64,000 nucleotides of DNA from Hemiscyllium ocellatum (lineage: Eukaryota): positions 100,842,484 through 100,906,483 of the forward strand of contig NC_083408.1 of assembly GCF_020745735.1 (NCBI RefSeq). The letters are read 5' to 3'. This document shows, in pieces, positions 1 to 64,000 of the stretch (within the stretch, counting starts at the first letter, position 1; each line of letters begins with the position of its first letter). The notes under the pieces were generated by a model, which was not told the origin of the DNA, made no database searches, and worked only from the letters and a program-made list of their open reading frames with translations. Position numbers and translations under genes: made by a program.

Positions 1-1006
1 GTACTGAACTTAGCTATCAGCCTCTGCTCGGCCAATTTTCGCAGCTGCCGGTCCCGAAGTCCGCCTTGGAAGATGGTCACCTGAAGGTCCGAAGTCGAAT
101 GTCCAAGTTGATGGACACTTCAGCGGTCCAGGACATTCGACCTCGGACCTTCGGATGACCATCCTCCAAGGCGGACTTCGGGACAGGCAGCAGCAAAAAG
201 TGGCCGAGCAAAGGTTGATAGCTAAGTTCGGTACCCATAGGGAGGGCCTCAACCGGAACCTTGGGTTCATGTCACACTACAGGTGACCGCCATTGCAGTA
301 TATACACACACAGACACTCCTACATGCGCGCACACACACACACTCCTATACACAGACACTAACACACACTCCTACACTCTCACATGCACTGTCTCACAGA
401 CTTAGACACTCAACCTCCCAACCCAGGTACACACTCCTACAGACACACATACTCCCATGCTCTCACTTGCACCCTCTCACAGACTTAGACCGCTTTACAC
501 TCACACACACATGCACTCTCTCTCACAGACACTCACAAACCCCCCAACCCAGACACACACACATGCGCGCGCGTGCGCACACACACACAAAAACCCACAT
601 TCATACATACACATATACGTTTGTGGGGTGAATTTGTACTTGCAGAGTTGCATTTTACTTTGCTCATAAACTGCATGAATCCATGGAAGACTCTGTTATC
701 TCACCTTTTAGATTGGAATCAGTCTAAACATCATGGCACAGACAGGGAACACGGGGGCTAACACTTTCAACATCTTATCTGCGCTGACACCAATTGTTAC
801 AGTTAACCTGAGAATATAACTTTTAAAAAAAGTTTTGTGATTTACATATAAAAGAAGTGAAACAATCATGGTCATTCTAACAGATGAGAAACTTAAACAA
901 TCAAGGTATTTTTCAATGTATATTTCAGTTACATCACACTGTAAACCTTTGCTATAAATTCTGTGTCTTGCAATTGTGCACTCCGCAACCACCTGATGAA
1001 GGTGCG
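1..1006. mobile_element. Neptune-type Penelope-like element, inverted junction (runs off the left edge)
   Basis: 1-104 is the reverse complement of 131-234. + strand 116-286 reads HFSGPGHSTSDLRMTILQ...EQRLIAKFGTHREGLNRNLGFMSHYR*, a PLE GIY-YIG C-terminus. A CA-rich 3' region follows, then a hammerhead core CTGATGA at 993-999 that is truncated by a CR1. Confidence 0.8.
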
Positions 1007-1009
1007 ATT

Positions 1010-1355
1010 TGGAAAGTTGAGGGATGACCTCATAGAAGTTTATAAAATCATGAAGGGCATGGAGAGGTTAAATAGCATGGTCTCTTTTTAGGGGTGGGGG
1101 GAGTCCAAAACTAGAGTGCATAGGTTTAGGGTGAAAGGCTAAAGAGTTAAAAGGTACCCAAGGGGCAACTTTTTAATGGAGAAGTTGGTGGGTGTATAAA
1201 ATGAGCTCCCAGAGGAAGTGATGGAGGCTAACACACTTACAACATTTAAAAGGCATCTGGATGGGAATATGAATAGGAAGGATTCAGAGGGAAATGGGCC
1301 ACGTGCTGGCAAATGAGACTAGATTAATTTAGGATATCTGGTTAGCATGGACAAG
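1010..1355 (+). mobile_element. CR1 LINE 3' fragment
   Basis: Degenerate RGDLIEVYKIMKG / TRGHRFRV / WNELPEEV / FKRHLD coding remnants, as in the other CR1 copies in the window. Confidence 0.8.
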
Positions 1356-1748
1356 TGATCTTACCTATATCCTCTTCTCACATTACAGCAGGAAATGTTG
1401 TCAACTGAGGATAAGTTCAGCAGACATGAAGATCAGAAAAGAACAAAGTCACCATTCCTGAAGGAATGTGGGTTTGCCAGCACTGTTGCGTGGAATTTAA
1501 ACTAGCTTCACAGCGAGAGGGATACTGCGTAAGACTACAACAGGGACACAGCATACTTCAGTAAAATGAACCAAGATAGAGGGAGTAAGGCAAGACTGGA
1601 TGGGCTGTAATGTTATGAGTATTATAGACAATGATGGTTATAGTATGACATTTAACTCACTGCCTAACTCCCCAAAGTCTGTCCACAATCTACAAGGCAC
1701 AAGTCAGGAGTGTAATGGAATATTCTCCACTTGCCTGAATGGATGCAG

Positions 1749-1851
1749 GAAATGTCGAATTTCCTGTTCCTTGGATGCTGCCTGACCTGCTGCGCTTTTC
1801 CAGCAGCACATTTTCAGCTCTGATCTCCAGCATCTGCAGACCTCACTTTCT
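1749..1851 (+). mobile_element. Short PLE-derived element, 5'-truncated at the hammerhead
   Basis: 15-bp TSD cctgaatggatgcag at 1734-1748 and 1852-1866. Body matches the sense arm plus tail of the 10518 family. Confidence 0.8.
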
Positions 1852-2629
1852 CCTGAATGGATGCAGCTCCAACACCACTCAGGACCAACACCACTCAGAA
1901 AGCCTGACATCATACATGACCTGTTTGAATGGCACCTCATCACGATTATCTACTCCCTCCCTACTGATGCAGCAGTGTGTACACGATGTTATGCAGAAAT
2001 TCAACAAAGATTCTCATTAAGCACCTTCCAAACCCAAAACCACTTCCATCTACAAAGACAATGGCAGCAGATACTTGGGAATACCATCTCCTGTGAGCTC
2101 CCCCTCCAAGCAACTCACCATTTTGACTTGAAAATATATTGCTATTCCTTCACTGTCATTGAGTCAAAGTGCTGGAATTCCGTTTCTAGCAGCATGGTGG
2201 GTCAACACACAGCAGGTGGACTGCAGTGGTTCAAGGCAGCAGCTAACTACCACTTTCTGTAGGCAAATACAGATGGCCAGTGATGCCCTCATCCTGCAAA
2301 TTAATTTTTAAAAATCTTCTGGAGTCTTTTTGCAGTTGCACTCATCTCGGTAAGCATGGAGTATTCCATCACATTCCTCACTTGTGCCTTATACAGGCTG
2401 TAGAGAATCAGGTGAGTTGCTCGCTGCGGTATTCCTAGCTTCTGACCTTCTTTTCTATAGCCACTGTAAATCCAATTAAGTTTCTGGCCAATAGTAATTT
2501 AGAGGATGTTGATAGCAGGAGATGCCGTGAAGGCAACTACATTAAATGCCAAGTGGTAGTAGTCAGACTGCTTCTCCCTGGTAATGGTCATGGCCTGGCA
2601 TTTGTGTCATGAATGTTACTTGCCACTAT

Positions 2630-3227
2630 TGTAATGCTAAAAGATAAATGGGAACCTCTCTCTTTGGACATTAATGAAATACTAAAGGAATAAACTGCAC
2701 TATCTTTGGGTGGGGACGACAGTCAGGCAAGAATGTGAATCACCTACACCCAATTAGACAGTCATTTGCTACTACGCCCCCTTGCTATTGTCAAGTTAAA
2801 CTATTGTTCAATCTCTTCCATTCAAAAATGCTTTCTGGCCAGAGGTATGTCGCACCTGCATTATCTTGGGGAATCACAGAGTCAGGAAATCATCGGCATA
2901 ATGACTCCCCTGCATTAGAGCATTAGCATTATCTCAGAGGATGATCTCATCTTGCCATTGTACCTGGGATAACTTGTGACTGTGACTAACTGGGGGTTGT
3001 CTTGAGTGGCATGTGACTGTGGGGAGAGGCAAGAGTATCTGTAAGCATGTGGCCAATTGGCCCGTATACAGGAGATGTGTTTTCTTTGTTCAGAGCCTCA
3101 CTTGCGTGTGAAGAAGGCCAAAGGGGTTCACCTAGCTTGTACAAGCTTTAATAAACGTTAATGATCTGCAGTAGTTGGTGCGTGTGAATTGCATCTCATG
3201 TGCGAAACCTCGGGAAAGGACCTAACA
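2630..3227 (+). mobile_element. Solo LTR
   Basis: TGT...ACA termini, near-TSD ctat/ctac and AATAAA at 3150-3155. It interrupts a LINE remnant that continues on both sides. Confidence 0.65.
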
Positions 3228-3276
3228 CTACCAACCTAAGGGTGAACATTTTCCAAATCTTTCTGCAGTTGAACAT

Positions 3277-3365
3277 AGCTGAAAATGTGTTGCTGGTTAA
3301 AGCGCAGCAGGTCAGGCAGCATCCAAGGAACAGGAAATTCGACGTTTCGGGCTAAAGCCCTTCAT
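3277..3365 (-). mobile_element. Short PLE-derived element, single tail-less arm
   Basis: Matches the left arm of the 10518 element, including gacgtttcgggc...gcccttcat (hammerhead, reverse strand). Confidence 0.7.
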
Positions 3366-5120
3366 AGACTGCTTCAGTGTCTGAGCAGTCATGAATGGTG
3401 TTGAACATTGTGCAATCATCAGCAAAAATTAGTTCTGACCTTATGATGGAGGGAAAATTATTTATGAAGCAGTTGAGGATGATTGCCTTGAAACTCTTCT
3501 TTACCTTCTCTGTTGTAAGCAAGACAAACTCTAGTTTATCTCATATCTCCAAGGAACTGTGAATTCTTTCACCTTGATCGAATTCTCAAATTCTAAATGC
3601 ACATTTCATAAAGTTTTGAAATCAGAGTGTGGGGTGGAAGGCATAGGCTTGAACTGATGTAGAGTTTAGCATAACTTGTTTGTTCTTATATTCCATGCTT
3701 TATTTGTCAAACTCAACCGATTGCAAGATGAGCACTATAACCCTGTTATAGGAAGGAGATTATGAAACTGGAGAGGATTCAGAAAATATTTACAGAAAGT
3801 TGTCAGGAATGAAGGGTTTGAGATATAAGACTGGAAAGGCTGGGACTCACCATCCTGACTTGGAAATATAACCACACTTTTTCACTGTTGCTGAGTCAAA
3901 ATTGTGGAATTCTGGATCATTGTGGGTGTACCTACATTACAATTCAAACAGGCAGTATACTCCAACCTTCTTAAGGGCAACTCGGATGGGCAATAAATGC
4001 TGGCCAGCCAGCAATGCCCACATCCCACAAGTGAAATTTTAAAAATTCCTTTTAGTCGCTCTCATAAGTTGCTTGGTGGAACTAAAAAAAACGTCATTGT
4101 GTAAGTCCATCAATAGGAAGATGATAAGCAGAGAAAGATAATGGTTCATTAGAGACCAAGAAGCAACTGTGCATGGAGTCGGCAAACATTGGTAGGGTGT
4201 TAAACAAGTATTTTGCATGTCTTCACAGTGGAGAGGATGTAGGTCCAGAATTTGGTAGTAAGGACTGTAGGTTACTGAGCAGTTTGACATCATGAGTGAA
4301 CAGTTATTGGAGGTTTTGGTGTCCAGGTGACTGCTGTGGGAGATTGGGGAGAAACTTACAGGGCTTCTGACCCAAATTCAATTGCCAAGGGGGAGATGCC
4401 ATAGAACTTGAGGATAACTAATGCATCCACATTTTTTAAGAAAGGTGTAAAGATAAACCACAGAATTACAGACCAGTGAATCTCTTGTCAGTAGTTAGTT
4501 AACTACTGAAGATAATTCCAAAGAAGAGAATGAATTTCCACTCGGAGAGGCAAAGTTTGAACAGGGACAGTGAATGACGGGGTTGGGGGAGGGGGGTGTG
4601 ATGAAAAGTAAAACTAAGTTTGCAGATGACAAGATGGTTGGCTGGAATATTGACAGTCAGGAAGAATGTTTTAGGTTACAGGAGGATATAGACTGATTAA
4701 TTAGATGGACGGTTCGGCCACAAATGGAATTTAACCACTTAAGTGTGAGGAGATGCATTATGGAAGCAACAAGACAAGGGAATATTCAAAGAATGGTAAG
4801 ACACTAGGAAGATTAGAGGGATGTTGAGTTGCTTTTCCACAGATACCTGCAGGAGGCAGGACATATTACCAGGATAGTTAAAAAGGCTACTTTATGGGAT
4901 ACTTTATCAGTTGTAGCATAAAACAAGCAAGTTACGCTGGAGCTATACAAAACTTTGCTTTGGTCACAGGTGGAGCATGAGTACAAGTGGATAGTTGTAG
5001 TCACTGCATGATAGAAAGGATATGATGCACAGGAGGGAGTGCAGAGGAGGTTCACCAGGATGTTGTCTGGATTGGGGCAGTTTTGTTATGAAGACAGGCT
5101 GGCTAAGCATGGTTTGCTTT

Positions 5121-6638
5121 AAAATCTGATTGAAGATTTGTAGCTCGGGTATCCGTTGTTGTGGTTCTGCTCGCCGAGCTGGAAGTTTTTGCTGCAAACG
5201 TTTCGTTCCCTGGCTAGGGAACATCATCAGTGCTGTTGGAGCCTCGTGTGAAGCGCTGCTTTGATGTTTCTTCCGGTATTTATGTTGGTTTGTTCTTGCC
5301 GCTTCCGGGTGTCAGTTTCAGCTGCAGTGATTTGTATGTGGGGTCCAGGTCGATGTGTCTGTTGATGGATGTTCTTGCCGTTTCCGGGTGTCAGTTTCAG
5401 TTGTAGTGGTTTGTATATGGTGTCCAGGTCAATGTGTCTGTTGATGGAGTTTGGGGATGAATGCCATGCTTCTAGGAATTCTCTGGCTGTTCTCTGTCTG
5501 GCTTGTCCTATGATAGTGGTGTTTTCCCAGTCAAATTCATGTTGCTGGTTGTCTGAGTGTATGGCTACTAGAGATAGCTGGTCGTGTCGTTTTGTGGCTA
5601 ACTGATGTTCATGGATACGGATCGTTAGCTGTCTTCCTGTTTGTCCTATATAGTGTTTTGTGCAGTCCTTGCATGGTATTTTGTAAACTACGTTAGTTTG
5701 GCTCATGCTGGCTATTGGGTCCTTTGTTCTAGTGAGTTGTTGTCTGAGCGTGGATGTTGGCTTGTGTGCTGTTATGAGTCCTAAGGGTCGCAGTAGTCTG
5801 GCTGTCAGTTCTGAGACGCTCCTGACGTATGGTAGAGTGGCTAGTCCTTTTGGTTGTGGCATGTCCTCGTTCCTCGGTCTATCTCTTAGGCATCTGGTGA
5901 TAAAGTTGCGTGGGTATCCGTTTTTGGCGAATACCTTGTATAGATGTTCCTCTTCCTCTTTTCGCAGTTCTGGTGTACTGCAGTGTGTTGTGGCCAGACT
6001 ACTGCGACCCTTAGGACTCATAACAGCACACAAGCCAACATCTACGCTCAGACAACAACTCACTAGAACAAAGGACCCAATACCCAGCATGAGCCAAACT
6101 AACGTAGTTTACAAAATACCATGCAAGGACTGCACAAAACACTATATAGGACAAACAGGAAGACAGCTAACAATCCGCATCCATGAACATCAGTTAGCCA
6201 CAAAACGACACGACCAGCTATCTCTAGCAGCCATACACTCAGACAACCAGCAACATGAATTTGACTGGGAAAACACCACTATCATAGGACAAGCCAGACA
6301 GAGAACAGCCAGAGAATTCCTAGAAGCATGGCATTCATTCCCAAACTCCATCAACAGACACATTGACCTGGACACCATATACAAACCACTACAGCTGAAA
6401 CTGACACCCGGAAACGGCAAGAACATCCATCAACAGACACATCGACCTGGACCCCACATACAAATCACTGCAGCTGAAACTGACACCCGGAAGCGGCAAG
6501 AACAAACCAACATAAATACCGGAAGAAACATCAAAGCAGCGCTTCACACGAGGCTCCAACAGCACTGATGATGTTCCCTAGCCAGGGAACGAAACGTTTG
6601 CAGCAAAAACTTCCAGCTCGGCGAGCAGAACCACAACA
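5121..6638. mobile_element. Young Penelope/Poseidon-type PLE as a head-to-head inverted pair (RT end plus GIY-YIG)
   Basis: GIY-YIG motifs NVVYKIPCKDC...YIGQTGR...RIHEH on both strands. Arms 5157-5802 and 5993-6638, 36-nt tail 5121-5156, 12-bp TSD atggtttgcttt at 5109-5120 and 6639-6650. Confidence 0.92.
6560..6604 (+). ncRNA. Minimal type I hammerhead ribozyme in the PLE 3' end (mirror copy on - strand at ~5191-5235)
   Basis: CTGATGA (6565-6571), extra T, stem II gttccct/agcc/agggaac, GAAACGTT, short stem I gca/tgc. Confidence 0.8.
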
Positions 6639-7114
6639 ATGGTTTGCTTTCTTTAGAGCAGGGAAGGCTTGGGGGGGGGGGGGGGGGGGACCTGATTGAG
6701 GTATTTAAGATTAGGAGGGGCATGGACAGAATGCATAGAAAACAGCTGTTCCCCCTAGTTAAAGGGTCAATAACAAGGCGGCATAATTTTAGACATAAGG
6801 CAGGAAGTTTAAAGGGGATCTGAGGAACTCATTTTCATCCACAGAGTGTTGGGAACCTGAAATGCACAATCTGGGAGGGTCATTGAAGGGGGAATTTATA
6901 ATCTACAAAAATAAATTGAATGAACATTTGGAATGTCTTAACATTCAAGGCAATGGGCCAAGTGTTGGAAAGTCACACTAGTGTAGATTTAGAATTTATT
7001 TAGTTGATATAGACTTGGTGGGCCAAAGGGCATCTTCTGTAGTATGATTCTATGACCTTAGGGCTGTTTTCTCATTGAAAAGAGATATCTAGTATAGAGT
7101 TTAACCTGAGGGTC

Positions 7115-7430
7115 AGATTAGATTAGATTAGATTAGATTACTTACAGTGTGGAAACAGGCCCTTCGGCCCTACAAGTCCACACCGACCCGCCAAAGCGCA
7201 ACCCACCCACACTCCTACATTTACCCCTTACCAATCACTACAGGTAATTTAGCATGGCCAATTTACCTGACCTGCACATCTTTGGATTGTGGGAGGAAAC
7301 CGGAGCACCCGGACGAAACCCATGCAGACACGGGGAGAATGTGCAAATTCCACACAGTCAGTCGCCTGAGGCAGGAATTGAACCCGGGTTTTTGGCGCTG
7401 TAAGGCAGCAGTGCTAACCACTGTGCCACC
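7115..7430 (-). mobile_element. tRNA-derived V-SINE (HE1-like)
   Basis: A box ggtggcacagtggttagc, B box ggttcaattcc, V-domain-like gtgctccggtttcctcccac, (tctaa)n tail. Confidence 0.85.
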
Positions 7431-7554
7431 CACATCAGGTGAGGCTGACAAGATGGGACCTTCATGGTGACCTCAGCAGTACAGAAATTGAACCCATGCT
7501 GAAGGCATCACTATGCAACGCAAATTAGCCATCCAGCCAACCGAGGTAACCAAC

Positions 7555-8010
7555 AACAAAAACAGAAGCTGCTGGAAAAGCTCAGCAGGTCTGACAGCAT
7601 CTGTGAAAAGAACTCAAAGTTCACATTTCAGGTCCAGTTCTGGGGAAAGGGTCACAGGACCTGAAATATTAACTTTGAATTTCTTCACAGATGCTGCCAG
7701 CCTACCAATTATTTTACTGTTTCAAAGGAAGGAATAGCTAGGCCAATCTGACCTTTACCACTATTTCCTCAATCACAGTGATATTATGCCTACAATTAGT
7801 TTAGTAGCATCTGTGGAAGGTAGCAGAGTTAACAAGTTGGGGTCCAGTGACACTTCTTCAGAATTGAAAGGTTTTGAATTATCATTGGACTCAAAACATT
7901 AACTCTGCTTTCTCTCCCCAGATGCTGGCAGACCCACTGAGTTTTCCAGCAACTTCTGATTGTATTTCAGATTTCCATCATCCATAGTCTTTTGAAGTTT
8001 TTGTTTTGTT
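7555..8010. mobile_element. Two older short PLE-derived inverted-repeat elements
   Basis: gcatctgtg...cagatgc inverted arms around decayed hammerhead-like cores. Related copies at ~13480-13760, ~14770-15025 and ~54470-54550. Confidence 0.55.
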
Positions 8011-8055
8011 TAATATTTTCACGTTACTGCTTTTCAAAGATAATAAGATTATTTT

Positions 8056-8370
8056 TAGATTAGATTACTTACAGTGTGGAAACAGGCCCTTCGGCCCAAC
8101 AAGTCCACACCGACCCGCCGAAGCGCCACCCACCCATACCTCTACATTTACCCCTAACCTAACACTACGGGCAATTTAGCATGGCCAATTCACCTGACCC
8201 GCACATCTTTGGACTGTGGGAGGAAACCGGAGCACCCGGAGGAAACCCATGCAGACACGGGGAGAACGTGCAAACTCCACACAGTCAGTCGCCTGAGTCG
8301 GGAATTGAACCCAGGTCTCTGGCGCTGTGAGGCAGCAGTGCTAACCACTGTGCCACCGTGCCACCGTGCC
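8056..8370 (-). mobile_element. tRNA-derived V-SINE (HE1-like)
   Basis: Same A/B boxes, core and tail as 7115-7430. Confidence 0.88.
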
Positions 8371-9853
8371 ATCCACAATCTGTAAAGGGGATTAAGCAAA
8401 GTGCTTCCTAATTTAACAGCATTTGAAATAAAACAAATTAATATTTGAAATAATTAATTTTCTATAAAGTGGAAGAGATATGCCATGCATCTTTACTGTT
8501 GGTGATCTTGTGTTTGTTATTTACATGCACTAATTCAATCTCAATGAATCAGCTTCACTGATCAGACAAATAGCATTTCTGTACTTAAATTATATGAATT
8601 TATTCAATGTAAGCCAACATCAATCTCAAAATTGTTATCTAAGAACCAAAATTCAGATCTCAATGAATCAAATCACCTCAGTGGCAAAACCAAAATCACA
8701 CTTTCATGCTTCAATTTTATCAACCAGCTTAGCTGTGTTTTTCTTCAAGACAATCTAACAGGACACAACCTCAGCCCAATTAACCAAGTGAATCTTTTTA
8801 ACTATGCATCAGTTTATCAGCAAAGATGCTCATAACTTGCACAAATAGACTTCTCCCACACATCCATTCTTCAACCTCACTCTACTTTTCCATCATATCC
8901 AAGGATGGAATGTTCCAGGATGCTTCCCACCAGGTTTCTTAATTTCCATTTTTCAAGGACTGCAACTCATTCAGAATTGAACTTAAAGATAGCTAAAAAG
9001 AGCCTAGAAGTTAAAGCTTTTAATAGTCATAACAACTTGGACACAAGGTGCAGACTTGAAAAGAAACATGCCATTTAATACAGAACAAGATGGAGTGATT
9101 AATTAGGCCAGCATTAGCAGGAGAATGCAGCAAGAACAGTTAAATGTCAATCTTAATTCTCTGACCAGACGCTAATTGATTAGGGTATTGGTACAGGGTT
9201 CAGCAGGGCTTTGCTCCCTCGATTCCTTTTTTTAAAAAGCCACAATGTATAAATTCCTTCATAAAAAGCAGCCTAAAGTAATTATGTATAAAGTTTTTAG
9301 CACACACAAATGGATCAACTCTGAGCTTGACTCATAATATAAAATTGGTTTCTGGTATTATTTCTCAGCACAGTCTGAATTATTTAGTAAATTACTTCCA
9401 AAAATAAAATAATATCTAATGGTTACACTTTCTTGAGGCTTGCAAGTATGGGTTGGTTGAATACAAGCAGCATGCTGCCAGCTGCAAACAGTCAAAAATA
9501 AACATTATTTGACTTGGTCTGTCAGTCACTGGGGGACACAGCCTACTCACCTAGCTTAGCATCACTTTGGTACTCAAATTCATATCACATTATTTACTTG
9601 TGTGGTAGGCAAAAAGTCATTTTGGCTTGATGGCGGCATCCTGTCAGTGGAGAAAACCACTCACTGAATTACTGTACTGCAGCAGTATTGAGACAATTTG
9701 CTTGGCTTGCTCAAAATTTGGAACATCTTCCTCTTCTAGGATAATGAGGTAAACTGGGCACCACTCAGGACCAAAAGTGGTCCTATCCCCAAAATTTTTT
9801 CGCAAGCATTATACATATTGTAACCGCTAATTGCAATTTACTAGTATTGATCC

Positions 9854-10032
9854 GAGTCAAAAAGTGTGGTGCTAGAGAAGCACAGCCGGTCCAGCAGCTT
9901 CCATGGAGCAGGAGATTCAATGTTTCAAGCATAAGCTCTTTACTGCTCCTTGGATGCTGCCTGACCAGCTGTGCTTTTCTAGCACCACACTTTTTGACTC
10001 TGATCTCTAGCATCTGCAGTCCTCACTTTCTC
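9854..10032. mobile_element. Short PLE-derived hairpin element
   Basis: Inverted arms, 32-nt tail 10001-10032, TSD ctagtattga at 9841-9850 and 10033-10042. Confidence 0.8.
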
Positions 10033-10517
10033 CTAGTATTGACTTGATCAGGGTATTGTAATCTCACAGGATAATTTTGATATGCTCTGTCCCAGTATCA
10101 AGCTTACAAGGTCAGCAGATGGCTAAGATCCTATTCAAGAAGTTGCCAATAAGATTTATCTTGTCTCGTGAAACTGTAGAAATCTCAATTTGTATATTGA
10201 CTGGTGAACATAGGCTTTCAGTAAATAATAGTTAAGAAACAATTTCCAGACATTGCAATGAATACTTCAAGGAAGGAAAGTTCACTTGATTGCACTCAAA
10301 TTTACCACTGAAATGGAACTAAGTTTATTAAGCTGTATAAACACCTTCTTTGATGCTGCTCTGGACTGAATTATTGCGAATTTGTTATACTGGAAAGATG
10401 AAAAATGTAGGAAGTTGGTGGTCAAAGATGCTCTTCTCATTGTCATCAACAAAGATGCTAACAAGGGCTAAGTCGAGAGGGGATCCCATGCCAAGCAAAG
10501 TATACAATACATCCAAG

Positions 10518-10724
10518 GAGAAAATGAGGTCTGCAGATGCTGGAGATCAGAGCTGAAAATGTGTTGCTGGAAAAGGGCAGCAGGTCAGGCAGCATCCAAG
10601 GAACAGGAGACTCGACGTTTCGGGCATAAGCCTTCCTGAAGTAGGGCTTATGCGCGAAACGTCGAACCTTCTGCTCCTTGGATGCTGCCTGACCTGCTGC
10701 GCTTTTCCAGCAATACATTTTCAG
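10518..10724. mobile_element. Short PLE-derived hammerhead hairpin element
   Basis: 16-bp TSD atacaatacatccaag at 10502-10517 and 10725-10740, 35-nt tail 10518-10552, inverted arms meeting at the hammerhead (ctgaagtagggcttatgcgcgaaacgtc). Confidence 0.88.
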
Positions 10725-11028
10725 ATACAATACATCCAAGTCAGCTTCTATGACAGACAACACTATGCCAGGTACTTAACTGTACACTTCAACAGCTCAT
10801 TGGTCAGAGATGGACTATATCACTGTTATTTCATGTTGAAAACATGCTGCCGTATTGCTGACATATTGTTCACGGTAAATCAGAAATAGTAAAACAAATA
10901 ATGAAGCTCTTTGGGGCAGCACTGTAACTCAATATGTATTCCTGCCCCGCCATCAAGAAGTATTAAACAAAGCAGCTTGTGCCACATTTTTCAGACCAGC
11001 AACAAAACATACTACAATGACAGCATAG

Positions 11029-11154
<126 letters not shown>

Positions 11155-11562
11155 TAAGAAGTTCAATAGAATTAAGGAGCCCTTAAACTCCACCTATTAT
11201 TCAACACGATTCAGGAAATTAACTTAAAGCCGTTTCATAGGTTGACATTCTGCGATCTGAGAATTATAAATGTTAAGGTATTTCCTTCTTCCTTGAGGAT
11301 TATTCAGGAAGATGGTGTGAACATAAACATTAACAACTAAGAATGCAAAACCTAGCAAAGTAATTGGTGAGCACTAGACGTTATTCCAAGAACCATTTTA
11401 CCTAAATTGTTTGCATCATTGAAAGATAATCACTCAAAGTTAAGTAAACTGCAACAGCATCTCTTTCAGATTGAAACAAAATATATTAGGAGGGATGGTT
11501 AAAAAGCTCGAGTGATTTTATGGGGGACTTTGAGAAAGGAGGGTGGAGGGGAGTTATGGATG

Positions 11563-11900
11563 CAAGATGGCACCAGATATCGTCAACTCCTTGCAAGCTC
11601 CTGCGTGCAGATCTACGTTCCCTATTTGCTACAATCGTTGTACATTCTAAACTTAATAGCATACTTTAAAAACTTACTAATATCTATGTTTTATCTAAAC
11701 TCACAGGTTTGAAGCTCTTCTGATAATGGACTCTCAAACATTTCGCATTTGCCTGTACCTTTGTTTTGGTTTTTGCTGCTGTTTACCTATTATTTACTTA
11801 TCTATGCTATTTAACTGTGCGACCTGCCTGCATTGCTCGCAAGACAAAGCTTTTCACTGTGCCTCAGCACATCTGACAATAAATTCAATTCAATTAATTC
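11563..11900 (+). mobile_element. Non-LTR element with a Rex1/Babar-like 3' end
   Basis: Starts aagatggc and ends catctgacaataaa(ttcaa)n. Family assignment is from recall of the tail motif only. Confidence 0.4.
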
Positions 11901-13855
11901 CAAGAGCATGGACCTATACCAGTCAAGGCACAGCTGCCAATGGTGGAAGTAAATGGAAGGTCAGTGGAACAAAATTTGCTGGTCAGGGGCTGCAGGATGT
12001 TGTAGCGTAGTTCTGGTCATTACAAAAGCAGAGATGAGTCAAATCAAATCAATGAGAAACATAAACAGTGGTTTTAAATCTGATACCATGAGCCAATATA
12101 AGCTAGCAAAGTACACTGAATGAAACTTAGTGATTATTTTAAACTTCATCTTGAATATTTTGTAGTATCTATCAATGCGAATTCTCTTCCCCAAAAAGCA
12201 GTTGAGGTCAAAACATTTAACTGGCCGGAATCTGAAACAGGCTACAGAGTTAGATGATTATCCATGATCATACTGAACGACAAAATAGACTGGAAGGGCG
12301 AAATGGCCTAGTCCTATTCTTTTTCTATGTTAATTATGGGCATAGACTTGCCAATTTCAACCAGTGGATGACACCAACAAAAAGAACATTTCTTCAGCTG
12401 AGACTTACAACAGATAGACTCATTGCACAATTTCACCCAAATATACACAGCACTGCCAGGCTACCGATACAGGAATTACTTATTAGATCCAAAACAAGTT
12501 AGCAATAAGCTTTTATAAAAAGATTCACAAAAAGGCGTAGTAATTATTTTCTATAGATGACAAAAAAATCTTCAGCTTTCGTTGGAGAAAAGAATACTTT
12601 TTTTAAAAATTAGGAATAAAAACCTGCAGCATAAACTTGGTACTGTCAATTTTGGTGATTTACATTTCAAACAATGTCAGGCTTAATATATCATCTTTAC
12701 TGACAATGGATAACTGTCACCCACTGTTGCTGCACACCAATCCTACCACAAATAAGAGAATCTAAAAATTGTTCCTCACCAACACCCAGAAATGAAAAGG
12801 TTGAAGTCTTTAAAAACAAATTCTCAAGGAATATTCTGTTGCTTTCAACTCCTACACTTTTTTTCTAAGGTTATCCAGCATTTTCATTCATCTTTTTAAA
12901 ATCAGAAACTTTCTAACAACAAATTTGATGACTCTGGAAAAATCCAATTCATGATTAGAACAGAAAAGAATTCCCATTCTCAATAAAGGCATCTTCAAGC
13001 AGCATCAGAAACTAGACTCTAAAAACAAGGAAATGCTAGCTGTCTAATTCACTGTTACATAAAGCTCCCAAATAAACTGCCTTAAGAACAAAAAAAAACT
13101 GATAGGTCATCAACATATTCTCCCATCAGGTAAAGTTGATGGAGGGGAAACAAAGAGGGAAATGGGAAATCAATCTGAATACTGATTCCACTTGTGCATT
13201 TTCTGTCAGTATGACCTCACAGGGCATGGAACATTATACTCCACCTAATCCGTGGATATCTAAACAATATTTAACGTCCAACAGGTAAATACAAATTTGG
13301 CCTTCCAACTGATCAGGTAATTTTCCCTTTAAGTGCTACATCAGACTGTCACAACCTTTCTCAAGACTTGTTTGAAGGGGTCAAGAGAGATCACAGGTCA
13401 TCAGTGCAATATAAGCTAGGTTCTCTCTACTCTACAATCACCTATCCAAATTTCGAACAGACAATAAAGATGTCAGATCTGAGTTTGTTTTAACTGTTTG
13501 TTTTCACAGATGCTGCCTAACCTGTACTTTATCTTAGATTTGATGTATCTACAATTCTTCACTTTCATATATATTAAAGATGCAGTCTGACATCTAGTAA
13601 ACTATATTTTGTTTCCTAGCTATCAGTTCTGAAGAAATCACTGTACTTGAAAGATTAACCCTGCTTTATCTGCACAGATGATGCCAGACCTACTGACTCT
13701 CTCCAGCAATTTACTTGTTTCAGATCTCCAGCATTCGCAGTTGCTTTATTCGCAATTTTAGACACTGGTTGATCTCTACATTTCTTAATATTTGATAGAG
13801 CATAAGTAGCAACATGTCTGAAATGGTTTTGTCGTTTCCTTTCCCTTCATCTCAC

Positions 13856-14293
13856 CTGTAAAGCCACGGAGGAGAAATCTGGATGTTGAGTGGGTTGGTT
13901 AGTCTGAGTTAGTTGGGTATTGCTGGTGTCCCAGAGATTCTGAGGCGGTGGAGGTTGCTGTAGATGAGGCGGCAATGGTGGAGGCGGTATGGACGGAGGT
14001 GGAAGGTTTTGATGGGCAGGATGCTGCAGCACCGACTGTAACTGCTGCTGGTGCATTTGTTGCAGCTGCTGCATCTGCTGAAGGTGCTGTTGCCGGAGGG
14101 TCTGGAAGTTGGACGCTAAACCGGCCCCGGGGACGGGCGGGGGTACGGTGGTAGGGCTCAGGGTGGAACCAACGCCAACCACCATGCCCGGGCCCGGCAC
14201 ACGGGGCCCTGGTGGTAGTGGAGGCTGAGCGGCTCCGCCATAATACGGAAGGTGTGCCCCTCCCCCACCATACCGACCCCATGACGGATACAT
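13856..14293 (-). CDS. YLPM1: YLP motif-containing protein 1, coding exon 1 (146 codons, phase 0)
   Basis: Starts MYPSWGRYGG (human MYPNWGRYGG), contains FQTLRQQHLQQMQQLQQMHQQQLQSVLQ and Pro-rich tracts, and ends at donor CAG|GTGAGA. Lies downstream of FCF1 as in other vertebrates. Confidence 0.87.
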
Positions 14294-14439
14294 CGGGTCT
14301 GAGGTCTATCTTCAAACAACTTCAACCGGCGAAAATAACTTGATGGGGGTAAAATATGATGGGTATTATTAAAATCCTGACAGGCTGCCCTGTCGAATCG
14401 GAGCAGAAATATCCACGACAAGCGATCAATATTTCAGTC

Positions 14440-14660
14440 TCTCCTACATTCTTCGATGACCGGCGCCATTAGACGAAGAACCAGGGAAAACACTGGCGGG
14501 CTACGTCATCGCGTCACGCTCCCTCGCCTACGCAACGTGCGTCAGCTGCAGTCGCAAATGCCAGGCACAATGCATTTCTGATCTGCTTTACGACGGCATG
14601 GTCAAAGAGATTTTCAAGAAGACTATTTGAAACGTTGGGAGCGCCATCTTTTTTACAGGC
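14440..14660 (-). promoter_or_regulatory. YLPM1 CpG-rich promoter/5' region
   Basis: CpG-rich; YY1-type motifs gcgccatctt (14641-14650) and ggcgccatt (14462-14470); CRE half-sites acgtca and gcgtca. Confidence 0.6.
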
Positions 14661-15514
14661 ACAACAAGCACTCTTGAGGTGTATTCGTCGTGTCCCTATC
14701 CCGGAGATCTAGGTTCAAACCCACCAAGCCAGAGTTATGTAATAATATCCTGACAGATGTTTTCAAGAAGAAACCCAGAAATTTTTGGAAAAGCTTAGCA
14801 AGTCTGGCAGCATCTGTGAAAAGACATCAGAATTTACGTTTAGGGTCAAGTGACCCTTCCTCAGAACTCAGATGTCTTCAGGATGTCACCAAATCTGCAG
14901 ACCTTCAGTTATGAAGCGAGATGGTGCAGACTAGATTCTGAAGAGGAGTCATTGGACCTGAAATTTTAACTCTTGCTTTCTCTCCACAGATACTGCTGAG
15001 TTTGTCCAGCGATTTCTGTTTTTGTTTGGGGTAAACTGGGGGTTCTTTTCTCTAAAGCAAAGGAGTTTGAGAAGGGACATTATTGGCATGTATAAAATTA
15101 TGAAGCATACAAATTTAAAAAGTCACCATAATTCTATCGGACTGTAAATTAGATAAAAGATATAACTGGTGCTGGCTTAACCTGAGGATCACTAAACTTT
15201 TGGGTGAGGGGAGAGGTAGAGAAGGAGTGTACTTCATGGTAACCTAAGCCAGTTCAAGAATGGAGCCTACTCTGTTGGCAGCATTGTGCTGCAAAACAGC
15301 TATCAGACAACTAAACTAAGCAACATAGTAGATAAAAATAAACCTTTCTCTCTGAGGGCTGAATACCCAGGGAGCATAGATTTAAAAGATGTGAGGAAAA
15401 ACATTTTCACCTCAATGATGATGAGAATCTGGAACTCACTGCCTGTTAGGGTGGTAGAGGCACAAACCCTCTTAACATTTAATAAGTATTTATCAGTGTA
15501 CTGCTATACAGTAG

Positions 15515-16030
15515 ATTGGCTGGACCACCTTTGGACTACTGTATTCAATTCTGGTTTCCCTGCTCTAGGAAAGATGTTGTGAAACTTGAAATGGTTCAGA
15601 AAAGATTTACAAGGATGGTGTCAGGATTGGAGAGTTTGAGCTGTAGGGAGAGGCTGAATAGGCTGTGGCTGTTTTCCCTGGAGCATCAGAGGCAGAGGGG
15701 TGACCATATGGAGGTTTATAAAATCATGATAGGCATGGATAGGGTAAATAGGCAAAGGGTGGGGAAGTCCAAAATTAGAGGGCATAGGTTTAAGGTGAGA
15801 GGCAAAAGATTTAAGAGGGACTTATGGGGCAACCTTTTCACACAGGTGTTGCATGTATGGAATGAACTGCCAGATGAAATATTGGAGGCTAGTACAGTTA
15901 AAAGGCATCTGGATGGGTACATAATTGAATGGATACATGAATAGGAAGCGTTTAGAGGTTTATGGGCCAAATGCCAGCAAATGGGACTAGATTTATTTAG
16001 GATATCTGGTTGGTATGGATGAGTTGGACC
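15515..16030 (+). mobile_element. CR1 LINE 3' fragment
   Basis: ORF 15516-15944 contains VQKRFTRM, ERLNRL, GHRFKVRG and WNELP. Confidence 0.85.
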
Positions 16031-18628
16031 AAAGAGTCTGTTTTCATGTTAATGGTCCTCACAAAACCATTTAAAAATAGTGTTTCCAATTTCCGCTAAT
16101 GAGACTATTATTATCCTAGCTGAAATTACGACTGGACAAGCCAGAATGGAATCTGGTCTGATCATGCTAGCTTTATTTAACTATGGTAATTTACTAAATA
16201 GTCAGAATGCATGGCTTGATATTTTCTTTAATAATTAAACAATATTATACGGAAGAAAAATGCTCCTAAAACACTTGGCAGAACGTATCAAGTATTCCCA
16301 ACACAATCACTTTGCAGTTTGTAAAATACCCATCAATCTCAAACCTTTAAGCAATACTTAATTGATTCTTTCCTGTTTTTTTTCTATGAACTGTGAAATC
16401 TTCTCATCAGAATACTCTTAAAATTGAAAGTTTAGATTTTCCCAATCTTTAAAAGTCTGCCAATTACTAACCAAAAACACTTGATTTGTACAAACTAAAC
16501 TTCAAAAAGTGATTGATTGCTTTGCCTGTTCTATATCCCTCCTAGATGTGAAATTATATTGTGCTTCTGATAATCAGTCTCCTCCAAAACTGCTCGATAT
16601 CTTTCTGTCTCTATGTTTTCTAAGTTAAAATCAATCCTTCATAATCATAAACCAAACCAAACCAATGGCTGTCAATCTTTACATTCACAGTTGTAAACAT
16701 TACACAGTAAACCTTGCAAATAATCTTCCATTAACAGGGATCCCCTGCTCTTTTACACATACTGTATTAAATCAGTGTTCCAGAAACACTGACCTTTTTT
16801 GGTAAATCTGAAGAAAAGGAACTGTCCATTTGCTGCTACTTGAAATCCAAACTCTAAAAATTAGACATTTTTAATCTCAAGATCTCAGCCAGGCCATTAA
16901 ATTTTTCAAAAGCAAAATATTGGAATGCTGAACTAAAAATACAGGTATTGATAATAATCTGCAGGTGAGACAACATCTATAGAGAGAAACAGTTAATTTT
17001 CAGGTCAATGAAGAATCTGACGGAAAGTCATCATTGGAGGGAAACCAAGTTATTATTCAGGTCAAAGGTGCTGCTGAATATAGCTCATGAATGTGAGAAT
17101 TGCCATACAATAATAAATACATGATTAACTTCTTTATCAAGACAGAGAATGTTGGAATGTGAAACTTAGAAGTGCAGGGAATAATTAAGGTAAGTAGCAC
17201 AAATGCATTCAAGGGAAGTTATATAAGCACATGAAAAAGAAATGGAAGGATGTTGATCAGAAAAAAAATTACAAGGATGCTGCACACACAAACAGAAAAT
17301 GCTGGAACTGCTCAGCTGCAGAGAAATAGATAAAAACTTTTCATTGTTCACAGATATTGCCTGAACTAATAATGAGGTTAGAAAAGGAGATACAAGATCA
17401 CAAACACATACATTATCTATCGAGGCTAAATGGTCTCTTTTCACGCTGCAAGTACTTTGTAATGCTTGTAATCTGACTGATTGCATGGAATTGATGATAA
17501 CCTTGTTGACTATATATATTTGCTTGTTCATCATTCCAAATTCTTGCAGGCTACAGTTGTATCATCAATTCTTTGGTAAATTCCTCCTCTATTGACGTGA
17601 AGTATACTTCAAGAATAATGTATTTTGAGGCTGCTATTGACACTGTAATGAATCACTTGCAACAAGCCAGGAAATAGGCACATATTTTGATGAATTTCTC
17701 CTGTTTAATGGCTCAAAGACCAATACTTCCTCTATCCGGACAAGACCTAAATCCATTTTGTGCAAGATTCCTACCACTGTTACCTAAGTGGTATATGCAA
17801 CAAGCTGCAGTCAGGAGAAATTGCTTAGATTTTCTATGCCGGGATCCAAGGTTCACAATTGGGACACCCAGGACCAATGTGTCATACCTTGCTCACTCAG
17901 GTACTTTACACCATTAAGAATTTATTATTTATCATAAAAACAAATACCAGAATGAGTGGGCATTCATATTCAGAAAAAAAAAACAAAGTTTCTAAGAACA
18001 GGAGTAGGCCATTCCAATCTTTCAGCCTGTTCCACCAATGTAACTATGGCTGATCACCCTACTCAGTTTCTTATTCCCACTTTTGCCTACACCCTTTTAT
18101 CTCTTTAGCCCTAAGTACTATATCGGTCTCCTTCTGGATACCATTCAACATTTTGGCCTCAACTGTTTTCTGTTTAGTGAATTCCACAGGCTCATCACTC
18201 TCTGGGAGAAGAATTTTTTCATATCAGTCTTATATGAAACACTTCAAATCTTTAGAATGATGGAAGGTTTTGATAAATTGGATACAGAATGTGTCTGAAG
18301 GAGTTAGCATATGACTGGAAGCCACAATACAAAATAGCAACCAGAAAATCCAATTTAGACATTCAGGCGAAACCCAAAGATTGGCAAATATGGAATTTTT
18401 GCTTGCAGAGTGGTTTAAGTAATTTGTAGAAATGCATTTTAAGGAAAGCAATGAACTTTTAAGAAGGAAATTAATATTTCTTTGAAAGAAAATTGGGACT
18501 CTCGTGTTGAGTATAAATGCTGATATAGGATATAAGGCATACAAATAGCCCATGTAAACCAAAGCAAAAATCACATATTGACTGTGGAAAGAGAAGCAGT
18601 TTTAAGTCCAATATAATGATTATTTGGA

Positions 18629-18756
18629 ACCTGAAGAAGGGCTTATGCCCGAAATGTCGATTCTCCTGTTCCTCTGCCGCTGCCTGGCCTGCTGTGTTTT
18701 TCCAGCACCACATTTTTCAACTCTGGTCTCCAGCAGCTACAGTCCTCACTTTCTCC
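18629..18756 (+). mobile_element. Short PLE-derived arm with hammerhead and tail
   Basis: cctgaagaagggcttatgcccgaaatgtcg followed by the family body and the tail ending cctcactttctcc. Confidence 0.8.
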
Positions 18757-18949
18757 TATTGAGTGACTTACCAATTCAGACCAGAATTTGATTATAAAGC
18801 AAACCTTTTAAGATCCTTACATCAGTGACAGCATTGGGGTGGAAAGAGCAGCTTTTGAGTCAGAAGCAGTGAGGGAAAAATCAGAAATGGTCAGTTAGAG
18901 CAGCCAGAGAGGAGATAGTAGCTTCAGAGTCAGGAACAAGAAGGGAATC

Positions 18950-19900
18950 AGAGCCGCAACAAAAGCAGAAAGTGCTGGAGAAACGCAACAAGTTTGGCAG
19001 CATCTGTGGAAAGAGAAGCAGTTTTGAGTCCAATATAATGATTATTTTGAACCGAAGGTGCTAGAAAATTTGTTGAATGACAAAAGGGCAGAAGAGCAAG
19101 CGTAACAGATATTAAGGGTACGCAAAGCAAAAGTGAGTTCTTGAGAAGGTAATAATCAAATTCAAGGACAATGTTCACTGCATGAGGTTATTGAACTCTA
19201 GTACTGAGTCCTGAATGCTGTAAAGTACCTGAGCGGAAAATAAATACCTGTTTCTCCAGCTTGTGTTGTGCTTCATGAGAACATTGCAACAAGCTTTGGT
19301 CAGAAATGTTAGCATGAGAGCAAGCTGGTGTATGACAGCAACAACTGGAAGGTTCAGTGTCATTCTTACAGACAGATCAGATCAGAGGTGTTCCACCAAG
19401 CAATCAATCAACCAGTTGACATTTGTTCTCACCAATTTAAAGAAAACTTCACGGAAATCAGAAATGATGTAGACAAGGTTGAAAGAAATAAAAATAAATT
19501 GTCATTTCCCATAAAAAAGCATGTTTTAGACCTCGAACAGAGAGGAAGGAAGAGGTAGGAGAGAAAAAGTGTTACACCTTCTGTGTTTGAATGGGAAGGT
19601 GCCACTGAGTGGGTTTGGAGTTGTTTGCAGTAATGGAGGAGCGAACCGGGATGTTGTGGAGTTCCTGCAAAATGCTGACAAAGGGAGAGGAGGAGATGAT
19701 GTGTTTGTTTGGTGCTTGCTGCTGAAAGTGGCAGAAATGGCAGAGGGAATGATCTTTTAAATGTTGAGCTCTCAGCCATGTCCAACCCATTTCCTGCATA
19801 TGTGCTCCCATCCTTTCCCCTCCCAGAAAAACAAGTGTTCCCTTTGACCTCACTTTCTACTTCACCAGCCTTTACATTCAAATAATCATCTTCTGTCTTT
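18950..19900 (-). mobile_element. Old, decayed Neptune-type PLE remnant
   Basis: Terminal arm similar to the short hairpin families, plus a degenerate GIY-YIG-like segment (NLVY on - strand near 19470). Confidence 0.45.
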
Positions 19901-20536
19901 TCCATGATGGCGATTTCAGGTGTCAGACAACATCTCAAGTTAGTAAATCAAAATCATCTGACATCAACTAAACTTTTAACAATTTACGCATTGAATGTTG
20001 TCTGCATTTGTTGCCTATTCCTAGTTTGCCCTGAACTTTGTAGCTTGCTTAGGCCATTTTAGAAGGCACTTAAGATTTAACCATGTTGCTGTAGTTCTGC
20101 AGTCACAAGTCAACCAGATGAGGTAAGGAAATTAATGACCTGTGGGATTTTTACAATAAAGGGTTCATGGCTATCTTTTACTTCTAAAAAAAAATTAATT
20201 CAACCTTCATCTTCTGCTGCTATGGGATTCAAATCTGGGTTTCCAGAACATTACCTCAGTCTTTGGTTCAGTCATCAGTAGTTTTGGGAAGTTCGAGAAC
20301 CAGATACTTTGATTAATCATGTTATGAGTTCCTTTAAGGTGCTATGAACCGAGCTAAAATATTTGAAGATTTGTCTGTATAAATCAGTGACACCACGACA
20401 GGGGTCTACATAAGCAAAAAGAACCTGCTGTCTGATATTCTTTCAGCGAATGATTTAAAATTATACTCTATTCCATAACTCTTTTTAATATGGTGAAGTT
20501 GATGAATTATTAATTTATTTTTTAAAGCAGTAAATA

Positions 20537-20754
20537 CAGGTCGTTCTGCTATAGCACGCATTTTGGTAACACAAATTTACTGTAATGCGATTGATTAATT
20601 GGGGATACTGTTTTCAAAAGCACAAGCTTTTAGAACATGTGTGAGTGTAACACAGTTCTATCACCAGCACTTGAATCAGAATTCTAAAACATGATTTTAC
20701 TGTAATGTTGGGTTGCACAAGAATGTAACCATCGCGTTATAAAAGAACTACCTG
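20537..20754. mobile_element. Tc1/mariner (Tigger/pogo-like) MITE
   Basis: Imperfect TIRs caggtcgttctgctata / tataaaagaactacctg, flanked by TA on both sides. Confidence 0.7.
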
Positions 20755-20857
20755 TACAATGGAACAATTTCCAAGTATCTGATGCTATATGCCAAATTTG
20801 CAAAACAGGAGAGAAAGATAATTCACAATAACAATCCACAAAGAAACTTGCATGCTA

Positions 20858-22870
20858 CAGAGTCATACAGCACAGAAAGACCTTTCGATCCAACTCATCC
20901 ATGCTGACATGACATTCCAATCTGACCTAGTCCCACTTGCCAGCATTTGGTCCTAATCCCTCTAATCCCTTCTTCTTCTTATACCCATCCAGATGCCTTT
21001 TAAATGTTGTCATTGCTTCCACCACTTCCTCTGGCAACACTTTCCATACACACATACCCTGTGTGGAAAAGTTACACCTCAAGTCCTTTTTAAATCTTTC
21101 CCTTCTCACCTTAAACCTACGCCCTCTGGAGTTGGGCTTTTTTATGTTGTGGAGAAAGTGAGGACTGCAGATGCTGGAGATTAGAGCTTAAAAATCTGTT
21201 GCTGGAAAAGCGCAGGAGGTCAGGCAGCAAAGGAACAGGAGAATCGACGTTTCGGGCATAAGCCCTTCTTCAGGAAACTGAAGAAAGGCTTATGCCTGAA
21301 ACGTCAATTCTCCTGTTCCTTTGATATTGCCTGACCTGCTGCGCTTTTCCAGCAAAACATTTTTATTCTCTATGCTGTGAAAAAGACTGGCTATACTCCG
21401 TCAACGCCCCTCATCATTTTATAACCTTTAAGGTCATTCCTTAGCCTTTGATGCTTCAGGGAAAATAGCCCCACTCAATTCAGCCTCTCCCTTCAGCTCA
21501 AACCCTCCAGTTCCAGCAACTACCTAAACTTTTTCTGCATCCCCCTACATTTAACAACAGCAGGGAGACCAGAATTGTATGCAGTATTCCAAATGTGGCC
21601 TCATTAATGTCCTGTACAGCTGCAACATAACATCCCAATTCCTATCTTCAATGTTATCACCAATGAAGGCAAGGATGCCAAACACTTTCTTCACCTGTCT
21701 ATCTGCAACACCACTTTCAAGGAGCTATGCCCCTGCACTTGTTTGGCAGCACTCCCCAGGGCCCTATCAATAAGTGTATAAGTCCTGCCTGGTTTGACTT
21801 ACCAAAATACAACACTTCACATTTTATCTGAATTGAACTCCATTTACCACTCTTCAGCCCATTGGTTAATCAACGTCCTCTTGTACTCAGATAATCTTTT
21901 TCACTGTCCACTATACTATCTATTTTGGTGTTATCTGCAAACTTACTAACTATTCCTCCTATATTCACATTCAAGACATTTATATAATCCACCACTGATC
22001 CTTCTGGCACATCATTGGTAACAGGTCTCCAATCCAAACATTAACCATCCACCACCACCCTATCTACCTTCAAACCAATGTTGAATCCAATTGGCTAGGT
22101 CTGCCTGGGTCCCATGTGATCCAACCTTACTAACTAGTCCACCATGTGGACGTTTGGCTGAAGTCCATTACAGACAACTTCTCTACAAAAATCTCAAACA
22201 AGTAGTGAGACATGATTTCCCATGCACAACGCCATGCTATCCTTTATCAATTCTTGCCTTTCCAAATGCATGTCAATCCTGTCCCTCAGCATCCCCTCCA
22301 ACAACTTACGCATCACTGATGCAAGGTTCACTGGTCTGTAGTTCCCTTGGCTTTTCCTGAAATAATGGCACCACATTAGCCAACCTCCAGTCTTCCAGCA
22401 CCTCACAGGTGGCTGAGGGGCCCAGCAATCTCTTCCTAACTTCCCACAAACGTCTGGGAAACACCTGATCAGGTCCTAGGGATTTATCTACCTTTATGCA
22501 TTTTAAGACCTCCAGCACTTCCTCTTTAGTATGAACTCTTCAAAACACCACAATTTGTTTCCCCAAATTCCCTATCTTCCATGTGGTTCCACATGGTGGT
22601 GAAGGACAAGAGATACACGAAATACTAAACGAATAGAAAATATTAGTTTAGTATCTCATCTATCTCTTGTGGTTCCACATGGATGGCCAATCTGATCTTT
22701 AAGGAGCTCTATTCTCTCTCTTGTCACTCTTCTGCCCTTAAATGTATTTTATAGAATCTCTTTGGATTCTATGTGACAAAGCTATCTTATATCCTCTTTT
22801 TGTCCTTCTGATTTCCCTCTTATGTATACTCCTACTTGGGATTCACTCGATCCAGACTGTCTATACCTGA
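20858..22870 (-). mobile_element. CR1 LINE ORF2 remnant
   Basis: DKSLGPDQVFPRRLWE, NYRPVNLAS and WKVLPEEV on the - strand. Interrupted by the 21151 element. Confidence 0.85.
21151..21365. mobile_element. Short PLE-derived double-hammerhead hairpin element
   Basis: Tail on the left, inverted arms, two back-to-back cores (cttcttcag / ctgaagaa), degenerate TSD tatgttgtg/tatgctgtg. Confidence 0.8.
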
Positions 22871-23003
22871 TCTAGATGAATAATAAAACTTTGTGCTTAC
22901 TCAGTCTTTCATCTTGCCAACAAGTTGCATTAAACTCCGCATTGTTCAAAAATGATCCTGAAGATGGCTAATTTGGATCTGAACATCTCTCAGACTAGAT
23001 GAT

Positions 23004-24298
23004 AGAACATAGAACAGTACAGCACTGGAACAGGCCCTTTGGCTCACTCTATTGTGCTGAACATGATGCCAAATTAAACTAATCTTTTCTGTTTACCCTT
23101 GGTCCACATCCCTCCTTGCATCTTCATGTGTTTATCTAAAAGACAATTAATTGTCGCGATCGTATCTGCCTCCTCCACCACCATACCAGACTACTAGCAC
23201 TCTCTAAAAATCTTACCCCTCATCTCCTTTGAACTTTACCCCTCTCACCTTAAATACATGACTCCTAATTTTACACATTTCAACTCTGGGAAAAAAAAAC
23301 AATTCTGACCGTCAATCCTAACTACGTAATCTACCAAGATTCTACCAAGTCTCCTCTGTCTCCAGAGAAAAGAACCCGAGTTTTTCTAATCTCTCCTTAA
23401 AGCTCATATCCTCTAATCCAGCCAGCATCCTGGTAAACTTCTTCTGCACTGTCGCCAAAGCCTACACATCGTGAGCGGCACGGTGGCACAGTGGTTAGCA
23501 CTGCTGCCTCACAGCGCCTGAGACCCGGGTTTAATTCCCGCCTTAGATTAGATTACATTACATTACTTACTGTGTGGAGTTTGCACATCCTCCAGGTGCT
23601 CCGGTTTCCTCCCACAGTCCAAAGATGTGCGGGTCAGGTGAATTGGCCAAGCTAAATTGCCCGTAGTGTTAGGTAAGGGATAAATGTAGGGGTATGGGTG
23701 GGTTGCGCTTCGGCGGGTCGGTGTGGACTTGTCGGGCCAAAGGGCCTGTTTCCACACTAAGTAATGTAATGTAATCTAATCTAATCCTTCCTGTAATGTG
23801 GCAACCAGAATTCAAGGCAATATTCTAAGTGTGGCCTAACCAAAGTCTTATAAAGCTGCAACATGACATCCTAACTCTTGTACTCAATTCCCCAACCAAT
23901 AAAGGCAAGCATGCCAAATATATTATTTACCACCCTATCTACTTGCATGGCCACTTTTGGAGAGCCAAGCACTTGAATCCCAAGATCCTTCTGTGCATCA
24001 ATGCTGTTCAGAGTCCTGCCATTAACTATATACTTTCCCGAACATTTGATTTCCCAAAGTGCAGAATCTTAAACTTACCTGGATTAAACTCCATCAACCA
24101 TTTCTCCGCTCATATCTGCAACTTATCTACAATCCCATTGTATCCTTTGACAACCTTCTACACTGTCCATAACTCCACGGATCTTTGTATCATCTGCAAC
24201 CTTACAAAGCTAGCCATCTACATTTTCAACCAAGTTGTTTATATAGATCACAAACAGAGGTCCCAGTGCAGATCTCTGTGGAACACCACTAGTCACAG
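23004..24298 (-). mobile_element. CR1 LINE 3' fragment interrupted by a SINE
   Basis: (agaacat)n tail at the left; RT C-terminal remnants on the - strand. Confidence 0.75.
23475..23785 (+). mobile_element. V-SINE with an internal inverted copy of its own tail
   Basis: A/B boxes, V core and (taatg/taatc)n tail. 23543-23569 is the reverse complement of 23758-23784. Confidence 0.85.
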
Positions 24299-26757
24299 AT
24301 GTGGGGCAGTCCAGACTGAGCATACTTAGGTAGCATATGTGAAAACCCAAACATAATACAGGCAATTTTGATTTGGTTCTGAGACATAAATTTGTAATAA
24401 AGGTGATGCGGAAAAATATTGAGCTGGTATACTATCAATAATCTTGTTTAATTTGGAAATTTATTCATAAAACATTTCTAATATGAGGATGGTATTTCCT
24501 AAAACGAAATTTTTTTTTTGTAAGACAAGGTGATTCTGCATGAAAAGTAAATAGGTTGCATCTTTCAGAATGGAGATGAAAGGGAATGGGACTTGGTGAA
24601 TTCCTGCTTTGGAGGGAGCACAAGTGTGGCGATTAAGCATCTTCCAGTTGTGGTAATGGAGTAACCACCCAGTTTTGCAGGATCAAGAACAGAACCAAGG
24701 TCAACAATCCTCAATTAAAAGGCCTAGCAATCTTCCGAAGAAAAATAATTGTGAAACCTCCAAACAGCCCACATTTATGAAGTTTCAGACTTTAGGAGGG
24801 ATGAGGTAATGAATGTATAAATGTTAACCGTGTAATACAAACTTTGCCGGGGTTGGGGGCAGGGTGTGGGGTTATATGGCATATAAGAGAATGGATCTGA
24901 AAGGGTTAATAATGGAGACTGCATTTATCTCCACCCAATAGTCACATTGGGTTGAGGAAAAGTCAGAACAGGTTACTACAGTGAAGACCTACATCCTAAG
25001 TCTGAGTAACAAGGCCTAATTTATATAACATGTACCTAATCAACACCATGCAACAAGCCACTTTGTTTACATCAAGAACCTCTTATTAATATTCACGAGG
25101 TGTTTGCCTCCACCATTATAAACCCATTAGGCCTTTAAACTCAGTCAATGAAAGAGGACGGTGGCAGCACACTCCATCAAACACAGGCTGGTAGTGTTGG
25201 TATGAAAACACATGCAACATCATCAATGTTTTCTGTAAGCTGCACAGAAAGCATATCTACATTAAATCTTTTTGTATGGCTACAAAAGTGCTAAAGGATC
25301 AGCAATGCAAACAAATTGCCTGTGCACTACAAAGGTATATTACATCATAAATCAAAATTACACATCAGTTGCATATTTTCATCATGCTACTCTTTGATGA
25401 AAATACAAAATTGGTTTTAACCAGCACCTCATGAAAACAGCAAAAATTATAAAACCTGAAATACCAGAAGTTTACTGTAGTATTGCAATGTCCAAGAAAT
25501 CATTTGAGGGTGTGATTATTATTTAAGTGATTTATGGTATACAATAGTGATGTGTATACCCGCTGCATTACATTTTTATTATTTAGTGTGACTTTTAATT
25601 GATTACGTGGACTTCTTGGCATCCGGATTATTTGATCAACCGACACACCCCTAATCAATAAAAAAAAGTTTGCTTTATCTAATAGAATATTTCATTATTT
25701 ATTTACTAAGGAGAGAGGCAGCCTCTGCTGTAAACCTGAGTGAAACTGTACAAATCCATAAAGAAATTTATATTTTTGCTACATATTCTATGGAGATAGG
25801 TCTTACTTTTGGCTGCAAAATAGGACAAAGTAATTGAACAGCCCTAGTTTAACAATTTTTCAGTGGCATTTCATCAGTTGGATCAGCATTCAACAAAAAT
25901 TTAAAGTCATATGTCAGCCCAAGATGCTTCACTGCAGCATTAGATAATATTAGATTAGATTCTAAAGCAAAATATGACATTAAGACATCTGAAGAGACAC
26001 AAGCTTGGTTTTACGGAGTGCTATTTTTGCCACACATTCGATGGAGATGGGTGTTACGTTTGGCTGCAAAACAGGTCAATGTAACTGAATAGCCCTTGTT
26101 ATAACAATTTTTCAACAGCATTCCATCATTTGGAACAGCAAGGAAGAGATGTGGAATAGGTGTAGGGAAGTTTCAGCCAAATTAGGGATGTACAAAAGGC
26201 CAGAATAAATTCAATGCTGGTATCCCAGGGTATGTGGAACTGGACAAGACAAGTACATTGAAAGAATTGATAAAAGACTGAAGTTTAAAGTGAAGGAAGA
26301 CATTCCTTGGCCAGGAACCAATGTAGATCAGAGTATGTGGGTACAGAGGGGACAGGGAGTGAAACTTGGTATTAGTAAAGACATGGCCATGAGAGTTTTG
26401 AATTACCTCAATTCTGAAATGTGGAAATCCAGTTTGGCTGTGTTGAAAGAGTCATGACCAGATGTAACAAAGGCATGAATTATGGTTTTAGCAGCATATG
26501 AACAGTGACACAAGTGATGAATGAGGTAACAAGCAGTTTTAGTAATGGCACAAATAGGAGATTGGATGTGATCTTGAAGTCAAAGGTGACACCAATCACC
26601 CAGCATCAGGTAAGATACTGATATACACTTAGATACACTTGTGCAGGTTTTCTGGAGGAATATTTTGCAGATGTGAAACTTCAGTCTCTATTAAAATGCT
26701 TTTGACAGAAGCATTGAACAGGACAATTTTCCAAGCATTTTTGTGGACATTGATTTA

Positions 26758-27598
26758 TGAATTTTGAGAAGACTTGTAGCTCAAGTTGATGTTCAGGTTG
26801 AAAGTTTGCTCACTGAACTGGCAGGTTTGTTTTTCAGATGTTTCATCACCATGCTAGGTACCATCGTCAGTTAGCCTCTGGTGAAGCATTGGTGTTCTGT
26901 CCCACTTTCTATTTGTGTGTCTTGGTCTGTTGTGGTGGGTTCCTTTTCTGGGAGGTTGGTAAATGGGGTCCAAACTGATGTGTTTATTCATGCAGTTCCA
27001 GTTTGAATGCCAGACCTCCAGGAAATACCATGCGTATCTCTGTTTAACCTGTCATCAGATGGATGTGTTGTCCCAGTTGAAGTAGTGTCCTTCTTCGTCT
27101 GTGCGTAAGGATACTAGTCATAGTGGGTCATGTCTTTTGGTGTTCATGTATCCTCGTGGCTAGTTTTCTGCCTGTCTGTCCGACGTAGTGTTTGTTACAG
27201 TCCTTGCATGGTATTTTGTAAACGAAGACCAACTAGCCACCAAAAGACAGGACCAGCTATCACTAGTATCCATACTTACAGACGAAGGACACCACTTTGA
27301 CTGGGACAACACATCCATCTTCGGACAGGCTAAACAGAGACACGCACGCGAATTCATAGAGGTCTGGCATTCAAACTGGAACTCCATCAATAAACACAGC
27401 AATTTGACTCCCATTTAACAATCTCTGGGAAAAAGAACCAGAAATGATATCACTCACCTTAAGAGACTAAGACACAAATAGAAAGTGGGACAGAACACCA
27501 GCGTTTCACCGGAGGTTCACTGATGGTGTTACCTAGCACAGTGACGAAATATCTGAAAAGAAAAAGACCTGCCAGTGCAGTGAGCAAACTTACAACCT
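26758..27598. mobile_element. Older Penelope/Poseidon-type PLE inverted pair
   Basis: QLATKRQDQLSLVS...HHFDWDNTSI...AREFIE on +, mirrored on -. 35-nt tail on the left; decayed TSD gacattgattta/gacacagactta. Confidence 0.8.
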
Positions 27599-29380
27599 GA
27601 CACAGACTTAGTTTAAAAGCAATTGGTAATTTTGAGGTGATTTGCCATTTTGTATTTTTCCACTTTCCAGGTGTCTCTTCAAATGAGCATTTTTTGTAAT
27701 TGTAATGTTAACAATGCTGTCAACTTTATAGTGCAGTCTACCAACAAAGTAAAGATGAATAAAAAGAGACACCTTGAATCAACCGGAATTATTTAGTAGA
27801 TCATGTCAATGTGAACTTTAAAAGCCTGAATATCATGGAAGAGAAGACTAAGTGAAGGAAGAAATTCCAATTTTGAATTGTACATTCCCGCAGAATGCTT
27901 TTCTCCCTTTTTCACACTCATTACACATTTATGTCTTAACATCATGCAAAACAACACAATTAAACGGCTCTTAGAACATCTCCTCAAATATTACCACACT
28001 CCCGGGTTCACTGAAGTCAACGTGCAGAACTGTTGACTTTGAACTAAAATGGCCAGTTCACAAACTTTAACTTTGCTGGTATACAACCAACTATCTATCT
28101 GTAATACAGCACCCCTGATTGACTCCTAGGAAAGGCAGGCACACATTAGATTCAGAGGTCTAAGTTGAGGCTTCCAGACTAAAATTACTTATTTCAATAA
28201 GTAGTCTTTTATATATAATAAATTCAAAATTCTTACTGATGTTTGGAAAAAATGGTCTCTTCTCTTTGCAATTAAACTGATTTTATTTGTGCATTAATTC
28301 TGCAGGTGGGCAAACTCAATCTTCAAGGGTTGCCTTTTCAAAGAAAGAAAAATAAATTTAAAATCCTTTCAAGTGAAAATAAACCATAAAGTCTCGGTAC
28401 AGGTACTTGCTAATAGGTATAGACCCACAGTAAATCTCTGAACATTCTTACTAAAAATCACCATAAACCTGAATGGTAAAAAAAAACTTCATTGTGGTGT
28501 CGGGTTAACTTTTCAAGGTTTGAACCACGTTTTAAGGGTGCAAGGCAAATACATATAGCAGTCGTTTTAATTTGTAATTAATACACGTGACTTAGGTAAA
28601 AATATTACCTCAAAAGGCACAGCATAAAATTGTAAAGAGCTGAAGTGAGCTCCTGCTCTACTTTGAATTGCCCAGGAGTGTCAGAGTGGAAGCTCCCTGC
28701 CAACTCGAGATGCACGAGAAATCATAATTGTTTGGAACAGGAAAGATAATCCCACAGTGCTCTGTCCATAACTGTGCATGGGTTTGTACAATGGTAAGAT
28801 TACTTCCTGAATTGAATGTTTAAATGCATCAACTACAGGTCCAAAACAAACCAAAGAACAGTTACAGCGATAATAATTGTTTAAATGTAGTATTGAAGAG
28901 TAAATCTGTACAAAATTATACATGGCAAAAATACTAAAATCATTACCTCTCAAGCACACACAGTGATATTCATTCTTCACCTGCGTTGAGCTGGCTTTAT
29001 TATAGTCAGTATTGTTGAAGGATGCTACCTGACACAACTTTTCTAGATTTAGGATAGTTCATTTAAAAGTTCTCATTTCCAACTGGTAAATAATACTCCA
29101 GTTGGAAGTAATCGCGTGACATTATGAAGATGACAAAATGAGGCCTAGATGTCACTTTCTTCAATTTGATCTCATTGCCAAGATGATGAACTGGAATTTT
29201 TGGATCTTTGGCACTGGAATGTCACCAGATGGACCCATAAACAAGGAATAGAAAACATTCAAGAAAAAAAAGTTGGAAGCCAATCCCACTTAGTTTAAAA
29301 CTTCTCCAAATAACACTTTAATTTACTATGAAACAAAATTCTTTTATACAATTTTGTGGAACATGTACATGCCCCAAGTT

Positions 29381-29386
29381 TTTATT
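29381..29386 (-). promoter_or_regulatory. Candidate proximal polyadenylation signal of FCF1
   Basis: AATAAA on the - strand about 70 nt after the stop codon. Confidence 0.5.
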
Positions 29387-29456
29387 CAACAGGTACAGCG
29401 ATATTGACAAACAGCAAACACCAATCTTTTGATGTAAACATAAGTTTGCTGCCTTT

Positions 29457-29505
29457 TCAAAATCTGGGGGCACCATAGTCATCTGGCATCCGTTCAATGT
29501 TGTAC
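29457..29505 (-). CDS. FCF1: FCF1 rRNA-processing PIN-domain protein, exon 8
   Basis: (R)YNIERMPDDYGAPRF*; acceptor ttttcag. Confidence 0.97.
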
Positions 29506-29586
29506 CTGAAAAAAAAATTGGACAGTGGAGTGTTAAAAATCAAACTGCTTATATCAATGCAATCTGTTCAGCTATATGTATGAAAG

Positions 29587-29900
29587 GAAGAATGAATGCA
29601 TTTAATAATAGTAACTCTCATGACCTCAGGAGATTTCTAAGTGCTTCACAGACAATTAATTTCGAAGCTCAGTCACTTATGTAATATTGGACAATGTCGC
29701 AGCCAAGTTTTGCACACACTTTTACAACATACACTGAGATAAATGATCAGCTCAAATGTTTCGAGCTATTAGTTGAGGAAATGATGAGTGCTATTGCTCT
29801 TCAAATAGTTCCATGGAATCCTTCTCTTTCAGACAAATGGATAAGACCTGCTTTCATAATTCTTCCAAAACACAGCAACCTCTCAATAAGGAGATATTAC
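29587..29900 (-). mobile_element. Decayed Deu-domain SINE
   Basis: Reverse complement resembles the Deu core (gattccatggaactatttgaagagc) followed by an L2-like tail; recognised from memory. Confidence 0.5.
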
Positions 29901-30813
29901 TGAATAACTGTTACATTGCCAGAAATCCTAGAATGGAATGGAAAACTAGGTTACTTATACAAAGATTAAAGTTAATCCCGATTATTGCAGTATTTTGCTT
30001 ACAAGCCCCATTAGTTCTTGATTTATACTTAGAAACGCTACTGTATCGACACCACCAACACCTGTTTCTCTTGCTGCTGAATATTTCTACTCAAACTGAT
30101 TCTACATCTTGATCTTCAGCTAGGAGTATTCTCCATTACAGTACTAAACCATCATTATAATGCTACACAATACATTAAACCATCCCCTTTTTCTTTTTTG
30201 TACCTTTCAGAAATGTCAAGCACCCTGGAATAATCAATTCCCAATATTGGTCACTTTGAAACCTCAGGGTAAAATTTGATTGTGATTATATTTATTTTCA
30301 TTTGTTTCATTGACTCTTCTGTCTTGGTACAAATCCTACATGCATTCAGCCAATTAACCTTCAGTTTTATATCAACAACTTTTCCCAATTCTGAACATAT
30401 TTTTCCTTTTCTCTTTCAAAGGATTTGGATGTCACTGGGAAAGGTAGCATTTGCTGTACAGCCCTAATTACCCTTGAACTGAGTGGCCTGATAGATCATT
30501 TCAGAGGGCATTTATAAGTGAATCATGTAACTATGGATCTGGACTCCTAATTGAGACCAATTAAGGCCAGATTTTCTTTCCAGTTGGGTTTTTCTGACGC
30601 TAGATGACACTTACACGGTTGTTATTACAAATACTTAGCTTTTAACTCCAGAAGTTGGAATGGTTGAGGAAGGATCCGGTTATTAAGGTTCAAATCGGTA
30701 CACATGTGTAGGTAGGATAAAGGCACTATCTTCAGCTAGAGACTAAATAGCAGAACCATACTGTTCTCTGGATTACTACCTAAATCAGCAGCAAATTGGC
30801 ATATAGTAAATAT

Positions 30814-31206
30814 GAGCTGAAAACGTGTTGCTGGAAAAGTGCAGCAGGTCAGGCAGCATCCAAAGAGCAAGAGAATCGACGTTTCGGGCATAAGCCCTTC
30901 TTCAGGAATGAGGAAAGTGTGTCCAGCAGGCTAAGATAAAAGGTAGGGAGGAACGACTTGGGGGAGGGGCGTTGGAGATGCGATAGGTGGAAGGAGGTCA
31001 AGGTAAGTGTGATAGACCGGAGTGGGGTGGGGGCGGAGAGGTCAGGAAGAAGATTGCAGGTTAGGAAGGCGGTACTGTGTTCGAGGGATTTGACTGAGAC
31101 AAGGTGGGGGGAGGGGAAATGAGGAAACTGGAGAAGTCTGAGTTCATCCCTTGTGGTTGGAGGGTTCCTAGGCGGAAGATGAGGCGCTCTTCCTCCAGCC
31201 GTCGGA
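30814..31206 (-). mobile_element. Neptune-type PLE 3' end, parent of the short hairpin family
   Basis: - strand RRLEEERLIFRLGTLQPQGMNSDF (GIY-YIG C-terminus) runs into an intact hammerhead cctgaagaagggcttatgcccgaaacgtcg and the short-element body; tail absent. Confidence 0.8.
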
Positions 31207-33843
31207 TTATGATGTTGTGGCCATAACGGAGACGTGGATTTCACAGGGGCAAGAATGGTTGCTAGAAGTTCCAGAGTTTAGAATGTTTAAAAAGAACAGG
31301 GAGGGTGGAAAAAGAGGAGGGGTGTAGATCGTTAATCAGATAGTACATCACAGCTACAGAAACGAAGGTTGTTGAAGAAGGTTTGTATGGGTGGAAGTTA
31401 GGAACAGCAAGGGGGCAGCCACCTCATAGGGGATTTTCTACAGACCCCCTAATAGCAGTAGGGAGATTGAAGAATTCATAGGGTGGCAGATTTTGGAAAA
31501 ATGCAGATGTAGCAGGGTTTTTGTTATGGGAGACTTCAACTTTCCCAATATTGACTGGAACCTCCTTAGTGCAGATGGTTTGGATGGAGCCATATTTGTC
31601 AGGTGCGTTCAGGAGGGTTTCCTTACTCGGTATGTAGACAGGCGACAAGGGGAGAGGCCATTTTGGATTTGGTGCTTGCAATGAGCCAGGACAGGTATCA
31701 GATCTCGCAGTGGGAGAGCACCTTGGTGACAGTGACCACAATTGTCTCACATTTACCATAGTCTTGGAGAGGGAAAGGAGCAGTTACCAAGGGAGGATAT
31801 TTAATTCAGGAAAAGGAAATTATGACGCAGAAAGGGCACAACAGACGTGTGGAGACGGTTTAAGGAGCAGTTGTTGCAAGTGATGCACAGATTTGTTCCT
31901 CAGACAGGCAAGAAGGGGTAAGGTTAAGGAGCCTTGGATGACAAGAACAGAGGAGCTTCTCGTCAAAAGGAAGAAGGCAACTTAGGTAATGTGAAGGTAG
32001 CATGGATCTAGCACAGCTTTAGAGGATTCCAGGCTTACTAGAAAGGAGCTCAGAAATGGGTTGAAGAGAGCCAGGAGGGGGCACAAAAAAGGCTTGGCAG
32101 GAAGAAATAGGGAAAACCCAAAGACATTTTACTCATACGTGCAGAACAAGAGAATGATCGGGGGAAGGTAACATAGGGGACCTGTGCGTGGAGTCTGAAC
32201 AGATAGAAGCCCTAAATGAGTTTTTTGTTTTGGTTTTCACTAAGAAAACGGGCATTGTTGTGGATGAAAACTTGAGGAGCTGGGAAACAGATTGAACAGA
32301 TCAAAATTGATGAAGTTGATGTACTGGAAATTTTGGCAAACATTTGTGATAAGTCCCCAGAACCAGACCAGATTTATCCAAGGTTGCTCCGGGAAGCAAG
32401 AAAGGAGATTGCTAAGCTGCTGGCGAAAATCTTTGCTTCCTCACTATCCACGGGAGTCATACCGGAGGTTTGGAGGGAGGCGAATGTTGTTCCTCTTTTC
32501 AAGAAGGATAATAGGGAAATCCCTGTCAATTACAGACCAGTCAGTCTTACATCAGTGGTCAGCAATGTTTTGAGAAGAATTCTGAGGGACAGGATTTATG
32601 ACTAATTGGAAAAACATAGTGTGATTAAAGGCAGTCAGCGTGGCTTTCTGAGGGCAGGTCATGCCTTACAAATCTTATTCAGTTCCTTGAGGAGGCTGAC
32701 GAAGGTCGAGCAGTGGATTTGGTGTATGTGGACTTCAACAAGGCATTTGATAAGTTCCCCATGGTAGGTTCATTCATATAGTCAGGAGATATGGTATACA
32801 GGGAGATTTGGCTGTCTGGATTCAGCATTGGTTGGCTGACAGAGGCAGAGAATGGTTGTAAATGGAAAGTATTCTGCCAGGAAGTCAGTGGTGAGTGGTA
32901 TCCTGCAGGGTTCTTGTTCTTGGGCCTCTATTCTTTGTAGTTTGTATAAATGACTTGGATGAGGAGGTTGGGGGCGGGTTAGTAAATTTTCAGTTGACAC
33001 AAAGGTTGGAGGTGCCGTTGATAGTATCGAGGGCTATTGCAGGCTGCAGCGTGCCAGAAACAGGATGCAGAGCTGGGCTGAGAAATGGCAGATGGAGTTC
33101 AACCTGGATAAATGCGAAGTGATGCATTTTGGAAGGTTGAACTCAAATGCTGAATATAGGATTAAAGACAGGATTCTTGGCAGTGTGGAGGAACATAGGG
33201 AACTTGGTGTTCGAGTGCATAGATCCCTCAAAGTTGCCACCCAGGTGGATAAGGTTGTTAAGAAAGCATGGTGTTGTGGCTTTCATTAACGGGGGGGGGG
33301 GGGGGGGGAAGGGAACATTGTTTCTAGTTCCGGTCGCCCTACTATAGGAAAGATATGGGGGCTTTGAGAAGGGTGCAAAGAAGTTTTACTACGATGCTGC
33401 CTGGACTGGAGGGCTGCCTTATGAAGAGAGGTTGACTTAGGCTCAGCCTTCTCTCTTGAGATAAGGAGGAAGAGAGGTGTCCTGATCGAGGTATACAAGG
33501 TAATGAGAGACATTGATAGAGTCAATAGCCTGAGACTTTTCTCAAGGGCAGGACTGACTGGCACGAGGGGTCATAGTTTTAAGATATAAGGAGGAAGATA
33601 TAGAGGAGATGTCAGAGGTAGGTTCTTTACACAGAGAATTGTGAATGCATGGAATGTCTTGCCAGCGGTGGTGGTGGAAGCAGCGTCATTCGGGATATTT
33701 AAGTGACTGCTGAATATGCATATGGATAGCAGTGAATTGAGATGTACATAGCTTAGCTTATTTTATTTTAGATTAGGAATAATCCTTGCACAACATTGTG
33801 GGCCGAAGATCCTGTTCTGTGCTGTACTTTTCTATGTTCTATG
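31207..33843 (+). mobile_element. Near-complete but frameshifted CR1 LINE ORF2 (APE endonuclease plus RT)
   Basis: MGDFNFPNIDW, SDHN, KSPEPDQIYPRLLRE, NYRPVSLTSVV, WQMEFNLDKCEVMHFG; (ttctatg)n tail. Confidence 0.9.
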
Positions 33844-33844
33844 C

Positions 33845-34290
33845 CTAACCAAGAGTCACTTAAATGTCCCTAGTGTATCAGACTCTACTACCACTGCTGG
33901 CAGTACATTCCACGCACCCACTACTCTCAGAGTAAAGAACTACCTCTGACATCTTCCCTAAACCTTCTTCCAATTACATTAACATTTTGCCCCCTCGTGA
34001 TAGACATTTCCGCCATGGGAAAATGTCTCCGACCAACCACTCTATCTATACCTCTCAATATCTTGTACACCTCTATTAAGTCACCTCTCATCCTCCTTCA
34101 CTCCAATGGGAAAAGCCCTAGATCCCTCAACCTTTCTTCATAAGACATGCTCTCCAGTCCAGCAGCATCCTGATAAATCTCTCCTGCACCCCTTCTAAAG
34201 CTTCCACATTTTTCCTATAATGAGACAACTAGAACTGAACACAATATTCCAAGTGTGGTCTAACCAGGGTTTGAAAAAGCTGCTGCATAT
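33845..34290 (-). mobile_element. CR1 LINE fragment
   Basis: RT C-terminal remnants on the - strand. Confidence 0.7.
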
Positions 34291-34409
34291 CCTCATTTGG
34301 AGATGGGAGATTTTAGGGGAAAGCATAAGGCAGTTGTATGAGATGATGATTAAATAATGAGAGGGTGTGTGTATGAAATAATGTACAAACATAAGACTGT
34401 ATCAGCAAA

Positions 34410-35750
34410 TAAGTTCATTTTGAGGACATGGTGGTTCAACTGTAGTGTCCCATCATGGACAGCTGTTTCACACTGTTACTACGCAATAGCAACACAAGTG
34501 GTCTTTGCCACAACAAAATGTGACTACCAAGCCAAAAAGACATTTTGCCTATCACACAAATGAATAATATGCTGTATGAGTTCCAGCACCAATGTGATGC
34601 CAGTTATATCGTCTGTACATCAACAAGACTGGCGGATCCTAGCAGCATATCCCTTTGGCTGTTTTGAACAAGGAAGGTACTGACCATACACAACCAGCCC
34701 ACACTTGCAAAACCTGCAATAGTGTCAAACATTATGTGAGATTCTACAATTGGACAACATTTACTACTTAATCTTGTGTGTGAAGAACAATTCGAAGAAC
34801 CAATTTAGGTTTTGTTTATCAGGCTTGCAGTATGCTAATTTTGAATGTACCAGAAACTACATATGTTAATACATAGGGCCTTGTTCTTTGCTGACAGGAT
34901 AAATGTGAACAGTGTGCCTGTTCTTATTGATCAGGCCAGACCCCCTCAAAACATTTTTAGGCAGCCCAGACCCTAACTTTTTCTTATTTTAAAGGTAGAT
35001 GTAAGGCAGATATTCCAGGAGTGAGGCAGCTGGTCAAACCACTCAACTAAGCAAACCACTAAGCAAAACAGAATTTATTTAAACACAACGGTTGAAACAC
35101 AAATAAAAGAAAACAGAATTTAGAATAACTTATTTGAAAATCCAACCGACTTAATATTGTAACTTAACATAGGAGCTATTCCAATTCTCACTACATCCCA
35201 TAAACACACCCCTTGGCAAAAGGTTAATTTAAATACAGGATCCTATAGGCAGGAGAGTGTTCAGAGAGAAGAGTCAGATGGAACGTTCTCTTCACTTTAG
35301 CTGCTTTCATTACCAGCAGGTTCTGACTGCCTGTTAGAAACAAACCAAACTAGAAAAAAAAACCCTGAACTGCCACTTCCCCTCCACTGTTTAAAGTAGC
35401 CACTTCCAGATATATTGACACCTCTGCTTTTACGACCCCTCTTCTTTTACGACCACTCTTTTTAAAAAAAAACAAGGACAAGATAACCTTGTTAAAGGGG
35501 CAGCATTATCACACTGTTTCAACATCAAAACAGGTGATAGCCATATGCAGGTTCATTTCTCAGGGCAATTCCCTGACCAGAGTCAACCTGCCTAATTTCA
35601 AAAATTTAAACAAAGTCTAGCAATTTGTAGTCAATCATTATCTGCCACATTTTCCATAGCACTCTATCAATCAGAGTCTACTTGGCTGCCAAACAGTAGT
35701 GTCTCTCATGTAGTATAGCTGTTGGCTTCTCCCATTATTGACATTCTTGC
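34410..35750 (+). mobile_element. Decayed PLE GIY-YIG region interrupted by an LTR-like insert (~34925-35513)
   Basis: KDILPITQMNNMLYEFQHQCDASYIVCTSTRLAD resembles a GIY-YIG domain. The insert has LTR-like ends (...attatcaca). Confidence 0.55.
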
Positions 35751-36367
35751 ATAAAAATATAGAAATTAGGATTTTTAAAAAAAAACATACTCATGGGAAT
35801 GAGGGTATCACTGGCTTAGCCAGTATTTATTGTCCATCCTGAATTACTAGAGGGCAGTCGAGAGTTAACCACATTGCTGTGGGTCTAGTCACATGTAGGC
35901 CAGACCAGGTAAGGACAGCTGTTGCCTTCTCTAAAGGACATTAGTGAACAAGCATTTTTCCCGACAATTGATAATGGTTTTGTGATCATCAATGGACACC
36001 TCATCCCAGATTTTATTTTGAATTCAAATTCCACTATCTGCCATGGCAGGATTCGAAGCCAGCTCCCCAGAAAATTACCTGAGTTTCTGGATTAATAGTC
36101 CAATGCCTTTGCATAGCAGGCCATTTGGAAGGTCTCTGTCCTTCAACAGGATTTTTGCTATCTCAGTGACATATTTCCACTTTATTCCCATACCCCTTGA
36201 TGCCCTTAAAATTAAAAAAAAAATTCTTTAATATATTTAGTGCCTTGGTTTCCACAACTTCTATAGAAAATTTCATAGGTTCACTACCCTTTGAATGAAG
36301 ATATATGAAGAAATAAGTAGTCTACCTCATATTCTAAGGCCAAGATTCCTGGTTCTAGACTCCCGCA

Positions 36368-36534
36368 GGTCAGACAGCATCCAAGGAACAGGAAATTCGA
36401 CGTTTCGGGCATAAGGCCTTCATCAAGATTTCCTGTCGAATTTCCTGTTTCTTGGATGCTTCCTGACCTGCTGCGCTTTTCCATCAACACATTTTCAGCT
36501 CTGATCTCCAACATCTGCAGACCTCACTTTCTCC
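36368..36534. mobile_element. Short PLE-derived hairpin element inserted in a CR1 remnant
   Basis: 14-bp TSD tctagactcccgca at 36354-36367 and 36535-36548; inverted arms; tail on the right. Confidence 0.85.
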
Positions 36535-37384
36535 TCTAGACTCCCGCAAACAGGGAAAACATCCTCCCTATATCTAGTCCTTCCAGCCAGGTTAAAATGT
36601 GTACGTTTCAATTAGATCCGCTCTCATCCTTCTAATTTGTTACGAATACAAGCTTAATTAAATAATCTTTCATCATAGACGGAATGGCAGGACTGACCTA
36701 TCAGCTTAGTGAACCTCTGTTGCACTTTCTCGAAGGCAAATATATCCTCTCTCAGGTAGAGTGATCTAAACTGCAGGAAATACACCAAAAATGGTCTCAC
36801 AAAGGCCCTGAATAATGGCAACAAGAGGAGACTTCTGAACTTAAATCCTCTTGCAGTGAAGACCAATATACTATTTGTCTTCGGAGTTCTTTGTTGCACA
36901 GGTCTATTTTCATTGATTAGTGTACAAGGACATCAGTGCTGATGGGTGGAACATGAAAGGTTTTGGCAAAATGGATCTTCTTCTGCAATACTCAAGATGT
37001 TTTTCACTCAGACTGTACCCTTAAGTCCAAGTCTCTCCTGCCAGTGGAAACATCTTCTCCACATTCATTCCATCCAGGCCTCTCAGTATTCTAAGTTTCA
37101 ATCATATACTCCCTCATCCTTCTAAACTCCATTGATGCAGACCCAGAGTACTTAACCTGCTCCTCATATGATAAGCAGCTTCATCCTGGGGTTCATTATG
37201 GTGGCTAAAGTGATGCTCCAGCCAGGGCTCCTCAGCTCATCAGCTCCTTTTCCTCTTTTTTTTCTCCCTCTCGCTGCAGTTTTTCTTTCACCACCCAACT
37301 TTTAACTCCTTAAAGTACCTTACCTGGAGGGAAAGGAAAACCGAGTCCTAGATCAGCCCGACTCAGAGATTAGTCGTGGCCAAG

Positions 37385-37890
37385 CTGCAGCAGAGTGGCC
37401 ATGTGCTGAGTCCCAGAAGTGAGTTCCAGCCAGAGTGGGAGCAGAGCGATCATGTGTCAAGTCCCCGAAGTGAGTTCCAGCCAGAGTGGAGAAGAGCGAT
37501 CATGTATCGAGTCCAGGAAGCAACAGCCCAGAGCGGCAGCAGAGCTTGAGCGAGTTGAGCCCTGGAAGTGAGTTGCAGGCTGGAGCGCAGAGTGGAAAGC
37601 AGAGCGACGGTGGGTCGAATCACAAAAGCGAATTGGGGCCGGAAGAGAGCACAGCGATCGCAGGCTGAGTCCTGGAAGTCAGTCACAGCGAAAGCCTGGA
37701 GCAGCAGAAGCAGAGTGTGTGTGTGGGCTTAGTCCTGGAAATGAGTTGCAGAATGGAGAGCACAGCGAGCGTGGCTGCGCTGGGAGCCAAGTTGTGGCTG
37801 GAGCCAGAACAGCAGAGTGAGCACAGACTGGCCAGGGGATGAGTGCTAGAGGCGAGTCTTGGACGGAGGTCAGAGTGTGCAGAGAGCACC
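37385..37890. repeat. Degenerate ~50-bp minisatellite
   Basis: Repeated gagtcc..gaagtgagtt.cag...gagtgg..gcagagcg units; agagcgatcatg at 37443 and 37493. Confidence 0.7.
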
Positions 37891-39085
37891 GCCTCATATT
37901 CTGAAGCCTGGTGGATATGCACTCTGAAAAAAGTACTATAACTTGAGTACTTTAAAAGACACTTGATTCTCATTCTGTACTATTTAAACGCCCTATTCCT
38001 ATGCTAGCCTACTTTTTTTTAAACTATTTAAATTCTGTAACACTTAAAGTATCTGTATCTTGGAATCCTGTATCTAAGGTGGCACCAAGAGACAACATTA
38101 CTAACTTTTTGCTGCATTCAATAGTGTGCATGTGACAATGGAGGCTATTTTATTTTTGTAGACTTCCTCTCAACCCTCCTCCAACGCCAGCACATCCTTC
38201 CTACAATTCTTAAAGGAATCCTGAACTAGGATTCCCAAGTTCCTTTGTGCTGCAGATTTCCAAAGCCCTTCTCCATTTGGAAAATTATCTGTATCTCTAC
38301 TCATTCTACTAAAGTGCATAACCTCTCACCTTCCCATCATATTCCATCTATCATTTCTTTACCCAGTCTCCCACCCTGTCCAAGTCACTCTACAGACTTC
38401 CTGCTTCCTCAACAGTACCTTTTCTTCAAATGTACCTTTGTGATAATGGCAAACCAAGCAACAATACCCTCCATTCCTTCATCCATATCAATGTATAACC
38501 CAAGTAGTTGTGTTATACTGACCCCTGCAGAACCCCATTAGTCACCAGCTGCAAAAACACACCTTTATTGCCATTCTCTGCCTTTTTCCGATCAGCCAAT
38601 CTTCTATCCATGCCAGTACCTTGTTCCTAACGAGGGATCTTATCTTATTTACCTTGTGTATCAGATCGGCTACTTAGAGCGAACATGACAATGAAAGCTA
38701 TTCAATTCTTCTCAACTTCCGCTAGACCCTCCTCCAACGCCAGCACATCCTTCCTTCGAGTCATGGTCCAAAACAGCTCTCTATATTCCAAATGTGGTCG
38801 GACCAGAGTCTTGTACAACCTTCTCATTTGATGAGTAAATATTTCTTCATTCAAAAGGGTAGTGAACCTATGGAATTCTCCACATGATTGATGGCAGCTT
38901 GTCAAAGATCACATCCATTGGCTTTGCTTTGTCTAACTTGCCAAGATTCAGAAGACAGTTGGTGGATTTTGAATTCAAAGACCATAAGGACATGAATTTT
39001 ATAAGAAAGAAACTGTCAAGGTTGGGTCCTGTTTGATAGACAGTGAGTAGCACAAAAAGCTTTTTCTTTGCTTAAATGTTCTCAC

Positions 39086-39180
39086 CTATGATTAGAGATG
39101 TACATAATAGGGACTCCTGGAATTTTTCGGATCCTCCTCTTGAGATCTCTGTCCACTGTCGCCACAATGTAACACTTGTG
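39086..39180 (-). CDS. FCF1: FCF1 exon 7
   Basis: [31 protein letters not shown](R); cag/gtgag boundaries. Confidence 0.97.
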
Positions 39181-40218
39181 CTGCAAATGTGAGCGTAAGA
39201 AAATGTGAAAGTTGCCTTTTGAAAAAAAAACTCTCTAATTATAGGCTTTGCACTTCAGGGTGGATGCGAGACAGTTGGGGGAGACACAGGTCAGATTTAC
39301 TAGAGTGCACCCAGGAATGAAGAATTACAAACTTTCTGGATAGACTGGAGAAACTAGTCTGTTCTCTTTAAAGTAGAGAAGGCCAACAGCAAATTTGGTT
39401 GAATTGTTTAAAATAGCACAACTTTTAGATAAGCGTCAATAAAGAGAATTATTTTTATCTAGTTGAAGCTTTGATACCAGGTGGCAAAAATTTAAAGGTG
39501 ACTGTTTGAAGATCTAGAGGAAATAAGGAAAAGACTATGTAGTGGTCGTCATGATTTGGAATGCAGAGCCTGAGAAGTTAGCATGTACAAATTCAATTGT
39601 TTTAAAATGGGAACAGCCAAATTAGTTGAAGGAGAAAAAAAGATTGCAGAAATATGGAGAAAAAAAAAATCAGAGGAGTACAATTAAGTGAATTGCTCTT
39701 CGAAACCGTCAGTTCAAACTCACCGGAGCAAAATACTTCTTTTAGCAACGTACTAGAATATGATTTTCTCCAACAGTTAAACTCAAGTTTGAGTACGGAG
39801 ACAGGACTCAAGAAGAAATACAAATAGTCTGGGCTACTGTTACAATCTTGCAAGTAAATTTAAGGCCTGAATGGACACAATTATAAGGTATGTCTCACAT
39901 TCACACCCCAATCTTGGATGTTTTACATCATCACAATTGGAATAGTAGTTTGGGGTGCTACCGTTGCCCTACTCCATGTTACACCCATTACTTAATAAAG
40001 TTTGCTGGGAACATACAAATGGACAGACAATGGGCAAGGTTATATTTCTCATGGCTACATATGAAGAATGGCCATTTATGTGAACTGCAAGACACTGGCG
40101 GTACTTGTAAAATAGTAGCCCAATGTCATTAAAAAAGGTAGATAAAGGTGGGGGAGAAACAACTAAAATGCTTATTTACCAAAATATTTTCAAAACAGTG
40201 AGTACATTTTTTACTTAC

Positions 40219-40306
40219 CTGTGTGACTCTCTGCACTAAACAATCATCAGCATATGTTCCTTTGTGTGTGCAAGGTAATCGCTCGAACCGTGGATCCTTT
40301 GCTATT
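40219..40306 (-). CDS. FCF1: FCF1 exon 6
   Basis: [29 protein letters not shown]; cag/gtaagt boundaries. Confidence 0.97.
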
Positions 40307-41365
40307 CTGGAAAAGTAAACAAAAATATTATAAATTCAGGAATACATTATGGTTTTCCAATGACTGACACTGAACATATTTCCAATTTCTTCTCTGTAGA
40401 TATTTTTGGCTTCCATGTGTTAGAATTATTCCTGTTGGTAAATCCTAGATTTCTATCTTCACTTGCCTAGACAGCGAGATAAATACTCAAGAGTTCTTCT
40501 GCAACACTTCAGGACAGGAGATCTCATGCTTAAAATATGCACAAGAATAGCTACTGCTTGCATTTTCAGTGCCTCAGGAACTCTGTATGTAACCCAATGA
40601 TTATGTTACTGAGCTAGTGAGCTGCACCTTCTGGGAGGATACTTACCAAAGAATATAGCTCGTGACAAGAATCTCTGTGTTGAGTCTTTTCATGTGGGAA
40701 GTTCTTGTGCCAAACCTACTAAATGTGGGATTCTGATTGACCAGAGTACTTTCCCATTCTTACTGCTAGTGGCAGGCACAGGAGAAGATTTACAGATTGC
40801 CAAGTCACCTTTCTGGCTACGTCATTCGGCCTGTTTGAGGGCACGGTATCTTCCATGACCATCAAGTCCTAATGTGGGTCTTGAATCCAGAGCTTTTTGC
40901 TCGGAGAGAGAAAGAGAGATGCTACCCACTGCATTTTGAAAACTCCTGCCAGCAAGCTCGAGGCCTGCGCAAATGATAGAAATGGGTATTTAAATGCCAC
41001 CATTGTAGATGCAGAATTCAAGTTCAGTCAATTAAATAAACGTGGAATGAAAAACGAGTATCTTTAAATGGTTAAACGCAACTTGCCCATGGGAACACCA
41101 CTCCAAATTTCTCTACATCCTGACTTGGAAATTGATTCACTGTTCAGTCAAGATCTCCTAAACAGTGTACTTTCACAATATGGACTGCAGTTGTTAAAGA
41201 AGTGGCTCACAATGACCATCTCAAGTGCAAATGGGCATGAGTAATCCATGCGGACCTTGACATCATCTTTCTCATCAAATGAATGATTAAAAAGTATACT
41301 TATTCCTGGCTGAATATCTGAATTACAGTGAATCATTGATGAACCGGTTTGAGAAGTTGTTTTAC

Positions 41366-41438
41366 CTTAGCGCAACTCTGTACTTCTGTCCCAGCTTCTC
41401 AATTTCTGCCATCACACAGTCCGTGATACAGGGAACAC
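41366..41438 (-). CDS. FCF1: FCF1 exon 5
   Basis: CVPCITDCVMAEIEKLGQKYRVAL(R); tag/gtaa boundaries. Confidence 0.97.
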
Positions 41439-42275
41439 CTAGAGAAAATTCAGGTGAGGTCACATCTTTTATCCTATGCTTTATTTTATTGTGAAAATTC
41501 TGATGCTCCTTCTCTCTTTAAACCGAAAGCATCCTTGCCAGCTGTGCCCATCTTACAAGAAGTACTTAACAGATAGTTTTGTCCAATTCTTCACAATTTT
41601 ATGGAAATAATCACTTGCAGTTAACTCATGAAAGAACTCCATCCTTTAAGGAAAATGAACAAATTCATTTTCCATTTCTGTATGTGTGGTCTGTGGTTGG
41701 ATATGTGTGTATGTCTCCCAGTTTCGTTCTATCTGTATGTTTTGTTATCGCACTCTTGCCTGTTGTATTTTAAGTTTCTCTATACCTACAATGCTGTTAG
41801 GAAGTGACTTCCAGGATTTTGACCTGATGACAGTGAAGGAGCGACAATACAGTTCCAAATCAGAAGGGAGTATGGCTTGTATGGGAGCTAGCCGGTGGTG
41901 ATGTTCCTATGAATCTTATGACATTGTCCTTCTAGGTACTACAGCATGTGGGCTTGGAAAGTGATGTTACAGAAGCTATGATGAACTACTGCAGTATATC
42001 TTGTCGATGGTGCATACTACCTGTTGATGGTGGAAGGAATGAAGAATGTTGAAGATATTGGATAGACTGACAACAAAGTGTGGTCTTTCTTGGATAGCAT
42101 TAAACTTCAAGTGTTTTTTGAGCTGCTGTCATCTTGGCAGGCAGAGAGTATTTCATCGTTCTTCATTTCTGCCTTCACACCTCCCCCCCCACCCCACAGG
42201 ATGTTGACAATGGGACATTCAGCAACGTTTATGCCACTGAATGCTATGAGATACTCATTCTGTAGATCTCGTGTA

Positions 42276-43262
42276 TCATATTGCATCTGTCTTTCTGTCA
42301 CCTCCTTTGTGTCCTCAAGCATCCATTTTCCAGTCATAATATAGACTAGTGAGTTTTCTCTTGCTTGCGTGCATTTCTGATTCTCTCTCTGTTCTTATGA
42401 TTAGTAATGGGGAGACTAGGCACGTCCCAATATCTGAAATTTTGAACATGGGGATAATTCTCAAAGAAGCAAAAGCTGGCATCTTTTGCCACAAGGTGAA
42501 AAAATCAAGATCCAGAATGTCATGTGTGAGATATGCTGCATGGAAGAAAGGAGGTGAGAGGTGTAAAGTGTTTAAATGCAAAAGCGGTCTATTCATTTCC
42601 AAGTACAGATCAGTTAACAGAAATTGTACAGATTATGTTCAAGTAAACAAGGCAATTCAGAAAAAAATCCTAGGCTGTAGAAGTAGGTTCTGATAGTATC
42701 GCCTTGCTTCTCTTTCTTCAACATTCAGCATCTGCTTTGCTCTCAGATTGAGTGTTGTGCAATACTTTTGAATTGATTGTACCTGCTGCAGAATTCACAG
42801 CTCAAATTGCAAAAAAATTAAGAAAAACTTTTCTTTTGCTCTTGCCCATTGCCAACAATCGCTTTCTTAAAATACCTTTTTTGCAATTTAAGCTATGAAC
42901 TCTGCATCAGGTGCAATCAATTGAAAAATACTGCATACTTCGTTTGTTTTTACATCTCTCACCTCCTTTCTTCCATGCAGCATATCTCACCTGATCTCAC
43001 ACATAACATTCTGGATCTTGATTTTTTTTTAATCTTTTGGCAAAAGATGCCAGCTTTTGCTTCTTTAAGAATTATTCCCATTTTCAGAATTCAGGCAATG
43101 GGACATTCCTATTCTCTCAATTACTAATTGCAGAGAGAGAAAAAGAGAGAACGCGGAGAATTAGACATGCATACAGACATGAGAAAACTCACTAATCTAC
43201 ACTATAATTGGAAAATGGATGCTTGAGGACATAGAAAAGAAGCAAAGATAGATGCAATATGA
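42276..43262. repeat. Long nested inverted repeat in FCF1 intron 4
   Basis: Outer arms 42276-42567 and 42949-43262; inner arms 42757-42816 and 42877-42936. Confidence 0.85.
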
Positions 43263-43439
43263 CAGACAAGGGATTTGGGTAGTTGATAACCTGCATTACC
43301 CTTTAGCATTTAAAAAAGTTACCTTGCAGCTAAAGATGTCTCTGAGATTTCGCCCCAACGTCAAATTCCACTAAAGTTTATGTAACATTTTGAAATTCCG
43401 CTAGTTCATCTCCTTCATGCAAATAAATGGAGCAGACAT

Positions 43440-44390
43440 AGAAACAAAGAGCAACTGTAGGTCACCCAGCTCCTTGAACATGCCCTGCCATTCAATAAGA
43501 TCACCAGCTGATATTATTATTTGACATTCCTGCATATCCCATTAACCTTTCACCTTATATTGAATCTCTCTCTGCCTTAGAAGTATTTAATAACTCCATT
43601 TCCATCATCATTTGAGGAAGAGCATTCCAAAGACTTATGAACGTCTGTAAGAAATAATTTTTCATCATTCTTGTCTTAAATGGGCAATTTCTTATTTTTA
43701 ATTAGCAATATCTACTTCTAGAGATTTTCCCACAAGGAAACATTCTTTCCACATACACCCTGTCAAGCTCCCTCATGATCATTTATGTTTCAGTCAAGTC
43801 GCCTTTTATTATTTTAAACTTCAGTGGGTATAAGCCTAGTCTGTTCAACCTTTCCTCAGAAGACAACCCACCTATTCAAGGTCTTAGTCTAGTAAAGCTT
43901 CTCTGACTTTTCAAAGCACTTACATAGTTCCTTAAATTAAAAAAAGACCAACAAACTGTACAAAGTGCTCAAGATGTGATGCCACTCATATGGCTGAAGC
44001 ATAATCTTCCAACGTTTGTATTCAATTCCCTTTGCAATACGTGATGATATTCCATTAGCTTTGCAAAACCCTTGCTCTACTTGCATATTAAGCTTTTGCA
44101 ATTCATGCACTAGGACATCCCGATCCCTTTGCACTTTAGAGCTCTGTAATCTCTCACTAGTTACATAAGATGTTATGTTTAAATTTAGAAACTTCCTTTC
44201 CTATTTGTGTTATCAGTAAATCTAATAGCTGTCCCTTTATTTCAATTTTAAAATGTTAAAGATTGAGCACTGATCCCTGTGGCACACCATTTGTTACACT
44301 GTTGTAAGATATAACAAAGTGACTCATTTGCCCCATTTTCTGCTTCCTGTTAGCTTGCCAATCTTCTATCCAGTGTTAACCCTGACACCA
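43440..44390 (-). mobile_element. Decayed CR1 LINE fragment
   Basis: QRDRDVLVHELQK...KANG...IAKGIEYK on the - strand. Confidence 0.7.
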
Positions 44391-45235
44391 ATTACACATA
44401 CAGACAGTTGTTGACATTCAATTTTGCCTGTGTGAAAATACTCAGTCTGTAGATTCAAGATCAACTAAGCTGTACAAAGCAGAAATATTTGGGAAGCAAG
44501 ACCATTAGGATGTCAAAGACAACAGTGCAGCTGTCCAAAGCTGTGCTGACAGTCAACACTAGCTGGAGGAGGAGCTACATTGTTGACCCCTTGTTTTAAA
44601 CTATGAATTCTGCAGAAATGCTCTTGTCATTGGAAGCACTTCATTGTAATAGGAAAAAGACAAAAAAAAATTCAAAACATGCTGATAGGGTAAACAATAA
44701 ATGCAGCATTCTCCTGTATCTGCAAAGGTGTCCTGCAACTGATCCCATAGATAGTAATACAAGCTCAACTAAAATCCCAAACTCTTACACTACTGATTCT
44801 ACAGTGCACTGTTCTTCGCCAGAGTTCCATCTTAGGACAGAGATGAGAAATGCCCACAGGAAAAGGCATTCAAGGCATCGTCACTTTCTCCAAACTGGTA
44901 AAGGCACTTGAAGTTAGCAAAGATCAGGTAGATTAGAGTATTGGTAAGGGAAGAAAACAAAATTGATATCCTCATCTAAACCACTTTATCAGACTTTTGA
45001 ATGTACCTCTGTAAGGTTAATGTTGATCTCATTCTGCATCTTCTTAGCAGCTGTTACTCTAATGCACTTATATAGTACAATCTGCCTGTAAAGTACATTG
45101 ACAACACTTTTCACCATACCTCGGTACACGGGACAGTAACAAATCAAATCAAAATAATATCCAGCATAAAGGAAAGATAACAGAACAGATACATAAATAA
45201 TTATATTACATACTAGGTAACTGACAAGCACTCAC

Positions 45236-45384
45236 ACTTTGCATACAAGCAGTCCATCATCGATTGAACAATGTCCAGCTTAGTCTTGATGGAGAAGTTG
45301 ATGAAATTGGTGTCAACCAGGATATAATAGGGAGGGCCCAGCTGTGTGTTATATTGGAAAAACAGGCAAGAAGGATACTTGACC
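45236..45384 (-). CDS. FCF1: FCF1 exon 4
   Basis: [49 protein letters not shown], containing the PIN-domain DTNF motif. Confidence 0.97.
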
Positions 45385-45928
45385 CTAAGAAAGTAACAAG
45401 AAAAGTCTGTAATTTCTCAAATGATTAAATGTTATTTTTAATGTATTTAATTAAATAAGATTATCACATTTGCTAAATTTTGCAAGTAAACAAGGAATGT
45501 GTAAAAATGCTTTGTAGACATATTTATCTATGAATGAACAGTGTGAACATTTTCAGGTTCTCAGAATTCCCACTTAGCTAATACCATATTATGCAGTACT
45601 TTACCCTGTTATCAGATGCTGCTAGCCCACCATGCAATACACAATCTTTTGGTCAAGAGAAAATTTCACCCTATTCTGTACTCTTTCTTCTTTCTACTTT
45701 AGTTATTAAGAAGGCATCACCTCATTTTTCTATCAAACTCCTTGTCAAAATTATTCAGATGACAATTTGAATCAATCAGCTGTTAAGGAATAAGCCTAAT
45801 GTGCAGTATGTGACCAACACAAGTAATGATGTGGCAAGCTTTCATGTTGGTTTGCCTACCATGCGAAAGTCAAGCATCCATTACATAACTGAAAGGGTCC
45901 TGAGATTTGAAACAAGAGATAGTTATTT

Positions 45929-46397
45929 ACGTCATTTATAAAATACCTTGCAAGAACTGTATCAAACACTAGGTTGGACAAACAGGCAGATAACTAGCCA
46001 CCAGGATACATGAACATCAAATAGCCACAAAAATACATGACCCACTATCACTAGTATCCTTGCGTACAGATGAGGAAGAACACCACTGACTAGGACAACA
46101 CAAGCAGAGACATGCTTGAGAATTCCTGGAAGCAATGCATTCCAACTACAACTATCAACAAACACGTCGACTTGGACTCCTTGACCATCCCCTGAGAAAA
46201 AGAAGAGGAAGTGACATCACCAACCCAAGGAAACCTAAACACAAATAGAAAGCGAGACTTAACACCAGTGCTTCACCAGAGGCCCACTGATGATGGTACC
46301 TAGCATGGTGACAAACGTCTGAAAACATTTCAGCTCAACAAGCAAACTTATATCCAGAACCTCAACCTGAGCTACAAATCTTCTCAAAACTCGCTAA
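45929..46397 (+). mobile_element. 5'-truncated Penelope/Poseidon-type PLE 3' end
   Basis: VIYKIPCKNC GIY-YIG remnant, hammerhead-like ctgatga...aaacgtc, tail gagctacaaatcttctcaaaac. Confidence 0.8.
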
Positions 46398-46943
46398 TTT
46401 GGAATAAGAGCTTGAAGCTAGGTAGTGTGATCAGACCCTTGGATGTGTAGGGAAGGTACCTATCATAATTCCAACAGGTTTGGTGTAAAGATGGGTAAAG
46501 AATAAAAACTCATTGAACTTAAAGATGCAGTTCAGTCATTAGGTGTTGGGATGTGGATAGCACTACAAACCAAAGCAGAGGTACTAACTCCTAACTAGAA
46601 AAGCTCCTAAGTGGAAGAAAGCCACCCTTGATCTCGAGGGACTGACTAAGAAGCGATCGAGAATGAGCAAATATTGCCCAAAATCCTTGATGCAGAATGT
46701 TGATGATTCAATGTACTACTGCAGTTATTCAGCAATGAATCCCTAAGTTGTGAAACGAATTAATAATCATTATAAAGTGAAAATTTTGATAAGCAAGCTT
46801 TACTTTGACAAGTACAGAGAGTGCTCATTGCTGTTTGCAACACAGACAGCACAGATACATTCCATTCCTCATATTTATTCATTTTTAACAATATAAACTG
46901 CTAATTTAAACATATAATCTGTAAAGCTGAGTTCCATACATAC

Positions 46944-47015
46944 ACTTCTTTGATTTTCAAAGCACTGGGATCATCCTTAATTTTCTTCTGTGGTTTTGCT
47001 CTGTCTTTTTCATTT
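46944..47015 (-). CDS. FCF1: FCF1 exon 3
   Basis: NEKDRAKPQKKIKDDPSALKIKE(V); cag/gtatgt boundaries. Confidence 0.95.
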
Positions 47016-48148
47016 CTGGAAAAAGACAAATGATATACCTTGTATCATTTCCTCAGGGAAATAATGACTAGTAGTATGAAGGTGCTGAATTCACAATTTG
47101 TATCAACTGCCATCAGTTGAAAGCAAGAAATCTCTTAAAAACTTCGAAGTTAGAAACATTCCGTCAACCTTTTCACAAAAGTGCTTACTGTAGTTTCACG
47201 GGCACCAGCCATCATCATCAAACACAAGTAGCTGATATTCATGTAAGAAACTTGACAGGAAATGTCAAATCATTACTTGCTTACAAGGTCATTACAGCTT
47301 AATCAATATCCCCCTTTCCCTACCCGACTACTTAGCTCAAGGATTAGCAATCTGAAATAATTTTCCCTCTTTCAACAGATCAAGACAAATTGCAGGGATC
47401 TTATTACTGTTCCTAACAAGATCCAACGACTTGGAATGGATGGAGGATTAAGGTGAGACTTTTCTGCTCTGAATCGAGGAAAGCTGTGACTTGCATTTTG
47501 TGACTTAAAGCAGGGGTCAAAACAAGGATAGTACCTTGTCATTTTGCCAGCAATTTTAAGAAATACAATACCTATAATAATTTTCATAGGAACTGAAAGA
47601 GTATAAAAAGCTCTTCCCGTTCATATGGCAACAAATTTTAAGAGAATATTAAGTGTTTAGACTAGTTCTGATGACACTACTACTTTTCAGGTCGAGTGGA
47701 ATAGTAATAATGTCATTGGACTGGTATTTCGGATTCTCACCAAATACATTAGGGACATGGATTGAATTGCTATCAAAACAACCGATGAATTAAATTCAAG
47801 TAACAGAACCTGAAATTTAAAGTTTGTGTTAATGACTGTGAAACTTTTTTTTGTAAAAACCAATCTGGTTCACTATTATCATTTAGGGAAGAAAATCTGC
47901 CATCTTTACCTAATCTGCCTATCTATTACTCAGAATTATAGCAATTTGGTTGACTTGAAATGTTCTTGAAAGTCACTCAGTCCAACGTAATAAGGAATGG
48001 GCATTAAATGCTGTCCTTGCCACAAACAGTTACATCCCATGAAAGAATATTTAAAAAGAGCAATACAACAGAGCAGCAGAAAAATAGCAAACATTAGGCT
48101 AGTCAATCCTTTTAAGTCTCCTCTAGCCTTAATTGAAAAAAAACTTAC

Positions 48149-48216
48149 ATTCGTGAATCTCGCAAACTAATCATTCGCTTCATGACTGCATATTTTCTAG
48201 TTTTCTTTGCTTTTCC
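48149..48216 (-). CDS. FCF1: FCF1 exon 2
   Basis: GKAKKTRKYAVMKRMISLRDSR(I); cag/gtaagt boundaries. Confidence 0.95.
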
Positions 48217-49463
48217 CTGAAAAAACAAAATGAAATTTTAAAAAGGCCCAAATGGCACATGCAAACAGTAATAATGTCAACAGCCAGATATCAAAGCACA
48301 AGAATAAAATTAACAAGTCAATTGCACGCCCAATTTGCCTCCTGATGAACAATGTGCTAACTGTAAGCTTAACTTTGAATTGTAGTTACATAATTAGAAT
48401 AAGGATGCTCCATAGAACATCCATGAATATATTTTTCACCAATCAACTGAAAGTGATACCCTTTGATTCTTGACCCTGATATATTTCTTCAGATATCCAT
48501 AAAGTATTAGCTTATACAAAAAGTATTAGCTTTCCAAAAGTGTTATTTACAGTAGAAATATTCTCCATTTTATCTGGACTGCAACCATCTTAAATGAGGC
48601 ACAGAATGTTTAACATAAATTGAGTGTGTTTGGGCGAAGCCAACAATTTGAGATTTTATTCTGATGGAATTACTATGTGGAAGAGTAGGGTCACCAACCA
48701 TCCCATATTTTACAGGATCATTTTTATTTCGTTGTCCTGCATCTCATAGCATTTCCTCCTAAAACAGTTGGATTGCTGATATCCTTGTGCTTTTTGTAGC
48801 TTAGTCAAGGTATTTGTTATTTCACTCAAATCTCACCCCACGAGTTGCTCATGCTGGAGAGAGGAAAATGAGACCAACTCACTCCCACCTGATCATCCTG
48901 AAGATAGGGAATGAAATCCTCCCCTCAAAAATAAGAATTGGGACATCCTAGGGACAGGGGAAAGAGATGAGTAGCCTGAGCTCAGATGGATGGGTACGAC
49001 CTATTAACCTCAGCAGAGAGTTCGGTGTCTTGGGGAGGGGTGAGAGGCGCAGATTTAAAGTGATTGGTAGACAAATCCGAGGACAGATGAGGAAAAAAAA
49101 AGGTTTCACCCAAAAGGTGATAGTGAATGGAGGCAGAAATCCTCAACCCATTCCGAAGGAGCCATGGGGATGCACCTCAAACACGGTTAGCCGCAGGGCC
49201 ACTGACCAAACGCTGGGGAGGAAAGGTAAATTGCTGGAGAAACTCAGCAGGCTTGGCGGCCTCTGTGGAGAGAGTTCAGGGACCCTCCTTCAGATGGGGA
49301 TGGGAGGTTGGGCAAGACAGCTCGCGATGGGCCAAGTGGCCTCCCCCAGCGCCGGAACCGTTCTGCGGCTCGAAACAAAAACCCTCTCGTTGCCGACAAA
49401 ATATCCACGAAACGAAAGGCATTCCCCACACGGACAGCCCAGACCGCTCCTCCTCGCCGTTAC

Positions 49464-49466
49464 CAT
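49464..49466 (-). CDS. FCF1: FCF1 exon 1 coding part (ATG only)
   Basis: aacATG|GTAACG in a CpG island. The exons sum to 597 nt = 198 aa plus stop, the length of human FCF1. Confidence 0.85.
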
Positions 49467-49625
49467 GTTGTCGTCTTCGATGCTCCGGGTGGGCGATCAC
49501 GTCATCGGGTAAGCGCCGGGCAGAGACGTCATCAGCGTAGCGACCGGCTTCTTCCAGCTTCCGGTTGCTACAGGGTCCCTAGGAACAAGATGAAGAGGGA
49601 GGACCAGTGGAGGTGGAGGGCACAG
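49467..49625. promoter_or_regulatory. Bidirectional CpG promoter FCF1/AREL1, including the putative first + strand exon (donor CAG|GTTAGT at 49625)
   Basis: Two acgtca CRE half-sites and an ETS motif cttccgg at 49558-49564; divergent splice donors about 160 bp apart. Confidence 0.65.
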
Positions 49626-51279
49626 GTTAGTGTCTGTCGTAGGCGTGGTACTGAATCTTAATCAAACGCTCACCGTAACAAGTTAAGGGAAGGTCGAAAC
49701 TCTCGCAAAACTGCTGTTTTGTGTCAGCTGCTGGCTGGAGTTTGTTTCTTTTTTCAATCGTGAAGATGATCTTCCTTATTTAACAATAGTTACCTTCCTC
49801 TCTTTCTCACGAATGTCAAAACAGCGGAGTATTTGCGAGGGACAAGAGGTGGCACGATGGCCTCCTTTGATTGATTTTGTGATACTGTTTTAGAACTTAA
49901 TGGGTTAGTTCAACAATCAGATTGATGGGAATTTGGGCCAACATTAGTAAGAATCGGATGAATGAACTAAAAAGGATCAGGTGTAATCCTTTAACAACGA
50001 AGTGCTGCAAATTTAGCGAGAATTAGGAAACATCCTGAAGAACAGTTGAACTGAGTGGACGTTTCTGGAGCGGAATAGTAATTGTTGTACTCAGTTTCCT
50101 CGTTGAGAATGCAGGTATTTTATGTAGCTATAGAGTTCCTTTTTTGGTAAAGGGAAGTTGAAAACCTATTAAACGTTTAAAAAAAACTCAAACTAGCCCT
50201 GTTCCCAAATAATTTATTTAATAGTCGAAAATGCAGAGCCACTGGGTAATTATAAATTTTAAAAGAATGAAAGCTTCTTGTTCACTCGGTTTAATTTACT
50301 CTACTTTTCTCGCACTGGCAAAAACCAATAGGATTAGATAGATCTAAGAATTAAAGCTTGAATGTTATTGCGATGCAGGATGACGAGAGGAATGTGGGTT
50401 CCATTCAGCCATATTGGCTGAAGTTATCAAAAAGAACCCATCTCAAACTCTTCCCTCACCTGAGGTGTCATGACCCTCTGGTTAAACTGTCATCAACCCT
50501 CTTTGATGAGAGGAGCCTGATGGTCCAACAGAACTCTGGTGATGTTACCTTTGCATTAAACAAACTAGACATAGTTTTTTTTTGTTGATGTTTCAGGCTT
50601 ATGGGGAGCTAGATTGAGAGTGTATGAACTAATTTTGTGTAGCTGTTATGATCAATCAGGAAGGAATTTATCTGATCAGTGAAATGTCTATTTAGGTCCA
50701 CTTTTCAAAGGGAAATATTGCAGAATAGTGCACTTCTCAAATTTCACTCCTTTTTAAAAATATTTATTTTTATAAATAAAACTGGAAATGGTTTAGTTAA
50801 AGTTTGAACTCATTACTCTGTACTTTCGAAGATGTAATCAGTGCAGATTTTCCTTTTGAAGCACTTCAGTGCTGCAGCTTGGTTGTTGTAAATGCTTCTT
50901 CAAAATTTTGATGTAAGCTGCTTATGACTTATTGCCAATGAGCTGTCATGTATATTGAGCAGACTCTATTTTGTCAACATTTTCTACTGGGATGTGCACC
51001 ACCAAATTTCAAGTTTTGTAGTGAAGAAATCATAGATATTCTAAAATTATTTATTTAGCTGAATTTTTCTCAAATTGTGTTTTCTTTTTCGCAGAACAGC
51101 TTGAACGCTGAAATTAAAGCCATGAACTGCTGACAGATGCTCTTATTCTTTGTATTGTTCAGCCTGGAATCACAGCTATTGTTAGCAAACACAACAAAGA
51201 GGTGTGAGAAACTCTGTATTTAACTGTATTCTGAAACTCAGGGTTGCAGTATAATATTGTACTCATTTATGATGGCCTG

Positions 51280-51424
51280 ATGGACCGCTGCATTTTGACT
51301 TTCCTGCTCACCTTTTGTCTTTGTGTGTTGGCCTGGGAACTGAGGTGGAAGAACCTTGGAGAGAAACAGATTAAAGAATGGATCAATGCTAATAATCTTC
51401 TCCAATATAAGGTCTTGTTTGATG
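51280..51424 (+). CDS. AREL1: First coding exon of the divergent gene, probably AREL1 with an N-terminal extension (exon 51095-51424)
   Basis: Strong acceptor tttctttttcgcag and donor G|GTAAGT. Encodes MDRCILTFLLTFCLCVLAWELRWKNLGEKQIKEWINANNLLQYKVLFD. Gene identity rests on synteny (AREL1 is head-to-head with FCF1); no filamin or HECT exons were seen in the window. Confidence 0.55.
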
Positions 51425-51529
51425 GTAAGTCTCGAAGACTCCTTCATCCAGATTCTCTCATTTTTACAAGGCGTGCATGAATAAGAATATAGAACAAATT
51501 TGAGTGAGTTAATCATTAGACCAGCAGAA

Positions 51530-52165
51530 TGAGTTAGATATGCTTGCCTTTATTGGTCAGTGCATTAAATATAGGAGTTGGGATGTCATGTTACTGCTGT
51601 GCAGAAGATTGGTTAGGCTGCTATGGGAATACTGCATGTAAATCTGGCCTCCCTGCTGCAGGAAGGATGTTATGAAACTTAAAAGGATTCAGAAAAGATT
51701 TACAAGTATGTTGCCAGTGTTGGAGAGTTTGAGCTTAGATAGAAACTGAATAGGCTGAGACTATTTTTCCTGGAATGTTGGAGGCTGAGGGGTGACCTTA
51801 TAGATGTTTTTAAAATCATGAAGGGCATGGATAGAGTAAATAGACAATATCTTTTCCACAGTAGGGGGAGTCCAAAACTAGAGGGTATAGGTTTGAGATG
51901 AGAAGGGAAAGATTTAAGAGTCGTAAGGGGAGAAATTTTTTCACACAATGTAGTGCATGTATGGAATGAGCTACTGGAGGAAGTGGTGAAGACTGATGTA
52001 ATTACAACATTTAAAAGACATCTTGATGCGTATATGAATAGGAAGGGTTAGAGGGAACTGAGCCAAATGCTGGCAAATGGGATTTGATTTATTTAGGATA
52101 TCAGGTTGGCATGAGCGAATTGGACTGAAGTGTCTGTTCGTGCTGTATATCTTTATGAATCTAGA
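51530..52165 (+). mobile_element. CR1 LINE 3' fragment (second fragment ~52400-52610)
   Basis: RLRGDLIDVFKIMKG, WNEL and FKRHLD remnants. Confidence 0.8.
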
Positions 52166-54550
52166 TGAGCTGGCACGTTGTAATAGTGACTATTATCTAA
52201 ATGGGAAATAATATCAGGCCAATACTGTACACGTATTGTTGTCAAGGTTAGTAACATTTGGGAATTTGGATTTTTAATTATGTCTAAAATGTGCAGCTTG
52301 TATTTCTAAGAATGTAAATACTAGTTTGAGGTCAAAGTCATGATAGTTCACTGAGATTTTGGTAAAGTTGCATTCAGTGGGTGTATTTCATACACCAGGT
52401 AATGCGTGTATGCAATGAACCACCAGAGAAAGTGGTAGAAACAGGTACAATTACAGCATTTTAAAAGGCACCTGAATGGTTATATGAATAGGGAGGGTTT
52501 AGAAGGATATGAGCCAAATGCTGGCAAACGGGACTAGGTCATATTGGAATATTTGGTCATCATGGACAAGTTGGACCTAAGGGTCTATTTCTGTGATGGA
52601 TGACTCCATGTAAGTACTGAGCAGCATGCCTTTGGAACTAATTGAAGTGTTTTCACATTATATTTTATTACATTTTAGAGAAAATGGACTGGAGACCATA
52701 AGTAGATCAGGTTTTAAGTTCGTAAGTGGAGTTTCACCCTGGGACAAAGACAAATTATTTGTGAAGTTTTCAAGTTATGACAGTCCGTGAAGAAGTTTTC
52801 AAGATATAGGATATAAAAAGAGGTTTAGGCCATCAGAAGTGAAAAGATGGTTTGAGGCGATCAGAACTGAAAAATAATGTAGGCCTTCACAACTGGAAAG
52901 AGTCGATTGAGTTTTTACAGGATGTTTGCAGGAAAGCAGGGTTTTTTTGTTGTGATATTAGTATCTCTCTAAACTGTCTTGTATATATCTTGATATTTTT
53001 ATGTAATAATCTTTGAGTTCTTGTGTTAAAGAACATTGACTGAATGTAGTCATGAGGTTATCAGTAACTAGCATGAGAACCAACTGCAAATCTAAAACTT
53101 ACAATCTGTCAAGCCAGATTTCATTCTGGTATCTGATTTGTCTAGTTTGATGTCAGCTGGGATCATAAGAACATAAATAGTGGTTCACAACATAAGGAAT
53201 AAGTAAATAACAGCAGTTAATGTTTTGAGATTGATGTGATACTTGTTACAGCTGAGAACTTGTGGCTCAGCTTGATGATTTGAGTTGATTTGTTTTGATT
53301 ACTTTTATTTAAAAAGGCATGGAATTATAAATTTAAGTGGTCTAATTATGGAGAGTTTGGCATGTTTAGATTTTTTTTGCTATTTTTGTGAAAAGAGCAA
53401 ACAATGATTTGTATTTGAGTATGCTACGGACAAAAGCAAGATGTTACCTCTGGTTATCTTGTGCTATAATTATTGGACAATGCTGCAATTACAAGAAGTT
53501 GGGATGTTAAATAATCAAATTTCACTTGGTTTGAGTTTTGAAAGGGAGGAGGCTGTGCTCTGGACAACTCAGTTGGCTGCTTGTGATGCACATTTACAGT
53601 GTTATTTCTTGCATTCACCAGTGTCCTTGCATTAGGGTGCAAACACAACTGCTTTTTGATGGGACAATATGTTTGGGAATTTTCTGGGATAAATGTACTC
53701 ATTTAAAAAAAAATTGAGAGCCAGACTTTTGAATTGTTTTGTTGGCATTTTTAGTTACAGTATTTGCCAAGCATACAGTTAATATACATTGAAATCAAAG
53801 TCTGTCTGTAACAGCATTCTGAGGCAGCCAAGGTGGCATGAAGCTACAGTGTTTTTACTGAGCAGTGTACTGAAAATGGCTAGCTAGATCAGCTATGTGG
53901 ATTGACTGGTTTTAAAGTAAGATTGAAAATATGTCAATTGTTTATAATGATTCTAGCTACAACATTAGGCTACAGTTTCCTAGTTGCATGCCAAGTGGCA
54001 TGCCATTGTATTTAAAAATGTACAGCACTTTGAGTGTTCTGAGTTTAATAAAGGAGATCCAGATCTAGCTGCAGAAAAAGTACATAAGGAAGTGCTCCCT
54101 TCTTAGCAAAATAAATTGGATTAGGAATATAGGAACAGGGATAGATCATTTTGTCCTTTGGGACTTGTTCTGCCATTGTGTTCGGGCCTAGCTGATTTGT
54201 ATCCCACCTCAGTTTTCTCTGTGTCCATAATTCCTGTTTTCCAACGAAAATCTACTAATCATATTCTGACATTTTTAAATTAACCTAACCTCGATGATTT
54301 TTTGGGGAATATATTCCAGTTATCTCTGGCAATTTGCATGTGTTTTGTGATTTTATCCGTGAATGGTGTAGCTTTTATTTTGTGGTTCTCTTTAGAAACT
54401 GAAAATGGGAGCAGGAGTAGGTCATTTGGCTTGTTGAACCAAATTTGACATTCAGCATTACATAACATAAATCAAAGAACTGCAGATCTGGAATCTGAAA
54501 CAAACAAAAACAGAAATTGCAGGAGAATCTCCTTCAGATTAGCAGCATCT

Positions 54551-57139
54551 AGAGTCATAGAGATGTACAACATGGAAACAGACCCTTTGTTCCAATCCAT
54601 CCATGCCAACCAGATATCCCAACCTAATCTAGTCCCACCTGCCAGCACCTGGCCCATAACCCTCCAAACCCTTCCTATTCATATACCCATCCAAATGACT
54701 TTTAAATGTTGCAATTGTACCAGCCTCCACAACATCCTCTGGCAGCTCATTCCATACACGCACCACCTCTGTGTGAAAAACTTGCCCCTTACATCTCTTT
54801 TATATCTTTCCCCTCTCACCCTAAACCTATGCCCTCTAGTTCTGGATTTCCCGACTCCAGGGAAAAGACATTGCCTATTTACCCTATCTATGCCCCTCAT
54901 AATTTTGTAAACCTCTATAACATCACCTCAGCCTCTGACGCTCCAGGGAAAACAGCCCCAGCCTTTTTTTAGATTAGATTACTTACAGTGTGGAAACAGG
55001 CCCTTCGGCCCAACAAGTCCACACCGACCCGCCGAAGCGCAACCCACCCATACCCCTTACCTAACACTACGGGAAATTTAGCATAGCCAATTCACCTGAC
55101 CCGCACATCTTTGGACTGTGGGAGGAAACCGGAGCACCCGGAGGAAACCCACGCAGACACGGGGAGAACGTGCAAACTCCACACAGTCAGTCGCCTGAGG
55201 TGGGAATTGAACCCAGGTCCCTGGCGCTGTGAGGCAGCAGTGCTAACCACTGTGCCACCGTGCCTGTTCAGTCTCTCCCTATAGCTCAAAACCTCCAACC
55301 CTGGCAACATCCTTGTAAATCATTTCTGAACCCTTTCAAGCTTCGCAACATCTTTCCGATAGGAGGGAGACCAGAATTACATGCAATATTTCAACAGTGG
55401 CCTAACCAATGTCCTGTCCAGCTGCAACATGACCTCTCAACTCCTGTACTCAATACTCTGACCAATGAAGGAAAGCATACCAAACGCCTTCTTTACTATC
55501 CTATCTACCTGCGACTCTACCTTCAAGGAGCTATGAAGCTGCACTTCAAGGTCTCTTTGTTCAGCAATGCTCCCTAGGACCTTGCCATTAAGTGTATAAG
55601 TCCTGCTAAGATTTGCTTTCCCAAAATGCAGCACTTCGCATTTATCTGAATTAAACTCCATCTGCCACTTCTCAGCCCATTGGCCCATCTGGTCCAGATC
55701 CTGTTGTAATCTGAGGTAACCCTCTTCGCTGTCCAGTGCACCTCCGATTTTGGTGTCATCTGCAAACTTACTAACTGTACCTCTTATGCTCGCATTCAAA
55801 TCATTTATGTAAATGACAAAAAAATAGAGGACCCAGCACCGATCCTTGTGGTACTCCACTGGTCACAGGCCTCCAGTCTGAAAAACAACCCTCCACCACC
55901 ACCACCACCTCTGTCTTCTACCTTTGAGCCAGTTCTGCATGCAAATGGCTAGTTCTCCCTGTATACTGTGAGATCTAACCTTGCTAATCAGTCTCCCATG
56001 GGGAACCTTGTCGAATACCTTACTGAAGTCTATATAGATCACATCTACCACTTTGCCCTCATTAATCCTCTATGTTACTTCCTCAAAAAACTCAATCAAG
56101 TTTGTGAGACATGATTTCCCATGCACAAAAGCCATGTTGACTATCCCTAATCAGTTCTTGCCTTTCCAAATACATGTACATCCTGTCCCTCAGGATTCCC
56201 TCCAACAACTTGCCCACCGCCAACGTCAGGCTCACTGGTCTGTAGTTCCTGGCTTGTCCTTACCACCCTTCTTAAACAGTGGCACCATATTAGCCAACCT
56301 CCAGTCTTCCAGCACGTCACCTGTGACTATCGATGATACAAATATCCCGGTAAGAGGCCCATCAATCACTTCTCTAGCTTCCCACAGTTCGAGGGTACAC
56401 CTGATCCAGGTCCTGGGGATTTATCCACCTTTACCCATTTCAAGACATCCAGCACTTTCTCTTCTGTAATGTAGACATTTTGCAAGATGTCACCATCTGT
56501 TTCCCGACAGTCCATATCTTCCATATCCTTTTCCACAATAAATACTGATACAAAATACTCACTTAGTATCTCCCCCATTTTCTGCGGCTCCACACAAAGG
56601 CCGCCTTACTGATCTTTGAGGGGCCCTATTCTCTCCCTCATTACCCTTTTGTCCTTAATGTATTTGGAAAAACTCTTTGGATTCTCCTTAATTTTATTTG
56701 CCAAAGCTATCTCATGTCCCCTTTTTGCCCTCCTGATTTCCTTCTTAAGTATACTGCTTTATACTCTTCTAAGGATTCACTCGATCTATCCTGTCTATAC
56801 CTTACGTAAGCTTCCTTCTTTTCCTTAACCAAACCTTCAATTTTTTTCAGTCATCCAGCATTCCTTATACCTACCAGCCTTTCCTTTCACCCTGACAGGA
56901 ATATACTTTGTCTGGATTCTCGTTATCTTATTTCTGAAGGCTTCCCATTTTCCAACCGTCCCTTTACCTGCAAATATCTGCCCCCAATCAGCTTTCGTAA
57001 ATTCCTACCTAATACCATCAAAATTGGCCTTTCTCCAATTTAGAACTTCAACTTTTAGATCTGGTCTATCCTTTTCCATCATTATTTTTAATCTAATAGA
57101 ATTATGACCGCTGGCCCCAAAGTGCTCCCCCACTGACAT
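54551..57139 (-). mobile_element. CR1 LINE ORF2 remnant
   Basis: VDVIYIDFSKVFDKVPH, SKFADDTKIGG, WQMEFNSDKCEVLHFG; ctctatgactct tail. Confidence 0.9.
54965..55264 (-). mobile_element. V-SINE inserted in CR1
   Basis: Same structure as 8056-8370. Confidence 0.88.
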
Positions 57140-59232
57140 CTAGCAACTATGGAGAGAAAGCAGAATTTAAGTTTTGAGTCCTGTTCTGACAAATGAACCT
57201 CAAGCAGAAAGGAATTTTTCCTCATGTCCTTACTGATCAATACCATAAAAACAAATTTTCCATGCAATATCACATTGTTTGCGATGTGCAAAATAGCTGC
57301 TGTGTTTACTAAAACACGAACATTTTGAAAAGAACTGGCTGTAAAGTGCTTGAAGTTTGGCTGTAAAAGGCAAGCTTCTGTTTTATAGTCACTGTACAAA
57401 AGTCAGGAGGAGCTCAGTGACTCCATAACCTGTAACCAAGTGACATTTTATTTAATTTTTTAAAAATCTGTTGATGGAGAAGGGACAGCATTTTTTTTTC
57501 TCTAATGTCTTTGGCTACAATGGCAAATTTCCAAGGTTATCAATATTGTGTACAGGGGCAGGGCAGGAAGCCAACTTTTCTCATGCAACTAGCAATGCTA
57601 GTTTTAGTTGACTGGCAGCAAAGCCCAAAGGAAATTGGCACCAATGAAACCTTTTTGTTTTCTGCTTCTCTATGTTTCTAAAACAGTATGGTGATGGAAA
57701 GAAATAATGCTTAACTCCACCGTGACAAGGTTTATTGCTGGTATTTTAGAATGATGGCACCATAAGTGCTTGTTTGTAATGACAAGTAAGTATTTTGTTT
57801 TGAAAGTAACATTTTTATTTACAAATCCTTATAGAATAATTGAAGAGCTGCATATGATAGTGATCTCTGTGTTTCTCAATATCCTATAAGCAATCTGTAA
57901 AACAGGGTCAGACTGCAGATGGATGGAAGTATGCAGCTGCAGTCTGCTCACTGCCCACAATTAAGCAACTGAAGTACTCTATTGTGTTGCATTTTTACTG
58001 TAAATATTTTGATGGTTTCACTTGACAAATGGTCACAGAATTTTATAATTACTGATTCTGCGACCACTGACTTAATTACATTTATCTTTTTCACAAAGTA
58101 GGATTCTTGATTTGACTAGTCACCTTTCTTGAAAGGCATGTGGACAGCTGTTACGTGTCTTTTAACCTTGTCATTTGGCCTTTTTCAATGCGTTTGTCCA
58201 AGAAAAGCTGACAGAATTATTTTCTAGTGCAGTTACTTGATTCCGCTCTACATTTTGATGTTGTGTCCTCTGGTTGTAGGTTGCACCTTTATTGCGAACT
58301 GCACTTGATTTTGTCAGCATCAATTAACAATCCACAGAGAATAAATTAAGAATATGTCTAGAAATAGTGTTGTTAACCAATTGTCCTATTGCGTCAGTTT
58401 TGATGACCTGTTCTAAAATCCCATGAAACCCTGCTGCGATATCTTAATGCTCTGACTTGACAACCTCATTTTCTTGTTAAGAATACCCACTGTGAGCTGT
58501 TTCCTGATACTACAACAGTCATTTGCTAATTGATCATTACTTCTTTCATAAAATAAGCATGTAGCTGCAACTTGTCTTTATATGTGTCTTCAACATTGTT
58601 GTCTCTGTTGCAAAATACCGTGAATTGACAATGAAAACTGGATGACAAACTAGTGAATGAGATTTGAAAAGTGGTCAACGTCAAGTCTGAACTGCTTAGG
58701 CTTGAGGAAATGAAACTGGAAGCACATCAAATTTAACACGATTCAATATACCTTTAACAGGAATTAATGTGTTAGTTGTGGAGGTGAGGAAAAAGGTGAG
58801 CAAATCAATAGTTGCTCAAGTGTAATCATGAATAGCCAAAGACTAGGTATTTAGCATCTTGAAAGCAGTATAATAGAAGATTGTCCCTGAACAATTAAAG
58901 CAGCCGATATCTAAAGTTTAATTAAAGCATCTATTTCAATTTAAGCGTGCCTTTTTTTTAAAACCATTAGGCTACTGTTGACCTATTTTATCTCCAGCAA
59001 AATCTCATTGAGGTTTTTGCTTCTGATGTGTTGCTCAAGTGGGAGAAAGAAAAGGATAATTGATGTACTGTTTCTAGTCTTCCCCATTCTATCTCTTGAA
59101 GTATTTGTTTATTACTTTGCAGTGTCTAGAATAGTAGTCTTGCACTATAAAGGATTCAAAGCCATGGCTCAGTTTATGGCATTTGTGTCTCTCAGTTAAC
59201 AGCGATAGTGAAAGTTTCACTATAGAATTTGA

Positions 59233-60760
59233 TTGCAACAAGCAGGACGTTTCTGTGCTATGCTTGACCTGCTCTTGGGTTTGAATGCTAATATCAAAGA
59301 TTTCCAGACTTACTCCTTCCTAACTGTACGCACAAGTGGAGCAAGACATAGCCCAGGAATGAACAGAGATAACGACTGTAAGTTATGATTCAGTGAGCAG
59401 AAATTTATTATGTTAAACAATTTCAAAGCAAGTTTGTAAGGCTGGAATGAAGCTCGTCTTGGCTAGGACATCCGGGATAATGACCTTGCTCTGGGGTATT
59501 GAGGAAGTACTGTATTGTTAGAGGTGCTCTGTCTCAGAGACTGTATGAAACTGAGACGGTCTTCTCTCTCATGTAAAAGATTCCTTGACATACTTTGAAG
59601 AAGAGCAAGGTCATTATCCCGGATGTCCTAGCCAAGATGAGCTTCATTCCAGCCTTGCAAACTTGCTTTGAAATTGATTGAACGTAATAAATGTTGTGGT
59701 TCTGCTCGCCGAGCTGGAAGTTTTTGCTGCAAATGTTTCGTTCCCTGGCTAGGGAACATCATCAGTGCTGTTGGAGCCTCGTGTGAAGCGCTGCTTTGAT
59801 GTTTCTTCCGGTATTTATATTGGTTTGTTCTTGCCGCTTCCGGGTGTCAGTTTCAGCTGCAGTGATTTGTATGTGGGGTCCAGGTCGATGTGTCTGTTGA
59901 TGGATGTTCTTGCCGTTTCCGGGTGTCAGTTTCAGCTGTAGTGGTTTGTATATGGTGTCCAGGTCCATGTGTCTGTTGATGGAGTTTGGGGATGAATGCC
60001 ATGCTTCTAGGAATTCTCTGGCTGTTCTCTGTCTGGCTTGTCCTATGATAGTGGTGTTTTCCCAGTCAAATTCATGTTGCTGGTTGTCTGAGTGTATGGC
60101 TACTAGAGATAGCTGGTCCAGCTATCTCTAGTAGCCATACACTCAGACAACCAGCAACATGAATTTGACTGGGAAAACACCACTATCATAGGACAAGCCA
60201 GACAGAGAACAGCCAGAGAATTCCTAGAAGCATGGCATTCATCCCCAAACTCCATCAACAGACACATTGACCTGGACACCATATACAAACCACTACAGCT
60301 GAAACTGACACCCGGAAACGGCAAGAACATCCATCAACAGACACATCGACCTGGACCCCACATACAAATCACTGCAGCTGAAACTGACACCCGGAAGCGG
60401 CAAGAACAAACCAATATAAATACCGGAAGAAACATCAAAGCAGCGCTTCACACGAGGCTCCAACAGCACTGATGATGTTCCCTAGCCAGGGAACGAATCG
60501 TTTGCAGCAAAAACTTCCAGCTCGGCGAGCAGAACCACAACAACGGATACCCGAGCTACAAATCTTCAATCAGATTTTAAACGTAATAAATTTCTGCTCA
60601 CTGAATCATAACTTACAGTCATTATCCCTGTTCATTCCTGGCTATGTCTTGCCCCACCTGTGTGTACAGTTAGGAAGGAGTAAGTCGGGAAATCTTTGAT
60701 ATTTGCATTCGAACCCAGGAGCAGGTCAAGCATAGCACAGAAACGTCCTGCTGGTTACAA
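59233..60760. repeat. Older ~260-bp inverted repeat with a Deu-SINE-like loop, split by a PLE
   Basis: 59233-59492 is the reverse complement of 59602-59692 joined to 60592-60760. Confidence 0.85.
59693..60579. mobile_element. Young Poseidon-type PLE palindrome
   Basis: Arms 59693-60116 and 60118-60541, 1-nt spacer, tail 60542-60579, 12-bp TSD aacgtaataaat at 59681-59692 and 60580-60591. Same subfamily as 5121-6638. Confidence 0.92.
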
Positions 60761-60939
60761 CCAGCACCCACCCCTGGGCGGATAAAACACATTTTCCTAT
60801 GTTGAATACCACTTGGATGAAGCATTGAGCATAGCAGTCAGTGGGTGTTTTCAGTGTCCATGGTGAAGATTGACTTTAGTGTCACTAATGACTGAGCTAA
60901 CTGAGTCCTGAAGAACAGGAGAATTACTTTGCTTAGGCA

Positions 60940-61346
60940 TGATTTGGAGATGCCAGTGTTGGACTGTGGTGTACAAAGTTGAAAATCACACGACACCAGG
61001 TTATTGTCCAACAGGTTTAATTGGAAGCACTAGCTTTTGGAGCGCTGCTCCTTCATCAGGTGGTTGTGGAGGACACAATTGTAAGACACAGAATTTATAG
61101 GAAAAGTTTACAGTGTGATGTAACTGAAATTATGCATTGAAAAATAACTTGATTGTTTAAGTTCTCATTTGTTAAGAGTGACCAAGTCTAAGGCAGACTT
61201 TGGGTCGGGCAGCAGCGAAAAGTGGCCGAGCAGACGCTGATAGTTAGGTTCAGTTCCCATAGGACGGGTCTCAACCGGAACCTTGGGTTCATGTCACAAT
61301 TAAACCTGTTGGACTATAACCTGGTGTTGTGTGATTTTTAACTTTG
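60940..61346. mobile_element. Neptune-type PLE inverted pair with internal deletion
   Basis: TSD tgcttaggca at 60930-60939 and 61347-61356; 33-nt tail 60940-60972; - arm carries the hammerhead. Confidence 0.82.
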
Positions 61347-62059
61347 TGCTTAGGCAGGGGTTGAGAGAATCAACACCAATGAGACATGTACTAGAGTTCC
61401 TCTGCCTATTTTGGATTTATTTTCTCATGCAAGTGTTGGTGGAGTTACAAAAATCTGGTCCTGATGGAGATTGTAGGGTTCTGGTTTGCAATCAGTTATT
61501 TGCTGATTTTGGATGGTTCAAATCACCTCCAGATCCCTGGTTGTAGACAGTGGCCTTATTCAGGAATGTGAAATGAAGAAAGCAATAGACAGATGTTCCA
61601 GGGCAAAAGAATCTTTGTGTTTATTTAAATGCAAAAAAGTATAAATACAAGAAAATAAAGATAAATGCAGCTCAGAAATTAACTATATCAAGTAACTATA
61701 TCGAGGGCAATAATTAGATATATCATTAAATTTAGACAGTTTACACTGTTAGAACCTAAACAGCAGTTTAATCACAATCTTTAATCAGGCTTCCTACCTT
61801 TTGGGGTTCCCTGCACCTTCACCACCCACCTTCCTTTTGATGCTAGCTAATTATATAGACTACATGTCCCACTATCTCCCCTCAAATCTGTGTTGTCCAA
61901 TGTGTTTCTGGTGTTTTCTCCTGAAGTTAAGTAGTTCCCTAGTGGTTAAAGTATGTGCGAATGAATTTTGACTGAGGTTGAAGTCCAGTATCTCTGTAAG
62001 CAGCATATTGTCTGTGCTCGGTAGCCCGATTGTAAAAGTTACCCTCAGTCTGTAGATTT

Positions 62060-63161
62060 ACAAAGTTAAAAATTACACAACATCAGGTTACAGTCCAACA
62101 GGTTTATTTGGAAGCATTCGCTTTCGGAGCACTGCTCCTTCATCAGGTGGTTTTGGAGTATAAGATCATAAGACATAGAATTTATAACAAAAGTTGACAG
62201 TGTGATGGAACTGAGATTATGTATTGAAAAAGACTTAGATTGTTTGTTACATCTCATCTTTTAGAATGACCATGTTGGTTTCAATTCTTTCATATGTAAA
62301 TCCTAGAACTTTTTATTTAAAATTACATTCTCATGTGAACTTTAACAATAGGTGTCATGTCGGCTCAGCTAATGCATTGAAGGTGTGAGGTGCCCTGTGT
62401 GAGGCAGGCTGATTCTATTACTGAAAAAGGATTTATAGAATCCTAGATGGATTTATGCAGTTTTTGAGCAAAATAAAATGTAATTCTGCAAGTTCAAATT
62501 CACCCCACAAACTTTTGTGTGTGTGTATGAGTGTGTGTGTGAGTGTAAAAGGGTATAAGTCTGTGAGACTGTGATGTGTATGTATGAGCGGATGAGAGAG
62601 TGTCTGCATTAGTGTATGGATCTGTAGGAGAAAGTATAGTGTAGTGGGGTCACCTGTAATGTGACATGAACCCAAGGTCCCAGTTGAGGCCATCGCCATG
62701 GGTGCCGAACTTGGCTATCAGCCTCTGCTTGGCCACTTTGCATTGTTGCTGTCCTGAAGTCCACCTTGGAGGATGGTCATCCGAAGGTGCGAGGTGGAAT
62801 TTCCAGGGCCGCTGAAGATCTTCCAACTGGGAGGAAACACTTCTGCCTGGTGTTTGTTATGCGGTGTCCATTCATCCGTTGCTCAGTCTCGCCACTGTAT
62901 TACGCCTCAGGGCATCTTTGCCTGCAGCATATGAGATAGACAATGTTGGCTGAGTCACATGAGTACCTGCCACATACATGGTGAGTGGTGAACCCATTTG
63001 TAATGGTGGTATCCATGTTGAGACTCTAACACATTTTGCAGCACCTGTCGTGACAGAGTTGTATGGTGTCGTCCTAAAGCTGGGCAGTTTGATGAGAACA
63101 ATGATCTGTTTGAGTTTGGTGGTTGTTTACAGCCCAGTCTAACATCGGCACCTCCAAATCA
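62060..63161 (-). mobile_element. Neptune-type PLE, - strand body with + strand 33-nt tail
   Basis: TSD tctgtagattt/tctgtagtttt at 62049-62059 and 63162-63172; GIY-YIG remnants; hammerhead near 62112-62140. Confidence 0.82.
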
Positions 63162-63322
63162 TCTGTAGTTTTTGTTTTGGGTTTGGTTCATTGCACTCTT
63201 AGAGTGGAGGTGTAAATTTGATTTCCAGGCTGAACAATAGTCCCAGACTGAAATCATTCTGGCTGTGTGTGTGTTTGTTATAGCCTGAGCTCAGGATTTT
63301 GTCCAATAATTTTAGATATTTT

Positions 63323-63515
63323 GGGTGGCAGTGTGGCTCAGTGGTTAGCACTGCTGCCTCACAATGTCAGGGATCCGGGTTCAATTCCAGCCTCAGGTGA
63401 CTGTCTCTGTGGAGTTTGCAAATGCTCCCTGGGTCTGTGTAGGTTTCCTCTGGGTGCTCCGGTTTCCTCCCACAGTCCAAAGATGTGCAGGTCAGGTGAA
63501 TTGGCTGTGCTATGT
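63323..63515 (+). mobile_element. V-SINE 5' part
   Basis: A/B boxes and V core; interrupted by a CR1 tail. Confidence 0.8.
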
Positions 63516-64000
63516 TAGAGTCATAGAGATGTACAGCACAGAAACAGACCTTCGGTCCAACCCGTCCATGCCGACCAGATATCCCAACCCAATCTAGTCC
63601 CACCTGTCAGCAACCTGCCCATATCCCTCCAAACCCTTCCATATAACCATCCAAATGCCTTTTAAATGTTGCAATTGTGCCATCCTCCTCCACTTCCTCT
63701 GGCAGCTCATTCCACACAAGTACCACCCTCTGCGTGAAAAAGTTGCCCCTTAGGTCTCTTTTATATCTTTTCCCTCTCACCCTAAACCTATGCCCTCTAG
63801 TTCTGGACTCACCGACCCCAGGGAAAAGATTTTGCCTATTTACCCGATCCATGTCCCTTATAATTTTGTAAACCTCTATAAGGTCACCCCTCAGCCTCCG
63901 ACGCTCCAGGGAAAACAGCCCCAGCCTATTCAGTCTCTCCCTATACCTGAAATCCTCCAACCCTGGCAACATTCTTGCAGATCTTTTCTGAACCCTTTCA
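63516..64000 (-). mobile_element. CR1 LINE 3' end (continues past the window)
   Basis: ORF 63607-63972: ERLNRLGLFSLERRRLRGDLIEVYK...WNELPEEV. Confidence 0.9.

Follow-up and report, generated by a model that had tools for sequence, protein, structure and literature searches.

Background

The EN+ Penelope-like elements (PLEs) are known to leave insertions that comprise an inverted, 5'-truncated copy together with a tail of 30-40 bp at one end (Arkhipova 2013, PMC3846280; Craig 2021, PMC8557442), an architecture for which later papers also cite Arkhipova 2006. In the rotifer element Pen2a, for instance, the inverted pseudo-LTR (pLTR) is 37 bp shorter (PMC3846280, PMC8557442). A biochemical counterpart to this architecture was provided by Frangieh et al. 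2024 (PMC11167929), who found that in vitro the protein of PAc (Poseidon of Anolis carolinensis) cuts both strands and extends them, and that it starts cDNA at two RNA sites, the interval between which is the 30-40 nt tail. The two start sites flank the tail in a stem-loop that is rich in A and C and contains the internal one; the two strands were alike in start-site use in vitro, and the joining of one cDNA to the other fell outside that study (PMC11167929).

Here we analyze a 64-kb stretch of Hemiscyllium ocellatum DNA (the window), which provides clean natural shark examples of the integration scar that separates PLEs from LINEs. Among the latter, LINE-1 is said to undergo twin priming, attributed to Ostertag and Kazazian in 2001, wherein the second target end primes on the RNA to yield an inverted segment within one TSD-flanked insertion; this second primer reportedly uses microhomology to anneal at internal positions that vary, and the 3' end is not duplicated by the inversion. 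In contrast, the second start in the insertions described below is fixed at about 35 nt from the first and both arms carry the 3' region. The integration rule itself has already been published and the 2024 biochemical study largely explains the scar; that the window agrees with this study, the only one to have examined a PLE enzyme in vitro, is a confirmation rather than a discovery.

Fold-back insertions in the window

Nine insertions in the window consist of hammerhead-bearing PLE 3'-end copies joined head-to-head in inverted orientation. Eight of these had been listed in an earlier note as having their 3' ends outward, and all were recovered to within 1-3 nt; the ninth lies at 36368-36534. 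They are like the canonical EN+ PLEs in displaying inverted repeats with 3' ends out, a one-ended tail, variable target-site duplications (TSDs) and minimal hammerheads in the repeat; ten inverted arrangements of this pLTR-like type are present in all. The tail, which is 27-38 nt long in 9/9, occurs at exactly one outer end of each two-ended insertion, with the opposite end tailless; this one-tail pairing is strict among the n=9 two-ended copies of our single 64-kb window, whereas the papers on canonical elements describe it as occurring 'often' or 'optionally'. The elements belong to an autonomous GIY-YIG family A (with relatives A2 and A3), to a family B that has decayed, and to family C, which is short and non-coding. 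These had been taken for four families of unrelated sequence, but the ORF and the tail motif alike show A and A2 to be relatives, leaving three independent lineages.

In family A, the fold-back at 5120..6638 combines a tailed arm (5120-5992, minus strand; 37-nt tail at 5120-5156) with a tailless arm (5993-6638, plus strand) that ends in CCACAACA; its 190-nt centre is part of the tailed arm, and a 12-bp TSD flanks the whole (5109-5120/6639-6650). The second, at 59693..60579, is a near-perfect palindrome with 1 nt between a tailless arm (59693-60116, minus) and a tailed arm (60118-60579, plus; 37-nt tail at 60543-60579), and is likewise flanked by a 12-bp TSD (59681-59692/60580-60591). These copies are 99% identical and share the tailless end CCACAAC(A) in 2/2 insertions, while their centres differ, with arm lengths of 872/646 nt in one and 424/462 nt in the other. 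The variant separating these two young insertions is common to both arms of each, as exemplified by a diagnostic T at alignment column 298 in both arms of 59693..60579. Family A2, an older relative of family A, is represented by the fold-back at 26758..27600, whose tailed arm (26758 to about 27225, minus; tail 26758-26792, with a length range of 29-35 nt) and tailless arm (about 27226-27600, plus) are 82% alike.

The two complete family B insertions are very different in structure, and yet in 2/2 the tailless end is AACTTTGT. That at 60940..61347 has a tailed arm (60940 to about 61188, minus; 33-nt tail at 60940-60972) and a tailless arm (about 61190-61347, plus) with an internal deletion of about 550 bp relative to its counterpart at 62060..63161; its TSD is 10 bp long (TGCTTAGGCA; 60930-60939/61347-61356). 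The latter does not consist of two long arms: a tailless body (62060-63127, minus) is joined at its 5' truncation point to an inverted piece (63128-63161, plus) that consists of the 34-nt tail alone. The centre of a further family B fold-back occupies 1..1005, with arms at 1-104 and 131-234 that are 89% alike and neither 3' end in view.

Family C contributes four fold-backs. At 9851..10032 the left arm is tailless (minus) and the right arm tailed (plus), with a tail of 29 nt at 10004-10032 (estimate range 27-29 nt) and a 10-bp TSD (CTAGTATTGA; 9841-9850/10033-10042). The near-palindromic copy at 10518..10724 has a tailed left arm (35-nt tail at 10518-10552), a tailless right arm ending in ACATTTTCAG and a 16-bp TSD (10502-10517/10725-10740). 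The insertion at 21151..21365 is similarly arranged, its tail at 21151-21188 being of ambiguous length (29-38 nt), and both its arms begin at the hammerhead core CTGAAGA across a 4-nt spacer. Finally, the copy absent from the earlier list, 36368..36534, has a tailed right arm, a tailless left arm and a 14-bp TSD (TCTAGACTCCCGCA; 36354-36367/36535-36548). The claim that one end stops short at a family-specific point is borne out by the recurrent points of A and B and by a zone of about 9 nt for the tailless ends of family C, but 36368..36534 is an exception, as its tailless arm is 63-66 nt short, at a 3-nt TGC microhomology.

Significant TSDs of 7-16 bp surround 7/9 insertions; among position pairs drawn at random with equal slop, a match has P = 0.0007 at 10 bp or more and P = 0.009 at 7 bp or more. 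The earlier assertion that the listed insertions are bounded by TSDs, of 10-16 bp where intact, stands for most of them. The exceptions are 26758, where the TSD has decayed, 21151, where it matches imperfectly (1 mismatch over 9 bp, or 3 over 14 bp), and 62060..63161, where only 7 bp are exact, or 11 with one mismatch (62049-62059/63162-63172).

Relationship to Penelope-like elements

A 254-aa ORF piece of family A (5230-5991, minus strand) showed a weak GIY-YIG match (E = 0.021, below the Pfam cutoff), and its shark homologues, recovered with up to E = 6e-122, carry PF00078 (RT), PF26215 and PF01541. A GIY-YIG match was likewise obtained for A2 (E = 2.6e-4). Since every copy is 5'-truncated, the RT part is absent from the window; judging by the homologues, the predicted coding organization of family A is that of the EN+ PLEs, namely a telomerase-like RT followed by a C-terminal GIY-YIG domain. 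In family B, a GIY-YIG-like motif is discernible by eye in a decayed frame. Its peptide pieces had no match in the Pfam and word-index searches, and an exhaustive search recovered 11 matches, one of which (P0077) has a sub-threshold GIY-YIG overlapping the matched stretch. Family C has no ORF, and is placed in the PLEs by its putative hammerhead, tail and fold-back anatomy only.

A putative minimal hammerhead ribozyme motif is present in the terminal repeat. The pattern CUGANGA, one bulged base, a helix II of 4-7 bp and GAAA was found nine times as against 0.22 in shuffles, and 8/9 of these motifs lie within A, B or C arms; one such motif is seen in the family B body (62122-62146, minus). The same pattern without the bulge had zero matches in the window, the motifs being recovered once it was allowed; in their bulged base and long helix II they agree with the published description of the PLE minimal hammerhead. 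Rfam searches returned nothing for the whole window at the gathering score, and no hammerhead for 59000-63500 at E <= 10, where the only matches were to microRNAs, spuriously, owing to the perfect palindrome. Family C further resembles the non-LTR retrozymes and PLE-derived hammerhead elements (PMC4209133; 10.64898/2026.07.22.740005) in being short and non-coding with PLE-style ends, and in its putative minimal hammerhead motif, which is of type I and has its bulged base on the 5' side of helix II. Unlike retrozymes, it occurs as dispersed TSD-flanked fold-backs or single arms rather than tandem arrays.

Proposed mechanism of integration

What is directly observed in the window is the anatomy of the insertions, their TSDs, outer ends that are fixed and inner junctions that vary among copies of one family, and one tail per insertion. 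We believe that these are probably single-event insertions of 5'-truncated PLEs, generated by priming at two RNA sites from two target strands and a head-to-head join. The endonuclease would nick both target strands 10-16 bp apart, thereby giving rise to the TSD, and each freed 3'-OH would prime cDNA synthesis on the element RNA. One cDNA would start from an outer site (site 2) and produce the tailed end, and the other from site 1, about 35 nt upstream, and produce the tailless end; the two antisense cDNAs would then be linked head-to-head, the likely means being a template jump from the RNA to the other cDNA. Both-strand extension and the two start sites are drawn from the published work, and the genomic end-products are consistent with them; that both primers act in one complex, and that a template jump is the joining step, we infer. 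The earlier note proposed that reverse transcription is primed from each of the two target-DNA ends, with one start at the RNA 3' end and the other about 35 nt inside; this proposal fits the window, matches the biochemistry (PMC11167929) and is correct in outline, yet already published. As with PAc, two sites would be used with both strands as primers, and priming would need little if any homology to the cleaved DNA (microhomology in these insertions is 0-3 nt). The genomic products differ from those of PAc in always including one of each start site, as read here from end-products alone. If the ends chose their site independently, the chance of one tail in 9/9 would be at most 0.5^9 = 0.002.

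AC-rich runs occur at or beside site 1 in family A (AACCACAACAAC), family B (ACACCACAG) and family C (CAACACA). In each of these, a helix of 7-8 bp is predicted between an upstream segment and the tail, starting 8-11 nt past the internal site (P = 0.04, 0.024 and 0.012 against shuffled tails for A, B and C, respectively). As the predicted helix encloses site 1, it would place this site in an AC-rich loop, which is also where the published element has it, with the 3' strand of the closing helix inside the tail. Plain MFE folds do not always choose this helix; one apparent compensatory change was read by eye between A and A3, and covariation among family C copies was set aside because dead copies mutate neutrally once inserted. 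The ruler-like second priming suggested earlier from the near-constant offset is not fully supported; a ruler is inseparable from a conserved RNA module.

Certain observations sit less comfortably with two-site priming: the lack of strand preference of PAc in vitro does not by itself predict one-of-each pairing, 36368 departs from the fixed point, clean TSDs are missing at 21151 and 26758, and the near-perfect palindromes at 59693, 10518 and 21151 are also expected from snap-back synthesis. The last process, put forward for PLE palindromes as self-priming (PMC3846280), would have the site-2 cDNA fold and be copied back to a stop about 35 nt short, the hairpin then being opened out and ligated to the remaining target end. 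The near-perfect centres of 59693-60579 (with its 1-nt spacer), 10518-10724 and 21151-21365 favor it, as do the longer tailed arms of 5120 and 26758, which a looped snap-back would give. However, the tailless arm extends further 5' than the tailed arm in 4/9 insertions (62060, 60940, 9851 and 36368), and the tailed arm of 62060, being the tail alone, is not copyable from the tailless cDNA; we therefore regard snap-back as unlikely.

Somewhat less probable still is an origin of the tail in staggered endonuclease cleavage of a transposition intermediate rather than in a second RT start. This was given as the likely origin by Craig et al. 2021 (PMC8557442), and the Drosophila endonuclease needed tail sequence for recognition, according to the account of it in PMC11167929. 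Nevertheless, subsequent in vitro experiments placed cDNA starts directly at the two tail edges (PMC11167929), and both the inverted arm made up of the tail alone and the outlier 36368, with its microhomology, resemble priming events.

Hairpin masters that are transcribed end to end and inserted by single-primer TPRT, such that the tailless end is the RNA 5' end, are already disfavoured and in our estimate very improbable. It is true that 10518 and 21151 have their centres at the same place, the hammerhead core, where single-arm copies also start, and that such an RNA, if 5'-truncated, could account for 36368; but 5' truncation would erode the outer end and not the centre, whereas the 99%-identical family A copies have different centres and the same outer tailless end, a pattern repeated in B and in the C copies 9851 and 36368. 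Copies of a family that share the outer tailless end but differ at the inner junction indicate that the fold-back is made anew at each insertion. Finally, although palindromes can arise from assembly and PLEs insert into each other, an artefact, a later rearrangement or two independent insertions can hardly be entertained, as TSDs flank whole pairs with no internal TSD, the arms of old copies have diverged to 82-89%, source variants are common to both arms, and runs made from further samples of this organism contain 0.82-0.83 of the words of 5050-10800.

Returning to two-site priming, we tentatively raise the possibility, which we hold to be the less probable form of it, that the two priming events are physically coupled, with a dimeric RNP presenting site 1 and site 2 of a single RNA to opposite nicked strands. 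Such coupling would leave exactly one tail in every two-ended insertion, and the site-2 cDNA would either stop at the occupied site 1, leaving a tail-only arm, or trail the first polymerase. The tail-only arm of 62060-63161, which ends at most about 5 nt from site 1, is what a site-2 cDNA blocked at an occupied site 1 would be expected to look like, and it counts in favor of two-site priming in general. If coupling were true, the 'alternative start sites' would become an obligate, coordinated double TPRT, and the geometry of the complex on the conserved RNA helix would set the tail length. The strict one-tail pairing (9/9) and the evidence against simple snap-back and inherited masters may go beyond what has been published. 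Should the pairing and tail-only arms hold genome-wide, they would point to two cDNA starts coordinated within one complex, which would bear on how PLE enzymes complete integration and on their use for DNA insertion.

Single-arm and other copies

Hairpins had been proposed as the routine integration product; they are indeed common (10/14 interpretable copies in the 64-kb window) but not universal, as the other 4/14 are plain single arms. The family C arm at 1749..1851 (plus) is 5'-truncated and tailed, with a 15-bp TSD and no inverted partner, indicating that plain insertions also occur. Another, at 18631..18757 (plus), is tailed and starts at the hammerhead core. Two more tailed arms without an inverted partner lie at about 3245-3359 and, in the 5'-truncated A-like (A3) copy, at about 45792..46386 (plus). 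Neither a full-length PLE copy nor a direct pLTR tandem is present in the window, where most copies are short derivatives that are 5'-truncated or non-coding. A direct tandem array of a related PLE was seen on an ENA contig (L001), which says nothing on fold-backs. The inverted repeats at 42310-43231 and 33449-33621/33940-34112 are not PLE fold-backs. A longer family C copy at 30814..31206 (minus) has a tailless 3' end, ending in TTTTCAGCTC, while the opposite end has been lost where it meets a LINE 5' region beginning near 31207.

One tail per two-ended insertion

Using an inverted-repeat search together with BLAST searches initiated with 3'-terminal segments of the individual elements, we located the copies of hammerhead-bearing Penelope-like elements (PLEs) across the 64-kb window. 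Together, the searches recovered all eight insertions named in an earlier note on this sequence and a ninth two-ended insertion (36368-36534); beyond these there are four single-arm copies, a tailless end (30814) that has lost its partner side, and another family B fold-back, of which the centre lies at the window start. Side-by-side comparison of the ends revealed that every two-ended copy consists of head-to-head arms with 3' ends facing outward, one of which reaches the full 3' end of the element, while the other stops before it, lacking a terminal stretch of typically ~35 nt (the tail). Exactly one tail is present in nine of the nine two-ended insertions in this single 64-kb window, with none having two or zero tails; were the site chosen independently at each end, such pairing would arise by chance with a probability of at most 0.002. 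The interpretable single-arm copies are likewise tailed (4/4). The proposal in the note that hairpins are the routine integration product holds only as a local count, namely 10 of the 14 interpretable copies in the 64-kb window.

Exact flanking direct repeats of 12, 12, 10, 7 (11 with one mismatch), 10, 16 and 14 bp bound seven of the nine two-ended insertions. Among random pairs of window positions allowed the same boundary slop, repeats of at least 10 bases occurred in 0.07% and of at least 7 in 0.9% of trials. The two insertions without a clean target-site duplication (TSD; 21151 and 26758) are old copies with an arm identity of 82-90%. Since the TSDs lie outside both arms of a pair, and none was found inside the two-ended pairs, each pair represents one insertion event. 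In the young family A insertions, the single variant separating the two insertions is common to both arms of each, and the arms otherwise show just 1-2 private changes each in 425 nt.

Three element lineages with a common hammerhead core

The note had spoken of four unrelated families. BLAST detected no DNA similarity among families A, B and C, and A2 and A3 are older relatives of A, sharing its ORF, similar tails and a 69% DNA match; thus, there are three independent lineages rather than four. Family A retains an open 254-residue C-terminal piece of its ORF (window:5230-5991, minus strand) with a weak GIY-YIG match; its shark homologues (up to E = 6e-122) carry the reverse transcriptase, the PLE linker domain and the GIY-YIG domain, and its best protein matches come from Hemiscyllium, Chiloscyllium, Stegostoma and Rhincodon. 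In family B the reading frame has decayed; a GIY-YIG-like motif can be recognized in it by eye and has weak database support. Family C is devoid of an ORF.

Among the matches listed, those closest to the family A protein outside sharks belong to the parasitic flatworms Clonorchis, Spirometra/Sparganum, Dicrocoelium and Heterobilharzia (41-51% identity), followed by ant proteins (~30% identity), with bony fish absent; an old host-parasite transfer or mere database sampling could account for this pattern. Another relative of the family A protein (P0038) lies in a direct tandem PLE array on an ENA metagenome contig (L001:1-12495), with a period of ~2.6-2.8 kb and units 92-99% identical. Direct tandems, the second of the two classic arrangements of PLEs, are thus present on that contig but absent from the window.

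All three lineages display a predicted hammerhead core, comprising CUGANGA, one bulged base, a helix II of 4-7 bp and GAAA, positioned ~50-100 nt 5' of the internal point at which the tailless arm stops. The pattern occurs nine times in the window versus 0.22 times in shuffled sequences. Judged from its sequence, this core corresponds to the published minimal hammerhead of PLEs, with which it shares the bulged base and a long helix II (PMC4209133); Rfam models did not detect these hammerheads. The 5' ends and fold-back centres of family C cluster at the first base of the core, CTGAAGA (18631, 21250-21301, 10630-10645 and 3359), rather than at the cleavage position predicted after GAAACGTC. The template RNA of family C seems to start at the core for a reason other than self-cleavage.

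Family-specific end-points and a potential helix

The tailed outer end is precise in all families, being CTTTCTC +/-1 nt every time in family C. The short arm of family A falls short by 37 nt in both copies, ending at CCACAAC(A), and that of family B by 33 and 34 nt, ending in both copies at AACTTTGT. In A2 the shortfall is 29-35 nt, a boundary blurred by decay. In family C it is 27-29, 35 and 29-38 nt (the last ambiguous), with end-points spread across ~9 nt if the tailless end at 30814 is included; the copy at 36368 is an outlier, with a shortfall of 63-66 nt and a 3-nt TGC microhomology at its end-point. The tailless ends share 0-3 nt of microhomology with the target. The distribution is therefore peaked, and neither of the outcomes that the note had named as refuting its claim, broad unpeaked breakpoints or inverted copies usually lacking shared TSDs, was observed in the window.

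In families A, B and C a segment upstream of the internal site could form a 7-8 bp Watson-Crick helix with the tail, from 8-11 nt after that site (P = 0.04, 0.024 and 0.012, respectively, against shuffled tails), and AC-rich runs occur at the internal site. By eye, one helix pair appears to be altered on both sides between A and A3 (G-C to A-U). The helix and AC-rich site echo the AC-rich stem-loop published for Anolis Poseidon. Given the predicted helix, the 'ruler' suggested in the note is indistinguishable from an RNA module that is conserved and contacted by the enzyme.

Formation of the fold-backs

The anatomy of these insertions is that of the textbook PLE scar (compare Craig et al. and Arkhipova et al. 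2013): a 31-bp tail at one inverted pLTR and an inverted pLTR 37 bp shorter have been described (Arkhipova et al. 2013; PMC3846280). Purified Anolis Poseidon protein cleaves and extends both DNA strands, initiating cDNA at a pair of RNA sites that lack homology to the cleaved DNA; the internal one lies inside an AC-rich stem-loop, and the tail is the stretch between the two (Frangieh et al. 2024; PMC11167929). Accordingly, the central inference of the note, that both target ends prime, one at an inner and one at an outer RNA site, is right in outline and already published, and the window insertions are shark cases of a known scar. Based on this biochemistry and the anatomy in the window, the endonuclease would most likely nick both target strands in a staggered fashion, with both 3'-OH ends priming cDNA on the element RNA, one at each of two fixed sites. 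We infer that the two primers may be coupled in one complex and that the two cDNAs would be joined head-to-head by a template jump, leaving the observed centres, which vary from a perfect palindrome to a 190-nt loop.

A simple snap-back of the tailed cDNA as a general route is contradicted by four of the nine insertions, in which the tailless arm extends further 5' than the tailed arm. In one of these four, 62060-63161, the tailed arm is the 34-nt tail alone, inverted and joined to a 5'-truncated body, a structure that snap-back of a tailed cDNA cannot yield. Inheritance from hairpin-shaped masters is disfavoured: copies of the same family (A, B and C) have a common outer tailless end and different inner junctions (e.g. 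family A arms of 872/646 nt in one copy versus 424/462 nt in the other). Thus, the fold-backs are formed anew at each insertion. With priming at both sites, the tail-only arm can be accommodated as an outer-site cDNA blocked at an occupied inner site. The strict one-tail pairing and tail-only arms are the single lead that deserves a genome-wide test.

In the family B insertion at 60940, the tailless arm (61190-61347) lacks ~550 bp relative to the 62060 copy (62105-62655), including the hammerhead and a TG/CA-rich part, with the junction ...catgtcaca|attaaacc...; this arm derives either from a deletion or from an internal template switch.

Neighbouring sequence

Another inverted-repeat element of ~1.5 kb (window:59230-60763) encloses the young family A fold-back (59693-60579); the arms of this outer element (59230-59417 and 60577-60763) and its inner pair (59415-59492 and 59602-59679) are 92-96% complementary. 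A ~920-bp inverted-repeat structure (window:42310-43231) has arms of 76 and 67 nt that are 84-90% complementary; examination of this structure found neither a hammerhead nor PLE features. More than 20 consecutive G residues (window:6668-6692) lie within LINE-derived sequence ~30 bp to the right of the family A insertion at 5120-6638.
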